Shown one piece after another: positions 1 to 64,000 of a DNA stretch of 64,000 nucleotides. The first letter of the stretch is position 1; every line of letters begins with the position of its first letter. A program made the position numbers and the translations under genes. The notes under the pieces are model-generated. The model worked only from the letters and a program-made list of their open reading frames with translations, did not search any database and was not told where the DNA came from. The stretch lies in sequence record PQ330092.1. One strand, 5' to 3'.

Positions 1-1
1 T

Positions 2-640
2 GCACAATTTAAGATGATGATAGCTAAAACAGTAGATGGTGTCATAACATCAAATCGTTTTTTATCATCTAGTTACATCCAACTTGGTGCAGCATATCAA
101 CATGGTGTTATTCCTGGTGTTGGTTTTGGATATTACAATTTTCAAGATTCTGACTATCAAACCAAATCTGTATTCAGCGTTTTTGGTACAACATCTGCTG
201 AAATGGATGGTTTAATTAGCGGAAATGGTAGCGTTAAAGAAAAGATTGTGGTAGTATCACAAGACGTTGCACAAGGATTCTCAGTGTACTTTACACGTGA
301 AGTTCCGGTGTTTTTAGGTGGAATTTTCGACAGACTACCTATACAAAGTGTTGATTTAAGTACTGTAAAAAGTAACCCAGCTAATACTACGTTCTATTTG
401 TATATACAAATGAACAGGAATACTAAGAAAGCGTCATATGTTATTAGTACTGAAACAATTGATGAATCTTTAACTAGCACTTACATTGGTAAGATAGTTA
501 CTGGAACTTCAGGAATAACTTCAATTGATACAGAAAAAGTAACTCGTTTTTTGACATATCGTCCAAGTACAACGAAACGTGGTTCAGCGATACCTGCCAG
601 TACTGGTGTACCATCAGGTCCAGGTACACGTTGGAAATAA
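2..640 (+). CDS. C-terminal part of a probable virion structural (baseplate/tail) protein; gene begins upstream of the window
   Basis: Frame is open from base 2 to TAA at 638-640; Thr/Ser/Gly-rich; ends at a terminator. Confidence 0.55.
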   Translation, partial: AQFKMMIAKTVDGVITSNRFLSSSYIQLGAAYQHGVIPGVGFGYYNFQDSDYQTKSVFSVFGTTSAEMDGLISGNGSVKEKIVVVSQDVAQGFSVYFTREVPVFLGGIFDRLPIQSVDLSTVKSNPANTTFYLYIQMNRNTKKASYVISTETIDESLTSTYIGKIVTGTSGITSIDTEKVTRFLTYRPSTTKRGSAIPASTGVPSGPGTRWK

Positions 641-644
641 ATTT

Positions 645-674
645 AAAGCTCGTCTATTGACGGGCTTTTCTTTT
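645..674 (+). terminator. Rho-independent terminator overlapping a sigma70 promoter
   Basis: aaagctcgtc-tatt-gacgggcttt stem followed by tctttt. Confidence 0.85.
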
Positions 675-685
675 ATGTGTATAAT
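657..685 (+). promoter_or_regulatory. sigma70-type early promoter
   Basis: TTGACG-17 nt-TATAAT with TG extension; AGGAGG SD before ATG 708. Confidence 0.85.
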
Positions 686-707
686 TGAATAAAAATAGGA
701 GGAAATT

Positions 708-1274
708 ATGGTCAAAACTTTATTACCACCACCAAAACGTCACAAAATCAAAGAAATGAAAGAACAACGTACATTAAAGATGTACAACAATTTAGTTAAG
801 TTACTGTGTAAAAGTCCATCGCTCAAAGCAGAGTTTAAAACTGATGATGACCGTAAAGCACTAATTGAGATGAAATATATGCTCAGTAAAATGTCCTTTT
901 ACAAATTTGTAAAAGAATACGCATCTGACCCATTTAGTCCTCGTTGGAGAGCCAAACCAAGAGAGTATTTTTACGGTGGTTCATATACAGATCGCATTCA
1001 AGACACAGTGATGGGAGTTGAATTTGAAATCGATTATGAGCCGAATGGTGAGGAAATCTTGCAGATTGAGAAACGTTTACCAAGTGAAGAAGAAATTTAT
1101 GTTTATGCAAGAAAACTTTCAACTTACAGTTCAAGAATTACTCTAGGCAATTTAGATTCATTAATTATTTTCTATACACGTGTTGGTGTAGATAAGATGG
1201 TAACTAAACTCAATGAACTTTCATTACAACAAAAACAGATTAATGCATACAAAGACATTACTGATTTATACTAA
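708..1274 (+). CDS. hypothetical protein, paralogue 1 of a tandem trio
   Basis: Strong SD; shares KS-L-K...D..R+.L++.KY.LSK motif with the next two ORFs. Confidence 0.8.
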   Translation: MVKTLLPPPKRHKIKEMKEQRTLKMYNNLVKLLCKSPSLKAEFKTDDDRKALIEMKYMLSKMSFYKFVKEYASDPFSPRWRAKPREYFYGGSYTDRIQDTVMGVEFEIDYEPNGEEILQIEKRLPSEEEIYVYARKLSTYSSRITLGNLDSLIIFYTRVGVDKMVTKLNELSLQQKQINAYKDITDLY

Positions 1275-1280
1275 TGAGGA

Positions 1281-1802
1281 ATGGATATGTTTTTTGGATC
1301 AGTTGGAAAACAAAACAGTACTTTAATTTGGCATGAAATTATCTTTAAAATTATATCTAAAAGCTACTCACTAAAGGATATTATCACCACAGATAATGAT
1401 AGACGTATCCTGTTAGATGCAAAATATAAATTGAGCAAACACCCTTTACTTTCTTTAATCATTGATTACGTTAATGATTATGAATCTAGTCGTTGGAAGT
1501 GGGAAGACGGCGGTTTATTTCGTGGAAAAACATTCTACGGTGCGGAACGATATGTTTTCAGTGATGCATCAAATGGCGTTAAGTTTGTTATTAGAAACTT
1601 TAACTCCAAAGAAAATGATTATCTTGAAAGTGGAGTGAAAGTATATATCGATAATAATAGCAATGTCCTAACATATGACGAATCACTAATTATGTTACAA
1701 ATAATGCGTGGTGTTGAAGGTGTAAGAAACAACCTTACTAAATTGAAAATCCAGCAAAATGATATACATAATAGACAGAAAATTAAGGGTTTATATAAAT
1801 GA
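1281..1802 (+). CDS. hypothetical protein, paralogue 2 of a tandem trio
   Basis: KSYSLKDIITTDNDRRILLDAKYKLSK motif. Confidence 0.8.
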   Translation: MDMFFGSVGKQNSTLIWHEIIFKIISKSYSLKDIITTDNDRRILLDAKYKLSKHPLLSLIIDYVNDYESSRWKWEDGGLFRGKTFYGAERYVFSDASNGVKFVIRNFNSKENDYLESGVKVYIDNNSNVLTYDESLIMLQIMRGVEGVRNNLTKLKIQQNDIHNRQKIKGLYK

Positions 1803-2308
1803 TTTCATTTTTCAAAAAGAAACAAAAAGTTGATGAAACAGGATTAGAATCGTTTCTATGGACTCTTATCATCAAAAAAAGTCCATTGATAAAAGAATAT
1901 GCTATCAATGATGCTAATAGAAAAACTATTATTGAATACAAATACGAATTATCAAAATGTGATCCAATCGTTTATCACTTTGCGAAGTACTGTTCAAAAA
2001 ATTTATCGGATATCACAATAGACCATGAGTCAGTTCCAATGAGCTTTCCTTATGGTGATTGGGTAGATACTTTTGATATTTTTGATGGGTCCAATGGATT
2101 CAGTTTCTTTTACTCGTCAAATAAAGCAAATGTTCGTATTAAAACAGAGATAGGTTGGGCACAGCATAGCTCAAATAAAGAAGATTATAATTTACTAGCT
2201 GACGTATACCGAAGTGTGAAGAATTCAAAGGATATTGATGAAAGAATTAAAAAGCAAAATCGTATTTCTTTATCACTTGAAACATACAAGTCAAAGTATG
2301 GTGGTTAA
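1799..2308 (+). CDS. hypothetical protein, paralogue 3 of a tandem trio
   Basis: KSPLIKEYAINDANRKTIIEYKYELSK motif; ATGA overlap with previous gene. Confidence 0.8.
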   Translation: MISFFKKKQKVDETGLESFLWTLIIKKSPLIKEYAINDANRKTIIEYKYELSKCDPIVYHFAKYCSKNLSDITIDHESVPMSFPYGDWVDTFDIFDGSNGFSFFYSSNKANVRIKTEIGWAQHSSNKEDYNLLADVYRSVKNSKDIDERIKKQNRISLSLETYKSKYGG

Positions 2309-2310
2309 CG

Positions 2311-2712
2311 ATGACTACAGTTGATGATATCTACAGCACTATACGCAATATGAGTACAGATAGAAAAGTATTTGGTGATAAAGAAAAATCTAAGTGTTAT
2401 GGTATTGATTCTTTTGATATAATTTCTTATGAGTACAACACGAGTGGAAATAGTTCACTGAATATCGTCTGCCCTCGTGACCCAGAAAATAATTTTATGT
2501 ATGTTGAAATTAATAATGATGGAATATTTTTTACAAAAGTTTTTAAAGGTGGAATTAATTACGAACCAATTGAATGTATGAATGAAGAAACTTTCTTTCA
2601 AGAAGATACAATTATCAATTTAGGTTTTAGTTTTGATGATTATAAAACATTAGAACATGACTTTAATCGTTATTATAACGGTTTCTTAAAGGAGTTAACA
2701 ATTTATCTATGA
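2311..2712 (+). CDS. hypothetical protein with EExFFQ-type C-terminal motif
   Basis: ORF track; NEETFFQEDTII motif shared with ORFs at 18.5-19.9 kb. Confidence 0.75.
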   Translation: MTTVDDIYSTIRNMSTDRKVFGDKEKSKCYGIDSFDIISYEYNTSGNSSLNIVCPRDPENNFMYVEINNDGIFFTKVFKGGINYEPIECMNEETFFQEDTIINLGFSFDDYKTLEHDFNRYYNGFLKELTIYL

Positions 2713-3941
2713 ATAACCAATATGTTGAACAAACAATAGTGAAACACTTGGCTGGGTCACAAGCCTACGGAACCAGTACACCTGAAAGTGATACTGATTA
2801 TCGTGGTATTTTTCTTGCTAATAAAGAATTTATTCTTACGCCATTCTATAAGGTCAAAGAAGTAGCTGATAAAAATGAAGAAGATACTAAATTCTATGAG
2901 TTAAATCAGTATTTAAAATTATACACTGAAGCCAACCCTAATATATTGGAATCACTATGGGTCGATCCAGAACACATTGTAGAAAGTACTGAGATTTATG
3001 ACTATCTTCGTTCATTTAACCAAAAACTTCTTAGTTCCAAGATTGCATTTTCATACACTGGATATGCATATAATCAGATTAAGCGTATGACAAATCATCA
3101 CGGTTGGATGGATAAAGAGCGTATTGCTGAAAAACGATTAAATGAGATTTTAGAAGAACACCCTGTCGATGAGGTTCTTGCGTGGATGTATGATTCATTC
3201 CCACAGTATCTTGTTGAACGTTTAGATACATCCAACTTACATCCATTTAATGCTAAAAAGATTGATTTTGAAAAATATATGCGTGATACGTCATTGCAGT
3301 TAGTTTCGAAAAATCCATTAAAGCAATATCATTTTGTAAGATTAGTGCATAACTACACTACTGAAAAAATTCTTGATCGTGATTTCAATTTATTGAATTT
3401 TAATAATGGTTATGAACTAATTCATTACGGAGAAAACATTTTTGCGATTATTAAAAATCCGAATGAAAGCACTATCAACGGTGATGGATCATTGCGTTAT
3501 TTTTCTAAAGAGCGTAGTACTGAAGAGTTGAAAACCAAACCAGAACTAATTGTCAAATTTAACGAAAAAGAATATCAGGAAAATAGTGAGAATAGGAAAA
3601 GTTATCATAAATGGAAAGAAAATCGTAATGCCAAACGTGCTATTTTAGAATCACAACACGGATACGATTGTAAACATGCTATGCACACAATCCGACTTTT
3701 GAATAGTGCAGAAGAAGCATTACAAAGTGGAATTATTCAAGTTAAACGACCAGATGCACAAATGTTGATGGATATTCGTAATGGTAAATGGAAGTATGAA
3801 GAAGTATTAGAATATTTCGATGATAAAGTACAATACATTCGTGATGTTCTATATAAGAAATCAGTACTTCCTAAAAAACCAAACATCAAGTTAGCATCAA
3901 AAATTATCATTGATATTAGAGAAATGCAATGGTATAAGTAA
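2709..3941 (+). CDS. pol-beta superfamily nucleotidyltransferase (RlaP/NrdC.11-like)
   Basis: AGSQAYGTSTPESDTDYRGIF (GS...DxD signature); C-terminal YDCKHAMHTIRLL helix typical of this family. Confidence 0.8.
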   Translation: MNNQYVEQTIVKHLAGSQAYGTSTPESDTDYRGIFLANKEFILTPFYKVKEVADKNEEDTKFYELNQYLKLYTEANPNILESLWVDPEHIVESTEIYDYLRSFNQKLLSSKIAFSYTGYAYNQIKRMTNHHGWMDKERIAEKRLNEILEEHPVDEVLAWMYDSFPQYLVERLDTSNLHPFNAKKIDFEKYMRDTSLQLVSKNPLKQYHFVRLVHNYTTEKILDRDFNLLNFNNGYELIHYGENIFAIIKNPNESTINGDGSLRYFSKERSTEELKTKPELIVKFNEKEYQENSENRKSYHKWKENRNAKRAILESQHGYDCKHAMHTIRLLNSAEEALQSGIIQVKRPDAQMLMDIRNGKWKYEEVLEYFDDKVQYIRDVLYKKSVLPKKPNIKLASKIIIDIREMQWYK

Positions 3942-3983
3942 CATATACAAGTGTAATGGTACTAAAAATGCCATTACACTCAA

Positions 3984-3989
3984 TAAATA
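3984..3989 (+). promoter_or_regulatory. T4-like late promoter core TAAATA (representative; also 7952, 11203, 23940, 25798, 28872, 29653, 32584, 54883; minus strand 44727, 52047, 54847, 60523)
   Basis: Recurs shortly upstream of structural and lysis gene starts; resembles the T4 gp55 TATAAATA -10. Confidence 0.7.
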
Positions 3990-4018
3990 CTCAATATAAA
4001 TTAACACAAGGATTAAGT

Positions 4019-4646
4019 ATGGCACAACAAATTTTCACAGATATCCACACTACCGGAGTTATTAAATTTCAAAATAATTTTTCAGGTGCAACTGGTGTAG
4101 ACATTAAAAATGATGGTTTTAACATTGTCAGTACTCGGATCTATTGATGGTGAAGATAGTTCTCTTAGTGATTCTGTGATTGCATCATTCGGAACTAATA
4201 AAAACAGTTCTTTTATTATATCTGGATGGACTGGAATGACTGATTCTGAAAATAATGTTAAGATAAAAGCTAAAGCTACTAACGAGAATCATGAAACAGA
4301 ATGGGTAACATTATATGATAGTGCAAGTAATAAGTTATATAATGTATTAAGTTCTAATAATATTTTAATTAATCCACTGTCGGGTAATGCTGTTTTTAAT
4401 ATTAATTTATCTGATAGAAATACTACTATTTCGATTGGTGCGGCTCCTACTGAAGTTTATTCAATTACCATCCTATTAACACAACAAACAGGTTCAAACC
4501 TAGTTAATTGGGGTTCTAATGTTAAATGGTCATATAACAGACCAGTTGTTCTTTCTTATGAAATTGGTGAAAAAGATATTATTTCATTAGAAACATATGA
4601 TAAAGGAGTTACATGGTACGGTGCATTAATTAGAGCAGGAGTATGA
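4019..4646 (+). CDS. virion structural protein split by a one-base frameshift near 4117-4120
   Basis: TAAATA at 3984, SD and ATG 4019; removing one T from ggtttta joins MAQQIF...IKNDG to LTLSVLGSIDG...; C-terminus resembles small fibre/baseplate domains. Confidence 0.6.
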
Positions 4647-4647
4647 T

Positions 4648-7437
4648 ATGTTAAACAATAATATTGATAATATTGTACAACTTCTTTATGGGCATCACAA
4701 ATTTATTGAAAGAAATACTGGTGATACAATAGACCCAACAGTACAACATTATGTGGTGAATAATCAGGGTGTTTTGGCGAACAACCGTCATTTTATTAAC
4801 TATTCTGCAATGGAAGGTCAACCAAACGGTGACGGGACAACAGAAGGTCAAAGTCTATTAATTTTAGGATACATTTATGCGTATCTGGCAACAAATGATC
4901 CAATGTTTTTAGATAAAGCCAAATGGTACTGGGATGCATATCATCAGTACTTTTATGCTGGACGTGAATTACCAGATCCACCTACACCACTACAATGTAA
5001 CTGGATAGTTAATGCCAAAGAACCTATATTGGCTAACTGGCCTTTAGCTGATGATGGATGGCCTACACATGGTGGTTTCAAGGGTGTAGAATTTACATTT
5101 ACAAATGGACAATGTAAAATACCACATGGTGCACCTTATTATGGTCAGTTCTTGGATAAAGTAACATTTGCATTCAAAGGTGCTTTAGCATGGAACCAAA
5201 TAAATGCGTCAGTAAAAGCATTATTACCAGATGGTAGTGTTGATTGGGATACACCAGGTGAACAATATGATGTTGACTGGATTATCGATTTCATGGGTAG
5301 AAAAATCGACTGGGATGGTAATATTTTAGCAGAAGGTTTTGACGAATCTGAAAAAGGAACTGTTCAATTAAAGAATACAACAATTAATGGTGTATATAAA
5401 TTAAATTTTGCAAATCGTCAACCAGTAGAATATGGTGGTGTGATAATTCAACGAAATGAAATGCAACACAACCGCCCACTTCATGTTCCAATTGATTTGG
5501 AATTTGCGGATAACGCATCAGATGCAGAATTGTGGTTTAGTGATGCTTCTTATTTGTTATATAAAATAACAAAAGAAAGAAAACATTATTTGGGTTGGAA
5601 ATGTTCACTACTAACGTGTTATGCTTATGGTGATATTGACTCCAGAGATAAATTTTTCAGACAAAGTACAATTGTAACCACACCATTCACTGATGGTATT
5701 TCCTATGAATATTTTTATCCAAGTGATGCTATTGCTAAGTTTGGTAGAAATTCTCTAGGATATATTACTATCAGGCAAGACCAAAGTGCACAAAGTACAA
5801 TGGAACAACAAGCTATTTGGTTCAGGGTCAATGCTGATTCTAAATTACTTGTAGACTATGGTGGTGTATGTGATGATGGTAAGCCGTTATCATTTAAACC
5901 AGTACTGGAATTGTCAAAAACAAAAAATGACCATGATGTTGTTCGTTATCGTTGTGGCTTACCGGAAAGTAAAGACCAAAATATCACACATTCATTAACA
6001 CCTTTAAGTGCATTTGTTAGAGAAAAGAAAGCAGATGGTTCCCCTTATATAATTGCTGATAGTAGAATTGTTGTTCCTTATGGTGCAGCTACGTCCGAAA
6101 TGATATATAGTACTGATATATTAGTTACACGCCGCGATACCATTAATCAGTTAGTTTGTGGTGAAGATGATGGTGCTGTTATTGGATTTTGGCTATTAGC
6201 AACAAATAAGTCTGAAGTTAAATCTTTTACCTATCGTTCATATGAAGATGATTACAATATAAGAATTGTAGATGATAATGGTTGGAGATGGTGGTGGATG
6301 ATTCCTGCAACACACGGGGAATGGACTACAATCACACTAAGTCCCGATACATTACGTTTATCTGGGTATCAGCCAAATCATCCAAGTTCTGACCCAAGAC
6401 CAGATGCACCAGTTTATAGTGAACTAGAAGATATTACTATTTTACCTGATACAACCCCAGTAGATGGTGTTGCTGCAATAATTGATTGGTATTGTATTAA
6501 TGACATTCCAGAATTATACACGGATGCTGACGGTGATGACTATACTATGACATTTTCAATAACAATTGCAGGTGAATCACCATATACTGCACAGTTAGGG
6601 GATTGTGTAATCAAAGATTATTTGTTAAACTCATTGCATTACACACCAGGAACAATACCATTTTCTAACATCACTGACCCGTATGCGAACCAGTATTCAG
6701 GATGGCGTGGTTTACCGTATCCAGGTTATCAATATCCTGTGATATATTGTTTTAAAGACCAGCCAGTAGATAACACACGCTTAGGAAACATGTTAAGCTT
6801 TATGAAAGATTCCCAAACATGGTTTACTCAACAATTCGGTACTGTTGGTCCGTGTGCACAAGCATATGTTTGGAACCGCTGGGATAACTTAAAATATGGT
6901 GAACCAGATACATTTACTATGCTACATTGGGGTGATCAAGCATGGAGTGGGTATGAACCACGTGCGTTCTTTGGGGCTGCCAGAGCATGGCAAGAACTCG
7001 CAGAGAGAGGAATTGAACCACCAGCAGATCTTGTTGAATTTTGTGAGAATTGGATTCACTTTTTAATTCAATTTCAAAAAGATAATGATGGTCGTTCACC
7101 AACAATCTTCAATAAAGATGGCACAGTTGAAGGTCCAGATTGGGACTTTACAGGTCATATGTGTGGGTTGTGGTTAGCTGGGGCTTGTGCTGCTGGATTG
7201 GCTGGATGTAAAATAGAAGGTCTAACAACACTCGCTGATAACTTAGTTCTCGAACTTCAAAAGAATTATGTTATTGTAAATCCAGGTTCACCAATGAATG
7301 GTTCATGGAGTCCAGCAGTTAGAGAAGGTACTGATAATGGTATGTTTTTTGGTTTCTGGGCAGGTGAGATTATGCGTGGATTGGGATTATACTCAATGTA
7401 CCGCTTAAACACACCAAATCGTTTCCGTGATTTATAA
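4648..7437 (+). CDS. large glycoside hydrolase family 8-like (alpha/alpha toroid) protein with inserted beta-rich regions; probably virion-associated
   Basis: TTEGQSL..G..YA.LA.ND and NASDAELW match BcsZ/GH8 motifs TSEGQSY and NSASDGDVW; lies in a late-promoter operon. Confidence 0.6.
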   Translation: MLNNNIDNIVQLLYGHHKFIERNTGDTIDPTVQHYVVNNQGVLANNRHFINYSAMEGQPNGDGTTEGQSLLILGYIYAYLATNDPMFLDKAKWYWDAYHQYFYAGRELPDPPTPLQCNWIVNAKEPILANWPLADDGWPTHGGFKGVEFTFTNGQCKIPHGAPYYGQFLDKVTFAFKGALAWNQINASVKALLPDGSVDWDTPGEQYDVDWIIDFMGRKIDWDGNILAEGFDESEKGTVQLKNTTINGVYKLNFANRQPVEYGGVIIQRNEMQHNRPLHVPIDLEFADNASDAELWFSDASYLLYKITKERKHYLGWKCSLLTCYAYGDIDSRDKFFRQSTIVTTPFTDGISYEYFYPSDAIAKFGRNSLGYITIRQDQSAQSTMEQQAIWFRVNADSKLLVDYGGVCDDGKPLSFKPVLELSKTKNDHDVVRYRCGLPESKDQNITHSLTPLSAFVREKKADGSPYIIADSRIVVPYGAATSEMIYSTDILVTRRDTINQLVCGEDDGAVIGFWLLATNKSEVKSFTYRSYEDDYNIRIVDDNGWRWWWMIPATHGEWTTITLSPDTLRLSGYQPNHPSSDPRPDAPVYSELEDITILPDTTPVDGVAAIIDWYCINDIPELYTDADGDDYTMTFSITIAGESPYTAQLGDCVIKDYLLNSLHYTPGTIPFSNITDPYANQYSGWRGLPYPGYQYPVIYCFKDQPVDNTRLGNMLSFMKDSQTWFTQQFGTVGPCAQAYVWNRWDNLKYGEPDTFTMLHWGDQAWSGYEPRAFFGAARAWQELAERGIEPPADLVEFCENWIHFLIQFQKDNDGRSPTIFNKDGTVEGPDWDFTGHMCGLWLAGACAAGLAGCKIEGLTTLADNLVLELQKNYVIVNPGSPMNGSWSPAVREGTDNGMFFGFWAGEIMRGLGLYSMYRLNTPNRFRDL

Positions 7438-7438
7438 C

Positions 7439-7467
7439 TTGACATAGAAAAAGTAATTATGTATAAT
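7439..7467 (+). promoter_or_regulatory. sigma70-type promoter
   Basis: TTGACA-17 nt-TATAAT with TG extension. Confidence 0.85.
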
Positions 7468-7468
7468 C

Positions 7469-7498
7469 AGAGAACTTCATATGGAGTTCTCTTTTTTT
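7469..7498 (+). terminator. Rho-independent terminator for the upstream late operon
   Basis: agagaacttc-atat-ggagttctct then T6. Confidence 0.8.
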
Positions 7499-7511
7499 AT
7501 AAGGTGATAAA

Positions 7512-7931
7512 ATGTTAAATGAACGTATTAAAAATGCACTACATGTATTGAACCAAGAAGTAAATTCTATTGATAAAAGTACTGACCGTTATAAAGTAAT
7601 GCATGAAATCAAACAAGAATTGGAATCTATTAATAAGGGAGAATGGTGGTATCTTCAGCCCGAATATCAAACTCGTGAATTAAACGATGTTGAAAAAGAA
7701 ATTGTCAAATTCATCACTACTCGTTACTGTGATACATCAGAGAATGATGTATCAGCGAACTTCAATCTTACTAAATTGGAAGTCGAAGAAAAATTCAATT
7801 TTGATTGGCTTGATTGGCTTGAAATGGTCATGGAACTAGAAGAAAAATTCAATGTTGAAGTTGATGAAAAGTTCGAGAATAATGAAACTAAGCTGTATGA
7901 ACTAGCAGAACATATTCAAAAAATGCTGTAA
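7512..7931 (+). CDS. acyl-carrier-protein-like protein lacking the phosphopantetheine serine, with an N-terminal extension
   Basis: C-terminal 80 aa align by eye with AcpP: DWLDWLEMVMELEEKFNVEV vs [20 protein letters not shown]. Confidence 0.7.
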   Translation: MLNERIKNALHVLNQEVNSIDKSTDRYKVMHEIKQELESINKGEWWYLQPEYQTRELNDVEKEIVKFITTRYCDTSENDVSANFNLTKLEVEEKFNFDWLDWLEMVMELEEKFNVEVDEKFENNETKLYELAEHIQKML

Positions 7932-7984
7932 ACCTATACAATTGTATACTCTAAATAATATCATCAACTATAGGAGATATTATT

Positions 7985-8359
7985 ATGAGTATGTTAGAAA
8001 TAATTGTTTCAAAAATTCTGATTCCATTTTGGAAACCAATTTCTTTTGTATTATTGATTGGCGGTTCAGCTTATGCTGGTTGGGAAGCTAATACTTATTA
8101 CAGTGGCTATCAACAAAGCATAGAGCAACAAATAGCTAAAAAAGTTGATACCGCCTTGGATAAAATGCAACAAGAAAATGCAAAAAATTACCTTGAAACG
8201 AAAAAAATCATGGAAGATAATGCTAAAGTTATTGAAACAAAGGTTCCTTTTATTGTAGAACGTGAAGTTTATAAGAATGTATGTTTAGATGAAGATGGTG
8301 TAAAAGTACTGAATGAACTAAAACAAAATTCTCAAGCTGCGAGGAATAAATTCAAATGA
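7985..8359 (+). CDS. inner-membrane spanin (Rz-like)
   Basis: N-terminal TM helix, coiled-coil, C-terminal Cys; TAAATA at 7952; directly followed by a lipoprotein. Confidence 0.75.
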   Translation: MSMLEIIVSKILIPFWKPISFVLLIGGSAYAGWEANTYYSGYQQSIEQQIAKKVDTALDKMQQENAKNYLETKKIMEDNAKVIETKVPFIVEREVYKNVCLDEDGVKVLNELKQNSQAARNKFK

Positions 8360-8664
8360 AAAAATTATTAGTTCCGTTTATTTCTTTTTTAATTATAAGT
8401 GGATGTGCCGAACAAGTAAAACTACAATCCCCTGCACCAATTAAACAAGAAATTCTGTTAGAAAGATGTGATGATGATACACCTCTACCACAAAAAATTA
8501 TGATTGACAAAAATGGTTTTAAAGGTTATGATGGTGCAGAAATTCTTAAAGTACTTACTCGTTGGGATGCAGTCTACAATGAATGTGCTTTAAAACACGA
8601 CGCATTGATTAAAACTATTCGTGATTTACAAGGTAAAGATATTAAAATCAATATCAAGGAATAA
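8356..8664 (+). CDS. outer-membrane lipoprotein spanin (Rz1-like)
   Basis: Signal peptide with lipobox ISGC; Pro-rich; 4-nt overlap with i-spanin. Confidence 0.75.
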   Translation: MKKLLVPFISFLIISGCAEQVKLQSPAPIKQEILLERCDDDTPLPQKIMIDKNGFKGYDGAEILKVLTRWDAVYNECALKHDALIKTIRDLQGKDIKINIKE

Positions 8665-8665
8665 A

Positions 8666-9277
8666 ATGAACAAATATCATGTTTACTATACGACAAAATT
8701 ATCACTTCTTGAAGAATTAAATCAACGAAGTACTAAGATGAAACGCTACACTTTAAATGGTATTACTTTTCGATATTTCCCACAAAAAGTTCTTACTTTT
8801 GTTAAGAATCCAAAATGCGTGGCATGTGGGATTGAAGCTACTGAAGTACGCATTGAACGTTCATTATGTTCTGATCCAGTATATGGTAAACCACATTTAA
8901 ATGTATATGCTGTATGTGGTCTTTATGAAGTTTTAATGACAGTTGACCATAATCATCTGGCATCTAAGGGTGGACCTGATTTAGAGTCAAACTTTAATAC
9001 TATGTGCTCCAGATGTAATCAACTACGTTCGAATAAAACTGAAACAGTTGATGAGTTTCTTGAGAAAGTTAAAGGTCGTAATCTTCTCCAAGAACATATG
9101 AATAATTTCTTTAATGTACAAAAAAAGAAAAATAACATTGACAAGTCGAAACTACTAGAAGAACGTAGGTTACGTCAAGAATTATGGGAAACTGATCATC
9201 TATGGCATGTTCGAGAGTTTGGTCGTCATATGAAAGCTTTGAAAAAAGAACAGAAGAAATTGAATAAACATGATTGA
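8666..9277 (+). CDS. HNH endonuclease
   Basis: CVACG ... TVDHNHLASKGG..N...MCSRCNQLRSNK; start placed at ATG 8666 after AAGGA. Confidence 0.8.
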   Translation: MNKYHVYYTTKLSLLEELNQRSTKMKRYTLNGITFRYFPQKVLTFVKNPKCVACGIEATEVRIERSLCSDPVYGKPHLNVYAVCGLYEVLMTVDHNHLASKGGPDLESNFNTMCSRCNQLRSNKTETVDEFLEKVKGRNLLQEHMNNFFNVQKKKNNIDKSKLLEERRLRQELWETDHLWHVREFGRHMKALKKEQKKLNKHD

Positions 9278-9288
9278 TATGATATTAT

Positions 9289-9318
9289 AGGGACTTGAGT
9301 ATTCAAGTCCTTTTTTTT
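9289..9318 (+). terminator. Rho-independent terminator
   Basis: gggacttga-gtat-tcaagtcct then T-run. Confidence 0.85.
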
Positions 9319-9329
9319 GGAGAAAATAA

Positions 9330-9686
9330 ATGAAATCTAAAATCTTTTTACCACAATTAATGTGGCATCTAGCAGAGTTAGATGAAAATGATGAATATAC
9401 GGACTATGGTGCATGGGATGACAGTACTGAAACTTTTAAACCAGATGTAAAATATAAAATCATCTGCAATGAAAGCAAAGGACACAAAAGGTGGACTGAA
9501 GAATTTGATCTCGTATTTCTTGACATGAGCACAAATAAGTTTTATCATTGTAATTATGAACGAGGTTTAACAGAAGATAGACCAGTACAACCATTCAGTA
9601 CTGAAACTGATGGTATTAAGTGCAATGAAGTTTCTGTTACCAGAGAAGAAATTATCACTTATCGAACTTTGTGGAAATATTTGTAA
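9330..9686 (+). CDS. hypothetical protein
   Basis: GGAG SD; ORF track. Confidence 0.75.
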   Translation: MKSKIFLPQLMWHLAELDENDEYTDYGAWDDSTETFKPDVKYKIICNESKGHKRWTEEFDLVFLDMSTNKFYHCNYERGLTEDRPVQPFSTETDGIKCNEVSVTREEIITYRTLWKYL

Positions 9687-9687
9687 A

Positions 9688-10086
9688 ATGCTTAAAGAAT
9701 TAGATTTTTCAAACTTAGAAATTATCAGTGCTGTAAAAAACATTTCCGATATGGGAGATGAGAAAGCAGTTCTTGTTACTATTACTTTTGTAAAAGAAAA
9801 AGATAGCTATAGCCATTTAACTGGTATTGAAGAACTAATTCATAAAACCAATCTTGAGAATGATGGTAAACTCATCAAGCTTCAGGCTTCCTACACGCAA
9901 AAAACGTCAAATTTTATAGACCTAAATAATGTAGTCAAGGTGGTATACAATCATCCTGAACACACATATAGGAACACGACAAGAAATGAAAATGTTGCTA
10001 ACGATTCGAATATTATCGAAGATGTTGAATTCATAAACACAATTTTTGATCGTTGTTCTAAGGATTTAAAAAAAGTATACATGTAA
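9688..10086 (+). CDS. hypothetical protein
   Basis: ORF track; start moved to ATG 9688 just after the previous stop. Confidence 0.7.
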   Translation: MLKELDFSNLEIISAVKNISDMGDEKAVLVTITFVKEKDSYSHLTGIEELIHKTNLENDGKLIKLQASYTQKTSNFIDLNNVVKVVYNHPEHTYRNTTRNENVANDSNIIEDVEFINTIFDRCSKDLKKVYM

Positions 10087-10115
10087 TGGGACATTATATG
10101 TTCCAATGATATAAT
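10087..10115 (+). promoter_or_regulatory. promoter of the TGGGACA-N16-TATAAT class
   Basis: TGGGACA 10087-10093, TGA-TATAAT ending 10115; same layout at 21188 and 40200. Confidence 0.7.
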
Positions 10116-10119
10116 GTAT

Positions 10120-10636
10120 ATAGAAAATGACAACGGACATTGAAAAATGGACACTGAGAACCTACTTCTCTTGAAAATGTAAAGGATAGATGAGCTTTAC
10201 CGTTGTAGCGAACAGCAGAAGAAACCTGTTAGAGTACTGGCATTCAAACAAACACGATGTAAGACCACGAATCACGGCGACACGGCTGTATAAAGAACTC
10301 CGATAAGCATACAGAGAGTTCCTAGATAGATGTATAAGGTTCGCACCTTACCAGATTTGCTAAGGGAGTTCAAGGATAGCGGACGCAATTTTTACAAGAA
10401 AGTTGCGTCCAAAATTTGAGAACAAGTACTACTTTGATCGAATAGAGTTAGTACTGAGTGCTGTTGATGAAAAGACCAGCGACCGTTGCATATGACTGCG
10501 ATAGAGAGAAACCGAGCAACCCGCTTTCGCTCTCTAAATTTTGGTACAAGAAAGATCCGTCCAAAATTTGAGAAATTCGCAATTCGATAATATCCGATGC
10601 CATCATCGTCAAGAGAGACTTAATTGTCTCTTTTTT
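10120..10636 (+). ncRNA. candidate ~500-nt structured non-coding RNA (alternatively a transcription-primed origin)
   Basis: Own promoter and terminator, no SD-led ORF, more than ten stem-loops, 28/30 internal direct repeat, elevated G+C. Confidence 0.6.
10611..10636 (+). terminator. Rho-independent terminator closing the non-coding unit
   Basis: agagac-ttaatt-gtctct then T-run. Confidence 0.8.
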
Positions 10637-10776
10637 ATTACCTTCATTCCCCTGCGGGGGGATGTAATAGTCCTCAACAAATCCCGTCAAGTTTTTAAAG
10701 TACATTATCATTTTCAGAAGGAACTAGTTTACGAAGTAAACGCAGTGACTTCTTGAGTTACGAGAGAACGAAGTGA

Positions 10777-11205
10777 ATGAGTAACACAACGAAAATATCC
10801 GATAAATCCGAATTAACACAAATGTTATTCAAAGAATATTTTGAGTTTCAGATAAAAGACGAACATCAATTACCACAGCAATATTTGAAAAGAATTAAAG
10901 ATCCGTCAGTAATTACTAAAGAAACTAATTTTTATAATAGTATTTTGGATTTCGTTAAATCAGTTCATACAACAAGACCTATTGTAGTTTTGTTTTTTGA
11001 TAAATCTATTCCTTTAGTAGTTCCTGAAAATGTATTTTTTATTTCAGAAACTGATTTAAATAATCAAAGTACTGTAAGTAGATTAAGAAATTGCTTACTT
11101 GTAGTATGTGATTCTTCTTTGTATAATAACAGAATACTATGGGATAGAAGTAAACGCAATGCAGTTTCTGAAATGAATCCTGAAATTACCTTTATTATTA
11201 ACTAA
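10777..11205 (+). CDS. hypothetical protein
   Basis: ORF track; typical AT-rich phage composition. Confidence 0.7.
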   Translation: MSNTTKISDKSELTQMLFKEYFEFQIKDEHQLPQQYLKRIKDPSVITKETNFYNSILDFVKSVHTTRPIVVLFFDKSIPLVVPENVFFISETDLNNQSTVSRLRNCLLVVCDSSLYNNRILWDRSKRNAVSEMNPEITFIIN

Positions 11206-11237
11206 ATAATAAGAGAATAACTCTAAGGAGAGATATT

Positions 11238-11678
11238 ATGGAAGATATTAATGATTTACGACACGTAATGGACTTTATCGGAAGTACTGAAGAAGATAAT
11301 TCGTATGATGAAGTACTATTAACTTTTATTGAAAATAGTTTGTTTTTAAGTTCTGCTGCACATAACTGGCACTTACAATGTCATTTTTATACAAAGCATT
11401 TACAATTAGATGAACTATATAAAGAATTACCAGAATATGTAGACGCATTTGTTGAAGGTATCATGAATAATCGTGGTGCTTTACAAGTTGGAACTGGTAA
11501 TAGTTATCGTTTTACACCAATTGAAGATTGTGTACCAATTCTTGAAGAATATGTTGAGCAATGTAGAGCAATTCATGATATGCTTGAAGAATCAGGTGAT
11601 TACGGCAGTGTAAACACATTAGAAGATATTATGAGTTTTGTTGAAGGAACACTTTACAAACTTAAAGTTTTACAATAA
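11238..11678 (+). CDS. Dps/ferritin-like protein
   Basis: AHNWHLQC..Y.KH..LDELY.EL..YVD.FVE resembles Dps ferroxidase helices; AAGGAG SD; TAAATA at 11203. Confidence 0.7.
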   Translation: MEDINDLRHVMDFIGSTEEDNSYDEVLLTFIENSLFLSSAAHNWHLQCHFYTKHLQLDELYKELPEYVDAFVEGIMNNRGALQVGTGNSYRFTPIEDCVPILEEYVEQCRAIHDMLEESGDYGSVNTLEDIMSFVEGTLYKLKVLQ

Positions 11679-11685
11679 AATATAT

Positions 11686-11715
11686 GGAGAGTCATTGTGA
11701 CTCTCCTTTTCTTTT
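11686..11715 (+). terminator. Rho-independent terminator
   Basis: ggagagtca-ttg-tgactctcc then ttttctttt. Confidence 0.85.
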
Positions 11716-11726
11716 GGAGAAATAAA

Positions 11727-12344
11727 ATGAAATCTCATGATTTAGCAAAATTACTACTATCTCAACCAAATCTAGAAATTTATCATTATGATGCAGAGAG
11801 TGACTTGCATTATCAGAATTTTGATAATAAATTAATGGTCACCCCATCTGGCATTTTCACAACGGTAAAACCCACATCAGTTTCTGAAAATGTACTTACA
11901 CCATACGAAACCCCGCTCTTGGGTCATGTACAAATTTTCTTTAAGGATGGTACTATTACTCCAAAATTGGAGGGTTCATCTATTCAAACTGTTCTTAACT
12001 TAGAATCTGGGTTGATATTTAACATTCCTTATGAAAAGCCAATTGTTTTATTAGGTAAAAATCAATCAGCACCATCAGGGAATCAAAATGCTGTTTGGTA
12101 TACACCCGATGATATTGATTTCATTTCTGTACTGACAGAATATGAACCTAATACTTGGCATGGAACATGGGAAACTATGTCGTATGATGAAGCAATTGAA
12201 TGTGGTAAAAATTTAGTTAAAATGTTATTTCCACAAAAAGAAGAACTTTCACAAGAACAAATTGATTCATTTTCTAAAGATTTTCCTGATTCTGAATTCA
12301 ATGTAAAAGTATCACCTTCTATGATTGATAAAATTAAAAAATAA
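11727..12344 (+). CDS. hypothetical protein, paralogue of 13080..13664
   Basis: GGAG SD before ATG 11727; MKSHDLAKLLLSQPNLEIYH N-terminus. Confidence 0.8.
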   Translation: MKSHDLAKLLLSQPNLEIYHYDAESDLHYQNFDNKLMVTPSGIFTTVKPTSVSENVLTPYETPLLGHVQIFFKDGTITPKLEGSSIQTVLNLESGLIFNIPYEKPIVLLGKNQSAPSGNQNAVWYTPDDIDFISVLTEYEPNTWHGTWETMSYDEAIECGKNLVKMLFPQKEELSQEQIDSFSKDFPDSEFNVKVSPSMIDKIKK

Positions 12345-12356
12345 AAGAGGTTGAAC

Positions 12357-12710
12357 ATGAGTGATTACCGCGTAACATCTGGACTAATGGCACGTCTTAT
12401 TGAAGCAGTTCCTGAAGATGATTATGAAGCTATTTCAGATCGTCTTTTTGACGCAGATTCTAAACTTCATATTACATATGATGGTGCATTGATTTACAGT
12501 ACTGATATTGATATGTCTAGTTATGAATTTGAGATTTCTTTTGGTAACAAACTAACTACTGAAGAATTCGCTCGAAAATGTGAGCGTGAAGGATTCTGTA
12601 TTGATATTAGTTCAGTTCAGCCATATACATCACTGTGGTATGATGGTGCTGATAGTCCAATGTCTACTACATCTTTACAGGATTTTCTAAATGCAAATCA
12701 AAAAGATTAA
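12357..12710 (+). CDS. hypothetical protein
   Basis: AGAGG SD, ATG 12357. Confidence 0.75.
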   Translation: MSDYRVTSGLMARLIEAVPEDDYEAISDRLFDADSKLHITYDGALIYSTDIDMSSYEFEISFGNKLTTEEFARKCEREGFCIDISSVQPYTSLWYDGADSPMSTTSLQDFLNANQKD

Positions 12711-13083
12711 ATTCCACCAGCATTGTTCTATACATGAATGTGATGATTGTGGTATACAAATGAGTGACATTTATACAGTTTCCTGTAAAGGTTTCAAATT
12801 CACTCACGGTGAACCTGCTTATTGTTATGGTACAGAAGAAGGTGATATCGAAGTAGTACTGAAAGAATTGTTCCAGTACTTGCAAAGTGTAGGTCATGAT
12901 GTTACAATACCCACATATTATGAAGATGATTATGATGCACATGTAGAAGAAAATACATATTATAATCAATTCGTTTATGGTAATGGTTTTATCACATACC
13001 TACATGAGAATGGTATTGAGGTAAAAACTAAGTACACCAGTGATGATTATGATGATGATAATTCTATGGAGATTGAAGATTGA
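12691..13083 (+). CDS. hypothetical acidic protein with N-terminal Cys/His cluster
   Basis: HQHCSIHECDDCG; ORF track. Confidence 0.7.
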   Translation: MQIKKIKFHQHCSIHECDDCGIQMSDIYTVSCKGFKFTHGEPAYCYGTEEGDIEVVLKELFQYLQSVGHDVTIPTYYEDDYDAHVEENTYYNQFVYGNGFITYLHENGIEVKTKYTSDDYDDDNSMEIED

Positions 13084-13664
13084 AAGCAAAAGACTTAGCA
13101 GCACTGTTGTTGCAGAATCCTGAAATGGAAGTGTATCATGAGCACATGCACATTGATGACATGTGTGACGCTTATTATTCACCAGAAAATGTGTCTGGTA
13201 TTGAAATTACCCCTAGTGGAGTATTCATCAGTACTAAACGTATTGATTATAATTCTCAGCAAGAAATCAAAACTCCACATAATAAACCTCGCATTGGTGC
13301 TATTGACCTAGTATTTCATCAGGACCGTTTGGTGGAATATGATGAAGACGATGGTACTACCCGAACTGATGTTGAGAATGTTGTTTTTCGTTTTTATAAT
13401 GCATACGAAGACCCAACTACTGGAGAAGATTTCTTCCGTGAGCTATTAGAGGATGGAGAAGTTTATGGTCAGGATGGTACGGTTTTTGTACTGGACCCTA
13501 ACTATGAGCCAGATCACAATACATGGCAATTCTATACACCAGAAGATGTAATGGAAGTTAAAGTACTTACTGATCTTGACGATAATTGGAATCCTATGTA
13601 TACTTCAATGACATATGAAGAAGCGAAAGAATACTTCGTTTCTAAACTAAACATTACAAAATAA
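13080..13664 (+). CDS. hypothetical protein, paralogue of 11727..12344
   Basis: KAKDLAALLLQNPEMEVYH; TPSGVF; MTYEEA. Confidence 0.75.
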   Translation: MKAKDLAALLLQNPEMEVYHEHMHIDDMCDAYYSPENVSGIEITPSGVFISTKRIDYNSQQEIKTPHNKPRIGAIDLVFHQDRLVEYDEDDGTTRTDVENVVFRFYNAYEDPTTGEDFFRELLEDGEVYGQDGTVFVLDPNYEPDHNTWQFYTPEDVMEVKVLTDLDDNWNPMYTSMTYEEAKEYFVSKLNITK

Positions 13665-13681
13665 TAAGGATTCACAAATTT

Positions 13682-13963
13682 ATGAAAATTGTTGCAAGTG
13701 CATGGATGAAACTACCAGATGGTACAACTGCTTTTGAAGAATATGGCTTTGTTGAAAGTGTCGATGAATTAAAGCGTTTCAAGTGTGAAAATGATGATGA
13801 TGTTTTTGATATTGTATTTGTATATCATCATATTCCTAATGATACTGATTATGAACATTATTATTATCATCCTGATTTGTTGGAAACACTTGTATGCGAC
13901 AACTATCATGAAATTGATGAAAATACAGCTTTACTAATGTTGAGTACCGTATCTCCGGTATAA
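13682..13963 (+). CDS. hypothetical protein
   Basis: AAGGA SD; ORF track. Confidence 0.7.
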   Translation: MKIVASAWMKLPDGTTAFEEYGFVESVDELKRFKCENDDDVFDIVFVYHHIPNDTDYEHYYYHPDLLETLVCDNYHEIDENTALLMLSTVSPV

Positions 13964-13971
13964 GGAGTAAT

Positions 13972-14451
13972 ATGTATAATCTTATAATTATCCGCGAACC
14001 ATATGAATCTGACAACAGTTCAACTGATGGTGAGGTTTTAGTATATCAAAGTTATGAACAAAGTGGCATTGAACATGAATTAAAAGATTATTTACGTCAA
14101 CATATATATCTATATCGTACAGAACCACGTGAACAGTATGGAGATATAATGTTTATCGTAACTCATAATGGTGCAGTAATTGAACATGTAAATATGACAA
14201 ATAACATGTATTTTCATAATTACACTGATACGTCTAAAGAATTAGGAAACGATTTCAAGTCTGTTTTCGATGCATTGCGTATCAATTTTTTTAAAAATGA
14301 CAAATTCTGTACTGATATTAGATTAGAAGAAGCAAATACAAAAAAGAAACTTTCTCGAAAATACGAGAGTGATAGAAAAAAAGAACAAGAGATTCAGCGT
14401 TTACACGAATTGATGAAAAAATACCCTAATGAGGTACAACATGGCTCTTAG
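13972..14451 (+). CDS. hypothetical protein
   Basis: AAGGAG SD; ORF track. Confidence 0.75.
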   Translation: MYNLIIIREPYESDNSSTDGEVLVYQSYEQSGIEHELKDYLRQHIYLYRTEPREQYGDIMFIVTHNGAVIEHVNMTNNMYFHNYTDTSKELGNDFKSVFDALRINFFKNDKFCTDIRLEEANTKKKLSRKYESDRKKEQEIQRLHELMKKYPNEVQHGS

Positions 14452-14779
14452 AGGTTCAAATCAATATAAATGTATTGCAGAGATCAGGAAGAAAGATGGA
14501 ACACTTGTAGACCGAGCATTGAAGCAAGAATATAAAGAATTACGTGATGTGGTACATAATGATAGTTATGGTGGGATGCGTCGTCAAAAAATTTATGAAT
14601 ATCTAAAGAAAGGTTTAGAAATTCAGGTTAATGGTCTTCATTGCATTCAAACAAAAAACGATCCTGATATTCTACGTTTGTTGAAAGAAGATAAGATTGA
14701 AATGTTTAATGTTCCTATTTCATTCTATGGTAATAAACTAAAATGTAAGCATACTTTCTTGAGGATTAAAAATGGTTGA
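14441..14779 (+). CDS. hypothetical basic protein
   Basis: GAGG SD before ATG 14441. Confidence 0.7.
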   Translation: MALRGSNQYKCIAEIRKKDGTLVDRALKQEYKELRDVVHNDSYGGMRRQKIYEYLKKGLEIQVNGLHCIQTKNDPDILRLLKEDKIEMFNVPISFYGNKLKCKHTFLRIKNG

Positions 14780-14996
14780 TTCATTTATGAAAAAAATCTT
14801 TAAAAAATTACTATCTGGATTTGAAAAAGCAGTAAGTCTTATTTTCAGTTCAGTTGTAATGGTTATTACAGTACTGGCGTTTTCTCTAGTACTGCATTTT
14901 GTACCATTCTGGTTAATCTTTATTGTACTTATTGCTCTGCTAGGTGCACATGTTTATTATGTTTACCGTGACGCATTGGATGATGATAACGATTAA
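14772..14996 (+). CDS. small two-TM membrane protein
   Basis: Long hydrophobic stretch SLIFSSVVMV...ALLGAHVYY; GAGG SD. Confidence 0.7.
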   Translation: MVDSFMKKIFKKLLSGFEKAVSLIFSSVVMVITVLAFSLVLHFVPFWLIFIVLIALLGAHVYYVYRDALDDDND

Positions 14997-15041
14997 ATGT
15001 ATTTGACCTCACTATGTGGGGTCTTTTTTAAGGAAAATTAT

Positions 15042-15494
15042 ATGCTTATAGAAACAGAAACATTTAAGCGTTTTATTGACGTATGTCGTGATACGTGTTT
15101 TTGTTATCTTTCATCACAAGAACAGTTCGATGCAATGAGTGATGTGTTAGGTTATCGCCGTTCGGTATTGATGTATTTTGATGGTCCTTTGATTGAAGTT
15201 CATGATGATGTGTATTCCCTACAATATGTATCAATTAACAATGCGTTCATTTTTATTGCTGACTCGTACTCAATTGTAGTTGAGGAACGTGGTAAAGGTA
15301 TACCAACAACACACTATATTGATTGTCAAAGAACTGATTGTGTTTATAGTTCTGGACTAATACAAACACCAATTCCATATCCTAGCATTTATATAAACAC
15401 ACTCCATCAAGAAATTATTGAGTACTGTAATAGTATTTCTGATACAGATACACAGTATTTTCCTATTGTATTATTGAAAGGAGTTAGAACATGA
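15042..15494 (+). CDS. hypothetical protein
   Basis: AAGGA SD before ATG 15042; terminator-like hairpin at 15005-15029 upstream. Confidence 0.7.
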   Translation: MLIETETFKRFIDVCRDTCFCYLSSQEQFDAMSDVLGYRRSVLMYFDGPLIEVHDDVYSLQYVSINNAFIFIADSYSIVVEERGKGIPTTHYIDCQRTDCVYSSGLIQTPIPYPSIYINTLHQEIIEYCNSISDTDTQYFPIVLLKGVRT

Positions 15495-15880
15495 GATGGC
15501 GTAAACGACACGTAAAAAGATTTGATAAAATAATCAAAAAATATTACTCACATAAGTTAGATCCAATCATACTTCAACTAAGAAGTAGTATGTTTGATAG
15601 ACGTTTTCCACAGTGTTTAGAATCGTACAGTCGTAAACGTTACAAGAATGAATACCTGGTATATCGTTATGATTTATCAGAATTCTTTTTGAATACTCGT
15701 GTATCTGTACCCATCAGACTGTACTCAAGGGTAAAACGAAGTAGGGTTCAAGATATTACATATGGATATCTTATGATTGAAATCGACGACCTCAATGAAA
15801 AAACTGGCAGAAATTACAGTACTTTATGTCTGGAAAACCATGATTCAATAAAAAGAATCATAGAAGAGTTGGGAAAGTGA
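15491..15880 (+). CDS. hypothetical basic protein
   Basis: ATGA overlap, AGGAG SD. Confidence 0.7.
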   Translation: MRWRKRHVKRFDKIIKKYYSHKLDPIILQLRSSMFDRRFPQCLESYSRKRYKNEYLVYRYDLSEFFLNTRVSVPIRLYSRVKRSRVQDITYGYLMIEIDDLNEKTGRNYSTLCLENHDSIKRIIEELGK

Positions 15881-15903
15881 GATTTTTAGTGCTATAATTG
15901 GAG

Positions 15904-16254
15904 ATGAGTATGAAATACATCGATAAAGGTACAGTGGAGACACAGTACTGGAATATCCATATTGCTGGTGATATTCAAACAGCAAGAGAATACACAAGAA
16001 AATTTGCGTTTAAGCATGGCTTTTGTGTACAATTAATTCCCTGTGAATATATCTACACTGGTGGTCTTGAAAGTGGGATGTGTGCTCGTATTATTCAGTA
16101 CCCACGCTTTCCAAAAGAAGAAGTATATCTCAACCGAGATGTATTAAACTATGCAAAGGGTTTAGCTGAAGAGTTGTGTCAAAAGAGCTTTACTATAGAG
16201 CGAAATAATGATACAATTTATTATGAAAGTGATGAACCTTTACACAAGAAATAA
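15904..16254 (+). CDS. conserved hypothetical protein
   Basis: YIYTGGLESG...IIQYPRFP motif; start uncertain (15904 or 15910). Confidence 0.7.
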   Translation: MSMKYIDKGTVETQYWNIHIAGDIQTAREYTRKFAFKHGFCVQLIPCEYIYTGGLESGMCARIIQYPRFPKEEVYLNRDVLNYAKGLAEELCQKSFTIERNNDTIYYESDEPLHKK

Positions 16255-16265
16255 AAGGAAAATAT

Positions 16266-16397
16266 ATGAATGGACTAAAGAAATTTGGTAAAGATTTTCT
16301 AAAATGTATACGCTATACATATGATGCAAACCCAGAAATGACTGCTATTGTGGGTGTGTTTATTACACTTGTTGTATTAAGTTTTATTGTGGTGTAA
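16266..16397 (+). CDS. 43-aa single-TM membrane protein missed by the ORF track
   Basis: AAGGA SD; MNGLKKFGKDFLKCIRYTYDANPEMTAIVGVFITLVVLSFIVV. Confidence 0.6.
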   Translation: MNGLKKFGKDFLKCIRYTYDANPEMTAIVGVFITLVVLSFIVV

Positions 16398-16401
16398 AAG
16401 T

Positions 16402-16605
16402 ATGATTGAAATCAATGCTGATATCTATTGTAGTGCAGCACCAAATTACTTCATTTATGCTTTGAGTACATTTGGTGAAACTGACGGTGAAACTTTTGTT
16501 TTAGTAGATAATACTACATGGTACAAAACAAGTAATAAAATTCCTAAAGACGTTTTGGAAACATATGTTCGTATTGAAAATAAAAACATATATGTAAATT
16601 TATAG
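16402..16605 (+). CDS. hypothetical protein
   Basis: ATG 16402 just after the previous stop. Confidence 0.6.
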   Translation: MIEINADIYCSAAPNYFIYALSTFGETDGETFVLVDNTTWYKTSNKIPKDVLETYVRIENKNIYVNL

Positions 16606-16612
16606 GTAAAAT

Positions 16613-17023
16613 ATGATTGAAATGGAAGGAACTCTGGTGTATGATCCAGACCGTGGCACTATGAAAAAGAAGAAGGACTTCTGGTTAGTACTACAACTTC
16701 CATTACAGTTGGTTCGATACTACCAGTACTTCATCAGAACTGACTTACATATTGATATTAAAGACCCACAATGGGGAGCACATGTCAGTATCGTTCGTGG
16801 TGAAGTGCCACCAAATCCAGAGTACTGGAAAAAGTACGATGGAATGAAAGTAAAGATAAAGTTCAATCCTTGTATTGAGATAGTAAAAGATAAAAAGAAT
16901 CCAGGTTCATTCTTTATCATTGAATTTGAAGATGATTTCATCACACATATTAGAAATGAACTAGGACTACCAACCAAGTACTTTAAATATCACATCACTG
17001 TAGGTAGAACCTATTACGATTAA
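16613..17023 (+). CDS. 2H phosphoesterase-family protein
   Basis: Two HxS/T motifs (AHVSIV, YHITVG) about 75 aa apart. Confidence 0.7.
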   Translation: MIEMEGTLVYDPDRGTMKKKKDFWLVLQLPLQLVRYYQYFIRTDLHIDIKDPQWGAHVSIVRGEVPPNPEYWKKYDGMKVKIKFNPCIEIVKDKKNPGSFFIIEFEDDFITHIRNELGLPTKYFKYHITVGRTYYD

Positions 17024-17191
17024 TGTGGTTTTTATGGTAAATATATCTTGTAATAAAATAAAAATATGCTATACTACTTAAACATTTGAAAAGAACGTTT
17101 TTGTACTGTAGAAAGTCCGATGAGGCTTTTGCAAATGGCCTCTTTGCCATCTTTGTGATTGCCCATCTTAACAATCAACAAAGGAGGCGTT

Positions 17192-18118
17192 TTGAAACAA
17201 GCGAAAAAAGCACTGAAAACTAAGACTACTTATGGTGTTCTAGTTTGCACAGTACTTGTCGCTGCGATTGGATTTTATGGTTTTTCTCAAAATGATCGTG
17301 TATCATCATCGGACGAAAGTCAGGTACACAATTTAAAACCACAAGTTACGCAAATTCAAAAGCAGGAATTACCAAAGGTAGAAATATCAAAGGATGTTCC
17401 ACGCGGCGAGAAGCATTATACGGTTCAACCTGGTGATAGTTATTATTCTATTGCTAAAAAGTTTAAACCTAAAAATGTACAACTTGAAGAGTATGTTATT
17501 TTGTTGAAAAATATCAATTTAAATGCTACTCTTCATACTTCTCAGGGTATCTTTATCCCAACAAAAGAGGATTTGAAGAACGTATTGTTACCAGATGTGA
17601 CTGTACTGTTTGATTATAATGATCCAGAAATTGTCAATCACATCAAAGAAGCTGAAGGTTCAATTGAATTTCAGTCCAAGAACAAACGCCGTTTACTTGG
17701 TGGGAAAGTCGGAGTTCCTTTCCACAATTCTAAATTTCATCCCTACAAGGACATGAAAGGTAATTATACAATAGGTTATGGGCATTATTTGGGTAGAAAA
17801 GAATCTGATGCGATTAAGTACAGAAACGGTATTACCAAAGCTCAAGCCAATAAACTTTTAATGCAAGATATGAAAAGAACATATAATGACTTTTTATTAT
17901 TGATGCAGAAAAAAGAAGCAGTAAATCTGACCAAAGAACAACAACGTATTCTTTATGAAATGTCCTATACAATGGGTGTTGATAAATTAGCAACGTTTAA
18001 TAAACTTTGGAAAAGTGTGAAAAATGATAACCCTAAGAAATTTAAAAAAGAAATTATGAATTCCTTATGGTATCGTCAAGTTACAAACCGAGCAGATTTG
18101 TTGTTAAGTTCACTCTAA
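17192..18118 (+). CDS. membrane-anchored LysM plus T4-type (GH24) lysozyme
   Basis: TTG start after AAGGAGG; TM helix; LysM HYTVQPGDSYYSIAKKF; KEAEG...YKDMKGNYTIGYGH and SLWYRQVTNRA as in T4 lysozyme. Confidence 0.8.
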   Translation: MKQAKKALKTKTTYGVLVCTVLVAAIGFYGFSQNDRVSSSDESQVHNLKPQVTQIQKQELPKVEISKDVPRGEKHYTVQPGDSYYSIAKKFKPKNVQLEEYVILLKNINLNATLHTSQGIFIPTKEDLKNVLLPDVTVLFDYNDPEIVNHIKEAEGSIEFQSKNKRRLLGGKVGVPFHNSKFHPYKDMKGNYTIGYGHYLGRKESDAIKYRNGITKAQANKLLMQDMKRTYNDFLLLMQKKEAVNLTKEQQRILYEMSYTMGVDKLATFNKLWKSVKNDNPKKFKKEIMNSLWYRQVTNRADLLLSSL

Positions 18119-18134
18119 AAAAGGAAGGTGAAGT

Positions 18135-18467
18135 ATGCTAAATCTAAATATTCAAGGCAACGTTGATATCACTCCAGCAATCCAAGATGCTATTTACAAT
18201 GAAGCAAAAAGTCTGGATAAGTACCGTACTTCTTCAGTACTAGACATTGGTGTTCATGTTAAGAAAGAGCATAAAACTCAATATGCTGTAACTTTAACTG
18301 CTGGTAGTAAATCAGTAACTGCTGATGATGCTGATTTGTATAAAGCAATTGTTGAATCTTTTGATAAGATGGAAACTGTATTCAGTAAAGACAAAAGCAT
18401 TAAATTACACCGCCGAAACCATCCAGAACACCCAGTTCTTGATGATTTGACAGAAAACGAAGAGTAA
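18135..18467 (+). CDS. hpf: ribosome hibernation promoting factor (HPF/RaiA, S30AE family)
   Basis: LNIQGNVDITPAIQDAI...DLYKAI..FDKME aligns with E. coli HPF LNITGNNVEITEALREFV...DMYAAIDGLIDKL. Confidence 0.75.
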   Translation: MLNLNIQGNVDITPAIQDAIYNEAKSLDKYRTSSVLDIGVHVKKEHKTQYAVTLTAGSKSVTADDADLYKAIVESFDKMETVFSKDKSIKLHRRNHPEHPVLDDLTENEE

Positions 18468-18480
18468 TATATATATACTA

Positions 18481-18510
18481 AAGGGACAGATTAATTCTGT
18501 CCCTTTTCTT
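18481..18510 (+). terminator. Rho-independent terminator
   Basis: aagggacaga-ttaat-tctgtccctt then T-rich tail. Confidence 0.85.
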
Positions 18511-18524
18511 ATGGAGTTTTAATT

Positions 18525-18920
18525 ATGAATTATTCCTGGATGGAAATTGTAAAATCTCTAATATCAACACATGATATGGACTTACCTGAACACCTAGTTA
18601 TTAATAGATGGTACTATCCATATCCAGATAACCGTTGTGTTGGGATTGGATTTTTTATTAATGAAAAATCTCAATATATTGGATTAATTGAAGATTATAC
18701 AAAAACCAACATTGCGTTCTCTATTGAGTTGAATGTAGATCACATAAAATACTACACCAATAAAATGGACGAAGACGATGGTGATGTTATAATTCCAGCA
18801 GAAATAGACGAAGCTTCATTTTTTCAGTTATCATTAATTCATGATGTATCTGATATTACTTATGATAATGTGAAAGACCTTTTTATATTGTACAATAAAC
18901 TGTATAATTACTTTTTGTAA
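18525..18920 (+). CDS. hypothetical protein with E..FFQ.S.I.D motif
   Basis: GGAG SD; DEASFFQLSLIHD. Confidence 0.75.
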   Translation: MNYSWMEIVKSLISTHDMDLPEHLVINRWYYPYPDNRCVGIGFFINEKSQYIGLIEDYTKTNIAFSIELNVDHIKYYTNKMDEDDGDVIIPAEIDEASFFQLSLIHDVSDITYDNVKDLFILYNKLYNYFL

Positions 18921-18933
18921 TGGAGATAAATTT

Positions 18934-19119
18934 ATGGAATATACAATATGTATAGTTATATGTATCATATCCTTACTAGTCGGGGTTGGTGTGATGATTT
19001 ATTGTGATGCAGAACCCAGTACTGAAGTAGGAACAACAATAACACTTAAACCTGGTGTTAAAGTTAATGATAATTATTGCTATGATCCAAACACAAACCG
19101 TTATGAGATTTGTTTATGA
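18934..19119 (+). CDS. small membrane protein
   Basis: GGAG SD; N-terminal hydrophobic helix. Confidence 0.65.
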   Translation: MEYTICIVICIISLLVGVGVMIYCDAEPSTEVGTTITLKPGVKVNDNYCYDPNTNRYEICL

Positions 19120-19523
19120 AAACATTCAACATTGTTCATATAATTGAACCGATTGCAGAACATATGAAAAACATAAGTAAGAACGAGTCTGGTTTTTACT
19201 TCAACTTAGATAAACTCCATCGCAATACCAATGTATCTAGTTTTAATCGTACTAAGAGACTTTACATCCGTATACACAACCTATGGTACAGTGACGATAC
19301 GTTGATGATAGATATCACGGTTGATGAAGACATAACATTAAGATACATTGACGATTTTAAATCAGATGATATTCGTTCTGGATCATTACCAATTGATGCT
19401 TCATATGAAGAATATCTGCAATATCAGTTCATTGATGACACATTTGGATTTGACTTTGATCTATATAATAGTATAATGAACGTATACCATATATACGAAA
19501 GGAGTTTGAATGGACATTCGTAA
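19116..19523 (+). CDS. hypothetical protein, paralogue of the next ORF
   Basis: GSLPIDASYEEYLQYQFIDDTFG. Confidence 0.75.
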   Translation: MKTFNIVHIIEPIAEHMKNISKNESGFYFNLDKLHRNTNVSSFNRTKRLYIRIHNLWYSDDTLMIDITVDEDITLRYIDDFKSDDIRSGSLPIDASYEEYLQYQFIDDTFGFDFDLYNSIMNVYHIYERSLNGHS

Positions 19524-19932
19524 AATACCAAATTTCCACAATACATTAAGGTTCTTTTCTGAACAAGAAATCAGTACTGAAATACGAGGCATAATTTCGT
19601 ATAATCAATATAGAGTACTAACCACTAATAAATTTCAGGGTACTGTACGTATAAAAATACGAAACTCGTTAGTAGAGAATGATGAATTATTAATTACACT
19701 TAGAAAAAGTAAGATAGAATTAACATACGCAATTTTCGATACTACATATGAGTTGATGTGGAACACACTGTCAAAAAAAGAAGGTTCATTGCCAGTTGTT
19801 GATAATGGTCCTGAAACACTTGATCAGTACATGTTCATTGATGATACATTTAGTATTGACTATCCATCATTTCAGTGTATACTAGATATACATGCAAAAT
19901 ATTACGACCGTCTACGTGATAGATTAATTTAA
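19510..19932 (+). CDS. hypothetical protein, paralogue of the previous ORF
   Basis: GSLPVVDNGPETLDQYMFIDDTFS. Confidence 0.75.
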   Translation: MDIRKIPNFHNTLRFFSEQEISTEIRGIISYNQYRVLTTNKFQGTVRIKIRNSLVENDELLITLRKSKIELTYAIFDTTYELMWNTLSKKEGSLPVVDNGPETLDQYMFIDDTFSIDYPSFQCILDIHAKYYDRLRDRLI

Positions 19933-19943
19933 TTGGAGGCATT

Positions 19944-20066
19944 ATGATTGCTATGTTAGAAGAAGATTGGGGTGTTTCCGAGCAAGGCACTGATGAATAT
20001 GAATACCCAGAATATAAGCCTAAAGGCTTCTGGGAACGTTTGCGTGATTGGTTGATGGGGGAATAA
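19944..20066 (+). CDS. 40-aa protein missed by the ORF track
   Basis: GGAGG SD; MIAMLEEDWGVSEQGTDEYEYPEYKPKGFWERLRDWLMGE. Confidence 0.6.
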   Translation: MIAMLEEDWGVSEQGTDEYEYPEYKPKGFWERLRDWLMGE

Positions 20067-20067
20067 T

Positions 20068-21180
20068 ATGAAAAAGTATTTGGTTGGTGGCTACGTCCGT
20101 GACCGTTTAATGGGTCTTCGTGCAAAAGACAAAGATTATGTCATTGTCGGAGCAACTGAATCTGATATTAAGTACTTGCAAAGTATTGGCTATAAGCAAG
20201 TAGGTAAGGATTTCCCTGTATATCTAAGTCCAGAAGGTAATGAACACGCATTAGCCCGTACTGAGCGTAAAACTGGTACTGGATATGGTGGCTTTGAAGT
20301 GGATACAAAAGGCGTAACACTCGAACAAGATTTGTATCGCCGTGACCTAACAATAAATGCAATTTCGTATGATCCAGTACTACAAATTCATATCGATCCA
20401 TACGGTGGTAAAGCTGATATCAAGAACAAGGTACTACGTCATGTTTCTGACCATTTTAAAGAAGATCCATTACGTGTGTTACGTCTTGCTCGATTTGCTA
20501 CTCGTTATTCAGACTTTACTATCCATGAAAGCACTGAGGAACTCGCTATTGGAATGGTCAATAGTGGTGAGCTAAATCATCTTGTTCCTGACCGTGTGTT
20601 TGTGGAATTCGAAAAAGCATTTTCCGAAGAAAAGCCTGCAAAGTTCCTTAAGACGCTAAGTAAATTTGGTTATTACGAAAAGGTGTTTAATACATCTTTG
20701 ACCAAAAAGAATTTAGACCTTATTGATTATATTGCAGAGAACTGTACGGATGTATATAAACCATATTTTCTGTGGTCTATTCTTCTTGAAAATGAAGAAG
20801 TAAATAATGATTCAGTACTTAACGGTGCTATTAAAGTTCCAGTTAAGTATGTTAAATTTAGTAATTATATCAAACGTTTCCGTGATGATATCAAAACATT
20901 CCGTAAAAAGACCCCTATTGAAATGGGTAATATTTTATTGGATATGAATATTAAAAATAACGGAGGTGAAGAATTCCTTTATAAAGTTTTGGAATACTTC
21001 ATTTTGCGAAAAGAAATTGATTTAGAACTTGAAGATCTAATTATTAAAGTTTATGATCGTTATACTGATGTTGAATTGCCTGATATTCAGCAAATGGTCA
21101 AAGATGGTGAACTTGAAACGTCAGAAATTCGTGATTTTGTTTGTGAACTTCGTTACGAAGCAATCAAACAAATGTTCTAA
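20068..21180 (+). CDS. cca: tRNA nucleotidyltransferase (class II CCA-adding enzyme)
   Basis: YLVGGYVRD..G...KDKD; DLYRRDLTINAI; EDPLRVLRLARF. Confidence 0.9.
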   Translation: MKKYLVGGYVRDRLMGLRAKDKDYVIVGATESDIKYLQSIGYKQVGKDFPVYLSPEGNEHALARTERKTGTGYGGFEVDTKGVTLEQDLYRRDLTINAISYDPVLQIHIDPYGGKADIKNKVLRHVSDHFKEDPLRVLRLARFATRYSDFTIHESTEELAIGMVNSGELNHLVPDRVFVEFEKAFSEEKPAKFLKTLSKFGYYEKVFNTSLTKKNLDLIDYIAENCTDVYKPYFLWSILLENEEVNNDSVLNGAIKVPVKYVKFSNYIKRFRDDIKTFRKKTPIEMGNILLDMNIKNNGGEEFLYKVLEYFILRKEIDLELEDLIIKVYDRYTDVELPDIQQMVKDGELETSEIRDFVCELRYEAIKQMF

Positions 21181-21187
21181 AAAATAG

Positions 21188-21216
21188 TGGGACAAAAAAC
21201 CAATAACTGATATAAT
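21188..21216 (+). promoter_or_regulatory. promoter of the TGGGACA-N16-TATAAT class
   Basis: TGGGACA 21188-21194; TGA-TATAAT ending 21216. Confidence 0.7.
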
Positions 21217-21257
21217 TATTAGTATCTGAACATCGATTGATGACAAAGAGATAAGAT

Positions 21258-21690
21258 ATGCGTTATAGTTGTGGTATAATATTTTATCGTGATGGTCAGA
21301 TACTTATCGGACATACAACACGGACAGAATCATTGGGATTTACCTAAAGGGAAAGCTGAGGGTAATGAAACTTTCAAAGAAGCTGCTGTACGTGAATGTT
21401 TCGAAGAGACAGGATACGAAATCGATGAAGATGATCTTCTGTTTCTTGGTGATGTATCCTATAGAAAGGGAAAAAGGTTAGTACTTTTCTTTTATACTGC
21501 CAAAGACAAACCAATACCAGATGAATTAGTTTGTAAAAGTACTTACACTAATAGATATGGTAAGAGTCATCCAGAATTGGATAAGTTCATGTACATTGAT
21601 GTACGAGAATGTCAAAAGTATTTGACTGAACGAATGTGTAACAGTATTATTAAAGCTGTTAAAGCTTTTCAAAGAAATAGAAGGAAATAA
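21258..21690 (+). CDS. Nudix hydrolase (T4 NudE-like) split by a one-base frameshift at about 21321
   Basis: MRYSCGIIFYRDGQILIGHTT in one frame, GQNHWDLPKG and Nudix box G.....E....AA.RE..EETG in the +1 frame. Confidence 0.75.
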
Positions 21691-21691
21691 C

Positions 21692-21940
21692 ATGAAAGTT
21701 AAAATTTATGGTCGCAAGACTGGTTGTAAATTTTGCGACACTGCAAAAGCTGTATGTGAACAAAATAAATTTGAAATGGAGTTTGTAGATATTGTTGCTG
21801 AAGGTATCGATGGTTCAAAACTGTCTGAAATTTGTGGTGAACCAGTTCGTCAAGTTCCTCAAATTTTCGTAAATGACATTTATGTGCCAGGTGGTTGTAC
21901 TGGGTTTATTGAAGGTCTTAAAGAAGGTCGTTGGAACTAA
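21692..21940 (+). CDS. glutaredoxin (NrdC-like)
   Basis: CKFC active site; VPQIFVND..V.GG. Confidence 0.85.
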   Translation: MKVKIYGRKTGCKFCDTAKAVCEQNKFEMEFVDIVAEGIDGSKLSEICGEPVRQVPQIFVNDIYVPGGCTGFIEGLKEGRWN

Positions 21941-22182
21941 TGGATATTGAAAAAGTATCATCTCGTGCAAAACAACTAGCTGATACGTTGGGAGTAGAGT
22001 TCAAAATTCCTGATATTTCAATAGCTAAAGAAAAAGCCCAGATTAAAATTAACAAGATGAAAGAATATCTATCTAAACAAGAACAGTATGATTCCGCTGT
22101 CGAATTTATTGTAAAATCTTTTAGTAAAGATGATATTTTGGCATTTATCAAATATGTGAAGGTTTCTGGCAACCCTAAATAA
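21931..22182 (+). CDS. hypothetical protein
   Basis: ORF track; start may be ATG 21940. Confidence 0.65.
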   Translation: MELMDIEKVSSRAKQLADTLGVEFKIPDISIAKEKAQIKINKMKEYLSKQEQYDSAVEFIVKSFSKDDILAFIKYVKVSGNPK

Positions 22183-22213
22183 ATGTGAAGAACAAAAAGT
22201 TCTTCTTAACAAT

Positions 22214-22471
22214 TTGGGAGATACTATTATGCTCAGTTTTCGTGAACAATTAGCAAAAGGTCAATTTCAGGCTAAAACTCAAACTAATATTCCTAAAAAA
22301 TCTGCATTTTTAGGAACAATTACGGAAGATGGATTTTGTGATTATGATGCACCAGAAGATTCATGGTACATTACAAAAGACACAAAACGCAGTAATAGAC
22401 TTCACAAAAGTACAATAGCTAGAAAGCATCGAAAAGAATTAAAGAAAATCCGTTTCGGTGAAGAAGAATAA
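22214..22471 (+). CDS. hypothetical basic protein
   Basis: ORF track; GGAG SD suggests start at the internal ATG (MLSFRE). Confidence 0.65.
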   Translation: MGDTIMLSFREQLAKGQFQAKTQTNIPKKSAFLGTITEDGFCDYDAPEDSWYITKDTKRSNRLHKSTIARKHRKELKKIRFGEEE

Positions 22472-22479
22472 TTTAAAAT

Positions 22480-22509
22480 AAGGACTCTGACCACAGAGTC
22501 CTTTCTTTT
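22480..22509 (+). terminator. Rho-independent terminator
   Basis: aggactctg-acca-cagagtcct then T-rich tail. Confidence 0.85.
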
Positions 22510-22520
22510 CGGAGAATATA

Positions 22521-22997
22521 ATGATTCATGAACACCGAGGTAATCTGTTTGAATTATTCAGTACTGTTACAGATGATAAAACAGCAATACATATAATTGC
22601 TCATGGTTGTAACGCACAGGGTAAAATGGGTTCAGGTTTTGCAAAAGAGCTAAGAAATCGTTACCCAATGGCATATGATGATTATAAAGCATATGAAAAG
22701 GAAATGGGATTTCTTAGAATTGGACAAATTGCATATTCAGCAATTAACGATAATTTGATTATTGCAAACTGTATTACCCAAAAAATGTACGGTAATGACG
22801 GTGCTAAATATGTCAGTTATGATGCAATCGACGATGTGTTCAAACATCTAAATTATTTTTGTAAAGTTGATCGAGATGTTCATGTACACTTCCCGAAAAT
22901 TGGAGCCGATTTGGGCGGCGGTAACTGGAACGTTATCAAAGAAATCATTGATCACCGACTGGTCAATGCAGAAAAACACTTATACATTCTAAAATAA
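22521..22997 (+). CDS. macrodomain (ADP-ribose-binding/hydrolase) protein, T4 Tk.4-like
   Basis: GNLF...IAHGCNAQGKMGSGFAKEL; FPKIGADLGGGNW. Confidence 0.85.
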   Translation: MIHEHRGNLFELFSTVTDDKTAIHIIAHGCNAQGKMGSGFAKELRNRYPMAYDDYKAYEKEMGFLRIGQIAYSAINDNLIIANCITQKMYGNDGAKYVSYDAIDDVFKHLNYFCKVDRDVHVHFPKIGADLGGGNWNVIKEIIDHRLVNAEKHLYILK

Positions 22998-23007
22998 ACA
23001 AAAGGAC

Positions 23008-23325
23008 TTGACAAAAATGACTATGACCGTTAAACTACTAAACATCAATAACATTGGCCCAGTACTAGCAGTTCTTCAAACCGATTCTGCTGAAGCTGTT
23101 GTAGTTAACTACCCAGCACAACTAGGGACTGACGAAAATGGTGAAATCATTCTTCGTGATTATCTAGAGTTTGTTAGTATGGAGAAAAATGTTATTTTTT
23201 ATAAATCCAACATTATTAGTGTTAGTGATGCAAACCCTGCATTAGTTGATGCTTATGTTGATGCTATTAAAGCAATCGAAAACACTCCAAAAGTTTTCGT
23301 TCCTGAGAATAAAATCATTCTATAA
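23008..23325 (+). CDS. hypothetical protein (Sm-like small beta fold possible)
   Basis: ORF track; start may be an internal ATG. Confidence 0.7.
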   Translation: MTKMTMTVKLLNINNIGPVLAVLQTDSAEAVVVNYPAQLGTDENGEIILRDYLEFVSMEKNVIFYKSNIISVSDANPALVDAYVDAIKAIENTPKVFVPENKIIL

Positions 23326-23337
23326 TAGAGGTATATA

Positions 23338-23715
23338 ATGGCTGCTAATGACGTTAAAGTAAAAACTATCCAAGCTATCGTAGTACTGAAAGATTCTACA
23401 CCATCCCCTAAAGAATTAGTAATGGCTGGGATGACTATGTTACATCAATACAACCCTGAATCACCTAACTATGTTCAAGAATACGAAGCTAAGAAGTTTA
23501 AAGAACATTGGCAGTCATGGATTAAAGATAATGAAATGGAGCAGGTAGTTTATGCTGCTGATGACATTTTCGAACTGGAACAAATTGAATATCTAGCTGG
23601 TCAGCAATCAGTACCATTGAGCATTTTCGGTAATGGTGAAGAAGTTCTGGTATTGGGACCATTCACTGCTGATGATATCATTCACTTACTGAGTAATTGT
23701 AAGAAAATTGAATAA
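23338..23715 (+). CDS. degenerate Pth2 (peptidyl-tRNA hydrolase 2)-like protein
   Basis: QAIVVLKD, W...EQVVY, LVLGPFTADDIIHLL..CK follow the Pth2 pattern, but catalytic motifs are absent. Confidence 0.5.
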   Translation: MAANDVKVKTIQAIVVLKDSTPSPKELVMAGMTMLHQYNPESPNYVQEYEAKKFKEHWQSWIKDNEMEQVVYAADDIFELEQIEYLAGQQSVPLSIFGNGEEVLVLGPFTADDIIHLLSNCKKIE

Positions 23716-23926
23716 AAATTCGAAACTGTCAGGTTACCGTAACAACACGTTGAAGTACAATGATATTAAGTACTGGGTTGATCCTTACTTAAATAAATCA
23801 TTGTTAATGTACAGAGATAAATCACGAGATCTATATGGAATATATGTTACTCAGTTAATATATATAATAGATTCCGAACATTTTACTCCATTGGTATACC
23901 TGTACTGCTTGTATAATTCAAAATAA
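23708..23926 (+). CDS. hypothetical protein
   Basis: TTG start, weak SD; fills the gap before the late promoter. Confidence 0.4.
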   Translation: MNKNSKLSGYRNNTLKYNDIKYWVDPYLNKSLLMYRDKSRDLYGIYVTQLIYIIDSEHFTPLVYLYCLYNSK

Positions 23927-23976
23927 CTATTAGCACCTCTAAATAATGTATATAAACATTAATGAGGTGCTTTTTT

Positions 23977-24768
23977 ATGTCTTACGATTATATGGGTGGA
24001 AACCCTGATGCTCCTAACTTTGACCATCGTGAAAAACTGAAAGATGTTATCACTCAAATGTTGGGTGCTGGGGCCGTTGAGGTAGAAATTACTGATGGTC
24101 AATTAGAAATTGCAATTGATAATGCGGTATCGAATTACAGAGCGTGGAGTTCTGCTTCTAAAGAAGAAGCATTTTTAAATATGAAATTTTATGATTCACA
24201 ATCTGTATATATGCTACCAACTGAAGTTGAAATTGTTAAAAAGATTTATCGTTATGGTAATGGTTACTTAAGTTCTGGTAGTGGGAACTCAGTAGATCCG
24301 TTTTCTCTAGCATTCACCAACACTTACTTATTGACTTCAGCACGAAATGCAGGTGGATATGATCTAACTACATATGATTTTAGTTTTCAGTTCCAAGAAC
24401 TGGTAGGTCGTATGTTTGGTCGTGATATTATATTTCAATTTAACCCAATGACCAAAAAATTAATTATAGATCGTGATATTCGCGGTACTGAAGAAGTACT
24501 ATTACACGTATATCATAATATTCCTGAACCATTGTTGTTTCAAAGACAGCAAAGTTATCCTTGGCTACGTGATTGGGCATTGTCTGAAGCCATGATTATG
24601 TTGGGTCGTAACCGTGCCAAATTTGCTTCTCTTCCAGGTCCACAGGGAACGTTTTCTATGGATGGTGATACATTACGTAATGAAGGATTACAACTTCAGG
24701 AACAGCTTAAAGAGCGTTTGAAACGTTATCAAGATGGTGCTGAACCACTAGGTATGATTATTGGATAA
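23977..24768 (+). CDS. neck / head-tail adaptor protein, T4 gp13-like
   Basis: EKLKDVITQMLGAGAVEVEITDGQLEIAIDNA matches T4 gp13 pattern; WLRDWALSEA; TAAATA at 23940. Confidence 0.8.
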   Translation: MSYDYMGGNPDAPNFDHREKLKDVITQMLGAGAVEVEITDGQLEIAIDNAVSNYRAWSSASKEEAFLNMKFYDSQSVYMLPTEVEIVKKIYRYGNGYLSSGSGNSVDPFSLAFTNTYLLTSARNAGGYDLTTYDFSFQFQELVGRMFGRDIIFQFNPMTKKLIIDRDIRGTEEVLLHVYHNIPEPLLFQRQQSYPWLRDWALSEAMIMLGRNRAKFASLPGPQGTFSMDGDTLRNEGLQLQEQLKERLKRYQDGAEPLGMIIG

Positions 24769-24771
24769 ATT

Positions 24772-24817
24772 AAAAAAGACTCCTATATGGAGTCTTTTTC
24801 ACATTATGTGATATAAT
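24772..24817 (+). terminator. terminator directly followed by an extended -10 promoter
   Basis: aaaaaagactcc...ggagtcttttt hairpin, then TGTGATATAAT ending 24817. Confidence 0.75.
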
Positions 24818-24844
24818 GATAATATTAATCTTAAGGAACCTAAC

Positions 24845-25114
24845 ATGAATAACAACATAGATGCAATGTATAACAAATATAGTTGTGGTGCACCTACATT
24901 AGATTATGAGTCAACAGAAAAATTCTGGAAATTTTTAAAAGAATCAATCGTTGATGTTTTCGGTAGAGAACGAATAAACGCGTGGGCGAGTATATGTCGT
25001 GATGATAATGGAGAAACATTCTACATCACTTATGTTACTATATATTATGGGAGCGAGTTTATAGTTCAATTACTTGAATGTTTAGTAGGAAAGGATTTAG
25101 TGGTACTTATATAA
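24845..25114 (+). CDS. hypothetical protein
   Basis: AAGGA SD; ORF track. Confidence 0.7.
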   Translation: MNNNIDAMYNKYSCGAPTLDYESTEKFWKFLKESIVDVFGRERINAWASICRDDNGETFYITYVTIYYGSEFIVQLLECLVGKDLVVLI

Positions 25115-25132
25115 TATACATGGAGAAGTATT

Positions 25133-25759
25133 ATGGAAAGACAAATAATTGCAATTAACGGTACTATTGGAAGTGGTAAAGATACTTTTGGAGAAACTTT
25201 TATTAATAATGGTTACACCAGAATGTCATTTGCAACTAATCTTAAAGATTCCGTTGCTGCTATTTTTGGATGGGATCGTGAAATGCTTGAAGGTTCAACT
25301 AAGGAAAGTCGTAAGATTCGTGAAGAACCGGACCAGTACTGGTGTGATAAGTTAGGTCGTAATGATGTATCCCCTCGATGGGTATTGCAGAATTATGGTA
25401 CTAATATTTTGCGTAAGTATTTTCATAATGATATTTGGGTATTCAGTTTAGAAAAATCAATGCAAGACATAGATGGAAATATCATCATCACTGATTGCCG
25501 TTTTCCAAATGAATTAAAAATGATTAGATCGAATAATGGGACTATTATTGAAGTTCAACGTGTTCTACCACATTGGTATGGTTTGGCGGCCTCTTATAAT
25601 AAAGGGGATATTAATATTAAACCAGTTGAACTAGAATCAGTACACGAATCTGAGTGGGCTTGGATTGGAATAAACAATCCTGATATAATTGTACAGAATA
25701 ACAGTACTATTGATGATTTACATAAAAAAGCAATGGACATTATTTATTCTAATACATAA
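25133..25759 (+). CDS. deoxynucleoside monophosphate kinase (T4 gp1-like)
   Basis: INGTIGSGKDT P-loop; PRWVLQNYGT; IITDCRFPNE. Confidence 0.85.
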   Translation: MERQIIAINGTIGSGKDTFGETFINNGYTRMSFATNLKDSVAAIFGWDREMLEGSTKESRKIREEPDQYWCDKLGRNDVSPRWVLQNYGTNILRKYFHNDIWVFSLEKSMQDIDGNIIITDCRFPNELKMIRSNNGTIIEVQRVLPHWYGLAASYNKGDINIKPVELESVHESEWAWIGINNPDIIVQNNSTIDDLHKKAMDIIYSNT

Positions 25760-25853
25760 ATTATAAACAATAAGGACTGGACAATTAAATCCTTCAATAA
25801 ATAAGACTATACGAATATATTTCGAATAACCAATTATTTTTGGAGGATTTAAT

Positions 25854-28517
25854 ATGGCAGGAGATCTACTCTCACCTGGCGTTTCCATTTCAGTAACTGA
25901 TGAAAGTATGAGTACCGCTGCTGCTCCTGGCACTGTACCACTATTTGTAATCGCTACTGCTGAAGACAAACTTGTCCCAGGAAGCAGTGCAATAGCTGCG
26001 GGAACTACTAAAGCAAACGCTGGAAAACTACAGCTTCTAACATCACAAAAAAGCTCACTTGATACCTATGGTACACCAATTTTTCAAATGAATAACGGTT
26101 CTGTTGTTCAAGGTGATGAACTAAACGAATATGGCCTACATGCAGTATATTCTTATCTAGGCATTACTAACCGTGCATATGTAATTCGTGCTGATATCGA
26201 TCTAGCACAACTAGCACCAAGTGCTGAAGCACCAACTGGCCCAGTATCCAATGGTACTTTGTGGTTTGATACCGCACAATCACAAGTAGAAGCGTATGTA
26301 GCGAAGAAAGATAGTCCAAGCAGTTTTTATGATTGGCAACTTAAGCCAGTAACTATTGTAAGTGCTGAAGAAGTTGAAGATGTAAGTCTAGTAGGTTTAA
26401 ATGTTGATGATTTAGTTCTACGTTACAAACCAAGCAATGGTCAGATGCTAATGTATAAACGTTCTGCTTCTGGGCTAGTGCAAATGGAAACTTATCTATC
26501 ACCAATTAACAAAGTTCCAGTTGGCTCAACTGTAGAAAAAGGTAACATTTGGATTCGTGATGGTTACACCCAAAATGGTTCAAACTATTTTGGTACTCGT
26601 TTTGTTATTAAACGTTATGCATCCCTAACTCAAGTTTGGAATATTGTACCAGCATATACTGGTAATTCATTCCAAGAAATTGAAGCGAAAAGTGGTGTAC
26701 TAAACAATAGTTATATCGCATCTCGTTTTGATGAAGATAGTAAGAGTTTCTCTTTCTATATTCAAAGTGCAAAACTATCAACAATTAGTGCTCCTGCTTT
26801 GCCACTTGGTGAAACTATTATTGAACAAGCAGGTGCTGATAGTTATATGACTTTTGTTTATTTGAATAAATCAGTTAAAGTACTAGCAGTTCCACAAGGC
26901 GGTGTTATTAATACCCAAACTATCATCAATAATCTAAATGCAAATGCTGAAATTATTAACGATGGTTTTAAATTTAAACGTGAAACTAATGGTGGTTTAG
27001 TTGTTTCCAATACAAAAGGTTACAGTTTCAAAATCACACAAAGTGGTGATGATATTTTTGCTGAATCTGAACTACAAAAACTAACAGTAGATAGTAACAA
27101 CTACTCTCTAATTAACGTGAATAACTTCCGTGTTAGTTATTCAGTACCACGTAGTGTAGCAAAAGAAGGAACTCTCTGGTATGATTTCGGGAACTCCGAT
27201 AATCTAACTGTAACTATGTATGTTGCTGATGTTGCTAATGATGAATGGGATCTAGTACAAGAAGAAAACAAATATGTACAAGTTGATGAACCAGCGGCTG
27301 ACCGTTTAATTTGGGTTTGTCCTTTGTCTCAAGGCATTGATGGTTATGATTTCTATCGTAACGTTGATGGTGAATGGGTTAAACTTGACAGTACTGATCA
27401 AAGTACACTAAATGGTATGATTTTCCAAGACTTTAATTTCCCAAGCCAAGTTCCTGCTGCGGCATTGTATCAAAATGGTATGCTTGCAGTTGACCTAGGT
27501 AACACTGAAGGTGTTGTTAAGAAAATGGTTAATGGTCAATGGGAAGTTGTTAGTGGTGTAAGTCTTGATGGTGCTGGCCTATTTGGTCGTGCTGCACAAC
27601 GTCAACTAGTAGTTGAAGCACTAGCTGCTGTTATTATTGGTAATGATGACATTCGTTCTGAATTTATTGATTTTAACCTAATTTGTGTACCTGGTTACGT
27701 TGAAACACTTGATGAATGTGTAACTTTAAACACTGATCGTAAAGAAACTGCATTTATTGTTACTGACGTTCCAGCACGTTTGAATCCAACCGGAAACGGT
27801 AGTGCTGTACAACAATGGGCTACTAATGCTAACAATGCACCAAGCAACGGTTCAGTTGGTCGTACAACTGCTTATGATTATGCTGCTCAGTATATGGGTT
27901 GGTGTCTAAGTACTAACGTTGATGGTGAAGAAGTTGCAGTTCCTGGTAGTACTATTGCAATGCGTACATATGCATACAGTGATAGTGTTAGTTATGTATG
28001 GTATCCACCTGCTGGTACAACTCGTGGTGTTGTAACAAACGCTGCAAGTACTGGTTTTATCAACAGCGAAGGTGAATATCAACCAGTAGTATACAACCAA
28101 GGTCAACGTGACGTTATGTATACTAACAACATTAACCCAATTGCAATGCGTCCTAACCGTGGTTTGCTTGTTTATGGAGATAAAACTCTATCTGCTAATC
28201 AAACTTCTGCACTAAGTCGTGTTAACGTTGCTCGTTTAGTTGTTTATATTCGTCGTCAACTAGAAATTATTTCCGAACCATTCCTATTCCGTTTGAATAC
28301 TCCAAGTACTCGTCAGGAATTTAGTGGTGTAGTTAATAGCTTCTTGGCTGAAATTGTTCAACAACAGGGTCTTTATAACTTCGCAGTGGTTTGTGATGAA
28401 AGTAACAACACCGCAGAGCGTATTGACCGTAATGAACTTTGGATGGATATTGCAATTCAACCAACTAAGAGTATTAACTTCATTTACGTACCAATCCGTA
28501 TCGAGAAAACTCAATAA
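25854..28517 (+). CDS. tail sheath protein (gp18-like) with large internal insertion domains
   Basis: LLSPGVSISVTDES; WYPPAG..RG; NINPI; ALSRVNVARL; ERIDRNELWMDIAIQPTKSINFI. Confidence 0.92.
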   Translation: MAGDLLSPGVSISVTDESMSTAAAPGTVPLFVIATAEDKLVPGSSAIAAGTTKANAGKLQLLTSQKSSLDTYGTPIFQMNNGSVVQGDELNEYGLHAVYSYLGITNRAYVIRADIDLAQLAPSAEAPTGPVSNGTLWFDTAQSQVEAYVAKKDSPSSFYDWQLKPVTIVSAEEVEDVSLVGLNVDDLVLRYKPSNGQMLMYKRSASGLVQMETYLSPINKVPVGSTVEKGNIWIRDGYTQNGSNYFGTRFVIKRYASLTQVWNIVPAYTGNSFQEIEAKSGVLNNSYIASRFDEDSKSFSFYIQSAKLSTISAPALPLGETIIEQAGADSYMTFVYLNKSVKVLAVPQGGVINTQTIINNLNANAEIINDGFKFKRETNGGLVVSNTKGYSFKITQSGDDIFAESELQKLTVDSNNYSLINVNNFRVSYSVPRSVAKEGTLWYDFGNSDNLTVTMYVADVANDEWDLVQEENKYVQVDEPAADRLIWVCPLSQGIDGYDFYRNVDGEWVKLDSTDQSTLNGMIFQDFNFPSQVPAAALYQNGMLAVDLGNTEGVVKKMVNGQWEVVSGVSLDGAGLFGRAAQRQLVVEALAAVIIGNDDIRSEFIDFNLICVPGYVETLDECVTLNTDRKETAFIVTDVPARLNPTGNGSAVQQWATNANNAPSNGSVGRTTAYDYAAQYMGWCLSTNVDGEEVAVPGSTIAMRTYAYSDSVSYVWYPPAGTTRGVVTNAASTGFINSEGEYQPVVYNQGQRDVMYTNNINPIAMRPNRGLLVYGDKTLSANQTSALSRVNVARLVVYIRRQLEIISEPFLFRLNTPSTRQEFSGVVNSFLAEIVQQQGLYNFAVVCDESNNTAERIDRNELWMDIAIQPTKSINFIYVPIRIEKTQ

Positions 28518-28523
28518 AACACT

Positions 28524-28549
28524 AAGGGAACCTTTTGGTTCCCTTTTTT
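28524..28549 (+). terminator. Rho-independent terminator
   Basis: aagggaacc-tttt-ggttccctt then T-run. Confidence 0.9.
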
Positions 28550-28596
28550 ATTGATTAAAATTAAATACCTTTATATTGATGTTATAAAGGAACATT

Positions 28597-28852
28597 ATGG
28601 ATATGGAAGAAATACTAAAAAAAACAATACAAGATGTCAGTAAAATAGTTTTAACTCAGTTGGAATCAGTACACATACTAAATATATTTTTAAAAAATTT
28701 GGAAGATTGTCGGTATAATTGAAAAATACGAAGTATACACAAATGGGAAATGGTCTATATCAGTAAACTATATTGACCACACTAAACGAAAAAGATACTT
28801 ATATTGTGTTAATATTAATTGGTTCCCTGTTGATGACACTTTAGTTAATTAA
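28597..28852 (+). CDS. probable ~84-aa protein split by a one-base frameshift in the A6 run at 28692-28697; absent from the ORF track
   Basis: TAAATA at 28562, AAGGA SD, ATG 28597; dropping one A gives ...IFLKIWKIVGIIEKYEVY...DDTLVN-stop, filling the gap exactly. Confidence 0.45.
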
Positions 28853-28912
28853 AAATATACTTCCAGATAGATAAATAATATAAAGATGTCATTCCATAAT
28901 AGGAGAATATAA

Positions 28913-29599
28913 ATGGCTACAATGCTTGATCGATATGGCGTACCGCTCGCTGGCGGTGGTCGTATCTCTATGAAACAACCAAAAGCAAAATACAAATTTC
29001 GTGTTATTTTCTTTGGTTTTGGTACTAATGATGATGGTAATATGATTACACTAGACACCAATACAGTTGGGGCAGTATCTGTATCACATGAAAATGTCAC
29101 TGTTCATAGTTACAACAGTTCTGCACACTATAAAGGTAAGTACACTTGGGATACAATTGATGTTGCTTTCCGTGACTCAGTAGGTAATGCTTCTGCTAAA
29201 GCACTATACAACCAAATGCGTAAAGAATTCAACTACTACAGTCAAGAATCTCGCATGACTGATTCACAATTTAAATTCGAAATGTGGATTCAAGAACTTG
29301 ATGGTTCTAATAGTGAAAATACAACAAACTTGTTTGAAGGAACATTGAGTACTTGGGTATGTCAAGGTTGCTTTATTGAATCCAGCAACTTTGGTGATTG
29401 GGATTATTCCTCAAGTGAAGCACAAGTTATTTCAATGACTGTTCAACCAGATGGTTGTGCTAAATTGGGTCCAAATGGCGAAGCGTTCGGTGATGAAGTT
29501 AGTGGCTTCGGTAATCCATCAACTGCTACCTCTATTTCTGGTGCACAAACTAATATTAGTAGTACTACTCTACCAGATAGTAACTTCTACGAAAATTAA
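28913..29599 (+). CDS. tail tube protein (gp19-like), copy 1
   Basis: KQPKAKYKFRV; YKGKYTWDTIDVAFRD; follows sheath; AGGAG SD; TAAATA at 28872. Confidence 0.8.
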   Translation: MATMLDRYGVPLAGGGRISMKQPKAKYKFRVIFFGFGTNDDGNMITLDTNTVGAVSVSHENVTVHSYNSSAHYKGKYTWDTIDVAFRDSVGNASAKALYNQMRKEFNYYSQESRMTDSQFKFEMWIQELDGSNSENTTNLFEGTLSTWVCQGCFIESSNFGDWDYSSSEAQVISMTVQPDGCAKLGPNGEAFGDEVSGFGNPSTATSISGAQTNISSTTLPDSNFYEN

Positions 29600-29620
29600 T
29601 TTTATTTAAACTTAATATAT

Positions 29621-29648
29621 AGCCTCGAATCTATTCGGGGCTTTTTTT
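29621..29648 (+). terminator. Rho-independent terminator
   Basis: agcctcgaa-tcta-ttcggggct then T7. Confidence 0.85.
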
Positions 29649-29694
29649 ATGCTAAATAAAGTATAATGCCTTATAAAATAAAAAAGAGGTTGCT

Positions 29695-30471
29695 ATGGCA
29701 AATAACATGATTAATAAATATGGCGTTCCTTTACCATCGGGGCGTAATCGTTCAATGCTACAACCGAAAGCAAAATACAAGTTTCGTGTTATTGTGTATA
29801 ATTTCGGTACTGATATAGATGAACGTGATCACATCGCATTAGATGTTGATAAAATTGATAGACCTACTGTAACATTTAGTACTCATAAACTATATCAATT
29901 TACTACTAATACTTCCTATATAGGTAGTCATGATTGGGAACCAATTACAATATCTATCCGTGATTCAGTTGGTAATGCATCAGCAAAAGCATTATCACGC
30001 CAATTACAAAAACAACTTGACTTTCAACGCAGAATAACTTCAAGAAGTGACCAAGATTATGGTTCTTATAAATTTGGTTTGGTTATACAGATGTTGAGTG
30101 GACGTAACTCAGATGATACACTAGGAAATCTAGGAAGAGATACTCTAGTAGATGCTGCAACTGCTGCAACAAATAATTCTGGCTTAGTAAATGCAGTAGA
30201 TCAATTTATTGGTGGTTCTTCATATAACAGTGCTGGTGTTATGGAATACTTTGTTTTAACCGGATGTGTTATTCAAAACATATCATACGATTCATTAGAT
30301 TATAGCTCAAGTTCTCCAGTTGAAATGGTAGTTACTATCAAACCAGATAATTGTATACAATTTGATAATATTGAAGAAATGTATAGTACCAGAATTAATT
30401 CACTTTTACCTGAAAATGTCAATCAAGGTTTAGATATCATTGATCGTGTTTTTGGTAGTGTAGGATTTTAA
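29695..30471 (+). CDS. tail tube-like protein (gp19 paralogue), copy 2
   Basis: KYGVPL..G...LQPKAKYKFRV and IRDSVGNASAKAL nearly identical to copy 1; TAAATA at 29653. Confidence 0.75.
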   Translation: MANNMINKYGVPLPSGRNRSMLQPKAKYKFRVIVYNFGTDIDERDHIALDVDKIDRPTVTFSTHKLYQFTTNTSYIGSHDWEPITISIRDSVGNASAKALSRQLQKQLDFQRRITSRSDQDYGSYKFGLVIQMLSGRNSDDTLGNLGRDTLVDAATAATNNSGLVNAVDQFIGGSSYNSAGVMEYFVLTGCVIQNISYDSLDYSSSSPVEMVVTIKPDNCIQFDNIEEMYSTRINSLLPENVNQGLDIIDRVFGSVGF

Positions 30472-30482
30472 GGAGATAATGA

Positions 30483-32590
<2,108 letters not shown>

Positions 32591-32617
32591 CTTAAACGAC
32601 CTTATGGAGTTATTAAA

Positions 32618-33154
32618 ATGAATAGATTACAACAAATCCTAACTGAAAAGAAACCAGTTTATGAATACCGAGTTAAGTTTGCAGTTGAACCAACACCTGA
32701 ACAACTTAGTAAAGTAACACAGCGACTAATGGATCGCTATGATGCGTTTGAAATTGGAGCACTAAAGAAAACAATTTTTATGGAAAAACCATTAGATTTC
32801 TATGAATTAGATTGTGGTGAAATTTGGATGTTTGACTTTAAATGTCATCGTGGCGTTCAATCAAATGTACTAATGTATGAAATTGGCAATTTACTAAGCA
32901 TGACAGAAGCATTGATTCGTGTTCGTAGTAAAGATGAACCTCGTCAAATTGAAATGACTGATTTGGAAGATGATATCGATTTTGATGATGTTGATGAACC
33001 AGTTATTGGAGTGGATTTTGGCAAACCAGAAGACAGTTATGACTTAGCTGGACAACAACGTGCAGACACTGCCGTTGATGATGCAATTGAAGCATCGAAA
33101 AAAGACAATAAATACTCTCAATATATGAGTGCTGGTTTTGGTAAAAAGGATTAA
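32618..33154 (+). CDS. hypothetical virion/prohead protein
   Basis: TAAATA at 32584, GGAG SD; ILTE motif near N-terminus. Confidence 0.65.
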   Translation: MNRLQQILTEKKPVYEYRVKFAVEPTPEQLSKVTQRLMDRYDAFEIGALKKTIFMEKPLDFYELDCGEIWMFDFKCHRGVQSNVLMYEIGNLLSMTEALIRVRSKDEPRQIEMTDLEDDIDFDDVDEPVIGVDFGKPEDSYDLAGQQRADTAVDDAIEASKKDNKYSQYMSAGFGKKD

Positions 33155-33157
33155 CAC

Positions 33158-33700
33158 ATGAGTATACTTAATGAAATGTTAGATTATGAAGACAATGAGT
33201 TAAATGAAGCTCGTCCTTATAGTCGTTCACAAAGTGCAGTTGATAGTGCAAAAGGAAAAGTAAAAGGCTTTTTTGGTAGTGGACAGATTGAACAAGGTGC
33301 ACAAGAAGTTGGTGCTGAAGCCAACCGCTTATGGGCAGAGTTTAAACGTTATGTTGGACGTAAATATGGTAAAGCTCAACCATCAGTACCTTACGCTGAT
33401 GTGGCACAGTTTTTTAAAGGTAACAATCTTGATATTAAACATTTAGGGAACAATCCTCGTCGTTCTTTTACACCAAAAGATGTAGGTACTGCTCTATTAA
33501 ATGCTGCTCGTGATATAATGAATGACTACCGTGACCAACAAGGTGGCGAAGAAAGTTCAGAATCACAACCATCACAATCGACCTCAACTGAGCAACCAGC
33601 ACAACAAGAACAACCAAAAGCACAAGGTTCCAGTATCCCTGATGCTCTACAAAAATTAAGTCCAGAGCAACGCGACCAACTGTTACGTATGCTTTCTTAA
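33158..33700 (+). CDS. hypothetical internal head protein
   Basis: ILNE and ELNE motifs; Gln/Ser-rich linker. Confidence 0.65.
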   Translation: MSILNEMLDYEDNELNEARPYSRSQSAVDSAKGKVKGFFGSGQIEQGAQEVGAEANRLWAEFKRYVGRKYGKAQPSVPYADVAQFFKGNNLDIKHLGNNPRRSFTPKDVGTALLNAARDIMNDYRDQQGGEESSESQPSQSTSTEQPAQQEQPKAQGSSIPDALQKLSPEQRDQLLRMLS

Positions 33701-33713
33701 GGAGAATCAACAC

Positions 33714-35231
33714 ATGGATAATTTTTTCAGTACTGAAACTACCACAGTTCCTAATGGATATGTATATACGTCACATACTGGTGCAAAATATGTATTTCTT
33801 GAAGGATTCTGGTTCAATGACAATAATATGTTAATGGTAGACCCTAGAAAATACCCATCCATGTACGCAAGTGCTCGACAACAGATTGTCGAGCACAATC
33901 TAGCTTCAAATGAATATAAGATTGGTAACAAATATATTGTTGAAGGTAAAGAGTGTACATTTATTGGTGAAAACCGTTTCAATTCAAAAGATGGAATTCT
34001 ATTAACTGAAAGTGAATTCATCACTGAATTAATGGCAGATGATCATCGAGTATATAATGTTTCTAAAGAAACACTACAAAAAGAATGGAATGCATTAAAA
34101 TTTTACATTCTTCCACCATATGCTGATGATATATCAATTCCAGCAGGTATGGAAGTAAGTGGTTTTAAATTTGTTCCAAAGAATCACCGTTTTGTTGATA
34201 TGAAATCAGGCCGAGCAGTTGATCCAGCAATGACCCGTAAACTATCAGATGAAGGTATGCGTATTGCTCGTCAGTTAGCTTCTAAAAATAAACTAATTCC
34301 AATCAAATCAACCTTAGTACAAGGCAATACACGTTGTGAGTGGAATGGTAAAGAATTTTGTGATAATGATGGTAATGTAGTAATTCCAGAACAAAATGCA
34401 CATGCAATTATTAATGCATATCAGCAATTTGTTAAGAATAACCCAAGTGATTTTCCAACATTAACGGGTGAACAAGAACATAGTGAGCAACGTTTTGGTT
34501 CAGGTGAAAAGCCACAACAAGCTTCACAACCTGCTAAACAGCCAGTATTTGCAACTAAAGAATCAATTAATGAAGCAGATGAAGAAATTGAAGAATTTGA
34601 AAGCATTACTGTTCCTGACGGTTATAGAATGACTTCTTCTAAAGGAAAAACATACGCTAAGAAAAATAACTTGTGGTATGATATCGAAAGTAAAAAGCAA
34701 CTTAACACAAGTGCTTCTAAAAGTGTTGAACGAGCAGCACAGCGTGATATTTTCCGTCATAACAATTCCGGTGCTATGAAAATCGGTACAAAAGTTAAAT
34801 CCAAACAAGGCAAAGAATATTCGTATGTTGGTGGTGACAGATTCATTAGTGCTGATGGTAAGTTTATACCAAAAGCAACTGCTGCTAAATTACTTGCCAA
34901 ATATGAACAAGATAAAGAAGTTAAAAGTGATGAAACACCTGAAGTAGACTCTGGTACTGAGCAAATTCAATCAAAAGAAGAACCTAAGAAAGAACCAGAA
35001 TCTGAACAAAAACCAGACGAAGTTTCTGAACCAGAAACTAAATCTGAAACAATTGCTGGTGATGATGTACAATCATTAGCTTCTAAAATTAAAGAGTCAC
35101 CTTATGCTAAAAAAATCACAGTACTACTAACTCGTGGTGATGAGGTTTCTCTACTTGCTGCTGACATTTTACTTTCAGGTAAAAAGGATGAAACAGTGCA
35201 AATTTTAAAATCATTAAATAATAATGATTGA
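33714..35231 (+). CDS. hypothetical internal head protein with three copies of an ~85-aa domain
   Basis: TVPNGY.YTS..G..Y / SIPAGM / TVPDGY.MTSSKG..Y repeats; AAGGAG SD. Confidence 0.7.
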   Translation: MDNFFSTETTTVPNGYVYTSHTGAKYVFLEGFWFNDNNMLMVDPRKYPSMYASARQQIVEHNLASNEYKIGNKYIVEGKECTFIGENRFNSKDGILLTESEFITELMADDHRVYNVSKETLQKEWNALKFYILPPYADDISIPAGMEVSGFKFVPKNHRFVDMKSGRAVDPAMTRKLSDEGMRIARQLASKNKLIPIKSTLVQGNTRCEWNGKEFCDNDGNVVIPEQNAHAIINAYQQFVKNNPSDFPTLTGEQEHSEQRFGSGEKPQQASQPAKQPVFATKESINEADEEIEEFESITVPDGYRMTSSKGKTYAKKNNLWYDIESKKQLNTSASKSVERAAQRDIFRHNNSGAMKIGTKVKSKQGKEYSYVGGDRFISADGKFIPKATAAKLLAKYEQDKEVKSDETPEVDSGTEQIQSKEEPKKEPESEQKPDEVSEPETKSETIAGDDVQSLASKIKESPYAKKITVLLTRGDEVSLLAADILLSGKKDETVQILKSLNNND

Positions 35232-35253
35232 TAACTAAAAGGATTTATTTAAA

Positions 35254-36234
35254 ATGGCTAAAAAAATTAATGAAGCACAAGTTAAAATCGATATCGCAGG
35301 TTTAGAATCTGATGATTTGGAAACACTATCACGTATGTTAGCTCTTGCTGGTCAAGCTGAACGTCAAGACCCAGTAGTTGCTGCTCCAGTACCATCTATG
35401 GGGTCTATGACTCCATCTCTTCCACCTATTGCTCCACTAGATCTCGATTCTATTGGTGCTGAAGAAGAAATTGGTGGAATTGAAACTTCAGTTGAAGACC
35501 CACTAGCAGCGGCAGTTGATGATCTTTCCGCTGATGTTGGTGATTTTGGTGCTGACACAGATGAAGTTAGTATGGATGCTGAATTTTCAGAACCAGGTGT
35601 AGAAGGTGAAGAAGATTTTTCTCTTGACCTTAGTGGTCAACCTCAACTAGAATCAGTTGAAGAAGACGATGAGGAAGAAGAAGAAATTATTGAAGAAGAA
35701 TTCGATTTTAGTCGTATGCTATCTCTTGCTGGTATTAACGAAGAAGAAGACGAAGATTTTTCAGTAGAGGGTAATCCTGCTACCGATAAAGAAATGAAAG
35801 ATACCCAATTTTTACCAGATCTAAGTATCTCTGAAGATGAAGAACCATCTAACAGTACTGATTATGGTCCATATGAAACCGAAGCTGATGCCGTTCGTGA
35901 TGGGCAACTAAAGACTAATGGTGTTGAAGGTGACCATTTTGTTGTAATTGCAAAAGGCAATCAATTTTATTGGAGACGTGTTGTAGATGAAGATCTTGAC
36001 AATCGTCCAGAACCTGAGTATTATGATAATGAAGGGAACGAAAATCGTGTTCATAAATTTGAACCAAAATTCCCAGGCACTGCATTAGGAGATAACCCAC
36101 TAAATGTTAATGAAAGTGAAGAAGATGATTCACCTGAAGGTAACATTGACTTGGAAGATGATTCTGATGAAGAAGTAGAAGATATTTTTGAAAGTCTCCA
36201 AGAAAAATACAAGAAATTTTTAGGAGACAAATAA
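35254..36234 (+). CDS. very acidic prohead core/scaffold-like protein
   Basis: Glu/Asp-rich; many [ILVF]xE motifs (INE, LES, VNE, FES). Confidence 0.6.
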   Translation: MAKKINEAQVKIDIAGLESDDLETLSRMLALAGQAERQDPVVAAPVPSMGSMTPSLPPIAPLDLDSIGAEEEIGGIETSVEDPLAAAVDDLSADVGDFGADTDEVSMDAEFSEPGVEGEEDFSLDLSGQPQLESVEEDDEEEEEIIEEEFDFSRMLSLAGINEEEDEDFSVEGNPATDKEMKDTQFLPDLSISEDEEPSNSTDYGPYETEADAVRDGQLKTNGVEGDHFVVIAKGNQFYWRRVVDEDLDNRPEPEYYDNEGNENRVHKFEPKFPGTALGDNPLNVNESEEDDSPEGNIDLEDDSDEEVEDIFESLQEKYKKFLGDK

Positions 36235-36235
36235 T

Positions 36236-36631
36236 ATGCAATATAATTATCGTGAACTAGTTGAAGCGTTAGACGAAATTACCGGAAGAGATGAAGACGA
36301 AAGTTTTTCAGTTGAAGTTGAATCCGATGTTGTAGCAGTTGATGTTCTTAAGGATATTACCAAATGTCTTATTGATATTGTTGATAAGATTAAATCTGGT
36401 GAAGACCAAAAAGAAATTGTAGATAAACTACAAAAAGCCTGTGACATTTTGTCTGACATTCGATATAATGATGAAAGTACTGAAGTTGCTGATGAAGAAG
36501 TGTTGGAAGCCATTGCAGGTTGTTTTGGAACTGAAGGTATGGGACCAACAATTGACAAAGAAGGCGTACAACACTATAATGAGCCTGGTGCACCATCTTA
36601 TGCTGCACGTCAAGGTTTTGTTGGAGACTAA
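36236..36631 (+). CDS. acidic hypothetical protein
   Basis: ORF track; coupled to previous gene. Confidence 0.7.
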   Translation: MQYNYRELVEALDEITGRDEDESFSVEVESDVVAVDVLKDITKCLIDIVDKIKSGEDQKEIVDKLQKACDILSDIRYNDESTEVADEEVLEAIAGCFGTEGMGPTIDKEGVQHYNEPGAPSYAARQGFVGD

Positions 36632-36634
36632 TAT

Positions 36635-37015
36635 ATGTTTCCAGAACCATCACATAACAGTACTGAATATCAAAATAATGTACTTTCCAAAGTTAGGGAA
36701 GTACATGAATCAGATTCAGAAATAACAGACCGTATGCTTCTGATGTCAATTTTTGAAAATTTCAGAACTGGCGGTGGTTTACGTCTTAGCAAGTTTGGGT
36801 ATGGAATTTGTAAAGAAAATAATCTTTATGAATTTACAAAAATCCCCTTGCAAAGAGAATTTAAAAGTTCTATAATGTTTACATCACTTGACAGAATATG
36901 TACTTCACCTTATTATGTTGAAGGTCAGTACATATATCTGACAGATGCAATGATAATAACTGAATTAACATTGTGTTGTGATGATTTTAAACAGTTATTT
37001 TCTATTCATATGTAA
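36635..37015 (+). CDS. hypothetical protein
   Basis: GGAG SD; GGGLRLSKFG. Confidence 0.7.
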   Translation: MFPEPSHNSTEYQNNVLSKVREVHESDSEITDRMLLMSIFENFRTGGGLRLSKFGYGICKENNLYEFTKIPLQREFKSSIMFTSLDRICTSPYYVEGQYIYLTDAMIITELTLCCDDFKQLFSIHM

Positions 37016-37038
37016 GAAAAATGAATTAAAAATAAATG

Positions 37039-37159
37039 TTGACAAGATAGAATGATGTGATACAATAAGCATCAGACATAAAGTTTTCAAGCGACACAAG
37101 ATGTGAGTTTGAAAAAAAAGAAAAAAAGTGATTGACAAGTTGAAACGATGTGATATAAT
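37039..37159 (+). promoter_or_regulatory. tandem strong early promoters
   Basis: TTGACA-16-TACAAT (37039-37066) and TTGACA-16-TATAAT (37132-37159), both with GATGTGA before -10 and A-tracts upstream. Confidence 0.85.
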
Positions 37160-37328
37160 GTTCACATCAAGACAGCAAAGAGATTTACCTTTTAAACACA
37201 CGGATGATTCATGAAGTAACAAAGGAACTGATAAGTTAAATTATTTTAACACAGTTCCTTTACTTTTGCCCACGGATTGGCTATAATAGAAACTTAAACG
37301 ATTTTATCCAACAAAAGGAAATATATAC

Positions 37329-38654
37329 ATGACTACTCAAAACGATATCCTGAACGTTAAACTGACTCCAAAGAAAGCTAAAGAAGCAATGGCACTAGCT
37401 GACATGATTCAAGATAGCCTGATGATTTGGGGTAGCCCAGGTATCGGTAAGTCTGCAATCGCTCGTCAATACGCTGATGAAAATTACCCACTGCGTAAAG
37501 ATAACGTAGCTAAAATCGAGTTCATGAAACAACAAATCGAAGCTGACCCTGAAAATGCTGATCAGCTACGCCGTGAACTGGCTGCATTTGAAGCAAAACT
37601 AATCGACCAAGATACTAACTTTATCGATTTCCGTTTGTCTCAAATCGAACCAAGTGACCTTCGCGGTATTCCAGTACCAGAGAAGCTTTTCCGTAAAACT
37701 GACGGTTCTCTTCTGAAAGAATCTGAGCTTGCCGAAGCAAAAGATTATGTAGCTGAAACTGCGGTAGTATGGGCTGCACCTAAAGTTCTGAAATTGTCCG
37801 AAGATTGGAAAGGTGTTATTCTGTTTGACGAAATTAACTCTGCAATGCCTATTGTTCAGGCAGCGTCTTATCAGCTAATCCTCGACCGTTGTGTTGGTGA
37901 GATGAAGCTACCTAAGACTGCACTGATTCTTGCAGCAGGTAACCGTGAAACTGATGGCGGTGTAACTTTCTCTCTTGCTACACCACTGCGTGACCGTATG
38001 ACTCACATTGAGATGATTCCTTATCATCAAGATTGGATTAACGATTATGCGATTGCAAAACGTTTGAACCCAGCAACTGTTGCGTTCATCAACAACACTG
38101 GTTCTAAGTACTTTAACACACTTAGTCCACAAGATCCTTCTCACAGTGGTGGTACTTCTCCACGTTCATGGGAAGCAGTAGCACGCTACGAAGATCTCAA
38201 GAAAACTAAGACAATTGATAAAGAAGTGTTCCGTGCAATGATTGCTGGTCGTGTTGGTGAAGGTGTTGCAACTGAATACATTGAGTACGTTGAGAACGTT
38301 GCTAAATTACCAGATACTATGTCTATTCTGTCTGGTGAAATCAAAGAAATCGACGCAACGCTGGATATTTCTGCGAACTACTTTATCACTCTGAACTTGG
38401 TTTATAAAATTATCGACCTGTTCAATGAGAAGCAAGAACAACGTCTACCAGTGGAAGAATGGGGTAAACTGTGTAACAACTTCATCACCTTCCTAGACCA
38501 TAACTTCTCTGCAACTCAAGCAGAACTGGCAGTACTGGCAATTCGTACCATCACGCTTCATAAGGTTGCGATTTCCATTAAAGATGTACCAGCGTTTAAA
38601 GATTTCATCGCTAAGTACTCTGATCTTGTACGTAAAGCACGCTCTCTTGGCTAA
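37329..38654 (+). CDS. MoxR-like AAA+ ATPase
   Basis: IWGSPGIGKS Walker A; ILFDEINSA Walker B; AAGNRETD; PLRDRM. Confidence 0.85.
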   Translation: MTTQNDILNVKLTPKKAKEAMALADMIQDSLMIWGSPGIGKSAIARQYADENYPLRKDNVAKIEFMKQQIEADPENADQLRRELAAFEAKLIDQDTNFIDFRLSQIEPSDLRGIPVPEKLFRKTDGSLLKESELAEAKDYVAETAVVWAAPKVLKLSEDWKGVILFDEINSAMPIVQAASYQLILDRCVGEMKLPKTALILAAGNRETDGGVTFSLATPLRDRMTHIEMIPYHQDWINDYAIAKRLNPATVAFINNTGSKYFNTLSPQDPSHSGGTSPRSWEAVARYEDLKKTKTIDKEVFRAMIAGRVGEGVATEYIEYVENVAKLPDTMSILSGEIKEIDATLDISANYFITLNLVYKIIDLFNEKQEQRLPVEEWGKLCNNFITFLDHNFSATQAELAVLAIRTITLHKVAISIKDVPAFKDFIAKYSDLVRKARSLG

Positions 38655-38668
38655 TTAACAAAGAGTTG

Positions 38669-38704
38669 TTGACAAGAAGGATGCCTAATGGTATCCTTCT
38701 TTTA
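38669..38704 (+). terminator. terminator overlapping a TTGACA-17-TATCCT promoter
   Basis: aagaaggatgc...gtatccttctt hairpin; TTGACA 38669-38674. Confidence 0.7.
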
Positions 38705-38728
38705 TCTTAACTAAACGAGGAAATATAC

Positions 38729-40153
38729 ATGTCAGATAACAAATCTACTTCAAGATTCAATGAAGTATCTCCGGCACTCCAGAAAGAATGTCAAGAACGT
38801 CTGGTTCTGGCTCGTACATCTTTGATGTTAACTGCACCATTCTTTGGTGTACTCGCTTCACGTTTACGTCCAGTTCCTAATAATACATGGTGTCGTACTC
38901 TAGCAGTGGATGGTAAACATCTATTCTACAACGTAGAATTTGTAATGGGCATTCAAGACCCATCTAAAAAGAAAGAATATGAAGAAGCTATTCGTGAAAA
39001 GCACCCTGAAGTTACAGACGAACAATTAAAAGAAATGACTGAAGGTTTGACTGATGAAAACCTTGTTGCTGTAATTTGTCATGAAATTCTACACTGTGCT
39101 TACGATCACTTCCTTCGTCGTGGTATGCGTGATCCACAACGTTATAACCGTGCAGCGGATTATGCCATTAACCAAATCATCGTTCGTGAGAAAATTGGGA
39201 AAATCCAAAGTTCATGGTTGTATGATAAAAAATATGAAGGCATGACCGCAGAAGAGATTTACATTCTTCTTGAAGAAGAAGAACAAAAAGAAGATGGTGA
39301 AGGTGAAGGTCAACCACAAAGTGGCGGCGGTGAAGGTGAAGGTAAAAATCGCGGTACTTTTGGCGATATTAAAGATGGTAAGGGTAAACCAAAAGGTACT
39401 ACCATTGACCAGCATGACGTTCCACAAGAAGGTCAAGAGGGTGGTTCAAGTGAACAGCAAAAACGTGATTACATGGATGATTTCAAAACAGCAATGATGA
39501 ATGCTGCTCGTGCAGGTGGTACACCAGCAGAAATCGCTCGTATGATTAACAACTTTAAAGAACCAAAGATTGACTGGCGTTCAAAACTTCAACGTACACT
39601 TCGTAGTTGGTTGAAGTCAGATGCAACATATCAAAATCCGAATCGTCGTTCTTGGGGTGCAGGTTTTGGTTCTAATGGTTCATTCTATGGTAATCCAATT
39701 TACCCAGGGATGAAACCAGATGATGATATTGATATTGCGATTGCACTAGATGCTTCTGGGTCTATTTCTGAAGATATGCTTCGTGATTTCATTAGTGAAG
39801 TTCTTGGCATCACTAAACAATTCAAACAGTTTAAGATTCGTATCATGACTTTTGATACTGAAGTTTATACTGTAAAGGATTACAAAACTGGCGAAGAACG
39901 TAAGATTCTGGAATATCCAGTAAAAGGTGGTGGTGGTACTGACTTTGAAGCAGTATGGGTTCATATGAAGAACGACAACTACAAGCCTAAACAGCTTGTA
40001 ATGTTTACTGATGGTGAACCGTGGCAGTCATGGGGTGATCCAAACTACTGTAAAACACTGTTCGTGATTCACAGTAACCCAAATAAAGTTGCACCATTTG
40101 GTGAGACTGTACACTACGAATATGAAGCTGATAAAAAGCGTCAACGTAGTTAA
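38729..40153 (+). CDS. metallopeptidase-like plus vWA domain protein (DUF2201-type), partner of the AAA ATPase
   Basis: TLAVDG, HEILH (HExxH), N.AADYAIN; MIDAS DASGSIS; GGGGTDF; FTDG. Confidence 0.85.
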   Translation: MSDNKSTSRFNEVSPALQKECQERLVLARTSLMLTAPFFGVLASRLRPVPNNTWCRTLAVDGKHLFYNVEFVMGIQDPSKKKEYEEAIREKHPEVTDEQLKEMTEGLTDENLVAVICHEILHCAYDHFLRRGMRDPQRYNRAADYAINQIIVREKIGKIQSSWLYDKKYEGMTAEEIYILLEEEEQKEDGEGEGQPQSGGGEGEGKNRGTFGDIKDGKGKPKGTTIDQHDVPQEGQEGGSSEQQKRDYMDDFKTAMMNAARAGGTPAEIARMINNFKEPKIDWRSKLQRTLRSWLKSDATYQNPNRRSWGAGFGSNGSFYGNPIYPGMKPDDDIDIAIALDASGSISEDMLRDFISEVLGITKQFKQFKIRIMTFDTEVYTVKDYKTGEERKILEYPVKGGGGTDFEAVWVHMKNDNYKPKQLVMFTDGEPWQSWGDPNYCKTLFVIHSNPNKVAPFGETVHYEYEADKKRQRS

Positions 40154-40165
40154 GTACTAAATAAT

Positions 40166-40195
40166 GAGAACGGAATTTTCCGTTCTCTTCTTTTA
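40166..40195 (+). terminator. Rho-independent terminator
   Basis: gagaacggaa-tt-ttccgttctc then ttctttt. Confidence 0.85.
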
Positions 40196-40199
40196 TAAG

Positions 40200-40228
40200 T
40201 GGGACAACTTATAAAAATATGATATAAT
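40200..40228 (+). promoter_or_regulatory. promoter of the TGGGACA-N16-TATAAT class
   Basis: TGGGACA 40200-40206; TGA-TATAAT ending 40228. Confidence 0.7.
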
Positions 40229-40247
40229 AGTTAATGTACCAATATAC

Positions 40248-40508
40248 ATGGAGAGTATTAAAATGGAACAAGAAAATAATCAAATTCAACTAACCCTTCT
40301 AGATCTAATCAATGCTGCAAAAATTATGGAAGCTGCTGTTGCACGAAACACCTTTAAAGTTGAAGAACTTGTCGAGGTTGCTCCAGTTGTATCTAAATTT
40401 GTTTCTTTTGCAAATGTCGCTCTTGAAGATATTAAAGCACAAGAAGATGCAGCTAAAGAAGAAGCTGAGTCACAAGATAGTGAAACTCAAGAAGATAAAG
40501 GAGAATAA
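40248..40508 (+). CDS. small acidic helical protein
   Basis: ORF track; GGAG suggests start at an internal ATG (MEQE). Confidence 0.7.
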   Translation: MESIKMEQENNQIQLTLLDLINAAKIMEAAVARNTFKVEELVEVAPVVSKFVSFANVALEDIKAQEDAAKEEAESQDSETQEDKGE

Positions 40509-40510
40509 TT

Positions 40511-41167
40511 ATGGCAGCTATTCGTCATGTTGGTGTAATGCGTAATACAGGTTCTCGTGTTTTTGTTGTTTGGCGTTCACTACCAGATGATCCTGAACAC
40601 TGCCTTATCGTTTATCGTGATTCACTACCAGAAGCATATGTTCACGCAGTAACTGATATTGTTATGGGTCATGGTCAATCTAATATTGATTTGTGGGAAG
40701 TAATGCATAAAATTGGTTATCTCGATGGACGCAAAATGCTAGATGTTCTACACAACATGCAGCATCTACGTCGCGTTCGTACTTGTGACATTGATATGCA
40801 CACTGGTGGTAATAATAAAATTTCTCTTGATGTTCTAAACAAAGCATTAGATGAAAATCAAGCGAAAGTACAAGAAGATGGTAAAGTAAAAGACTTTAAC
40901 CCATTCAATCCACAAGAAGCAGACACTAAAGTAGAAGAAGCTACTATTGTAGAAAAACTTCTCTCTGATGCACAAAAATATGAACAACTGGCTAAAGAAC
41001 ATTATGAACGTGCATACAATTTAGAACCAAGCTTGCGTCCGCAAACACAAGTTGTTGAACAACCGAAAGATAGTAAAACAATTTATCTAGAAATTCCAGA
41101 AGGTATTTCACAGACTAAAGCTATTGAGAAAGTAAAACAACTATTTGCAGAACGTAAAGCAAAATAA
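40511..41167 (+). CDS. hypothetical protein
   Basis: AGGAG SD; ORF track. Confidence 0.8.
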   Translation: MAAIRHVGVMRNTGSRVFVVWRSLPDDPEHCLIVYRDSLPEAYVHAVTDIVMGHGQSNIDLWEVMHKIGYLDGRKMLDVLHNMQHLRRVRTCDIDMHTGGNNKISLDVLNKALDENQAKVQEDGKVKDFNPFNPQEADTKVEEATIVEKLLSDAQKYEQLAKEHYERAYNLEPSLRPQTQVVEQPKDSKTIYLEIPEGISQTKAIEKVKQLFAERKAK

Positions 41168-41170
41168 AAT

Positions 41171-41764
41171 ATGAAAAAGAATGAATTAGATGAAGCAATT
41201 AAAGGTTTATCTAATGTATGTTTTAGTGGCGGGGCAGCAGGTGCTGACCGCCTTTTTTCTATCTATGCAAAAAATAATGGATTTGAAGTTATTAATTTTT
41301 CATTCAAAGGTCATGAGCATAGTGTAGATGAAAGTACTATATTAGAAATACCATCCAATATTCTATCTGATATTTCTATATTAAATCAACTAAACATTGC
41401 ATGTTACTCGTTGCAGCGAAAAGTACCAAAGCCTGGTTCTTATGTTTACAACTTACTTGCAAGGAATAGTTATCAGATACTTAATACAGAAAGAATATAT
41501 TGTATTGCAAATATCACATCACCAACTAAGGTAAGTGGTGGTACTGCATGGGCAGTACAGATGTATATGGATTCAGTTGAAAATCCTGAAATTTATTGTT
41601 ATGATATGAATTCACGTTCAGTATTTTATTTCGATACAGTACTGAAAGAGTTCACACAAACATTCGTCGTTCCAGCACCACATGGTAACTGGACTGGTAT
41701 TGGTTCACGCAATGCCACCGAAAAACATATGGAACATTTTATTACATTTTTCAAGGAAGAATAA
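41171..41764 (+). CDS. SLOG-superfamily-like nucleotide-binding protein
   Basis: CFSGGAAGAD, GGTAWAV, WTGIGSR motifs. Confidence 0.55.
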   Translation: MKKNELDEAIKGLSNVCFSGGAAGADRLFSIYAKNNGFEVINFSFKGHEHSVDESTILEIPSNILSDISILNQLNIACYSLQRKVPKPGSYVYNLLARNSYQILNTERIYCIANITSPTKVSGGTAWAVQMYMDSVENPEIYCYDMNSRSVFYFDTVLKEFTQTFVVPAPHGNWTGIGSRNATEKHMEHFITFFKEE

Positions 41765-42693
41765 TGAAACAACTACAAGAACTATATCAAAAAATTCTAG
41801 ATGAAGGCGTAGAAAGCGTTGACCGTACTGGTGTTGGAACAATCAAACTTATCGGTCAACAAATGCGTTTTGACCTTAAAGATGGTTTCCCAGCAGTGAC
41901 GACAAAACGTCTAGCTTGGAAAGCAATGACTTCAGAATTACTATGGTTTATTGAAGGTTCCCATGATGAGCGTCGCCTTTGTGAAATTTTGCATGGAACT
42001 CGTGATACAGAAAAGAAAACTATTTGGACAGATAATTACCTAAATCAAGGCGTTGCTCTTGGTTATACTGATGGTGAGTTAGGTCCAGTGTATGGTAAGC
42101 AATGGCGTGAATGGGAAGATTATAAATTTAGTTCCAGTACTGAAGAAATTCAAGAATTAAAAGATAAAGGATACAAAGTTATCGATTATACTGGTTCACA
42201 TGGTGTTGTTATGAAACGTACAACTGACCAATTACAGGAACTAATCAATGGTATAAATTCCGATCCATATGGTCGTCGCCATATTCTAAGTGCATGGAAC
42301 GTTGGTGAGCTTGATGATATGACGTTGCCACCTTGTCATAGCTTTGTACAATTTTGTGTAGTACAAGGGAAACTAAGCTGCATTCTACATCAAAGATCCG
42401 CTGATCTATTTTTGGGAGTTCCATTTAATATCAGTAGTTATTCACTACTAACTCATATGATTGCACAAATTACGGGTTTAGATGTTGGTGAATTTATTTG
42501 GAATGGTGGTGATTGCCACATTTATAAAAACCACGTTGAACAAGTAAAAGAACAACTACAGAGAAAACCTCGTGAATTACCTGAATTATGGCTTGATCCT
42601 ACAATTACTAATATTGAAGATTTCACAATGGATTCTTTCAAATTAGTGAATTACAATCCAATGCCAACAATTAAAGCACCGATGGCTGTATAA
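41764..42693 (+). CDS. thyA: thymidylate synthase
   Basis: ELLWFIEG; LGPVYGKQWR; LPPCH; QRSADLFLGVPFN; GDCHIYKNH; no intron. Confidence 0.95.
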   Translation: MKQLQELYQKILDEGVESVDRTGVGTIKLIGQQMRFDLKDGFPAVTTKRLAWKAMTSELLWFIEGSHDERRLCEILHGTRDTEKKTIWTDNYLNQGVALGYTDGELGPVYGKQWREWEDYKFSSSTEEIQELKDKGYKVIDYTGSHGVVMKRTTDQLQELINGINSDPYGRRHILSAWNVGELDDMTLPPCHSFVQFCVVQGKLSCILHQRSADLFLGVPFNISSYSLLTHMIAQITGLDVGEFIWNGGDCHIYKNHVEQVKEQLQRKPRELPELWLDPTITNIEDFTMDSFKLVNYNPMPTIKAPMAV

Positions 42694-42727
42694 AAGAAAA
42701 GGGAGAACTGATGTTCTCCCTTTTTTA
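42692..42727. terminator. bidirectional terminator between convergent operons
   Basis: A-tract, gggagaac-tgat-gttctccc, T-tract. Confidence 0.9.
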
Positions 42728-44692
42728 TTATCTAATTGTTACCAATGTTCTTCCGTCGAAACGTACATCAGGTGTTGAAGGTATACTGAACACTACGTTA
42801 GTGCCGTTAAACGTCACGCTATCGACCTCAACACGAGTATAGACACCAGGACTAACCTGTTCCTGTATCTCTGCTGTGACGATGTTTGAGGCTGTTACAG
42901 TAAGGGTGTAGTAGTTACCACTTAAGACCCAAGATGAAATGGTAAAAGCATCGGTTCTCACTGAACCTGAACCAATTGGAACCCATTGACCTTGAACTTT
43001 TTGCATTGAAGTACGCTCGGTATTGGAGTATGCAATCATACCATCAACGCCAACAGAGTTATCAATAGTAGCTAGTACTGGTAATTGAATACCATATCTG
43101 TTGAAACGTGTTCTTATGGTTCCATTATCATAGATACTTACATCAGCATAATTTCCCATTGATAGTTTTAAGTCGGAACTTACTAATTGTATTGTGCTTT
43201 GATTTGTAGTACTTTCTAAAGTAATAATACCATTAGCTAATAAGTTTATATTTTTAAATTTATTACTTGTTCCATTAAAATTTGTGTTTGCTGTAAAAGT
43301 ACTAACACCATTAACTGTAATGGTATCTGATGCAGCATCACCTAATGTGGTATTACCTTGAATGTTCAGATTACCACTAGCAGTTATATTACTAGCTGAT
43401 GTGTCCCCAGTTAATGTACTTGTACCATCAACAACAATATTACCATGAAACGCACTTTCGCCATTTTTAAATTCAACTTGAACTTTATTCATTGAACTAA
43501 ATGAAATAATATTACTACTAGCACTTAATCCTACATTAGTATTAGTTGCATTATCAAATCTGAGTACTGGTGTTGTTGCAGGTGTTGATGTTGATTGATA
43601 TAATGTTAGTGTTGAATTATTAATTCGAACACGTTCTGTACCAGCAGTACTGAACCCAATTGCGTCATCGGCTGGATGAAATATACCAGTATTAGCATCG
43701 GACCACTTCGCTGGGTCATTACCTGGGTTATTCGTTGGGTCAAACGGATTATTATTAAATGTCAATGCTGGTGCTGCTGCACTTCCATACACCACCCCAA
43801 AACGTCCAGAGCCGTCTGTTCCATCATTATACATAGAATCACCAGTTCTACGTAAACACTCAATCACAACGTTATCTATGGATGTTTGAACGGTCCCTGC
43901 GTTTGTCCTAAATTGACGATGATTTGCAATCATTACAGTATTGTCATATAATACTGAAGCAGCGGAAATGCTTGTTCTTGACTGGCGTAGACGTATGTTT
44001 TTATCTTCAGTTATAATAATCCAATCACCATCTGATAGTGCGGTTTGGTTCATTGGAACACCTGAAGCAAATGGTTTGGTTAAGTCAGCATCTGTTGCTA
44101 AATTTTTAAGACCATCATGACCAGTACTCGGAATAGATGCAGGAATAATTCTAGCGAAAGCGTATGTTACTAGTTTAGCACCAGATATATTTGGATTAGA
44201 GTCAACATAATATAAAATTTCAATCCAATTACCTTGTCCAGTTGGATTTGTGGGAGTAAATGTAACAGGACTTGTTTGTGGATTATTTGCTTCATAATGG
44301 GCTTGTGCGGCATCCATAATACCACGAACAACATAATAATCACCATTTAGTGATGCTGCTGGTGCTGGAAGTGGAGTTTGTGCTAAAGGTGGATCAATAT
44401 CATCTGGGATGGGATTATATGTACCAACAAATTGTAAACCACTAGTTACTGAATCTGGTAATTGGGAAGTAAGAAGTTTACCGTTTGCATCTAAGTTTGC
44501 AAAACGTCGATATGCCATAGTACCATCTTCAAAATCCAGAACACCTTCAAATGATTTCCATTCTTTATTGTATCTAATCATCCCTGATCTTATTACATCA
44601 GCGGTTTCTTTTGATGGTGCTTTAGGTAACTCTAAAAAAGATTTACTATCAATAATTACACCACCATCACCTCTAATTCGATTTATACTCAT
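42728..44692 (-). CDS. tail fibre/baseplate-associated structural protein
   Basis: G.IRYN..FEG; SAAAPALTF...TGIFHPADD.IGFST.GTER fibre-type motifs; TAAATA on minus strand at 44727-44732. Confidence 0.7.
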   Translation of the reverse strand: MSINRIRGDGGVIIDSKSFLELPKAPSKETADVIRSGMIRYNKEWKSFEGVLDFEDGTMAYRRFANLDANGKLLTSQLPDSVTSGLQFVGTYNPIPDDIDPPLAQTPLPAPAASLNGDYYVVRGIMDAAQAHYEANNPQTSPVTFTPTNPTGQGNWIEILYYVDSNPNISGAKLVTYAFARIIPASIPSTGHDGLKNLATDADLTKPFASGVPMNQTALSDGDWIIITEDKNIRLRQSRTSISAASVLYDNTVMIANHRQFRTNAGTVQTSIDNVVIECLRRTGDSMYNDGTDGSGRFGVVYGSAAAPALTFNNNPFDPTNNPGNDPAKWSDANTGIFHPADDAIGFSTAGTERVRINNSTLTLYQSTSTPATTPVLRFDNATNTNVGLSASSNIISFSSMNKVQVEFKNGESAFHGNIVVDGTSTLTGDTSASNITASGNLNIQGNTTLGDAASDTITVNGVSTFTANTNFNGTSNKFKNINLLANGIITLESTTNQSTIQLVSSDLKLSMGNYADVSIYDNGTIRTRFNRYGIQLPVLATIDNSVGVDGMIAYSNTERTSMQKVQGQWVPIGSGSVRTDAFTISSWVLSGNYYTLTVTASNIVTAEIQEQVSPGVYTRVEVDSVTFNGTNVVFSIPSTPDVRFDGRTLVTIR

Positions 44693-44777
44693 TTAAATAT
44701 TTCCTCAGAATAGATTATATATGATGTATTTATTTTAGTTAAAAGAAAAGGCCAACCATAGTTGACCTTTGTGTAAA

Positions 44778-45557
44778 TTAACGAATACGTTCAGGAATAT
44801 CAATACCTTCATATACCCAAATTGCAGCTTGTTGTGCTTTATAAATTGCATCAGGATCTAAGTTATCAACCGCATCAATTGCAGAACACTGTTTATCACA
44901 TTCGGTAAACAATTGCTCAATCATTGCAAATGCTTCAGTATATAGTTGAGTCATTTCAGCAGCAGATAATTTTACAATTGCATCATCAAGAAAAATAGAA
45001 ACACTTTCAGAGCCTGAAGTGACTTGTGTATAATAATTAAGAAGCATTTGACGACCAGACATATCAGTACTGTAACGATGACCGTTGAACATATAACCAG
45101 AATTCATACGATTTGTACGTTCTGATATAGTTCTTGCTTTTAAATCAGCCTTAACGTCTGCAATTGGCATATCAATATAATGATATGTTTTGAGAACAGT
45201 TAGTGCTTTATATTCTTCGGTAGCGTCTTCTAAAAATTCAACAATAGGTTGATTTTCATCTTTTAATTTAATAAACTCCAACGGTTGTTCAATAGCATTA
45301 ACATTTCCAACATTTTTATACACTAACCACCAAAAACCTTCTTCTTTTCTAACAGCATCATTAGGTTCTACTGGGGAACCATCTTTACTTGAAATACCAT
45401 AAAGAGTTCTAATATCACTATAAAGATAACGATAGGTTTGTGGATCTTCTGGTGTTGCACCAGGACGTTCTTTAAGTCCTTTTACACCAATTGGATTGGA
45501 AATAATGTTTCCCAATTCATAATTTTCTTTTGAATTTCCTTTCACATATGTGAACAT
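44778..45557 (-). CDS. tail fibre assembly/chaperone-like protein (DUF4376-like C-terminus)
   Basis: ER..R..SG..FNGH.YSTD..R..L motif; directly downstream of the giant fibre gene. Confidence 0.6.
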   Translation of the reverse strand: MFTYVKGNSKENYELGNIISNPIGVKGLKERPGATPEDPQTYRYLYSDIRTLYGISSKDGSPVEPNDAVRKEEGFWWLVYKNVGNVNAIEQPLEFIKLKDENQPIVEFLEDATEEYKALTVLKTYHYIDMPIADVKADLKARTISERTNRMNSGYMFNGHRYSTDMSGRQMLLNYYTQVTSGSESVSIFLDDAIVKLSAAEMTQLYTEAFAMIEQLFTECDKQCSAIDAVDNLDPDAIYKAQQAAIWVYEGIDIPERIR

Positions 45558-45621
45558 ATAACTACCTCACTTGTTATGATGGTGTCACCCAAAATGAGTG
45601 ACACCTTTATTATTATAATTA

Positions 45622-48600
45622 TTAAGCTGTACGTTGTGCAATAAACATATCTGCTACTGGACTCACACCGTCATAAATGACTTGGTAAATGGTCACACTA
45701 CCAGCAGTTTTGTTTAGAGTTCCATCAACAACCGCATAAGTACCGTCAGTAGTAAAGTTTCTATTACCTGTTGTATCTTGTTTCACATAAATGTATACTG
45801 AAGATGCTTTACCACCGCCGATTAGACCAGTGATTGGTGCTAGAGTTGTATCTTGATCTAGAGTGATAAAGTATACGTTGCTAGTACCGTCTGGGGTCCA
45901 AGTACCAGTTGGTGCGATAACAGAAGAAGTTACTTGATTAGGAATAACATCATATTTTTTAGTAGTTACTGTTGTAGTAGTCAAGTCAGCATTAGTAGTT
46001 GTTAATTGACCAGTTACAGTTACATCTTTATCAAATACTGCATTTTCTTTGAAAGAAGATGTTGCATTGACAGTTAATGTATCAGCAGCCGCGTCACCTA
46101 AAACAACACTACCATTTGCAGTCATTAATCCAGTAACAGTTAAAGTACCACCGATTGTTGCTGCTCCAGTAACAGATGCACTAGCAAGTGTTGCTGCACC
46201 AGAAGTAGTAATAGTAGTTACTGAAGTTGCTGCTAGGGTTGCAGTACCTGTTGCAGAAATATCACCACCAACAGTTAGGTTACCAGAAGTAATCCCAACG
46301 GTTCCAGTAATGTTAGCACCACTTGACATTGTTACTGCACCACCAAATGAACCAGTAGTAGTTACTTCAAGGGTGTTCCCTTTTAGCAGACCAGTTGCAG
46401 TAATACTTGTACCTGCGGTAATGCTAGTACCAGCAGCAACACTGTTGGTTGCAGTTAATGATTTAACAGCTACATCAGAGTTTGCTTGGTTTAGTGTTGC
46501 GTTTAGAACACCAGTTACTGTAAAGTTACCGTTGTTAACTACGTTACCATTGATTGTTAAGTTGTTGTTTTGTGAACCAACATCACCAATAGTTGCTGAT
46601 TTAGAAATCAACTCTGCACCAGAAGTAATATTACCCGCTGCACTAATAGTGTCAGCCGCAACAACTGCATAAGGTTCGATTGTTTGACCACTAACATCAA
46701 TATCAGCGTTGATACCACCATCTACACGCAAGGAACCAGCAATGTAAGTGTTAGGGAAAATCTGAACTGTTTCTGGTTGTTCACCGATCTTAGTACCAAT
46801 AATAACATTAGAACCAGTTTTCACTGCACCAGAAGTTGTTAGTGAACCTAAAGTTGCTGCACCAGTTACACCTAGTGTACCACCAATTGTTGCATTGTTA
46901 GTAACTGCTAATGCAGTTCCTTCACCATTAAGAGCGATTGATGGAGCAGTTGCTGCACCAGTTACACCTAGTGTACCACCAATTGTTGCATTACCATCTG
47001 AATGTAGTGTGGTTGCAACAGAAAGACTGTTTGCAACTACATCAGTACTAGCTAAATCCAATGCACCTGGCGTTAATGTACCAGTAATGTTAACATTATT
47101 ACCAAAGGTTGCTGCACCAGTTACATCTATTGTAGTACTAAATGTACCAGAAGTTGCAGATACCGCACCTGAATCTAGTGAACCGACAGTTGCCTTTCCA
47201 GTTACACCTAGTGTACCACCAATTGTTGCATTGTTAGTAACTGCTAATGCAGTTCCTTCACCATTAAGAGCGATTGATGGAGCAGTTGCTGCACCAGTTA
47301 CACCTAGTGTACCACCGATTGTTGCATTGCCGTTTGAATGTAGGGTTGTTGCAACAGAAAGACTGTTAGCATCTACATCAGTACTAGATAAATCCAATGC
47401 ACCTGGGGTTAACGTGCCAGTAATATTAACATTGTTACCAAATGTTGCTGCACCTGTTACACCTAGTGTAGTACTAAATGTACCAGAAGTTGCAGATATT
47501 GCACCTGAATCTAGTGAACCGACTGTTGCCTTTCCAGTTACATCTAAAGTACCACCAACTGTTCCATTTGTGGTTACTGCCAATGTACCAGTACTTAATT
47601 CTTGTGCAGTTACCTTACCGGATGCAGTAACAGTTGAAGTGGAAACACCACCAGTTAGAGTACTTGCACCAGTAACACTTAATGTGGTTGCAGCAGTTAC
47701 GCTATTCACGTTAAGATCAGCACCGGATAGGTCCAAACCACCTTCAGGAATAAATGCACCCTTAACAGTTAGTTTTTGTACAGTACTGTCACCAGTTACA
47801 TCTAGAGTAGATGCTGTAAGGCCACCATTCATACTAGCTGCACCAGTAACACCAAGGGTAGTAGTTACAGTTGCACTATTAAGGGTAGAGTCACCAGAAA
47901 TATTAGCACTTGGTGCGGTAATAGTTCCTGCATCAACTTGAATACCACCATCAACTACTTGAATACCACCAGTATTAACTGTTAGTTTACCACCAGTTGA
48001 CAATGTGTTTGAAACTGTAGTTGCACCAGTTAACGTTGTGGTTCCAGTAACGCCCAAGTTACCAGAAATAGATGGACTACCTGTAATGTTACCTGTAGTT
48101 AGAATCAAATCAGTACCTACAGTGGTAGAGCCAGTACTTTCTAGTGTTACACCGACGATGTTTGCAGAACTTAGGTCAATAGAACCATCAACAGTTAAGT
48201 TACCTTGAACGGTTGCATCACCTAGAGAAGTTAATGTCTTCACAGACACATCAGTTGTGCTAAGATCAATAACACCCGCAGTTAGTGTTCCAGATACTGC
48301 TAAATTACCAGTAATCGCGGTATTTTTAGTAATGGATACATTTTCTGCCGCTGAAGTAATAGAACCAACAGTAAGTACACCACCAACAGTTGCGTTATTA
48401 GTTACATTTAGAGCAGTTCCAACACCAGATAGTGTTGCTGACCCACCAGTAATTGCACCTGAGATTGAAGCTGTTGCTGCTGAAACATCACCAGAAACTA
48501 CTGCATTTGTTGCATTTAGAGCAGACACTGTAACTTCAGTACTTTGAACTTTAGGTAGAACGTTGATACCTTCTGCACTACTAACTGTAATAATACCAGT

Positions 48601-51600
48601 ACTTGTTAGAGATTTAACAGATACATCAGCACCACTTAAATCAACTGTACCAGAAACAACAAGATCTCCACCAATATTTGCTCCAGCGGTAGTAGTAATG
48701 GATTTTGCACTTACATCAGTTGTGCTCAAATCAATTGCACCTGGTGTTACTGTACCAGAAACTGTTAGGTCACCAGTAATAGATGTATTATTGGAAATAG
48801 ATACACCATCAACGTTACTAATTGTTGGGGTTTCTACAGAAACTGCTTTAACTTTACCTGAAGAAGTTACGTCAGCTACGGTAGATGCACCAGTAACATT
48901 CAAATTAGTAATATTTGCAGTTGTTGAACCAAGGGTTGCAATAGTTGCATCAGTACTTTGAAGTTTAGGTAGAACACTACTAATTGTAGATTCATTACTA
49001 ACAATTGCACCAGTACTAGTTAAAGATTTGACAGTAACATCAGCAGTAGTAAGATCTACTGTACCATTAACAGTTAGGTTACCACCAATAGTTGCACCAG
49101 CAGTAGTAGTAATGGATTTAGCATTAACATCAGTTGTTGCTAGATCGATAGAGCCTGGAATAACTGCACCAGTAACGGTTAGGTCACCAGTTACATTTGT
49201 ATTATTGGAAATAGTGACACCACTTGCATTTGAAATGGTTGGGGTAACCAACGATGCAGTTGTAGTTTCACCAGTTACAGTTAAAGTTGACCCAACTAGA
49301 ACAGATGAGCTTGAGTAAATTGTACCCAAATTAGCAGATCCGGTAACAGTTATATCATCAGCATTAACAGTAGTTGCCGTTATGGTAGTACTATTAAGTA
49401 CAGGAAGTACGTTAGCATTAACAAGGTCATTACTTTTAACAATACCAGAAGAAGTTAGTGATTTAACGTTAATGTCTGCTGCTGATAAATCAAAAGAACC
49501 TTGAACCACAAGATCTCCACCAATATTTGCACCAGCGGTAGTAGTGATTGATTTCGCACTAACATCAGTAGTACTCAAATCAATTGTACCTGGGGTTACT
49601 GTACCAGTAACTGTTAGATTTCCAGTAATATCAACATTTTCTGTGAAGTTAGTATTACCACTAATAGTTGGTGCAGTCAGAGTTGTTGCACTAATATTAG
49701 TACCGTTAATTGTTTGTCCACTTACAGTTCCACTCGCAGTGATAGTAGGAGCCGTTACTTCAGTAGATGCACTAATTGTTGGTGCAGATACAGAAGTTGT
49801 ACCAGTAATAGAACCAGAACTTACTGAACCAGCGGATAATGCACCAGAAAGAGTTGCAGTTGTACCAGCAATATCACCAGTAACAGTTAGTTTAGCACCC
49901 ACGGTAGTGTTACCAGTACTTTCAAGGGTTGCACCTTTAATATTTGTCGCAGCAACAACTGAGTTTGGTGTTAGATCCTGACCACTTACATCAACAGTTA
50001 ACCCAGTTACGGTGCCAGTAAAATCGACATCATTAAGAATTGCTTTACCACCAACTTGTAGGAATGGTGTACTAGGGTCTTGTGTTGCGTTACCTGTAAT
50101 GGTTAGGTAATCTAATTTGTTTAGGCCATTACCAGTAATACCATACGTAGAAAGTGCAGCATTACCAAAAGTTGCCGTTTTTAGAACGTTCAGTGTTGAA
50201 GGAGAAACTAATTCTGATTGAACTTCGTTAGGTAAAATCACGGTTGGACGTTGACTTGGTGCAGTATATCCAAATCCAAGTTTTACAGCAGAATCTTGAC
50301 TACTTTGGCCTAAGCTGATAGCTTTAAATGATGCAGTACTGTTATAACCAGTAATATTAGAACCAAGAGTAACACCACCAACTAATGAAGTTGCACCAGT
50401 AACGTTCAAAGATGCTGCATTAATATCGTCTAATTGGAATGTTCCACCAAGAACACCAGAAATATTAATATTATTAAAATTAGCAGTTCCAGTACTTTCA
50501 ATATTTGGTATAGTTGCAGTTCCGGTGACTTCAAAGTCAGCAACTTTGGTTTTTCCTTTTTGAACTTCTAATAGTGGTGTATCTGGAGCTTGTGTTTCGT
50601 TACCAGAAACTGTTAGATAATCTAATTTGTTTAGGCCATTACCAGTAATGCCATAAGACGATAATGACGCATTACCAAAAGTTGCAGTTTTAAGAACGTT
50701 CAATGTAGAAGGAGAAACTACTTCTGATTGAACTTCATTAGGTAGAATAACTGTTGGGCGTTGACCGGGTGCAGTATATCCAAAACCTAGTTTCACTGCT
50801 GCATCTTGACTATTTTGACCTAAGCTAATAGCTTTAAAGGTAGCAGTACTATTATAACCAGTAATATTAGAACCAAGAGTAACACCACCAACTAACGAAG
50901 TGGCCCCAGTAACGTTCAATGTTACTGCATTAATATCATCTAGTTGGAATGTTCCACCAAGAACACCAGAAATATTAATATTATTAAAATTAGCAGTTCC
51001 AGTACTTTCAATATTTGGTATAGTTGCGGTTCCTGTAACTTCAAAATCGGCAACTTTGGTTTTTCCTTTTTGAACTTCTAATAGTGGGGTGTCTGGTGAT
51101 TGTGTATTGTTACCAGAAACTGTTAGATAATCTAATTTGTTTAGACCATTACCAGTAATACCATAAGAAGATAATGACGCATTACCAAAAGAAGCAGATG
51201 TCAAAACTGTTAAGTTTGCAGGTGACATTAACTCGGACTGAATTTCGTTTTGTAGAATTACAGTTGGACGTTTACCTGGAGCAGTGTAAGGGAAGCTTAA
51301 TCTGAAGGTTTGTGATTCAGAGTTAGAACCAATACGAATGTCTTTAAAAGTAGCAGTACTGTTAATACCAGTTACGTTAGCACCGAAAGTTACTGCACCT
51401 TGTTGGTTAGATGCACCAGTAACGTTCAATGTTACTGCATTTAAGTCAGATAGATTAAACTCACCACCAAGTGTACCACTAATTGTCACATCTTTAAATG
51501 TAGCAGTACCAGTACTACTAATATCGGTTGTACTTACATTAGTAATTTCTGCGGTATTAGCAGTAATTTTATCAAATGCAGCAGTAGTACCAACATCAGC

Positions 51601-52011
51601 AGTAATATTACCTTTAAATGCTGTTGTTTCAGCAACTTCTAAGTTTTTAACTTTAGTTGCTTGTAGAGTGGTTGTACCAGCAGTTTGTGTAAAATCAGAA
51701 CCAACTGATACAGTACCGTTAAAGGTAGCGTTTGAATTAATTGTTGCTGTATCAGACCCGACAACTGCACTACCGATTGTAGTATTACCATCAACACCAA
51801 GACCACCAGAAAGTGTTGCTTTGCCACCAACATCTAAAGTAGATGTAATGTTGGCAGTTGATGATTCAATGGCAGTAAAAGTTGCATTTGCAAAAGTTAC
51901 AGTACCATTTACAGTTAGGTTATTATTGAAAACAGCATTTCCTTTGACTAAAAGATCCTTACCAACCGTACCAGCACCAGTAATATCTAAGTCAGTTTTT
52001 ATTGAGTACAT
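45622..52011 (-). CDS. giant (2129 aa) Thr/Gly/Val-rich repetitive fibre protein
   Basis: Short beta-strand repeats (L.V.G, ..GG.L.V.G); almost no Trp or Cys; TAAATA on minus strand at 52047-52052. Confidence 0.85.
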   Translation of the reverse strand: MYSIKTDLDITGAGTVGKDLLVKGNAVFNNNLTVNGTVTFANATFTAIESSTANITSTLDVGGKATLSGGLGVDGNTTIGSAVVGSDTATINSNATFNGTVSVGSDFTQTAGTTTLQATKVKNLEVAETTAFKGNITADVGTTAAFDKITANTAEITNVSTTDISSTGTATFKDVTISGTLGGEFNLSDLNAVTLNVTGASNQQGAVTFGANVTGINSTATFKDIRIGSNSESQTFRLSFPYTAPGKRPTVILQNEIQSELMSPANLTVLTSASFGNASLSSYGITGNGLNKLDYLTVSGNNTQSPDTPLLEVQKGKTKVADFEVTGTATIPNIESTGTANFNNINISGVLGGTFQLDDINAVTLNVTGATSLVGGVTLGSNITGYNSTATFKAISLGQNSQDAAVKLGFGYTAPGQRPTVILPNEVQSEVVSPSTLNVLKTATFGNASLSSYGITGNGLNKLDYLTVSGNETQAPDTPLLEVQKGKTKVADFEVTGTATIPNIESTGTANFNNINISGVLGGTFQLDDINAASLNVTGATSLVGGVTLGSNITGYNSTASFKAISLGQSSQDSAVKLGFGYTAPSQRPTVILPNEVQSELVSPSTLNVLKTATFGNAALSTYGITGNGLNKLDYLTITGNATQDPSTPFLQVGGKAILNDVDFTGTVTGLTVDVSGQDLTPNSVVAATNIKGATLESTGNTTVGAKLTVTGDIAGTTATLSGALSAGSVSSGSITGTTSVSAPTISASTEVTAPTITASGTVSGQTINGTNISATTLTAPTISGNTNFTENVDITGNLTVTGTVTPGTIDLSTTDVSAKSITTTAGANIGGDLVVQGSFDLSAADINVKSLTSSGIVKSNDLVNANVLPVLNSTTITATTVNADDITVTGSANLGTIYSSSSVLVGSTLTVTGETTTASLVTPTISNASGVTISNNTNVTGDLTVTGAVIPGSIDLATTDVNAKSITTTAGATIGGNLTVNGTVDLTTADVTVKSLTSTGAIVSNESTISSVLPKLQSTDATIATLGSTTANITNLNVTGASTVADVTSSGKVKAVSVETPTISNVDGVSISNNTSITGDLTVSGTVTPGAIDLSTTDVSAKSITTTAGANIGGDLVVSGTVDLSGADVSVKSLTSTGIITVSSAEGINVLPKVQSTEVTVSALNATNAVVSGDVSAATASISGAITGGSATLSGVGTALNVTNNATVGGVLTVGSITSAAENVSITKNTAITGNLAVSGTLTAGVIDLSTTDVSVKTLTSLGDATVQGNLTVDGSIDLSSANIVGVTLESTGSTTVGTDLILTTGNITGSPSISGNLGVTGTTTLTGATTVSNTLSTGGKLTVNTGGIQVVDGGIQVDAGTITAPSANISGDSTLNSATVTTTLGVTGAASMNGGLTASTLDVTGDSTVQKLTVKGAFIPEGGLDLSGADLNVNSVTAATTLSVTGASTLTGGVSTSTVTASGKVTAQELSTGTLAVTTNGTVGGTLDVTGKATVGSLDSGAISATSGTFSTTLGVTGAATFGNNVNITGTLTPGALDLSSTDVDANSLSVATTLHSNGNATIGGTLGVTGAATAPSIALNGEGTALAVTNNATIGGTLGVTGKATVGSLDSGAVSATSGTFSTTIDVTGAATFGNNVNITGTLTPGALDLASTDVVANSLSVATTLHSDGNATIGGTLGVTGAATAPSIALNGEGTALAVTNNATIGGTLGVTGAATLGSLTTSGAVKTGSNVIIGTKIGEQPETVQIFPNTYIAGSLRVDGGINADIDVSGQTIEPYAVVAADTISAAGNITSGAELISKSATIGDVGSQNNNLTINGNVVNNGNFTVTGVLNATLNQANSDVAVKSLTATNSVAAGTSITAGTSITATGLLKGNTLEVTTTGSFGGAVTMSSGANITGTVGITSGNLTVGGDISATGTATLAATSVTTITTSGAATLASASVTGAATIGGTLTVTGLMTANGSVVLGDAAADTLTVNATSSFKENAVFDKDVTVTGQLTTTNADLTTTTVTTKKYDVIPNQVTSSVIAPTGTWTPDGTSNVYFITLDQDTTLAPITGLIGGGKASSVYIYVKQDTTGNRNFTTDGTYAVVDGTLNKTAGSVTIYQVIYDGVSPVADMFIAQRTA
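46862..47545. repeat. two near-identical tandem 336-nt (112-codon) repeats inside the fibre gene
   Basis: ccagttacacc anchors at 46862 and 47198, ccagttacat at 47534; long runs of identity. Confidence 0.9.
50030..51510. repeat. three tandem 510-nt (170-codon) repeats inside the fibre gene
   Basis: gttag(a/g)taatctaatttgtttag blocks start at 50101, 50611, 51121. Confidence 0.9.
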
Positions 52012-52149
52012 TTATACCCTCCATTATAACCTTGTTAATATGTATATATTTAGTTTTATTATGCTGTTATCCAACAATTAATATATTATTTGACAAAAGC
52101 AAATATAATAAAAACCAGACTTATTTAGAACAAGTCTGGTTAATTTTTT

Positions 52150-53046
52150 TTACTTACCAGAGATGACAATCTTACCACTGAAAGAAATATCAGAAGTGAA
52201 GATTACATCACCAGTACTACTAATTTGTGTATCAGTCACTACCAATTCAAATGGAGATGACGAAACACTCCCAGGTGTTTTATTTGCATAAATTGAAATA
52301 TACAAATTATCTGGTGTTTGATTGTGTTCAGATGCAGGAATAGTGATTGTAAAATCACCATCACTAGAAACCCAATCTGCTTGGTTTACCAATTTACTAT
52401 AAGGTACTGTCATTGTTGTTGCTCCTATAATGTTTACTTTAACACTTGCATAATCTGTGATTTGACCAATCACATCAATTGTTATATCCCCAATACCACT
52501 AACTGTTACTGTGGTTTGGAATACTGATTCCAATGCAACATTACCTGGGTCACCTTGTAGTTGGATCATAATATCAGAACCTCTACCATGAACTGATTCT
52601 GGTAGTGTGTAAGTATAATGATCAGTAGTATCTGGCACTAATGTAAATGCAGAAACAGGAACTATTTCAGTAGTTACATATGAGCTATCAGTCCCAGGTG
52701 AGCTACCTTTAAATGGTTTCCAAATACCAAGATCTTTAATATAAATTTGAAGAACATTAGTACTATCAACCAAAAAGTAAACGTCACCATCTAGACCGAT
52801 CGAATCGGATGGTGCTGTTGTTCCACGTAAGATACCAGAACTACCACCACCACTGTGTGCGTTTAAATATCCCAATGTAACCAAGTGTGTGTTTGCAGTT
52901 GGTTCACCTGCTGAAATTGGAAGAAGTTGTGTTCCTGAGTAGTTTTGAATTTGCACAACACTACCATTTGTGGTAATCTGTGCACCATTCTTCCCAAGAA
53001 TGAAGGACTTCTTCATGGTTCCTTCTAAATTAGAAAAAACTGCCAT
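52150..53046 (-). CDS. fibre/spike protein with shared N-terminal anchor
   Basis: MAVFSNLEGTMKKSFILGK N-terminus paralogous to 53063..53668; AAGGAG SD. Confidence 0.75.
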   Translation of the reverse strand: MAVFSNLEGTMKKSFILGKNGAQITTNGSVVQIQNYSGTQLLPISAGEPTANTHLVTLGYLNAHSGGGSSGILRGTTAPSDSIGLDGDVYFLVDSTNVLQIYIKDLGIWKPFKGSSPGTDSSYVTTEIVPVSAFTLVPDTTDHYTYTLPESVHGRGSDIMIQLQGDPGNVALESVFQTTVTVSGIGDITIDVIGQITDYASVKVNIIGATTMTVPYSKLVNQADWVSSDGDFTITIPASEHNQTPDNLYISIYANKTPGSVSSSPFELVVTDTQISSTGDVIFTSDISFSGKIVISGK

Positions 53047-53062
53047 TTTAATATAATCTCCT

Positions 53063-53668
53063 TTATGGTAGGGTTATGTAAGTTACGGGTTGGGCAGCTT
53101 TTAATGCTGCACCAGCGGCAGTTGCTGTTATGATAGGATCTGCAATATCAATTCTATATACGTTGTTTACAACATACACTGCACGAGTTATATACGTTCT
53201 CAAATCACCACCATTTTCGCCATCACCTTTAGCACCAAATTCTTCTGGTGTTATATAAAACTGGGCCTGTTGAACTGTACCTCCAGTAATAAGTCCGATG
53301 AAATCGCCACCATTTTTACTGGATAGAACTTTTTTATTAATGTATAATGATTTTACCCATGTACCATTACTTTTTGCAAAAATATCAACAATACCATCTT
53401 CATCAATTTGAAAATACGTATTATTGTTCTTTCCTACATCATCGGTAGGGGGTACAACACCAAATAATGCATTAGGGTTATCTTCAAGATATTTTACGTT
53501 AACTGCTGAATTAGGGTCAGATGAAGTTCCTACCTTCAGTGGTAGGAACTGTTCTCCTAGATAATCTTTTATAGAAACTGAATCATTGATAAAATTTATT
53601 GAAGCACCTTTTTTCCCCAATATGAATTTGGGCTGCATAGTTCCTTCAAAATTAGAAAATACTGCCAT
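53063..53668 (-). CDS. tailspike-like protein apparently lacking its catalytic body
   Basis: Anchor N-terminus, then YITPEEFGAKGDG (beta-helix cap motif) followed by only about 50 aa. Confidence 0.6.
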   Translation of the reverse strand: MAVFSNFEGTMQPKFILGKKGASINFINDSVSIKDYLGEQFLPLKVGTSSDPNSAVNVKYLEDNPNALFGVVPPTDDVGKNNNTYFQIDEDGIVDIFAKSNGTWVKSLYINKKVLSSKNGGDFIGLITGGTVQQAQFYITPEEFGAKGDGENGGDLRTYITRAVYVVNNVYRIDIADPIITATAAGAALKAAQPVTYITLP

Positions 53669-53682
53669 TATGACATCCTCCC

Positions 53683-54846
53683 TTAAATATTATCTTGAAT
53701 CGGTTGGATAGGAGCTTGCCATGAAAGAGTACAAATAATTTCCATTTTTCCATAAGGACTGTTGTTAACAGAATCGTTGAATACACATGAAATAATTTCA
53801 TCAACATCGGATGCTGCATGATTAGTTTCATTAACAATAAAACGCATCTGACGATTGATATCAAAGTAGGAAGTTGGTGCAATTACAGTCCCACCAATAT
53901 CTTCTTGTGCTTCACCACCAAAACGTACAAACATATCAGTTACAGGAAGAGAATAAGGTTGTATAACGTTTACATCAATATTAGAAACTACATATCCAGC
54001 AGGACACGTACCAATAACTAATAGTGCGTTAGTCCATGAGCTATCTATTGTATTTCTAATAGAAATTGTATCTTTACCTGGTGCACCTGGTTCGCCTTGT
54101 ATACCTTGAATACCTTGCTGACCTTCTTTACCACGGAATAGAATACCCTCACTCCACTCTTTTGAAGGAGGGGTAGTTGTAGTTACTTCATCAACATAAT
54201 ATAGTTTTCCATCAGTGTTGTTATAAAAACAATAATCAACTGGAAGATTTTCAATACTTGGAAATTGATCACCACTGCTATCAATATGGAAACGACCACG
54301 CGGACCTTGTTCACCACGGAAAGGTATACCATCACTCCAAGTAGCAGTTACACTTTGATAGAAATAAAGTTTACCATCTTGAGTATTATAAAATGTATAG
54401 TTATCAAAAAGACCAGTTGTTGGGAAAGTAGTTCCAGCACTATCAATGTGGAACGGCTTACCCGCTTCACCCGTATCACCTTTACCAAACTCAACACTAA
54501 TCCATGTACTTGTCGGATCTTGTGCATCATTTGATTTAAAGTATAGAGTACTGGTATTGTTAGCCAAGCTTAAGTAGCACCACCCAAGTGGTTCACCAAC
54601 TTTAAATTGTTCGGAAGGAATTTCAAAACCAATCTCATTAGGATAAAAGTTTTTACCATTCTCGCCATTCTGTCCTACAACAAGACCTAAATCTTGAATT
54701 GTGTTATCTGCATAGGTTACAATTAAATGCCCAGCACCATTAATAACTAGACTTTTGATGCCGGAGTTATTACATGAACCACTGGACCCATTGTTAAATG
54801 AAATTGTCATAATATTTCCCTTGTATGAGTTAATGTCATATACCAA
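53683..54846 (-). CDS. collagen-like fibre/whisker protein
   Basis: GxY runs (GQQGIQGIQGEPGAPGKD); repeated FHIDS.G..FP units; start may be internal MTISFNNG. Confidence 0.75.
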   Translation of the reverse strand: MVYDINSYKGNIMTISFNNGSSGSCNNSGIKSLVINGAGHLIVTYADNTIQDLGLVVGQNGENGKNFYPNEIGFEIPSEQFKVGEPLGWCYLSLANNTSTLYFKSNDAQDPTSTWISVEFGKGDTGEAGKPFHIDSAGTTFPTTGLFDNYTFYNTQDGKLYFYQSVTATWSDGIPFRGEQGPRGRFHIDSSGDQFPSIENLPVDYCFYNNTDGKLYYVDEVTTTTPPSKEWSEGILFRGKEGQQGIQGIQGEPGAPGKDTISIRNTIDSSWTNALLVIGTCPAGYVVSNIDVNVIQPYSLPVTDMFVRFGGEAQEDIGGTVIAPTSYFDINRQMRFIVNETNHAASDVDEIISCVFNDSVNNSPYGKMEIICTLSWQAPIQPIQDNI

Positions 54847-54920
54847 TATTTATCAGTACAAAATACATTTCGTTATCATTAATAAATAAATGAAAGTTCA
54901 CTACTAAAAGGGCTTAAACA

Positions 54921-55418
54921 ATGGCATTAAGATCAAAAGACTTTCTCTTCAGAAGAAAAACAAAAGATGGTTCATGGCAAGATTTTCCTGAATCTGATAG
55001 CTGGTATCCAGCTAACTTGGATTATCACTGGAATGAACAAACGTTACCACTCGCAAGTGGTGGCTACTATGGATGTACTACAGGTTTACATACTATTTCA
55101 TTTACACTACGTAATTTTATTGGTAAAATTTATGTATTAGCTACATTAGCTAGTAATCCTACTGATGATGATTGGTTTCCAATTAAATTCACTGAAAGTT
55201 GTAATTATTATCTTGAATTTACTGATATGGTTATTTTAAATCCAAATGGTGGGGATTTAATTAGACAACAAGGAACTACCGGAACATTTGCTGAAACAGT
55301 AACTGGTAATTTTACTTACCTTAAAGTTGGTATAGACCGTGATTATATTAGTAAGTATCCATCAGATGTCCAAAAAAGTTTAGCTGGGAAGTTAGAACAA
55401 ATTTTAATTAACTACTAA
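54921..55418 (+). CDS. virion structural protein
   Basis: TAAATA at 54883; ORF track. Confidence 0.7.
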   Translation: MALRSKDFLFRRKTKDGSWQDFPESDSWYPANLDYHWNEQTLPLASGGYYGCTTGLHTISFTLRNFIGKIYVLATLASNPTDDDWFPIKFTESCNYYLEFTDMVILNPNGGDLIRQQGTTGTFAETVTGNFTYLKVGIDRDYISKYPSDVQKSLAGKLEQILINY

Positions 55419-55427
55419 GGATTAGAA

Positions 55428-56036
55428 ATGAAATTAGAAACAGAACAACCAAAACTATTTGTTAAAGGTCATGTCCTAATTACTGACGTTACTGATCCAT
55501 CAAATCAAAAAATCGTTTTAGATAAATCTAACGCTATTCACCCTGAAAATATGAGTACTGCCATTGCTAATGCGTTAGCATATAATCAAGACAGTACTGG
55601 TATTCCTATTGGTTCTATTAGCGAGATGCGTTTTGGTAATGGTGGTACAGTAGTTTTAAGTACTGGTCGTGTTACTTATAAAAAACCACGTGTTACATCA
55701 TTTGGTGGTTTGTATTCACAAACATATTTGAAAAAAATCAACCCAAGAATTACGGCAGGTATTGATTCACAATACAATAATATTACAACTGTACATATAC
55801 CAGGACAGTCCTATACTGATATTGTATGTATTTGTACTCTAGGGTTAGGTGAACCATCCGACCAAGGTGTAAGCTCAGGGACAAGCATGGATGGAACTTA
55901 TGTGTTTGATGAATTGGGATTATACACGGATGGCGATAGTGGTATTCCTTTAACCCATATCATTTTTCACCCAGTTGAGAAAAGTGCAAACCGTGTCTTA
56001 CAAATTAAATACACAGTTCGTGTACAATTACAATAA
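55428..56036 (+). CDS. baseplate-region structural protein
   Basis: ISEMRFGNGG, YVFDELGLY, HIIFHPVEKS..R...I.YTVR motifs. Confidence 0.7.
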   Translation: MKLETEQPKLFVKGHVLITDVTDPSNQKIVLDKSNAIHPENMSTAIANALAYNQDSTGIPIGSISEMRFGNGGTVVLSTGRVTYKKPRVTSFGGLYSQTYLKKINPRITAGIDSQYNNITTVHIPGQSYTDIVCICTLGLGEPSDQGVSSGTSMDGTYVFDELGLYTDGDSGIPLTHIIFHPVEKSANRVLQIKYTVRVQLQ

Positions 56037-56048
56037 TGGGGACATATA

Positions 56049-57149
56049 ATGAGTGTTAATTATACAATTTATAGAAGTAATGGTAGTGTTTATGCTACCA
56101 TTCCAAATAATGTTATTTTAGGACCAAACCAGCCCGGAAGTAACCCAGTTCCGTTAAATTTAGTTGGTAGAAATAAAGTAAGTTACGGTCAAGCATGGAA
56201 TGAAAACTTTTTACATTTAGTTGAAAATTTCAGTTCAGCATCTGCACCACGTGGCAACGTCAATGGTCAACTTTGGTATAGAAACACTGGTAGTACTGGT
56301 GAGTTATTGATATCATTAGTTGATAATGCTAGACAACCTGCTGATATGGTAAGTGAAGCTGAATGGGCGTCTATCCCTATGATTACTGTTTTTAACACAG
56401 TACCTGATGGTGAAAATAGTGTTATGGGTCGTATGGTATTAACTAGTAACGGTGATTCTCTTCGTGTGTTAATGAAAAACAAAGAATGGCGTGAAATTCA
56501 AACATCTAGACCAGAAAACAAAGAGTATTCATCATTATTAGATATTAACTATGATAATGGTAAAAAATATATAGAGTTCACACAAAGTAATAGTACTAAA
56601 CCGATTGCGTATTTTAACTTAGGTGGTACTTCACAAGTAGATACAAATAACTGGACAACATTAACTAATGGTACAGGTGTCTTTGAATTTGGTAGCAACT
56701 ATTTCTATGAATTAAAAATTATGATTAGAGAAGTAAATGATTCTTCTGGTGAGATAGTTTCTCTTCCATACAATTCCAAAACCTTTTTTATAAAAGGGCA
56801 ATTTTATGTAGATAATCAAGGAACTTTTGTTCCTGGTTCGGTGGGGGCAAGTCAAATGCCAGACCCACGTAGGATTACACAATTAGAATCCATTAAAGAT
56901 GTTATTACCAGTAGTCGCCCAAACTGGGACGTAAATATTGTTATTAATGGTGTAGATCCATCTATCCCAAATCCTAATGGAACATCTAAAGCTGATTATG
57001 AAAATTGGGTTATCAATTCTCTAAACTCAAATAAAAATTTAGGTTTTCGAGTTGATGGTAGCATTAGTAATCTAACTGCTGGTGAATCCGTTAAACTACA
57101 AGCATCCGTGTTGTTAAATATTACAGGTATTCCGATTATTGGAGTATAA
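56049..57149 (+). CDS. baseplate/fibre structural protein
   Basis: LVGRNKVSYGQAWNENFLHLVENF...G.LWY motif. Confidence 0.7.
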   Translation: MSVNYTIYRSNGSVYATIPNNVILGPNQPGSNPVPLNLVGRNKVSYGQAWNENFLHLVENFSSASAPRGNVNGQLWYRNTGSTGELLISLVDNARQPADMVSEAEWASIPMITVFNTVPDGENSVMGRMVLTSNGDSLRVLMKNKEWREIQTSRPENKEYSSLLDINYDNGKKYIEFTQSNSTKPIAYFNLGGTSQVDTNNWTTLTNGTGVFEFGSNYFYELKIMIREVNDSSGEIVSLPYNSKTFFIKGQFYVDNQGTFVPGSVGASQMPDPRRITQLESIKDVITSSRPNWDVNIVINGVDPSIPNPNGTSKADYENWVINSLNSNKNLGFRVDGSISNLTAGESVKLQASVLLNITGIPIIGV

Positions 57150-57180
57150 AAAAAAGGAGCCACACGGCTCCTTTTTGTTT
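57150..57180. terminator. bidirectional terminator
   Basis: A-tract, ggagcc-acac-ggctcc, T-tract, between convergent genes. Confidence 0.85.
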
Positions 57181-57644
57181 TAATATCTATATGGTAAACT
57201 GTTGACAAACTGTGTACCTTCACGTATACTTTCCCATAGTGAGTAAAAATCTTTCATTAAGTTTGTGTTAAGTAAAGTATTTTTAGCACCAGGGTGTAAT
57301 GGTTTAGGCCAAGAACCAATTCTAACCCAAGCATAACCAGAGCTTTCATGATTTAAAGTTGGTACAAATTCATTCTCAACTACAATAACAAATGAATAAT
57401 ATTTAAATTTACCATTTTTTGTACAAAATACATCAAACGGTATAATATCAATAATGTTAGGTATTGAGTCGCCCAACTCTTCTTTAATTTCTCGCATCAG
57501 ACCTTGTAGTGGTGTTTCGTTATGTTCAAGCTTTCCACCAACAAATGCCCAGTTGTTAGAATAGGTACTTCTTTCAGAACGCAAGTTTAACATCATATGT
57601 CCAGTACTTTTTGATAAAAATATAGCACCAACCGCTTCATTCAT
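57180..57644 (-). CDS. Nudix hydrolase
   Basis: WAFVGGKLEHNETPLQGLMREIKEELG; LNHESSGYAW. Confidence 0.9.
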   Translation of the reverse strand: MNEAVGAIFLSKSTGHMMLNLRSERSTYSNNWAFVGGKLEHNETPLQGLMREIKEELGDSIPNIIDIIPFDVFCTKNGKFKYYSFVIVVENEFVPTLNHESSGYAWVRIGSWPKPLHPGAKNTLLNTNLMKDFYSLWESIREGTQFVNSLPYRY

Positions 57645-57657
57645 AACAACACCTCCT

Positions 57658-59001
57658 TTATTTGTCAGTGAAAGTTATTTTCCAATATCCCTGACGATAC
57701 ACTGGCATGATACTTTTATGCCATTTAAATTTGTCATTATATCTATAATAACCATTGTCTTCTTTATTATAAATGTAATTTCGTACAGTAGATGGATCAA
57801 TTAATTGTGCACCGTCATTTGTAATTTTAAACAAATAATTTGATGGGATTTCGGTTTCTTTATAAATGATGTTATGTATACTGTTATTTACATAATATTG
57901 TTCAGGTAATGCACTTGAAAGTACTGAATCTTTCTGCACAAACCCATGTATAGTGTAATCAACAGTATAATTGGTATTATCAAGCTGTACTATAATTTTG
58001 TTGGCATCTTCATTTTCACCATACGACGCTATATGACCTTTTAGTGGGTTGTCTTCTTCAATAGATTGTTGAAATTTAATCCCTACTTTTTTGTCATCAA
58101 AATTTGGTTCTAGATATTTAAGATATTTTTCCCATGAATATATTCCACCGTTGGGAGAAACCGCAGATAGCGATTGGCTAACCAAGGTAAGTTGGTATGT
58201 ATCAGGTAAATTATACTTGGAATTAGTAATTTCTTCAACTTTAATGCATAAATTCTTGGGTGTAAAAACATCTGTTATTATATCTGAATAATTTCCCATT
58301 TCAAAATCAAATTCGTCACGAGCACCTTTAATATTTGTAGTAATCTGTTGGATTAATTTTGGTTTTTCAACAATAGCTGGTAAAGAAAACCATATTGTCG
58401 TTTCAAATGTTAAAACCATTATATCCAAATCTGGGTCAGTTCCTTGTGGAAAACCACGAGTAGAAAACTGACAATCTATTAGTTCAACATCACTAAGCGA
58501 TGTCCAATCTAACGGGTTATCAGATAATTGAAGTTGTATACTAGGTGCAAACAAAGTTGAGATTTGTTCGAATAATTCCATTTTAGTTTGAGTTTGAGTT
58601 ACCCAAATATTCAAATCAAACGTAAAAGTCCAAGGTACTGGGTTATGTCTTACAATTTTGTATTGTGTGTCAAGATCTTTTGTGTACTCATTAATAGCAG
58701 GGGACTTGTTAGAACCCATTACTATAGTTTCGTTGGCATTAGAACGAATATTTTTACGATCCAACTTTAGTTGATTAACACTTATGGTCATTATAGGTGC
58801 TGATGGGAGAACATTTTCACTATTCCCATTTATAATTGCTGCTGCCATTCTTGAAATATCGGCATAGCGACATGGAACCTTTTTGTATTTTGGGTTTCCA
58901 TTAGCATCAATACCATTTTGTACTTGAAATTCACCAAAAACTCTGATAAGATGTTTCAGTACTCTGCGAAATTGACCGTCATAATAATAATCTATTTTCA
59001 T
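57658..59001 (-). CDS. tail sheath stabiliser / tail terminator, T4 gp15-like, C-terminally extended
   Basis: YYYDGQFRR...FGEFQV; PVPWTFTFDL; LFEQI..LF.P. Confidence 0.75.
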   Translation of the reverse strand: MKIDYYYDGQFRRVLKHLIRVFGEFQVQNGIDANGNPKYKKVPCRYADISRMAAAIINGNSENVLPSAPIMTISVNQLKLDRKNIRSNANETIVMGSNKSPAINEYTKDLDTQYKIVRHNPVPWTFTFDLNIWVTQTQTKMELFEQISTLFAPSIQLQLSDNPLDWTSLSDVELIDCQFSTRGFPQGTDPDLDIMVLTFETTIWFSLPAIVEKPKLIQQITTNIKGARDEFDFEMGNYSDIITDVFTPKNLCIKVEEITNSKYNLPDTYQLTLVSQSLSAVSPNGGIYSWEKYLKYLEPNFDDKKVGIKFQQSIEEDNPLKGHIASYGENEDANKIIVQLDNTNYTVDYTIHGFVQKDSVLSSALPEQYYVNNSIHNIIYKETEIPSNYLFKITNDGAQLIDPSTVRNYIYNKEDNGYYRYNDKFKWHKSIMPVYRQGYWKITFTDK

Positions 59002-60503
59002 TCTGTGTCCTTATGTATGCGATAAACAGTATTAGGTTTAACTGCGTCATGTAATGGAACTTTGTTATCACTATTTACAAACTGTGTAAGTGCTAAGTCT
59101 GCACCTTCCCACGGTTTTCTTCCACCATAATCAAAAATAACCCATGAATTCTTAGTTGCATTGAATTCCCATAACGTAACTGGAGTATAATCGGTGCGAT
59201 AGAAATAGTCACCATCTACTGCATCAGTTGGGAACATATTTCCTTCAGGGACTGTACCTCGTGCTGGTGGAATTTTAGGACGATAATCTTGTTGCGAATC
59301 AATATTACCATATACACAATTGGACGTGAATGGTTCATTGACATAAGTTACCTTTGGTTCCCCCCACTTGTCATCATTATACTGATAAATGTGTGGTTCT
59401 TTATAAAAAATACAAAAATCTTCCACATCTTCTGGTGGAACATCACTGGTAGTATATTCTACATCACAATTTAACCATTTTTTAGCACTTTTATCATATT
59501 GATACAACGTATAACCTGTCACATCTGCGTCATTTTCTTTAAAGAAGAAGTCACCATCCATTGGTTTTCTGGGAAAGATGGTTCCACGCTTGACTTCCAC
59601 AGAAATCCATGTATCATTAACAAACTCTTTGAGTACTGGGTATGTTTTTTTCAAAAAATACATTCCATCGGCAGGTTCTTCTGGAAAATCATAACCGTTA
59701 AGCATATATTTTGATAAATCTACTGTATCAGGTCGATCATCATACAAATGTTCATTTGTATAATGAATATAGGGTACTTCATCATCAGCTTGCATGATGA
59801 TACGGTTCATGATATCCATTTCATTGCCATAGTTACTGTTTTCCGACGAACCATCATCGGTATTTCCATTACCATTATTAGGGTCATCTGGATTATCAGG
59901 ATAATTATTGTTACCGAGTAAATCGGAGTACTCAGGTGAGTCGGTTAGCGGTTTAACTCTAAGTTTATAAATGTGATGTTGCCACGTAACCGAGTATCCC
60001 TCAGATGTACGAAATGCATCTTGGACGACATAGAAGCGGTTTAGACCTGTATCTTTACCCAATACATCAAAATCACGTAAATTTGGTAGTTCTATCACAT
60101 CCCCTGGCATGATTTTTCTACCTAAACGCTGCATCATTGTATTATAATGGATTGTGATGTCCATAGTGTTGAAATTAAAGAACAATCCTGGGATTTTCAA
60201 GTCTGGAGTTGCTTCTTGAACTTGATAGACACAACTAAGTGTGATAGCTTCAAGGTTGTAGTTTCTGTTTGGTGTGTCACCAAAAATTAAATCGCCAATA
60301 CTTGACACAACTGATCCTGAAGATGTATAATCACCTCCATAGGATAAGTCAGTGTTGTCAGCAACTTGTTTTGGACCGACATATGCATAAAGCCACATGT
60401 CAACTCCACCAATGTTGTATTGTTCAGCAATGGCAGAATCAATGAACTTGTAATCATTGGTTCTACCTTTTTTCCACATTCTATATGTCATGATTGTCTC
60501 CAA
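58998..60503 (-). CDS. neck protein, T4 gp14-like, with repeated C-terminal modules
   Basis: EQYNIGGVDM; FFNF..M...LGRKIMPGDVIELP; YKL.VKP; TAAATA on minus strand at 60523-60528. Confidence 0.7.
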   Translation of the reverse strand: METIMTYRMWKKGRTNDYKFIDSAIAEQYNIGGVDMWLYAYVGPKQVADNTDLSYGGDYTSSGSVVSSIGDLIFGDTPNRNYNLEAITLSCVYQVQEATPDLKIPGLFFNFNTMDITIHYNTMMQRLGRKIMPGDVIELPNLRDFDVLGKDTGLNRFYVVQDAFRTSEGYSVTWQHHIYKLRVKPLTDSPEYSDLLGNNNYPDNPDDPNNGNGNTDDGSSENSNYGNEMDIMNRIIMQADDEVPYIHYTNEHLYDDRPDTVDLSKYMLNGYDFPEEPADGMYFLKKTYPVLKEFVNDTWISVEVKRGTIFPRKPMDGDFFFKENDADVTGYTLYQYDKSAKKWLNCDVEYTTSDVPPEDVEDFCIFYKEPHIYQYNDDKWGEPKVTYVNEPFTSNCVYGNIDSQQDYRPKIPPARGTVPEGNMFPTDAVDGDYFYRTDYTPVTLWEFNATKNSWVIFDYGGRKPWEGADLALTQFVNSDNKVPLHDAVKPNTVYRIHKDTE

Positions 60504-60533
60504 AATAAATCGGGTATATCTTTATTTACCTTG

Positions 60534-60561
60534 TAGACAAACCGTAAGAATGTGATATAAT
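60534..60561 (+). promoter_or_regulatory. promoter TAGACA-N16-TATAAT
   Basis: TAGACA 60534-60539; TGTGA-TATAAT ending 60561. Confidence 0.7.
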
Positions 60562-60601
60562 GTTTATTAATTAGAGTGACGTGAATCACATAGGAGAATA
60601 C

Positions 60602-62890
60602 ATGAATCTTACTCAATTGTTCAAAAAAAGCGACGAACTGGCAACATCTCTAGGTCATACATTCTTGACTATTGACCACGTAAGTGCCACAGTACTGACT
60701 ATTGATAGCATCAAGAACGTATTTGAAGATATGAACATTGATGCAGACAAACTGCACAACCGCCTGATGAACTATCTTAAAAATACAACAGTTCCACATG
60801 CACCAAAAAGTGTTAAAGATGAAGACGCGAATCGCACTTCACTTCTAGTGAATCGCGTTGTACATGAGCTTTCTAAAAAATCAGTTATTGAACAACTAAA
60901 AAGTGATGATTTTTCGATTGATGCATATTTTGTTCTATTCGAATGTCTGTCTTTCCCTAACACAGCACTAGAAGCTGCGTTAAAAGAAGAAGGTGTTAGC
61001 TGTACTGAAGCTGCACGTGCATTACAGAAACACGTTGAGTTACTTGATAAGGGTATCAACTTACAAAGTATTAATGACGAACCGATTGGAGATAAAAAAG
61101 TGGCCCAACAGCAGCAATCATCTAAACAAAAAGGTTTGGAAGACTATACAACGAATCTAACTGCTCTTGCAAAAGAAGGCAAACTAGATCCTATGATTGG
61201 TCGCCAGAAAGAATTGTCTGCATTGATTGAGACTCTTGCTCGCAAAACCAAAAAGAATGCTATTCTCACTGGTGAAGCTGGTGTAGGTAAAACACAAATC
61301 ATCGACGGGCTTGCACAAGCTATTGCTGATGGTAACGTACCTGAACACCTGAAAGACGTTGAAATTCTTTCACTAAATGTTGGTGCATTGACTGCTGGTA
61401 CTAAGTATCGTGGTGAATTTGAAGAACGCATCGACAATTTGCTAAAAGAACTAAAGAAACGTGAAAATACTATTGTTTTCATTGATGAAATTCATATTAT
61501 GGTTGGGGCTGGTTCCGCAAGTAATGGTTCTATGGACATGAGCAATATGCTTAAGCCAGCACTTTCACGTGGTGAGATTCGTGTAATTGGTGCAACAACA
61601 TATGATGAATATCGTAAAAATATCGAGAAAGATAGTGCATTAACTCGTCGTTTTATGAAAATTGACGTAGTTGAGCCGACAATTGATGAAACTCGTGCAA
61701 TTGTTAATGGTTTGAAACCAACGTATGAAAAATTCCATAATGTTGAGTTCACATCTGATGCAATGGATGCTGTAATTTCTCTCAGTGATAAATTCCTGAA
61801 GAATAAGCACTTCCCAGATAAAGCAATTGATCTAATGGATGCTGCTGCGGCTAAAGTTCGTTCACGTGACAACAATAGTAAGCTTATTACTGCCAATTTG
61901 ATTCAAGAAGTTGTTGCTGGTATTGCCAATTTGGATATCAACGTGGTTGCATGTACTGAAAGTGATCGTATGCGTAATCTACCAGATGCACTACGCTCAC
62001 GTGTATACGGTCAAGAGGAAGCTATTCAAAAATTAGTTGATAACGTGATGGTAGCTCGTGCAGGACTGCGTGACAAATCTAGTGTTCAGGGTGCATTTAT
62101 GTTTGTTGGACCATCTGGTACTGGTAAAACAGAAATTACCAAAGCATTAGCAGACGCAACTGGTGCGGAACTCATTCGCTTTGATATGTCAGAATTTTCT
62201 CAAGAACATACTGTTTCTAAACTAATTGGTTCACCTCCAGGTTATGTTGGTCATGATTCTGGTAACGGTTTACTGTTGGATAAAATTGAGCAGTTCCCTA
62301 ATGCAGTACTGTTACTTGATGAAATTGAAAAAGCAGATCGTAAAGTACTACTAACCTTCCTACAGGTTTTGGATGAAGGTCGTCTGACTGGTTCTCAAGG
62401 TAAAACTGTATATTTTAATAACGTAACTGTTATTATGACTACAAACCTTGGTGCGGCTGATTCAACAAAGCGTAGCATTGGTATGAGCGGTAGTGACACT
62501 GCACAGGACAAGGCAATTAAAGCATTCTTGCCACCAGAGTTTATTAACCGTATTGATAGTATCGTTACGTTTAAAGACCTAAGCAGTGAAGCTATTGACA
62601 GCATCATTGATAAGTTCATGGGTGGTTTGAATGAACAAGTCAAAGACCGTAATGTTAAAGTTACATTAACAAAAGCTGCACGTGAATGGCTTGCGAAAAA
62701 TGGGGTAAAAGTTGGTATGGGTGCACGTCCAATGAAACGTACCATTGAACAAAACATTCGTGTGCCACTAGCTAAAGAAATGTTGTGTGGTTCACTTGTG
62801 AATGGTGGTAACATTACATTTGATGTTATTGATGGTAAAATCGGTATTAAGCCGAAACGTACCAAAGCTGTAGATAAAGCACTAGTATAA
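60602..62890 (+). CDS. clpA: ClpA-like two-ring AAA+ ATPase
   Basis: [37 protein letters not shown]; no ClpB middle domain; SIGM loop; AGGAG SD before ATG 60602. Confidence 0.9.
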
Positions 62891-62926
62891 AAAAAGAAAA
62901 GGAGAGCATTATGCTCTCCTTTTTTT
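62889..62926. terminator. bidirectional terminator
   Basis: A-tract, ggagagca...tgctctcc, T-tract. Confidence 0.9.
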
Positions 62927-62927
62927 A

Positions 62928-63998
62928 TTACTTAACTAATAATATATTTTTAATATCATTACCACTAACTTGTAGACTATCAGTGTATACTGAAAGATCT
63001 ATAGTGTAACTATTTTGTGTGTAACGTTTTAACATATCATAATTACCTAAATTAATTCCATTGAAAGAATATGTAGTATTAAGTTTAAAATCATGTTCTG
63101 CACTATACATTACACCACGGAGTAAATTATTTGCATTTCTAACTTCAACTTTTTCATATCCAATCGATATAATATCATTCATGTTTGCGGCTGAACCGGA
63201 TAAAACATTATTTCTAATACTATAAGGACTTATTGATTTAGGTTGAGAAACATAGGTTGTATTTTCTTCACTAATGGTTGTGATGTTAGTAACAGTACCA
63301 CCAACAACACCGATATACATACCGTCAACCATTGGGAATCCATAAACCCATATCCCTTCATTATTTCTAAACGGTTGAATAACACTTGAATCATATTCGA
63401 TAACGTTGATTTCTAAACTATCAGTCATTTTAGTTCTTGCCAATTCACTAAGAACTCCCGCACCCGTAATTGGTAAGTTATAACCGTTATCGATAGTAAT
63501 TCCATCAACATCAAATATTTCATTAGAGATTATCCAAACGTCAACGTCATCTGGTGTTATTCCGTCATTGTACTTACCACCATTTAAAGTAGTATCGTAG
63601 AAAACATCATAATTAATTACATCAATGGTGTAATTTCTATTTTGTTCATACAATTTAATACCATTCTTGACAAATTCAGGGTCAGCAAATGTTCTAACAC
63701 GAACAATGTTCAATGCTAGAGGCTGTACTGGCTCATTTTGTTGTGCAAGAGTGATGTTATCATAACGGAGAACTGCACCAGTACTCTCATCAATCAATTC
63801 AATCGTTTCCTTACCTGTATTTCTTACAGTGAATAGGATCGGAGTTGTATTGTTTTTGATGTTAGATACACGCAAGATTGTTTCCCATGTGTGATTTTGA
63901 TATCTCACAAAATCTTCACCATCAGGAGTGAAAATCATCACCTTATCACCATCAGATAGGTCATTGTCAACTATTTCTGCTTCAGTTAAGCTATTAAT
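62928..63998 (-). CDS. C-terminal part of a probable structural protein; begins beyond the window edge
   Basis: Frame stays open to the window edge (INSLTEAEIVDNDLSDGDKVMIF...). Confidence 0.65.
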   Translation of the reverse strand: MNSLTEAEIVDNDLSDGDKVMIFTPDGEDFVRYQNHTWETILRVSNIKNNTTPILFTVRNTGKETIELIDESTGAVLRYDNITLAQQNEPVQPLALNIVRVRTFADPEFVKNGIKLYEQNRNYTIDVINYDVFYDTTLNGGKYNDGITPDDVDVWIISNEIFDVDGITIDNGYNLPITGAGVLSELARTKMTDSLEINVIEYDSSVIQPFRNNEGIWVYGFPMVDGMYIGVVGGTVTNITTISEENTTYVSQPKSISPYSIRNNVLSGSAANMNDIISIGYEKVEVRNANNLLRGVMYSAEHDFKLNTTYSFNGINLGNYDMLKRYTQNSYTIDLSVYTDSLQVSGNDIKNILLVK

Positions 63999-64000
63999 AG

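Follow-up and report, generated by a model that had tools for sequence, protein, structure and literature searches.

Over-representation of the palindrome AGTACT in enterobacterial Rak2-like jumbo phages: most likely a genome-wide mark

The palindrome AGTACT is found far above expectation in Escherichia phage JP4, a Rak2/121Q-like jumbo phage. The excess is real and does not have its source in amino-acid, codon or dicodon usage; it is specific to the enterobacterial Rak2-like jumbo phage clade, nearly uniform along the genome, conserved at silent positions and strong enough to shape the proteome. The most probable interpretation of AGTACT is that of a genome-wide mark recognised by a putative factor, and this reader could be a DNA-binding protein or a conserved NPPY methyltransferase. 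Literature searches returned no description of AGTACT enrichment and no experimental data on AGTACT sites.

Results

The window, that is the whole stretch of DNA analysed, comprises 64,000 bases without N and is identical in sequence to positions 245,611-309,610 of JP4. It contains 125 copies of AGTACT, about one per 512 bp, against an order-0 expectation of 21.7 (3.4 per 10 kb, within the chance rate of 3-4 per 10 kb given in an earlier note on this DNA). Markov models of order 1, 2, 3 and 4 predict 18.9, 30, 49 and 98 copies respectively, and AGTACT is the top over-represented hexamer of the window at orders 0-2. The earlier counts, made by eye, proved sound: 18 sites lie in 1-10,000 (at least 17 claimed), 22 in 11,000-20,000 (at least 18 claimed) and 21 in the fibre gene at 45,622-52,011 (about 20 claimed). 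The extent of 359-52,000 given for the phenomenon does hold such sites, but 17 further copies are present in 52,001-64,000. The sites start at the following positions of the window.

AGTACT starts, part 1: 359, 446, 599, 1317, 1986, 2985, 3516, 3863, 4130, 4946, 5901, 6109, 7578, 8305, 8550, 8729, 9423, 9597
AGTACT starts, part 2: 10233, 10425, 10450, 11068, 11283, 11312, 12498, 12855, 12875, 13230, 13562, 14870, 14888, 15421, 15818, 15944, 16687, 16725, 16821, 16977, 17251, 18236, 19018, 19573, 19614
AGTACT starts, part 3: 20171, 20376, 20814, 21480, 21538, 22560, 23061, 23382, 23769, 24495, 25335, 25703, 26879, 27390, 27909, 27948, 28047, 28305, 29348, 29561, 29878
AGTACT starts, part 4: 30510, 31063, 31809, 31867, 33729, 35120, 35854, 36476, 36659, 38107, 38531, 38614, 40153, 41333, 41638, 42136, 43074, 43208, 43298, 43563, 43646, 44123, 45066
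AGTACT starts, part 5: 47044, 47134, 47380, 47470, 47590, 47659, 47782, 48133, 48538, 48598, 48952, 49012, 49387, 49570, 49915, 50335, 50491, 50845, 51001, 51355, 51511
AGTACT starts, part 6: 52213, 52759, 54547, 55554, 55593, 55659, 56292, 56592, 57603, 57920, 58958, 59632, 59927, 60691, 62305, 62344, 63780

Sites had been claimed in several reading frames, and all three frames are indeed occupied and enriched: 73 copies read AGT-ACT, 32 xxA-GTA-CTx and 16 xAG-TAC-Txx, while 4 are non-coding. The three copies previously assigned to a non-coding unit were recovered at 10,233, 10,425 and 10,450, within the poorly coding 10.1-10.5 kb. An Rfam search of the window gave no match. Four features are referred to by position.

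10233..10455, no strand assigned: poorly coding stretch with three sites, in which all annotated ORFs of the record are 29-38 aa long
23769..23774, no strand assigned: intergenic AGTACT between CDS 23,338-23,715 and CDS 23,807-23,926
40153..40158, no strand assigned: AGTACT across the stop codon of CDS 38,729-40,153 and the adjoining intergenic DNA
45622..52011, minus strand: tail-fibre gene (2,129 aa) with 21 AGTACT against 7.0 by shuffle

Within diverged internal repeats of the fibre gene, several copies of AGTACT recur at a 510-bp period (50,335/50,845/51,355 and 50,491/51,001/51,511). Exact repeats and duplicated domains were ruled out as the source of the sites, because the 30-mer context is distinct for 20 of the 21 fibre-gene copies, and the 18-mer context for 124 of the 125 window copies.

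Within-gene synonymous shuffling of the window gave 36.1±5.1 coding copies against the 122 counted (z = 16.7), with every frame enriched 3.1-4.4 fold. For the whole JP4 genome, the 1,048 copies compare with Markov expectations of 125 (order 0) and 201 (order 2), orders 0-3 spanning 125-392. In the genome tests made with the second terminal-repeat copy removed, the 801 coding copies compare with 230±13 after a within-gene shuffle that keeps amino acids and codon usage. By frame, the counts were 398, 161 and 242 against 125, 40 and 65, and AGTACT ranked first of 4,096 hexamers under the synonymous shuffle. The density in JP4 is 4.9 per kb in non-coding and 2.4 per kb in coding DNA. AGTACT is therefore not a peptide motif, as it occurs in all frames and between genes. 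The suggestion that the enrichment operates by codon choice was upheld, in that codon-preserving shuffles are exceeded and silent positions are conserved. A loss of the excess under control for amino-acid and dicodon usage had been set beforehand as the refuting outcome and was not seen: a dicodon-chain control still leaves a 1.9-fold excess (242 against 129 and 161 against 83.5). The top five of 1,838 codon pairs by bias are each a sub-word of CAGTACTG, and among the 16 NGTACN words of JP4 enrichment is limited to AGTACT. A primase-site reading was ruled out, the single-strand word GTACT without the leading A being not enriched.

Along JP4 the ratio of observed to shuffled copies is 2.65-4.3 in each 20-kb bin; short-range spacing is near-Poisson (CV 1.1) and the sites are spread over all gene classes, with two adjacent blocks opting out of the excess. 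The flanks are mirror images of each other, 44% of the JP4 sites being preceded by C (-1) and 45% followed by G (+1), so that the word is often (C)AGTACT(G), and the two halves vary independently. Flank preference differs by genus, being C/G in three genomes and A/T plus C/G in two; either the reader has therefore drifted or the hexamer alone matters. In each of the five genomes a site is most rarely preceded by G (-1) or followed by C (+1). A Chi-like signal, as had been suggested, is a poor fit because a palindrome with mirror-image flanks has no orientation. Host Chi itself is found in the phage in 23 + 11 copies, which is unremarkable.

Five AGTACT-rich genomes from four genera hold 937-1,235 sites each, with 1,078 in pEa_SNUABM_50. 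The comparison of SlmA sites covered JP4, vB_Ec-M-J, RaK2, GAP32 and pEa_SNUABM_50; the synonymous shuffle was passed by four of five rich genomes, as for JP4, while CBB was counted only. The outgroups T4, PA5oct, XacN1, Atu_ph07 and CM1 contain 29, 15, 0, 25 and 36 copies, and E. coli K-12 carries 0.086 per kb against 2.83 in the phage, a 33-fold lower density in the host. All AGTACT-rich phages infect Enterobacterales, and relatives on Pseudomonas, Xanthomonas, Stenotrophomonas and Agrobacterium are without the excess. Among the IMG/VR matches listed, the densest unrelated AGTACT loci encode Ser-Thr repeat proteins and fail the shuffle, which was passed, among the same listed matches, only by one Rak2-like fragment.

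AGT-ACT is the best conserved of 109 codon pairs between JP4 and vB_Ec-M-J (87%, median 50%), and it is also the top pair between JP4 and RaK2 (71%). Given a site in JP4, the probability of a site in the relative is 0.86 for vB_Ec-M-J and 0.63 for RaK2; for JP4 positions without a site in a compatible context it is 0.19 and 0.26. Loss of AGTACT is 3-5 times slower than that of other codon pairs. Dipeptide over-representation is highest for Ser-Thr (1.48), with Gln-Tyr at 1.44 and Val-Leu at 1.37, against 0.98 for Thr-Ser. The view that AGTACT is a selected genome-wide mark thus gained support from the null-model controls, the conservation of silent positions and the presence in four genera.

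At early sigma70-type promoters, AGTACT either overlaps the -35 element or directly adjoins the -10 element: it starts 27 nt upstream of TATAAT in 21 cases and 7 nt upstream in 18, where the background is 2.4 per offset. Such promoters typically carry the words AAAGTACTTGCA and AGTACTGTATAAT, and most copies of the 12-bp palindrome TTCAGTACTGAA are in non-coding DNA. An operator role cannot account for the bulk of the sites, because the promoter-linked copies, which are mostly in the terminal repeat, make up only about 4% of the total.

In one 8.2-kb block the coding strand is free of ACT; here AGTACA takes the place of AGTACT, equally dense and likewise flanked by C and G. AGTACA is present there in 44 copies against 5.3 at the genome rate, and in 42 against 13.2±2.7 by shuffle, in all three frames. 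This surrogate pattern also holds in vB_Ec-M-J. A phage MazF/PemK toxin, which might have accounted for the lack of ACT in the block, was looked for and not found, and Pfam and PHROGs returned no function for the proteins of the block.

Discussion

The explanation that we prefer, tentatively and at somewhat below an even chance, is that AGTACT is a selected duplex-DNA site of a putative twofold-symmetric, clade-specific reader, in its preferred form a dimeric DNA-binding protein that is also an early-promoter regulator. AGTACT would act in cis on duplex DNA, with selection holding about 2.5-3 copies per kb genome-wide. The putative reader would be a DNA-recognising protein of twofold symmetry, specific to the clade and probably encoded by the phage, preferably an abundant dimer that would coat or organise the phage DNA. 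It would thereby tell this DNA from that of the host, in which the sites are 33-fold less dense. At the immediate-early sigma70-type promoters this protein would also bind AGTACT as an operator and act as a regulator, and the near-cognate duplex AGTACA/TGTACT would be a weaker version of the site, employed where one strand has to be free of ACT. Most of the approximately 700 genes are hypothetical, and a search for a reader in the phage gave no match to a TetR-type HTH (TetR_N), MutH or MutS. A phage TetR-like reader and phage methyl-directed mismatch repair were accordingly set aside.

It is possible, with a lower probability, that a phage DNA methyltransferase, for which the small NPPY enzyme PF05869 is the leading candidate, acts on AGTACT and that the methylated palindrome is an epigenetic self-mark, either protective or read by another factor as may be the case for HIP1. 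A search of the rest of the genome for a methyltransferase, which the earlier note had advised, did yield this enzyme at JP4 202,592-203,113. Each of the five AGTACT-rich genomes encodes PF05869 and each of the five AGTACT-poor outgroups lacks it, a pattern that counts once because one clade is contrasted with its outgroups, which amounts to a single evolutionary event. Its NPPY motif is conserved, at 42-88% identity between the enzymes, and a 6-bp palindrome is the typical target of a Type II methylase. At least 16 other 6-bp palindromes have been fully removed and yet about 1,000 ScaI-type sites kept, which is easier to understand if the latter are protected. GATC is under-represented (693 vs about 1,070-1,280), a hint that the enzyme may not be plain Dam. 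Against this explanation, characterised PF05869 enzymes are GATC-specific or non-specific, and methylation alone does not explain the benefit of more sites. The PF01555 methylase is present in three genomes only and absent from JP4 and RaK2, and a D12-class Dam (PF02086) is absent. The C5 methylase is an unlikely writer, being missing from pEa_SNUABM_50 despite its 1,078 sites, and bisulfite data on the RaK2 enzyme indicate that it appears to methylate CpG (PMC3622015).

We regard as unlikely a second form of self-marking, in which a strand-specific ‘self code’ built on ACT would have AGTACT as its two-strand form. Half-sites containing ACT would be acted on by a clade-specific enzyme or reader, possibly the NPPY methyltransferase, and the dense, symmetric mark would replace base hypermodification in setting phage DNA apart from that of the host. 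The Asteriusvirus 8.2-kb early block, ACT-free on the coding strand and with AGTACA/TGTACT hemi-sites, would then be marked, cut or bound on one strand only.

That AGTACT is the cleavage or nicking site of a phage endonuclease, supplying breaks for recombination-dependent replication or clamp-loading nicks in T4-type late transcription, seems to us quite unlikely. Many HNH and other endonucleases are encoded, the Poisson-like, uniform spread over gene classes suits a replication- or transcription-wide need, a palindrome serves both strands and the AGTACA/TGTACT hemi-site of the ACT-free block would limit the event to one strand. However, no specific enzyme can be assigned, and restriction digests of fEgEco12 virion DNA agree with the patterns predicted for an intact molecule (PMC13070987).

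A host origin of the reader is decidedly improbable. A protein of Enterobacterales, for instance the nucleoid-occlusion factor SlmA, would read AGTACT and be exploited by the phage; this suits the restriction of AGTACT-rich phages to Enterobacterales, with no excess in the relatives on other hosts. The 12-bp SlmA-binding sequence of E. coli, GTGAGTACTCAC, has AGTACT as its core and is likewise a palindrome read by a dimer (Tonthat et al. 2011, PMC3020112). Recognition by SlmA requires the first two positions to be G and T, however, and these G/T flanks are absent, even depleted, around the phage sites: GTRAGYRCTYAC is not found in JP4, vB_Ec-M-J, GAP32 or pEa_SNUABM_50 and is found once in RaK2, one GTR flank occurs at only 0.7-2.5% of sites vs about 3% from base composition, and G at -1 and C at +1 are, as noted, the flanks least used. 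The phages have no TetR-family gene, and T4 has only 29 sites on the same host. The SlmA reading is thus close to refuted.

A neutral origin, in which AGTACT is continually generated by biased mutation or repair, for example through very-short-patch repair or biased gene conversion, is highly improbable. New sites do arise, as 19-26% of compatible contexts lacking a site in JP4 carry one in the relative, and the C-to-T variant AATACT/AGTATT is mildly depleted (0.82, z = -4.9). On the other hand, AGTACT sites, once present, disappear at a far lower rate than other codon pairs, and none of the words one change away from AGTACT shows strong depletion (0.73-1.39). The proteome itself leans toward Ser-Thr, Gln-Tyr and Val-Leu, the surrogate AGTACA is enriched in just the place where AGTACT is impossible, and two adjacent blocks escape the excess despite sharing the replication machinery. 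Vsr drives the over-representation of Dcm sites (CCWGG) in E. coli, and here too a palindrome of the methylase-target type is over-represented in a genome. No match to the Vsr family PF03852 was obtained in the five genomes, however, and the donor word AATACT/AGTATT is only weakly depleted, so that Vsr-type repair was rejected and conservation points to selection instead. The directional mutational bias offered as an alternative in the earlier note is accordingly disfavoured.

The last possibility, a by-product of protein composition and of codon or codon-pair usage, as in Ser/Thr-rich structural proteins, is refuted: AGT, ACT, GTA and TAC are common codons here, and three unrelated AGTACT-dense IMG/VR contigs (L096, L107 and L066) match the shuffle expectation with essentially one frame, but JP4 exceeds its own shuffle, is enriched in three frames and in non-coding DNA, and retains its excess over the dicodon chain.

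The closest known system is HIP1, GCGATCGC, the highly iterated palindrome of cyanobacteria, whose conservation between genomes has been taken as evidence of selection and not of replenishment by biased repair (Xu, Lawrence and Durand 2018, PMC5861425). AGTACT is likewise a short palindrome in excess of null models that are codon-aware, found in all frames and both within and between genes, conserved across genomes at silent positions and suspected of a link with methylation. It differs in being carried by a lytic jumbo phage clade and not by cellular genomes, in being a 6-bp, A+T-rich site with an excess of 5-8 fold (15-300 fold for HIP1), and in its spacing, which is near-Poisson at short range, the scale examined, whereas HIP1 has a 10-90 kb periodic distribution. 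The phage genome also completely removes most other palindromes, and has promoter-built sites and the one-strand surrogate AGTACA.

Chi, KOPS and DNA uptake sequences are asymmetric, oriented words. They resemble AGTACT as abundant short words selected in coding DNA via codon choice, but a palindrome with symmetric flanks has no possible orientation. Palindrome avoidance is a textbook phage trait. Restriction-site avoidance is extreme in JP4, where GCGC, GGTACC, CCATGG, CTGCAG, GCATGC, GGATCC and others are at zero copies; AGTACT is the opposite, at 5.2 times the order-2 expectation, with the next palindrome at 1.5 times. Since the clade avoids palindromes to such an extreme, about 1,000 copies of one palindrome are informative.

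Conclusions

The AGTACT excess points to a sequence-reading system along the whole 350-kb genome, one by which phage DNA could be recognised, organised, regulated or protected with no need of modified bases. This would be a phage counterpart of the HIP1 problem and easier to test, with lytic coliphages, one motif and ScaI. The ACT-free block and its AGTACA copies provide a natural genetic contrast between a duplex signal and a strand-specific constraint. In practical terms, a density about 33-fold over that of the host provides a signature for spotting these phages and the foreign inserts within them.

AGTACT excess in the window and the genome

The window was found to be 100% identical to bases 245,611-309,610 of Escherichia phage JP4 (PQ330092.1) and contained 0 N. 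JP4 is a jumbo myovirus of 370,741 bp belonging to the 121Q/PBECO4 group (Asteriusvirus, 'Rak2-like'). The 91 CDS of the window were those annotated in its record, and the whole genome was pieced together for genome-wide tests. Two product names in the window look wrong: the 'HNH endonuclease' at 38,729-40,153 (+) matches a DUF2201 metallopeptidase with a VWA-like domain, and the 'starvation-inducible transcriptional regulator' at 11,238-11,678 (+) has DUF5856 as its sole match. The deposited record carries a direct terminal repeat of ~20.1 kb twice in tandem (offset 20,114):

122,777-142,919, terminal repeat, first copy
about 142,891-163,033, terminal repeat, second copy

As raw genome-wide counts would double-count this AGTACT-dense region, one copy was dropped before the genome tests.

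The window holds 125 AGTACT sites, against 21.7 expected from composition and 18.9, 30, 49 and 98 under Markov models of orders 1-4; at orders 0-2 AGTACT is the top over-represented hexamer. The local counts of the earlier note (at least 17, at least 18 and about 20) were right or slightly low, with 18, 22 and 21 sites found. Distinct 18-mers occur at 124 of the 125 sites, which rules out exact repeats as the cause. Genome-wide, 1,048 sites compare with 125 (order 0), 201 (order 2), 392 (order 3) and 844 (order 4), AGTACT being the sole enriched word among the 16 of the form NGTACN.

Synonymous codons were then shuffled gene by gene, with protein sequences and per-gene codon usage preserved. 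Coding sites in the window numbered 122 against 36.1±5.1 expected (z = 16.7), the enrichment being 3.1, 4.4 and 3.6 fold frame by frame. Over 626 ORFs of the genome (second terminal-repeat copy left out), 801 coding sites compared with 230±13 expected, and AGTACT ranked first of 4,096 hexamers, followed by its own overlaps GTACTG and CAGTAC. A dicodon-chain control, very conservative because dicodons already hold five-sixths of the site, still gave 242 against 129 and 161 against 83.5 expected in JP4. Out of 1,838 codon pairs, GTA-CTG, CAG-TAC, AGT-ACT, AAG-TAC and GAG-TAC showed the strongest bias. As a positive control, the AGTACT-dense unrelated IMG/VR contigs among the matches listed encode Ser-Thr repeat proteins, and their counts equalled the shuffle expectation. 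The enrichment therefore does not vanish under the control for amino-acid and dicodon usage that the earlier note had named as its refuting test; the observation is confirmed and extends beyond the window.

Distribution among phages

Totals were similarly high in RaK2 (937), GAP32 (1,011), CBB (1,235), pEa_SNUABM_50 (1,078) and vB_Ec-M-J (1,125), where the reversed control word occurs 142-187 times. All four genomes analysed in full (CBB was only counted) passed the shuffle test (820-986 coding sites against 229-266 expected). No excess was seen in T4, which shares the host (29), or in the distant relatives PA5oct (15), XacN1 (0), Atu_ph07 (25) and CM1 (36), each of which has fewer AGTACT than control words. 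E. coli K-12 has 400 sites per 4.64 Mb, and the phage is 33 times denser.

Rak2-like phages are also extreme palindrome avoiders. GCGC is absent from five of five genomes (about 200-320 expected in JP4; 0 against 25-58 in the window), and at least 16 six-bp palindromes stand at zero in JP4, including CCATGG (69 expected), CTGCAG (64), GCATGC (49), GGATCC (38) and GGTACC (72). Either restriction-site avoidance is very strong here, or the words serve to target host DNA. CAGCTG (1 against 61) and ACCGGT (2 against 37) are likewise purged from JP4 coding regions. The most avoided hexamers within JP4 genes after the synonymous shuffle are TATTTA (62 against 261) and TAAATA (95 against 263), as expected if stray late promoters of the T4 type (ATAAATA) are avoided. 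Such a promoter has reportedly been proposed for CBB and GAP32.

Selection or mutational bias

JP4 genes were codon-aligned to those of vB_Ec-M-J (a member of the same genus with nucleotide identity of about 85%) and RaK2 (different genus, median amino-acid identity 57%). In neither comparison was any codon pair better conserved than AGT-ACT (87% in vB_Ec-M-J, where the median is 50%, and 71% in RaK2). With amino acids unchanged, the relative retained a JP4 site in 86% (vB_Ec-M-J) and 63% (RaK2) of cases, and at positions without a site in JP4 it had one in 19% and 26%. This conservation and the excess beyond the shuffle support the selected mark put forward in the earlier note. Its alternative, a directional mutational bias, is disfavoured: the nine classes of hexamer one base away from AGTACT lie at 0.73-1.39 of expectation, so that no donor word is drained and a Vsr-like process lacks its requirement, and a profile search of five AGTACT-rich genomes found no encoded Vsr.

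Ser-Thr is the most over-represented dipeptide of the JP4 proteome (1.48; Thr-Ser 0.98), with Gln-Tyr at 1.44 and Val-Leu at 1.37 (Leu-Val 0.96). AGTACT spells 53% of all Ser-Thr pairs. The excess thus extends to shaping the proteome.

Site anatomy and early promoters

The core is the hexamer itself, flank information being limited to position -1, where C makes up 44%, and position +1, where G makes up 45%. These flanks mirror each other and vary independently, as a symmetric dimer reading the duplex would lead one to expect. The flanks used least in five of five genomes are G at -1 and C at +1, and in two genera A/T flanks are preferred equally to C/G. Density is 4.9 per kb in non-coding against 2.4 per kb in coding DNA. 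Outside the early region spacing is near-Poisson (CV 1.1, mean 437 bp), and observed/expected ratios are 2.65-4.3 in all 20-kb bins, independent of gene class. Within the fibre gene (- strand; window 50,335-51,516), sites recur at exactly 510 bp (50,335/50,845/51,355 and 50,491/51,001/51,511), a period indicating three diverged 170-aa fibre repeats with AGTACT retained.

The 20-kb terminal repeat, with many small early genes, carries 6.5 sites per kb. Here AGTACT is built into sigma70-type promoters, typically AAAGTACTTGCA-N16-TATAAT and AGTACTGTATAAT. Across the genome, AGTACT begins 27 nt before TATAAT in 21 cases and 7 nt before it in 18, against 2.4 for each other offset; only about 4% of all sites are promoter-linked.

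Site-free blocks and a surrogate word

Two AGTACT-free blocks lie just past the terminal repeat, outside the window:

JP4 163,034-168,040, first block
JP4 170,702-178,960, second block

The first, directly after the repeat, spans 5 kb and consists of 21 very small genes in tandem (each about 70 aa), which look like a paralogous family from common words such as AAACTATCAGG. It has zero AGTACT, scarce GTAC and ACT at a normal level; vB_Ec-M-J has the equivalent AGTACT gap at 21,389-26,696.

In the second, which carries some 20 small, functionally unassigned genes, coding-strand ACT is absent over 8,187 bp (170,705-178,890; 0 against 166 expected). AGT, the reverse complement, occurs at a normal level, and words containing CT are depleted 2-3 fold. 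The equivalent vB_Ec-M-J block (28,769-37,225; 8,458 bp) likewise has no ACT on the coding strand. It differs from that of JP4 at 1,237 positions, and random substitutions of that type would have produced ~50 ACT. Among the genomes scanned, RaK2, GAP32 and pEa_SNUABM_50 do not have the block. RaK2 (NC_019526.1) has 3.4 kb without GTC at 258,424-261,843 (16.5 times the mean spacing, within a 5.7-kb CGC-free stretch), which may represent a weaker counterpart of the ACT-free block or no more than a low-G+C insert.

AGTACA substitutes for AGTACT in the ACT-free block, with 44 copies against 5.3 at the genome rate (42 against 13.2±2.7 in the shuffle test), in all three frames and with the same C(-1)/G(+1) flanks. 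Genome-wide, the only enriched variants one base away are AGTACA/TGTACT and AGCACT. We read the block as the product of two separate pressures, a strand-specific ban on ACT (directed either at ACU in mRNA or at ACT on a single strand of the DNA) and a genome-wide demand for a duplex site, met here by AGTACA as the best allowed near-cognate. No other single observation argues as strongly as this surrogate that the phage needs the sites and does not just tolerate them. The ban resembles escape from an agent with 3-nt specificity acting on RNA or one DNA strand; a family search found no MazF/PemK encoded by the phage.

Candidate readers and writers

Searching the rest of the JP4 genome for a methyltransferase, as the earlier note had suggested, yielded a C5 methylase (48,238-49,098) and a small PF05869 enzyme. 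The former is missing from AGTACT-rich pEa_SNUABM_50 and was rejected; its RaK2 counterpart has been linked to CpG methylation (PMC3622015). PF01555 was discarded, occurring in three genomes only, and PF02086 was not found in the rich genomes searched. The PF05869 enzyme, its NPPY motif intact, is present in five of five rich and none of five poor genomes, a pattern that amounts to a single clade contrast. It is the basis of the main rival explanation, that AGTACT is a methylation mark written by this NPPY enzyme, which we consider unlikely.

Among possible readers, the SlmA site has AGTACT in its centre and requires G and T flanks (PMC3020112); SlmA was rejected since the phage sites do not have them. 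Family searches of the phage found no TetR, MutH or MutS.

We found no description of the enrichment in the literature on these phages; among known cases, cyanobacterial HIP1 comes nearest. What is said here of binding, modification and function is inferred from sequence. Our preferred, still tentative, reading is that AGTACT may be the duplex site of a symmetric, clade-specific DNA-binding protein. This putative protein would mark or organise the phage DNA and would double as an operator-binder at early promoters.

Follow-up and report, generated by a model that had tools for sequence, protein, structure and literature searches.

A Jumbo Coliphage Protein with the Acyl Carrier Protein Fold and Tryptophan in Place of the Cofactor Serine, Probably Acting by Binding

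Gene order and expression signals around the ACP-like gene

The window, by which we mean the whole 64,000-nt stretch of record PQ330092.1 that was analyzed, is, judged by nucleotide identity, from an Asteriusvirus jumbo coliphage of the PBECO4/121Q type: across 7000-8700 it matches Escherichia phages JP4 and BAU.Micro_ELP-22 at 100% identity, and PBECO4, 121Q, phAPEC6, and about 15 other jumbo coliphages (320-385 kb, Asteriusvirus) at 98-99.6%. The open reading frame singled out by a first-pass annotation, which had been made from the letters alone, does encode a protein of 139 amino acids that resembles acyl carrier protein (ACP), and it lies between tail-fiber genes and a pair of spanin genes (Table 1).

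Table 1. Features of the ACP-like gene and its surroundings, with positions in the window
Feature	Position	Strand	Basis
RlaP-family (Pol-beta fold) nucleotidyltransferase	2709-3941	+	PF10127, 3.1e-16
Small tail-fiber protein	4110-4646		
929-aa tail-fiber protein	4648-7437	+	PHROG 2871
Consensus sigma70-type promoter, TTGACA-17 nt-TATAAT, inferred start ~7474	7439-7467	+	12/12 match
Predicted intrinsic-terminator hairpin (stem 7469-7492) and T-run	7469-7499	+	Terminator scan, fold
Shine-Dalgarno-like AAGGTGA, ending 4 nt before ATG	7501-7507	+	Read from sequence
ACP-like CDS, 139 aa, 16.9 kDa, pI 4.6	7512-7931	+	PHROG 18343, E=3.7e-61
Family-specific N-terminal domain, aa 1-55	7512-7676	+	AlphaFold2 (AF2) model, alignments
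Predicted ACP-fold domain, aa 56-139, pI 4.2	7677-7928	+	AF2, Foldseek, HMMER, BLASTP
Two exact tandem TTGATTGGC copies encoding (F)DWLDWL	7801-7818	+	Repeat search
Trp99 (TGG, codon 99), AcpP Ser36 position, helix II N-terminus	7806-7808	+	HMMER, AF2, BLASTP
Predicted spanin hairpin, pairing the i-spanin Shine-Dalgarno sequence (GGAG, 7972-7975) and AUG (7985)	7945-7993	+	Fold
Rz-like i-spanin, 124 aa	7985-8359	+	PHROG 1152, E=6.6e-29
o-spanin-type lipoprotein, 102 aa, lipobox LIISGC from translation	8356-8664	+	PHROG 2425
HNH endonuclease, then DUF7325 protein	After o-spanin gene		

In all relatives examined, the ACP-like gene is directly followed by the i-spanin/o-spanin pair. On the other side, the nucleotidyltransferase gene lies 5′ of it in most of them, at distances from 0 to ~3.5 kb: it is directly adjoining in WPEC5 and L014, with a 10-nt gap in WPEC5-type phages, and is separated from it by both tail-fiber genes in the window. 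No 929-aa tail-fiber gene stands between the two in WPEC5, TH47, CMSTMSU, or ph0011. A remnant of the 3′ end of the tail gene stays beside the promoter in ph0011. The phAPEC6 homologue of the 929-aa tail-fiber protein, gp314, is among the 62 virion proteins detected by mass spectrometry in that phage, and gp313, the orthologue of the ACP-like protein, is not among them (PMC7247149). In virion preparations of Eneladusvirus, an ACP homologue was detected by mass spectrometry, and the same paper notes the position of the ACP near the spanins (PMC7760394).

The ACP-like gene has a consensus sigma70 promoter of its own, as had been stated at first pass, and the 64 kb hold only two such perfect sites, where 0.04 would be expected. 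The promoter recurs, conserved, in 121Q, phAPEC6, ph0011, A4, and Turkey5, is absent from WPEC5, TH47, and CMSTMSU, and occurs only in lineages with the tail gene upstream. It is followed at once by a predicted intrinsic-terminator hairpin, whose 5′ arm contains the inferred start. In read-through RNA from the tail gene this hairpin folds at -13.8 kcal/mol (z -4.7), and in RNA that begins at 7474 it is mostly lost (-4.5 kcal/mol, z -0.2). Both elements recur in 121Q, phAPEC6, A4, Turkey5, and ph0011, and the predicted folds suggest that the layout would halt late transcripts of the tail gene and let promoter-initiated ones pass.

Downstream, the start of the i-spanin gene is covered by a second predicted hairpin (-15.1 kcal/mol, z -4.3), which recurs in WPEC5, ph0011, A4, Turkey5, RaK2, and L014 and has two-sided changes in 5 of its 19 pairs. 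Comparable hairpin-regulated arrangements are found in genes of phage T4. A conserved CTAAATA (7951-7957) in the 5′ arm is late-promoter-like, resembling ATAAATA, the late motif of CBB and GAP32 (PMC5259590), and CBB and L015 have an intrinsic terminator in the space that parts the ACP-like gene from the i-spanin gene. We read the spanins as a separate unit, whose translation would depend on late transcripts initiated within the hairpin; as the ACP-like gene and the spanins are separated in this way, their adjacency is weak evidence for a shared function.

The ACP fold and the residue at its serine site

Residues 56-139 (84 aa) are predicted to form the four-helix bundle of an ACP. AF2, Foldseek, and BLASTP against AcpP agree on this, in keeping with the first-pass annotation, which had described the C-terminal ~80 residues as ACP-like. 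In the AF2 model, built from 34 family members and with a pLDDT of 83 overall and ~90 across residues 59-138, helix I (59-71) is followed by a long loop, helix II (99-113), helix III (119-122), and helix IV (128-138), and helix II begins exactly at residue 99. Every one of the best 50 Foldseek matches in the PDB was an ACP or a carrier domain; most had target TM-scores of 0.6-0.78 and most a probability near 1. Foldseek against BFVD matched phage ACPs. With phmmer, PDB sequences yielded almost only ACPs at modest E values (~2e-3), with Trp99 opposite the serine of D-S-L. BLASTP aligned residues 93-122 with residues 31-61 of Escherichia coli AcpP (15 of 31 identical, E=2e-6), matching D35, L37, D38, E41, V43, M44, L46, E47, E48, and F50 and placing Trp99 opposite Ser36; the acidic helix-II residues of AcpP are retained, which supports the first reading.

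The family profile reached 3102 proteins at E<=1e-3, and among the 150 listed most are ACP-sized and matched over the ACP part. PHROG 18343, annotated as unknown function, is matched over its full length, with residues 2-139 spanning all profile positions (1-138). The curated ACP profiles behaved differently: PF00550 gave no match to the protein, PF14573 scored 18.3 bits where the cutoff is 32, and TIGR00517 scored 23.1 where it is 70.45. As the protein falls short of these cutoffs, we regard it as a divergent relative and not as an annotated-grade ACP, with its homology to ACPs still supported by the family profile.

The N-terminal domain, which was absent from the first-pass annotation, is modeled by AF2 as two helices (4-18 and 23-41) that form a hairpin, with a linker of low confidence after them. 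The hairpin of the window protein has an R-Y motif, visible in the alignments and in the AF2 model, in which Tyr27 is invariant in alignments of 34-35 sequences and Arg26 is near-invariant. Among the profile matches listed, this domain is always fused to the ACP part, save in a 44-aa fragment (P0064), and a fusion ("Rosetta-stone") search of multi-stretch profile matches returned tandem ACPs and one EAD11+ACP protein, none of them with the N-terminal domain. Full-length relatives superpose poorly (rmsd 16-18 Å), which together with the low-confidence linker means that no fixed intramolecular arrangement of the two domains is visible.

The replacement of DSL by DWL, which the first-pass annotation had put at the center of its claim, is upheld by HMMER and BLASTP. 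With Ser replaced by Trp, the canonical attachment site is gone. There is no Ser, Thr, or Cys at or beside the N-terminus of helix II, and the only Ser and Cys residues of the ACP domain (C73, S76, and S81) all lie within the loop.

The same annotation had placed the tryptophan codon in a 9-nt tandem duplication. Two tandem units are indeed present, TTGATTGGC at 7801-7809 and again at 7810-7818, one base out of register with the repeat first described, but they did not add sequence. Where the window protein reads FDWLDWLEM, the Ser-bearing relatives read FDSLDWLEM at equal local spacing (FDSLDW(L/V)EM across orthologues), and the DNA of the motif is GAT TCA (CTT/CTG/TTA) GAC TGG in the Ser relatives and GAT TGG CTT GAT TGG CTT in the window. 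Insertion by tandem duplication was ruled out because the stretch around the motif is equally long in Ser-bearing orthologues, so the change from Ser to Trp is a two-base substitution. On these alignments, the repeat is the inherent D-x-L-D-x-L quasi-repeat of the ACP motif, made exact by substitutions; it is 9/9 only in the subclade of the window and 8/9 in 121Q/phAPEC6 and WPEC5/TH47. To turn TCA into TGG, two neighboring bases must change, and if they change one at a time, one of the two possible intermediates is a stop codon; we infer that a single templated correction from the adjoining GA(C/T)TGGCTT copy could make both changes at once. The earlier observation is thus largely correct, with the duplication reinterpreted as a substitution.

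The serine column across the phage family

Orthologues were found in sublineages of Asteriusvirus, in Turkey5/JNE01, in Klebsiella phages of the RaK2/K64-1 type, in Pectobacterium phage CBB, and in about 30 metagenomic representatives. All of them have the N-terminal helical hairpin of ~55 aa and the ACP domain, and the gene is present in every RaK2-like lineage sampled. A scan of IMG/VR for further loci returned three isolates only, 121Q, RaK2, and CBB. The record of CBB cites a homologue in Cronobacter phage GAP32.

One subfamily, in which Y, M, V, or L comes after DSLD, has retained serine in 11 of its 12 representatives. In the D-x-L-D-W subfamily, the column holds S in A4, ph0011, P0005-9, and P0040, W in the clades of the window and of WPEC5, T in the RaK2 type, N in Turkey5, R in P0030, E in P0041/L014, D in P0043, P0047, and P0066, and K in P0054. 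This comparison of orthologues shows that the serine is dispensable in the D-x-L-D-W subfamily.

The TGG codon is found in the window, 121Q, phAPEC6, WPEC5, TH47, and CMSTMSU, and W in the cluster representatives P0002-4, P0010, and P0011. A sequencing error or strain-specific mutation was ruled out: across the nine W-clade sequences examined, genomes and cluster representatives together, every genome has TGG and every representative has W. The first-pass annotation had cautioned that serine in all close homologues would point to such an error; the closest relatives have W, and only the next grade out has S. In a maximum-likelihood tree, the nine W sequences form one clade (support 91/87, with a single change in 93% of bootstrap trees) nested within the Ser-bearing Asteriusvirus-type grade, which indicates that the change from Ser to Trp arose once and was kept. 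Besides S99W, differences that set the W clade apart from its Ser-bearing relatives include A65V in helix I and L84F in the loop before helix II.

Between the window and WPEC5, which belong to the two W subclades, dS is 0.80 and dN/dS is 0.21, or 0.29 when the ACP domain is taken alone. Within the W clade as a whole, dN/dS ranges from 0.17 to 0.30, and for the ACP domain alone, W against W, from 0.29 to 0.32. The Ser-Ser pair A4/ph0011 gives 0.30-0.38, so constraint in the W clade is no weaker. These ratios show that purifying selection persisted after the serine was lost, across the whole gene including the ACP domain. In RaK2, helix II has drifted (DTWDWFDIMVEVSELF).

Candidate functions and known systems

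The protein is probably a non-carrier with the ACP fold that acts by binding partners; since the serine has been replaced repeatedly in related phages, binding is the most likely function, rather than acyl carriage. With Trp99 in place, it could presumably not be 4′-phosphopantetheinylated and so would not serve as a carrier. It would bind through its AcpP-like acidic helix II, with the N-terminal domain perhaps adding specificity or oligomerization. In this phage, host RNA polymerase would make it early from its own consensus promoter, and the upstream terminator and the downstream start-masking hairpin would insulate the gene from the late tail gene and from the spanins. As a permanent apo-ACP, the protein would occupy host enzymes that dock on helix II, for which AcpS, the glycerol-3-phosphate acyltransferase PlsB, and Lpx or Fab enzymes are candidates, and envelope-lipid synthesis would be disturbed during takeover. 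We put the probability that it behaves as a permanent apo-ACP, blocks host ACP-docking enzymes, and disturbs envelope-lipid synthesis at roughly 0.4.

In favor of host enzymes as targets, the AcpP contact residues D35, D38, E41, E47, E48, and F50 are kept. The promoter in this phage is of an early type read by host polymerase, the gene is set off from the spanins, and its phAPEC6 orthologue gp313 is not among the virion proteins, which all count on this side as well. A tblastn search with E. coli AcpS as query, which covers AcpS-like enzymes only, gave no AcpS-like gene in RaK2-like phages; the Ser-bearing ancestors would therefore have needed the AcpS of the host, and such dependence would have left helix II suited to host enzymes. 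Apo-ACP arrests the growth of E. coli by inhibiting glycerol-3-phosphate acyltransferase (reviewed in PMC3896788). A Ser-less mimic would equal a permanent apo form, although that toxicity was demonstrated with overproduced AcpP of the host itself. SpoT, which had been named at first pass as a possible target, is reported not to bind apo-ACP (PMC3896788) and is therefore unlikely to be one. The accompanying suggestion that the Trp might imitate a loaded acyl chain fares unevenly: with T, N, R, E, D, or K at the site in sister lineages, no general need for a bulky hydrophobe is apparent, and the idea is weakened as a solution for the whole family, but the fixation of W in its clade and a phenylalanine at the same position in a Plasmodium ACP lend it some plausibility for the W clade.

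Several observations weigh against a decoy for host enzymes. The D, E, K, and R residues at the serine column of sister lineages fit poorly with one conserved interface centered there, while the family-specific N-terminal domain and the recurring gene order suggest a phage-specific partner. The drift of helix II in RaK2, the ACP homologue in Eneladusvirus virions, and the sub-threshold ACP scores count on the same side. Because WPEC5-type phages lack the promoter, early timing may not extend to the whole family. It is doubtful that RaK2-like phages have repeatedly converted an ancestral carrier into an early, cofactor-free ACP mimic that jams host AcpS, PlsB, Lpx, or Fab enzymes and, as part of host takeover, shuts down envelope-lipid synthesis.

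A tentative alternative is that the protein is an adaptor or subunit of a phage-encoded partner, for example the RlaP-type nucleotidyltransferase, docked by its N-terminal hairpin, and that host enzymes are not its target. The ACP fold would then be a structural module, by analogy with the ACP in mitochondrial LYR-protein complexes, and a Ser-less ACP has a precedent as structural partner of Isd11 (PMC8547962). Free variation of the serine column suits an interface elsewhere on the protein, and the N-terminal domain is restricted to this phage family and, except for the 44-aa fragment, ACP-fused, although the low confidence of the interdomain linker in the AF2 model leaves no fixed intramolecular arrangement visible. 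The nucleotidyltransferase gene is upstream in most relatives examined and adjoins the ACP-like gene in WPEC5 and L014, but the intergenic distance varies from 0 to ~3.5 kb, and PVP-SE1-type phages have nucleotidyltransferase homologues but gave no ACP-like match, so the pair is not obligate. We slightly favor the decoy for host clients, though a phage partner is about as probable.

It is unlikely that the gene is a decaying or neutral remnant left after the loss of the serine, or that only its N-terminal domain matters. The serine column is highly variable, the ACP scores are below threshold, and the genome papers checked assign no function, all of which would fit a remnant, but a dN/dS of ~0.2 at a dS of ~0.8 among W genes means that the gene is not decaying, and the value of 0.29-0.32 for the ACP domain extends the constraint to that part. 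D98 is invariant and D101 and E110 nearly so in the wider alignment, and in the smaller set of 34-35 sequences D101 is invariant and E108 and F113 are nearly so. Truncations were found only in the P0001 and CMSTMSU records, both of which resemble assembly errors, and every sampled RaK2-like lineage keeps the gene.

An accessory role in lysis, in which the protein would assist the spanins, for example by influencing how the o-spanin is lipidated or by making the outer membrane weaker when the cell lyses, is likewise improbable, although the same idea has been raised for Eneladusvirus (PMC7760394). The constant position directly 5′ of the spanin pair in every relative examined agrees with such a role but is offset by the signals in between, a hairpin with a late-like motif that masks the Shine-Dalgarno sequence and AUG in the Escherichia and Klebsiella phages and a terminator in CBB and L015. 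Moreover, lipoprotein acylation by Lgt and Lnt draws on phospholipid donors and not on acyl-ACP. A linkage of ACP and spanins in an unrelated phage family was considered and rejected, as the ACP gene of the Ackermannviridae phage IME250 is ~3 kb from the spanin gene and not adjoining. That the protein is still a carrier, through another residue or a non-canonical prosthetic group attached, for instance, by the upstream Pol-beta-fold nucleotidyltransferase, is very unlikely: the Pol-beta-fold enzymes CitX and MdcG do attach prosthetic groups to ACP subunits, and the nucleotidyltransferase gene is upstream in most relatives examined, but that enzyme matches RlaP (PF10127) with no CitX or MdcG family match, the residue at the site differs between lineages (W, D, E, K, R, or N), and C73, S76, and S81 are all in the loop, with no Ser, Thr, or Cys near the N-terminus of helix II.

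The genome paper of RaK2 does not mention the gene, and the papers on CBB, fEgEco12, and phAPEC6 make no mention of an acyl carrier protein; of the papers checked, the one on Eneladusvirus alone records an ACP. No paper on Ser-less phage ACPs was found, and the genome papers searched do not discuss the missing serine. Cofactor-less proteins with the ACP fold are already known; the family-wide pattern of serine loss was not found in the literature searched. Phage ACPs are widespread, yet the papers checked give them no function, and the family described here is a natural experiment in which the same orthologue, under purifying selection, occurs with Ser and also with seven or more different residues where the cofactor would attach. 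As the serine has varied while selection was kept, the binding function of the ACP fold appears separable from its carrier function. Natural allele pairs exist with W (PBECO4/121Q type) and S (A4/ph0011 type). Should the partner be a host enzyme of lipid synthesis, the protein would represent a new mechanism of phage takeover and would be a naturally occurring inhibitor, itself a protein, of a pathway essential to bacteria, and if early jamming by an ACP mimic is true, it would be a class of phage effector without prior description. A phage-encoded partner would instead make it the counterpart in bacterial viruses of the structural ACP subunits of mitochondria.

Among known systems, E. coli AcpP and the type II ACPs share with the phage protein the four-helix bundle, its acidity (pI 4.2 for the phage domain and 4.05 for AcpP), and the helix-II motif D-x-L-D-x-x-E-x-V-M-x-L-E-E-x-F. 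The phage protein differs from AcpP in the Trp at Ser36, the 55-aa N-terminal extension, and a loop I that is ~7 aa longer, and because only its helix-II stretch is significantly similar to AcpP, the gene does not appear to be a recent capture. The mitochondrial ACP of Plasmodium falciparum has Phe113 in place of the phosphopantetheine Ser and is a functional binding subunit, with Phe113 contributing to the binding of Isd11 (PMC8547962). The likeness to the phage protein is the aromatic replacement, whereas the Plasmodium protein is eukaryotic and organellar and has a known LYR-protein partner, and the sister lineages of the phage protein accept polar or charged residues at the site. As in Ser-less structural ACPs, the phage protein has an unmodifiable residue at the Ser site (Trp99) and has stayed under selection, with a dN/dS of ~0.2 within the W clade.

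The Ser-bearing orthologues (CBB_163, the ACPs of GAP32 and of Eneladusvirus/Serratia phage BF, A4_505, and ph0011) have the same two-domain architecture, with the spanin pair just downstream and the RlaP nucleotidyltransferase upstream where checked. Unlike the window protein they keep DSL, and members of the CBB clade score as Pfam PP-binding, so host AcpS may still modify these forms. Single-domain phage ACPs (PHROG 5934 and 4154; ViI-like, phiCbK, and others) have weak but significant similarity in sequence and fold to the window protein, but they are ~80-110 aa long, whereas the two-domain family has its own PHROG, 18343.

Residues and sequence around the Trp99 motif

Along with S99W, the orthologues carrying Trp99 (W clade) have fixed Y47, L57, V65, F84 and K88 in the ACP-like protein (gene at 7512-7931). 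Ser-bearing relatives have Ala at position 65 and Leu at position 84. Hydrophobic bulk was gained both in helix I (V65) and in the loop preceding helix II (F84), and this added bulk perhaps serves to make room for Trp99.

The DWLDWL motif is flanked by the two copies of a 28-nt direct repeat, which share an exact 15-nt core (GAAGAAAAATTCAAT) and encode the peptides LEVEEKFNFD and MELEEKFNVE. In protein alignments, the likeness between these two stretches is lower in the WPEC5-clade and Ser-bearing relatives. The repeat may reflect local templated sequence homogenisation within the ACP-like gene.

Two orthologue records have aberrant lengths: the annotation for Salmonella phage SD-15_S21 (P0001) gives a read-through form of 192 aa, and that for CMSTMSU (L013) places the orthologue inside a 432-aa protein that also spans the upstream gene. 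Each appears to stem from a single-base frameshift or an assembly error close to a homopolymer and not to be a true variant.

Hairpin before the i-spanin gene

Both the SD and the AUG of the i-spanin gene are masked by a conserved hairpin, whose 5′ arm contains a late-promoter-like CTAAATA (7951-7957). The arrangement resembles a switch of the T4 kind: read-through RNA made early would be untranslatable, and late RNA begun within the hairpin would be translatable. In CBB and the distant metagenomic contig L015, an intrinsic terminator occupies this position.

Genes and signals on either side

In the window and in 121Q, two genes for tail-fibre proteins of 178 and 929 aa sit between the nucleotidyltransferase and ACP-like genes, and the 929-aa gene is likewise upstream of the ACP-like gene in A4 and Turkey5. 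The same interval is without tail-fibre genes in WPEC5, TH47 and ph0011, the last of which retains a remnant of the tail gene 3′ end, plus the promoter and terminator. Apart from the promoter of the ACP-like gene, the sole perfect TTGACA-17-TATAAT site within the 64 kb is at 36552-36580 (+).

Downstream of the spanins, an HNH endonuclease gene, with a near-consensus promoter ahead of it and a terminator-like hairpin behind, may constitute a mobile homing-endonuclease cassette. The window has a DUF7325 gene a few genes 3′ of the spanins, as have both of the distant metagenomic contigs examined (L014 and L015).

Coordinates of features around the ACP-like gene
Feature	Window position	Remarks
Tail-fibre genes, 178 aa + 929 aa	4110-7437	Loci compared include L009, L010, L011
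28-nt direct repeat in ACP-like gene	7777-7804 and 7831-7858	25/28 identical
Conserved hairpin over i-spanin SD + AUG	7945-7993	Counterparts in relatives' loci: L009 1928-1982, L002 3413-3464, L014 6429-6478
Near-consensus promoter, 11/12	8504-8532	Within o-spanin gene, upstream of HNH endonuclease gene
HNH endonuclease gene	8621-9277	Downstream of spanins
Strong terminator-like hairpin	9289-9312	Behind HNH endonuclease gene
DUF7325 protein	9610-10086	PF24011, 1.1e-54

Follow-up and report, generated by a model that had tools for sequence, protein, structure and literature searches.

The window analysed here, a 64,000-nt stretch of sequence record PQ330092.1, is a PBECO4/121Q-type (Asteriusvirus) Escherichia coli jumbo phage and is 100% identical to phage JP4 over 9600-11300. 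Between the ORFs 9610-10086 and 10777-11205 lies a gap at 10087-10776, which is the only sizeable non-coding stretch, as the two other ORF-poor stretches of at least 250 nt (16255-16612 and 28518-28848) hold short ORFs. The gap carries a conserved extended -10 promoter, an RNA of about 515 nt, an intrinsic terminator and, behind the terminator, conserved DNA boxes and hairpins. Its parts, all on the + strand, are as follows:

10087-10115 (+), promoter, with a -35-like TGGGACA (10087-10093), a 13-nt spacer and an extended -10 TGATATAAT (10107-10115); the predicted start is about 10122.
10122-10636 (+), core RNA of about 515 nt, from the predicted start to the end of the terminator T-run.
10130-10206 (+), 5' domain, in which the long-range helix ACAACGG (10130-36) with CCGTTGT (10200-06) has its second strand in the loop of helix GCT/AGC (10194-96/10207-09) and is therefore a pseudoknot; it encloses a variable hairpin (10138-10151) and helix 10167-72/10182-86 with the conserved loop GAAAAYGUA.
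10212-10289 (+), helices ACAGC/GCTGT (10212-16/10285-89) and CTGT/ACGG (10226-29/10274-77), which enclose a highly conserved asymmetric internal loop (AGAWGAAAC / CAAUGCG) and a variable insert.
10295-10361 (+), hairpin GAACTC/GAGTTC (10295-300/10316-21), whose loop AGC (10306-08) pairs with GCT (10359-61) just before the invariant AAGGGAG to form a pseudoknot, and hairpin TAAG/CTTA (10335-38/10347-50).
10381-10410 (+), optional hairpin module 1, GGACGCAA/TTGCGTCC, which together with 10537-10569 makes the 38-nt internal direct repeat (10387-10422 against 10537-10574) and is present only in a subset of members.
10424-10588 (+), 3' domain, with hairpin 10424-36/10443-55, whose loop ATCGAA (10437-42) pairs with TTCGAT (10583-88) as a pseudoknot; hairpin 10460-63/10477-80; GTTGC (10485-89) with GCAAC (10516-20), a pseudoknot; TGCGA/TCGCA (10497-501/10577-81); GAGAG/CTTTC (10504-08/10524-28); and TCT/AGA (10531-33/10571-73) with the optional hairpin 10537-10569.
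10600-10612 (+), box 1 (CCATCATCGTCAA), just upstream of the terminator.
10614-10636 (+), intrinsic terminator T1, AGAGAC-TTAATT-GTCTCT plus T6.
10643-10668 (+), conserved G+C hairpin TTCATTCCCC-TGCG-GGGGGGATG, with core pairs 10648-52/10657-61.
10678-10690 (+), box 2 (CAAATCCCGTCAA).
10691-10776 (+), downstream module, consisting of an A+T-rich stretch (10691-10722), a hairpin GAAG-TAAACGCAGTGA-CTTC (10733-10752) with the conserved loop RAACGNAGUGA, and a second AACGAAGTGA at the start of the next ORF.

The promoter is conserved across the family, as 74 of 77 distinct members have an extended -10 and 58 of 77 have a TGRRAY -35-like motif, a type that matches the "divergent RpoD-like" TGAAACG promoter reported for CBB and GAP32 (PMC5259590). 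T1 was not listed by an automated terminator scan, but its stem changes compensatorily in homologues; it is absent from the C-type clade and from the copies in bacterial islands described below. G+C content is 39-44%, against 26-35% in the flanks, and the folding z-score is -3.45, with 0 of 100 shuffles folding as well.

Several GenBank records, including that of JP4, annotate three to four ORFs of 29-62 aa across this region. However, none of five small ORFs is intact in any of 34 homologues and most aligned lengths are not multiples of three, indicating that the gap is not coding and that these annotations are spurious. A match to a known RNA family or ribosome-profiling evidence of a translated ORF had been named in advance as grounds for giving up the novelty or the non-coding nature of the element; no known family matches and no ORF is conserved. 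A covariance-model scan against Rfam 15 (RNase P, tmRNA, 6S, group I/II introns, GOLLD, ROOL, HEARO, OLE, raiA and others) returned no hit at the gathering threshold in the whole window, only chance-level hits with E of 0.9 or more on 9900-10900, and no relevant hit on 13 other copies; weak C/D-box snoRNA hits are chance, and the CUGA/GAUGAG motifs are not conserved in the window copy. ARAGORN found no tRNA or tmRNA gene in the window. Literature searches on jumbo phages with structured, non-coding or satellite RNA found no description of this element, and the CBB and UE-S1 papers do not mention it.

Compensatory base changes among homologues, another criterion set beforehand, are strong. On 35 diverse homologues, collected by BLAST and two motif patterns without building a covariance model, 95.3% of cells are paired over 71 pairs (38-46% in slid controls), 50 of the 71 pairs show compensatory changes, and the covariation score is 0.544 against at most 0.10. 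Four long-range pairings are seen, three of them firmly supported. In the 5' pseudoknot 6 of 7 pairs are compensatory; all 6 pairs of GAACTC/GAGTTC are compensatory and 2 of 3 in its loop pairing; the ATCGAA/TTCGAT pseudoknot has 6 of 6 pairs compensatory and is 99.5% paired; and GUUGC/GCAAC becomes GUUAC/GUAAC in three members and GUCAU/AUGAC in copy D of phage 121Q. The original prediction of a promoter- and terminator-bounded, structured non-coding unit in this gap is thus confirmed as an observation. Among the stems it had drawn by hand, covariation supports acaacg/cgttgt (10130-36/10200-06), gaactc/gagttc, taagg/cctta, agtacta/tagtact and tct/aga, as well as ggacgcaa/ttgcgtcc and aaattttgg/ccaaaattt, which are optional hairpin modules. 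It does not support aacag/ctgtt, for which the real pair is ACAGC/GCTGT (10212-16/10285-89), agagag/ctctct, for which the real pair is GAGAG/CTTTC (10504-08/10524-28), or gtaaag/ctttac and ttgca/tgcga, as other partners are favoured. Its central reading, an undescribed, stand-alone and highly structured ncRNA transcription unit of a Rak2-like jumbo phage, is supported by these results, although it missed the pseudoknots, the multi-copy nature of the family, the conservation beyond the terminator and the copies in bacterial chromosomes.

Conservation continues for about 140 nt past the terminator. The G+C hairpin is 100% paired and its only variation is U.G to C.G on the + strand; it therefore folds as + strand RNA, which implies read-through of T1. 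The two 13-nt boxes flanking the terminator and this hairpin co-vary by identity, with all four variable positions equal in 63 of 68 distinct elements and alignment columns 685=774 and 688=778 agreeing in 35 of 35. The agreement arose through several independent changes, for example T to A in both boxes of the element labelled L037 only, and parallel divergence in the element L081. No complementary third site was found, either by mutual information over all columns of -470..+420 or by per-sequence complement scans. A pairing of the invariant GAUGAG (10190-95) with CUCGUC of box 2 or AUCGUC of box 1 was rejected, because there is no covariation, 12 of 35 are unpaired at one position, and the double change in L037 breaks the pairing. 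Box variants differ between paralogues of one genome, so that the constraint acts within each element, which is what pairing of one box with the opposite strand of the other would require.

The window copy (copy A) is one of a family of modules of about 700 bp. Rak2-like jumbo phages keep 4-5 diverged copies at conserved genome positions: 3-5 places per record were found, 4-5 loci per IMG/VR jumbo contig, and 121Q copies lie at 192.7, 247.4 and 326.7 kb, plus copy D. Variable stems are shared between copies of one genome, as window copy A and JP4 copy B have the same H5 hairpin and group together. The same module is the conserved core, next to a CI-like repressor, of integrative islands of about 10 kb in Enterobacterales (Serratia, Enterobacter, Buttiauxella and E. 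coli chromosomes), including complete chromosomes of S. fonticola and E. coli. RNA plus CI is the conserved unit, whereas integrases and defence cargo are swapped around between islands. Two islands, of E. chinensis and E. coli, were delimited and scanned, others being viewed in part, and neither has recognisable replication or packaging genes; the E. chinensis island consists of a serine integrase, the RNA, CI/Cro, DarTG and a resolvase, without Rep, primase or terminase. One S. fonticola island has the RNA beside two ParB-like genes. No phage copy is more than 73% identical to an island copy (the best is 72.8%, in XaC1), and the module has no match among 72,556 plasmids in PLSDB with either the phage or the island copy as query.

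With an integrase but no recognisable transfer, replication or packaging genes of their own, the delimited islands resemble minimal phage satellites (PICMI) and the integrase-plus-defence islands transduced by a jumbo phage (I55/JPTI55, PMC12595487), their cargo being DarTG and a dual-OB/DUF488/DUF4326 cluster. No shared cis element was reported for those systems, while here the shared element is a structured RNA module. Transfer by a phage has not been shown for the present islands, for which no experimental data on helper-dependent induction or replication exist. The module is the only sequence found shared between islands and phages.

What the analysis demonstrates is the composition of the module, its repeated presence in Rak2-like phages and its place as the island core, and the existence and novelty of the RNA class are near certain; its function, by contrast, is inferred. 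The reading we tentatively prefer is a transcription-dependent, origin-like element that the islands borrow. A transcription-primed origin was the alternative offered by the original prediction, and it becomes the leading functional idea, although unproven, once the post-terminator boxes, the multi-copy distribution and the island copies are seen. In this view, the RNA would be made from the phage-type promoter (TGAAAC-like -35 plus extended -10) and fold, and part of the transcription would pass T1. The box-1 segment of the RNA would then re-anneal to the template strand of the identical box 2 beside the A+T-rich stretch, giving a locus-specific RNA-DNA hybrid that the T4-like phage replisome would use to start DNA synthesis. 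Several copies would give the 350-kb genome several origins, and islands that carry the module would be replicated into concatemers, and so mobilised, when such a phage infects.

On the one hand, this reading accommodates the identity of the boxes, the cis conservation past T1 and the multiple copies. T4-like phages use several R-loop origins driven by phage-specific (middle) promoters, and the -35 type of the module is the one enriched upstream of DNA-synthesis genes in CBB (PMC5259590); the extended -10 could, however, also work with host sigma-70 alone, so the promoter does not decide whether a phage-specific class is involved. On the other hand, no experiment bears on replication, and the hybrid itself was not assayed, the evidence for it being only the indirect evidence of box identity without an RNA partner. 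The fold, with several pseudoknots and many invariant unpaired bases, is far more elaborate than any known primer RNA and looks like a ribozyme or RNP scaffold. Most copies have a good terminator between box 1 and box 2, and box 1 is not at the RNA 3' end. The box region is pyrimidine-rich in the RNA and local GC skew is negative, which is unfavourable for stable R-loops, and GC skew was not informative as an origin signal. The two boxes differ at the central position and in the spacing of the YC dinucleotide, so any hybrid would be bulged. A+T is 77% in the 45 nt after box 2 against 69% further downstream, a modest enrichment that leaves the presence of an unwinding element undecided. The absence from plasmids indicates that the module is not an autonomous replicon, and no known helper phage carries a copy close to those of the islands.

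Among the known systems, the ColE1-type RNA II primer (with RNA I) is likewise an untranslated, structured transcript of about 500-550 nt from a strong promoter upstream of the place where it would act, with no initiator protein needed on the element and with a G-run and a C-run near the proposed hybrid site. However, there is no sequence or Rfam relationship, the present fold is pseudoknotted rather than a series of hairpins, a terminator lies before the proposed hybrid site, and without plasmid occurrence the module would depend on phage functions. No antisense RNA I-like unit was recognised by eye, without a systematic scan of homologues; the minus-strand TTGACG at box 2 looks like a -35, but no usable -10 was seen at the right distance. 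The T4 origins oriF (uvsY) and oriG (gene 34) would share with it several origins per genome in a T4-related replication system, a possibly phage-specific promoter class and a stretch downstream that is here only modestly A+T-rich, but they are not homologous to each other, need no structured RNA, and have the unwinding element directly after the promoter, whereas here the candidate element lies about 570 nt away, after a conserved RNA fold and two identity-matched boxes. In non-RepA extrachromosomal mycobacteriophage prophages, an initiator ncRNA next to partition genes (parABS-proximal) replaces a Rep protein (PMC7157519), which the S. fonticola arrangement with ParB-like genes parallels; that system supports autonomous plasmid replication in the host, its RNA is single-copy, the organisms are unrelated, and no homology was tested or is expected.

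The main rival, possible and only slightly less likely, is a trans-acting large "ornate" RNA, that is, a scaffold, RNP component, ribozyme or sponge, possibly oligomeric like ROOL or GOLLD, which would be released at the terminator and needed in high dose, with the downstream boxes being secondary, for example processing or stability signals. The compact pseudoknotted fold with many invariant loops, the discrete terminator of most copies, the strong extended -10 promoter and the 4-5 copies with shared variable stems favour it, and abundant lncRNAs of unknown role are known in ICP1 (PMC7567579) and PA5oct (PMC7318152). ROOL, GOLLD and these lncRNAs are large, phage-borne, probably abundant RNAs with complex folds and unknown roles. 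ROOL and GOLLD, however, are usually single-copy and near tRNAs, in Firmicutes, and none of these RNAs is known to have matched DNA boxes or copies in integrative islands. Size, pseudoknots and phage location agree with a ROOL/GOLLD-type RNA, but no tRNA gene lies in the window, no sequence or model match was obtained and oligomerisation was not examined, so that assignment to this type is neither made nor excluded. PA5oct ncRNA002 and a neighbouring gap show none of the family motifs, so no expression evidence could be borrowed from its RNA-seq-defined lncRNAs. A trans-acting RNA does not explain the identity covariation of two boxes with no RNA partner, the conservation beyond the terminator, the loss of the terminator in a whole clade, or why the module is the fixed core of islands that otherwise carry only integrase, repressor and cargo.

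A cis-regulatory leader, either a giant attenuator or a processive antitermination RNA of the put or EAR kind that would set how much transcription passes T1 into the downstream genes, is unlikely. In islands it would read antisense into the CI repressor gene and so trigger induction. Copies A, C and D are followed by co-directional genes, T1 is optional, the U.G/C.G variation shows that the hairpin after T1 is transcribed in the + sense, and in islands the RNA converges on the CI-like gene. However, copy B is followed by genes on the opposite strand and the island copies also face convergent genes, so the module is not always followed by co-directional genes; known antitermination RNAs are 65-120 nt, no antiterminator pairing that co-varies with T1 was found, and the box identity is unexplained. 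Still less likely is a packaging or recombination handle, either a site (or RNA, like phi29 pRNA) used by the terminase or portal, or a homology patch through which excised islands co-integrate into replicating phage DNA. The lack of packaging genes in the delimited islands, the module as the only sequence found shared between islands and phages, and the T4-type recombination functions encoded beside copy B fit this, but relatives (UE-S1 and CBB) have unique terminal repeats and the 4-5 copies are internal and far apart, which does not suit a pac site; the island copies are too diverged from any phage copy for efficient homologous recombination, and mere homology would not preserve compensatory changes within them. 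A cluster of small protein genes can be dismissed, given the broken ORFs and the substitutions that are compensatory for RNA helices.

The element adds a new class of large, pseudoknotted RNA from well-studied hosts (E. coli, Salmonella, Klebsiella, Erwinia and Yersinia phages), which is easy to study with laboratory strains. Identity covariation between an RNA segment and a downstream DNA site, with no complementary partner, is an unusual evolutionary signature and calls for a mechanism whichever reading is right. In its boldest form, which is possible but less likely than not, the module would be a portable, protein-free, "self-addressing" origin, in which a folded RNA finds its own gene's downstream DNA through a short sequence it shares with it, nucleates an R-loop and recruits the jumbo-phage replisome. 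Giant phages would use several such modules as their origins, and minimal defence islands would have captured one as their only requirement for being amplified and carried by these phages, which would make it the first cis element known to link jumbo phages with their satellites. Replication origins of Rak2-like jumbo phages are unknown, and a repeated, testable candidate makes that question directly approachable. How small islands without replication or packaging genes exploit virulent or jumbo phages is likewise an open problem, for which a shared RNA-DNA module, which may be what lets such islands use these phages, is a concrete handle.

Window 9600-11300 is 100% identical to Escherichia phage JP4, 90-99.9% identical to about 30 PBECO4/121Q-type (Asteriusvirus) jumbo phages, and the window contains no N. 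The 690-nt gap between ORF 9610-10086 and ORF 10777-11205, on which the original prediction rested, is real, and it is the only sizeable non-coding stretch in the 64 kb. The only other ORF-poor stretches of at least 250 nt (16255-16612 and 28518-28848) both hold short ORFs of about 40-70 aa, and thus look like ordinary small genes rather than RNA genes. Just upstream of the gap, within 7985-9277, lie an Rz-like spanin ORF (7985-8359), an overlapping lipoprotein-like ORF (8356-8664) and an HNH endonuclease ORF (8621-9277), as annotated in JP4; the HNH gene is not linked to the RNA in other copies. On the other side, a Dps-like ('starvation-inducible DNA-binding') gene (11238-11678) is followed by a perfect bidirectional terminator hairpin (11686-11706). 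The located features of the gap, apart from the RNA helices, are as follows:

10087-10093, TGGGACA, the first element of the promoter
10107-10115, TGATATAAT, the extended -10 of the promoter
10600-10612, CCATCATCGTCAA, box 1, just before the terminator
10614-10636, AGAGAC/GTCTCT plus T6, the terminator T1
10643-10668, a G+C hairpin, folding as + strand RNA
10678-10690, CAAATCCCGTCAA, box 2, after the G+C hairpin
10733-10752, a hairpin with the loop RAACGNAGUGA

The terminator was not listed by an automated terminator scan, but its stem varies compensatorily in homologues. The G+C content is 39-44% against 26-35% around the gap, and the 515-nt transcript folds with z = -3.45. A search for tRNA and tmRNA genes found neither, and no Rfam 15 family was matched; a match to a known family had been named in advance as the outcome that would have removed the novelty of the RNA.

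A sensitive BLAST search against 50,697 phage records detected the non-coding part (window about 10157-10689) at 66-73% identity in other genera of Rak2-like jumbo phages, including GAP32, CBB, fHe-Yen9-04, BF, XbC2, 7t3, Munch and the Klebsiella phages, whereas the flanking ORFs did not match. The non-coding part is what is conserved. Each genome has 3-5 matching places, and motif scans of IMG/VR gave 4-5 loci per jumbo-phage contig, although only one copy lies in the window. In BF and 7t3 the best copy lies between the endonuclease VII and baseplate-hub genes, where JP4 and GAP32 have a copy too. Phage 121Q has copy C at 192.7 kb, copy A (the window's) at 247.4 kb, copy B at 326.7 kb and a fourth, more diverged copy D, which occurs in 121Q-type genomes (positions 300-830 of the extracted sequence L101) and whose genome coordinate was not determined. 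Copy C sits upstream of a hypothetical gene and a Dam methylase, both in E. coli phages and in Xanthomonas phage XaC1, and the positions are therefore old. Variable stems (the H5 hairpin, window 10295-10321, and the terminator stem) are identical or nearly identical between copies A and B of the same genome, as seen by comparing the window with JP4 copy B, but differ between genomes, which indicates concerted evolution or gene conversion among copies.

Compensatory base changes among homologues, the absence of which had been set out beforehand as counting against the RNA, were found. An alignment of 23 members, and then one of 35 diverse members, gave RNAalifold structures in which 44 of 67 and 41 of 68 pairs, respectively, keep pairing through double changes. 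A curated structure of 14 helices was then scored on the 35 sequences: 95.3% of cells are paired, against 38-46% when the 3' partners are slid; 50 of 71 pairs have compensatory changes; the covariation score is 0.544 against at most 0.10; and 0 of 500 shuffles reach any measure. The fold is pseudoknotted, with four long-range pairings:

10130-36, the 5' strand, with the loop of helix 10194-96/10207-09; this is the acaacg/cgttgt stem of the original prediction, with 6 of 7 pairs compensatory
the loop of hairpin 10295-10321, with GCU 10359-61
10437-42, the loop AUCGAA, with UUCGAU 10583-88; all 6 pairs are compensatory and 99.5% of cells are paired
10485-89, GUUGC, with GCAAC 10516-20; this becomes GUUAC/GUAAC in three members and, by a triple compensatory change, GUCAU/AUGAC in 121Q copy D

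Between the helices lie long invariant stretches, namely GAAAAYGUA, AGAWGAAAC / CAAUGCG, GAUAGACAUAUAAGG, AAGGGAG, CGACCGUU and GAAACNGRGYAACCCGCUUYCG. Several of the stems drawn in the original prediction are confirmed, and four are replaced by other partners; its interpretation of the gap as an undescribed structured RNA gene is supported. None of five small ORFs, some of them annotated in GenBank, is intact in any of 34 homologues. A mechanical 87-aa minus-strand ORF (window 10448-10711) and several annotated ORFs of 29-62 aa that overlap the RNA are not conserved and should be removed from annotations.

Conservation does not stop at T1. All members have the G+C hairpin and the motif CAACAAAYCNCGTCA, after which come an A+T-rich stretch and the hairpin with the loop RAACGNAGUGA; A+T is 77% in the 45 nt after the motif. 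A whole clade, the C type, which includes 121Q copy C and XaC1, lacks the T1 hairpin but keeps everything else. In the G+C hairpin the only variation is U.G to C.G read on the + strand; it therefore folds as + strand RNA, which implies that some transcription passes T1.

The variable positions of box 1 and box 2 are the same in both boxes of an element. Alignment columns 685 and 774 (three states) agree in 35 of 35 members, columns 688 and 778 agree in 35 of 35, and the base after GTCA agrees in 32 of 35, while the single T to A change in CGTCA occurs in both boxes of one member (L037), but not in its 86%-identical relative (L038). Over 68 distinct elements, 63 have all four positions identical. 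The most divergent member (L081, positions 1088-1800, from metagenome contig JACCDR010487790, the context of which was not examined) has changed its boxes in parallel, to AAACCCCRTTWA, and has three similar boxes (AAACCCCGTTTA, AAACCCCATTAA and AAACCCAGTTAG) in place of two CGTCA boxes. On the tree of the elements, this needs several independent paired changes. No column anywhere from -470 to +420 is complementary to the boxes, and per-sequence scans found no consistent partner. The central base and the spacing of the YC dinucleotide are not matched between the boxes. Identity without a complement on the same strand is what is expected if one box, as RNA, pairs with the opposite DNA strand of the other; alternatively, the two DNA sites may have to synapse, and we do not choose between the two. 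Box variants differ between paralogues of one genome, and therefore a genome-wide protein cannot explain the match.

A strict pattern scan of one genome per GTDB species found the module in seven records, including the complete chromosome of Serratia fonticola GTA-SR07, Enterobacter chinensis, Serratia sp. 2723, an Enterobacteriaceae isolate and a Buttiauxella MAG, and many metagenomic contigs also carry it. In S. fonticola it lies beside a large serine recombinase and two ParB/RepB-like genes, next to rof and tilS. In E. chinensis the whole island (L085, positions 5900-16350) is about 10.5 kb, is inserted in ppdD, and consists of a serine integrase, the RNA, a convergent CI-like S24 repressor, a Cro-like gene, a membrane protein, an LprI-domain protein, a small resolvase, and DarT-DarG with a UvrD-like helicase. 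In 2 of 5,426 complete E. coli genomes a similar ~10-kb island (L087, positions 9900-20400, in E. coli LR-29-1) sits next to ffs, with an IS-disrupted tyrosine integrase, a dual-OB/DUF488/DUF4326 cluster and the same kind of resolvase; the small serine resolvases of the two islands share 73% amino-acid identity. No replication initiator, primase or terminase was recognised in these two islands, the ones that were delimited. A TPP riboswitch in the bacterial flank of one island locus (L035, positions 5385-5481) is unrelated to the RNA. Across the loci, the RNA plus the CI-like gene is the conserved unit, while serine or tyrosine integrases are exchanged. The island copies keep all helices (they are part of the alignment designated A2) and nest within the C-type phage clade, but they are at most 73% identical to any sequenced phage copy, and the module is absent from 72,556 plasmids.

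Of 77 distinct elements, 74 have TGnTAYAMT, and 58 have TGRRAY about 17 nt upstream, most often TGAAACG or TGAAACA. This is the 'divergent RpoD-like' promoter described for CBB and GAP32, which in CBB is concentrated upstream of DNA-synthesis genes (PMC5259590). The island copies have it as well.

Neither Rfam nor the literature searched contained a description of the element, and GenBank records either leave it blank, call it a repeat_region (UE-S1) or annotate spurious small ORFs. The PA5oct lncRNAs are not homologous. We therefore treat it as a new RNA class, for which no function is assigned beyond the tentative readings below.

Taken together, our analysis demonstrates a new, multi-copy, pseudoknotted RNA gene, a conserved cis region behind it, and its presence as the core of small integrative islands. 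That the module is an origin-like element is inferred from these data, and we hold this reading only tentatively. Precedents are ColE1 RNA II, T4 oriF and oriG, and the initiator RNA next to parABS in mycobacteriophage prophages (PMC7157519). Integrase-plus-defence islands can indeed be moved by jumbo phages, although the paper describing this reports no shared element (PMC12595487). On the other hand, the fold is far more elaborate than a primer needs, a terminator usually separates the boxes, the local RNA is pyrimidine-rich with negative GC skew, the A+T enrichment is modest, and nothing in this analysis is experimental. A trans-acting ornate RNA, ROOL/GOLLD-like in kind but not in sequence, is likewise doubtful and only slightly less favoured, a leader or antitermination role is unlikely, and a packaging or recombination handle is more unlikely still. 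Four things together favour the origin-like reading: the several copies per genome in a phage with T4-type replication and recombination genes; a promoter of the class linked to replication genes; an RNA segment matched to a downstream DNA site beside an A+T-rich stretch; and the capture of the module by islands that have an integrase, a repressor, a multimer resolvase or ParB-like genes, but no recognised initiator.
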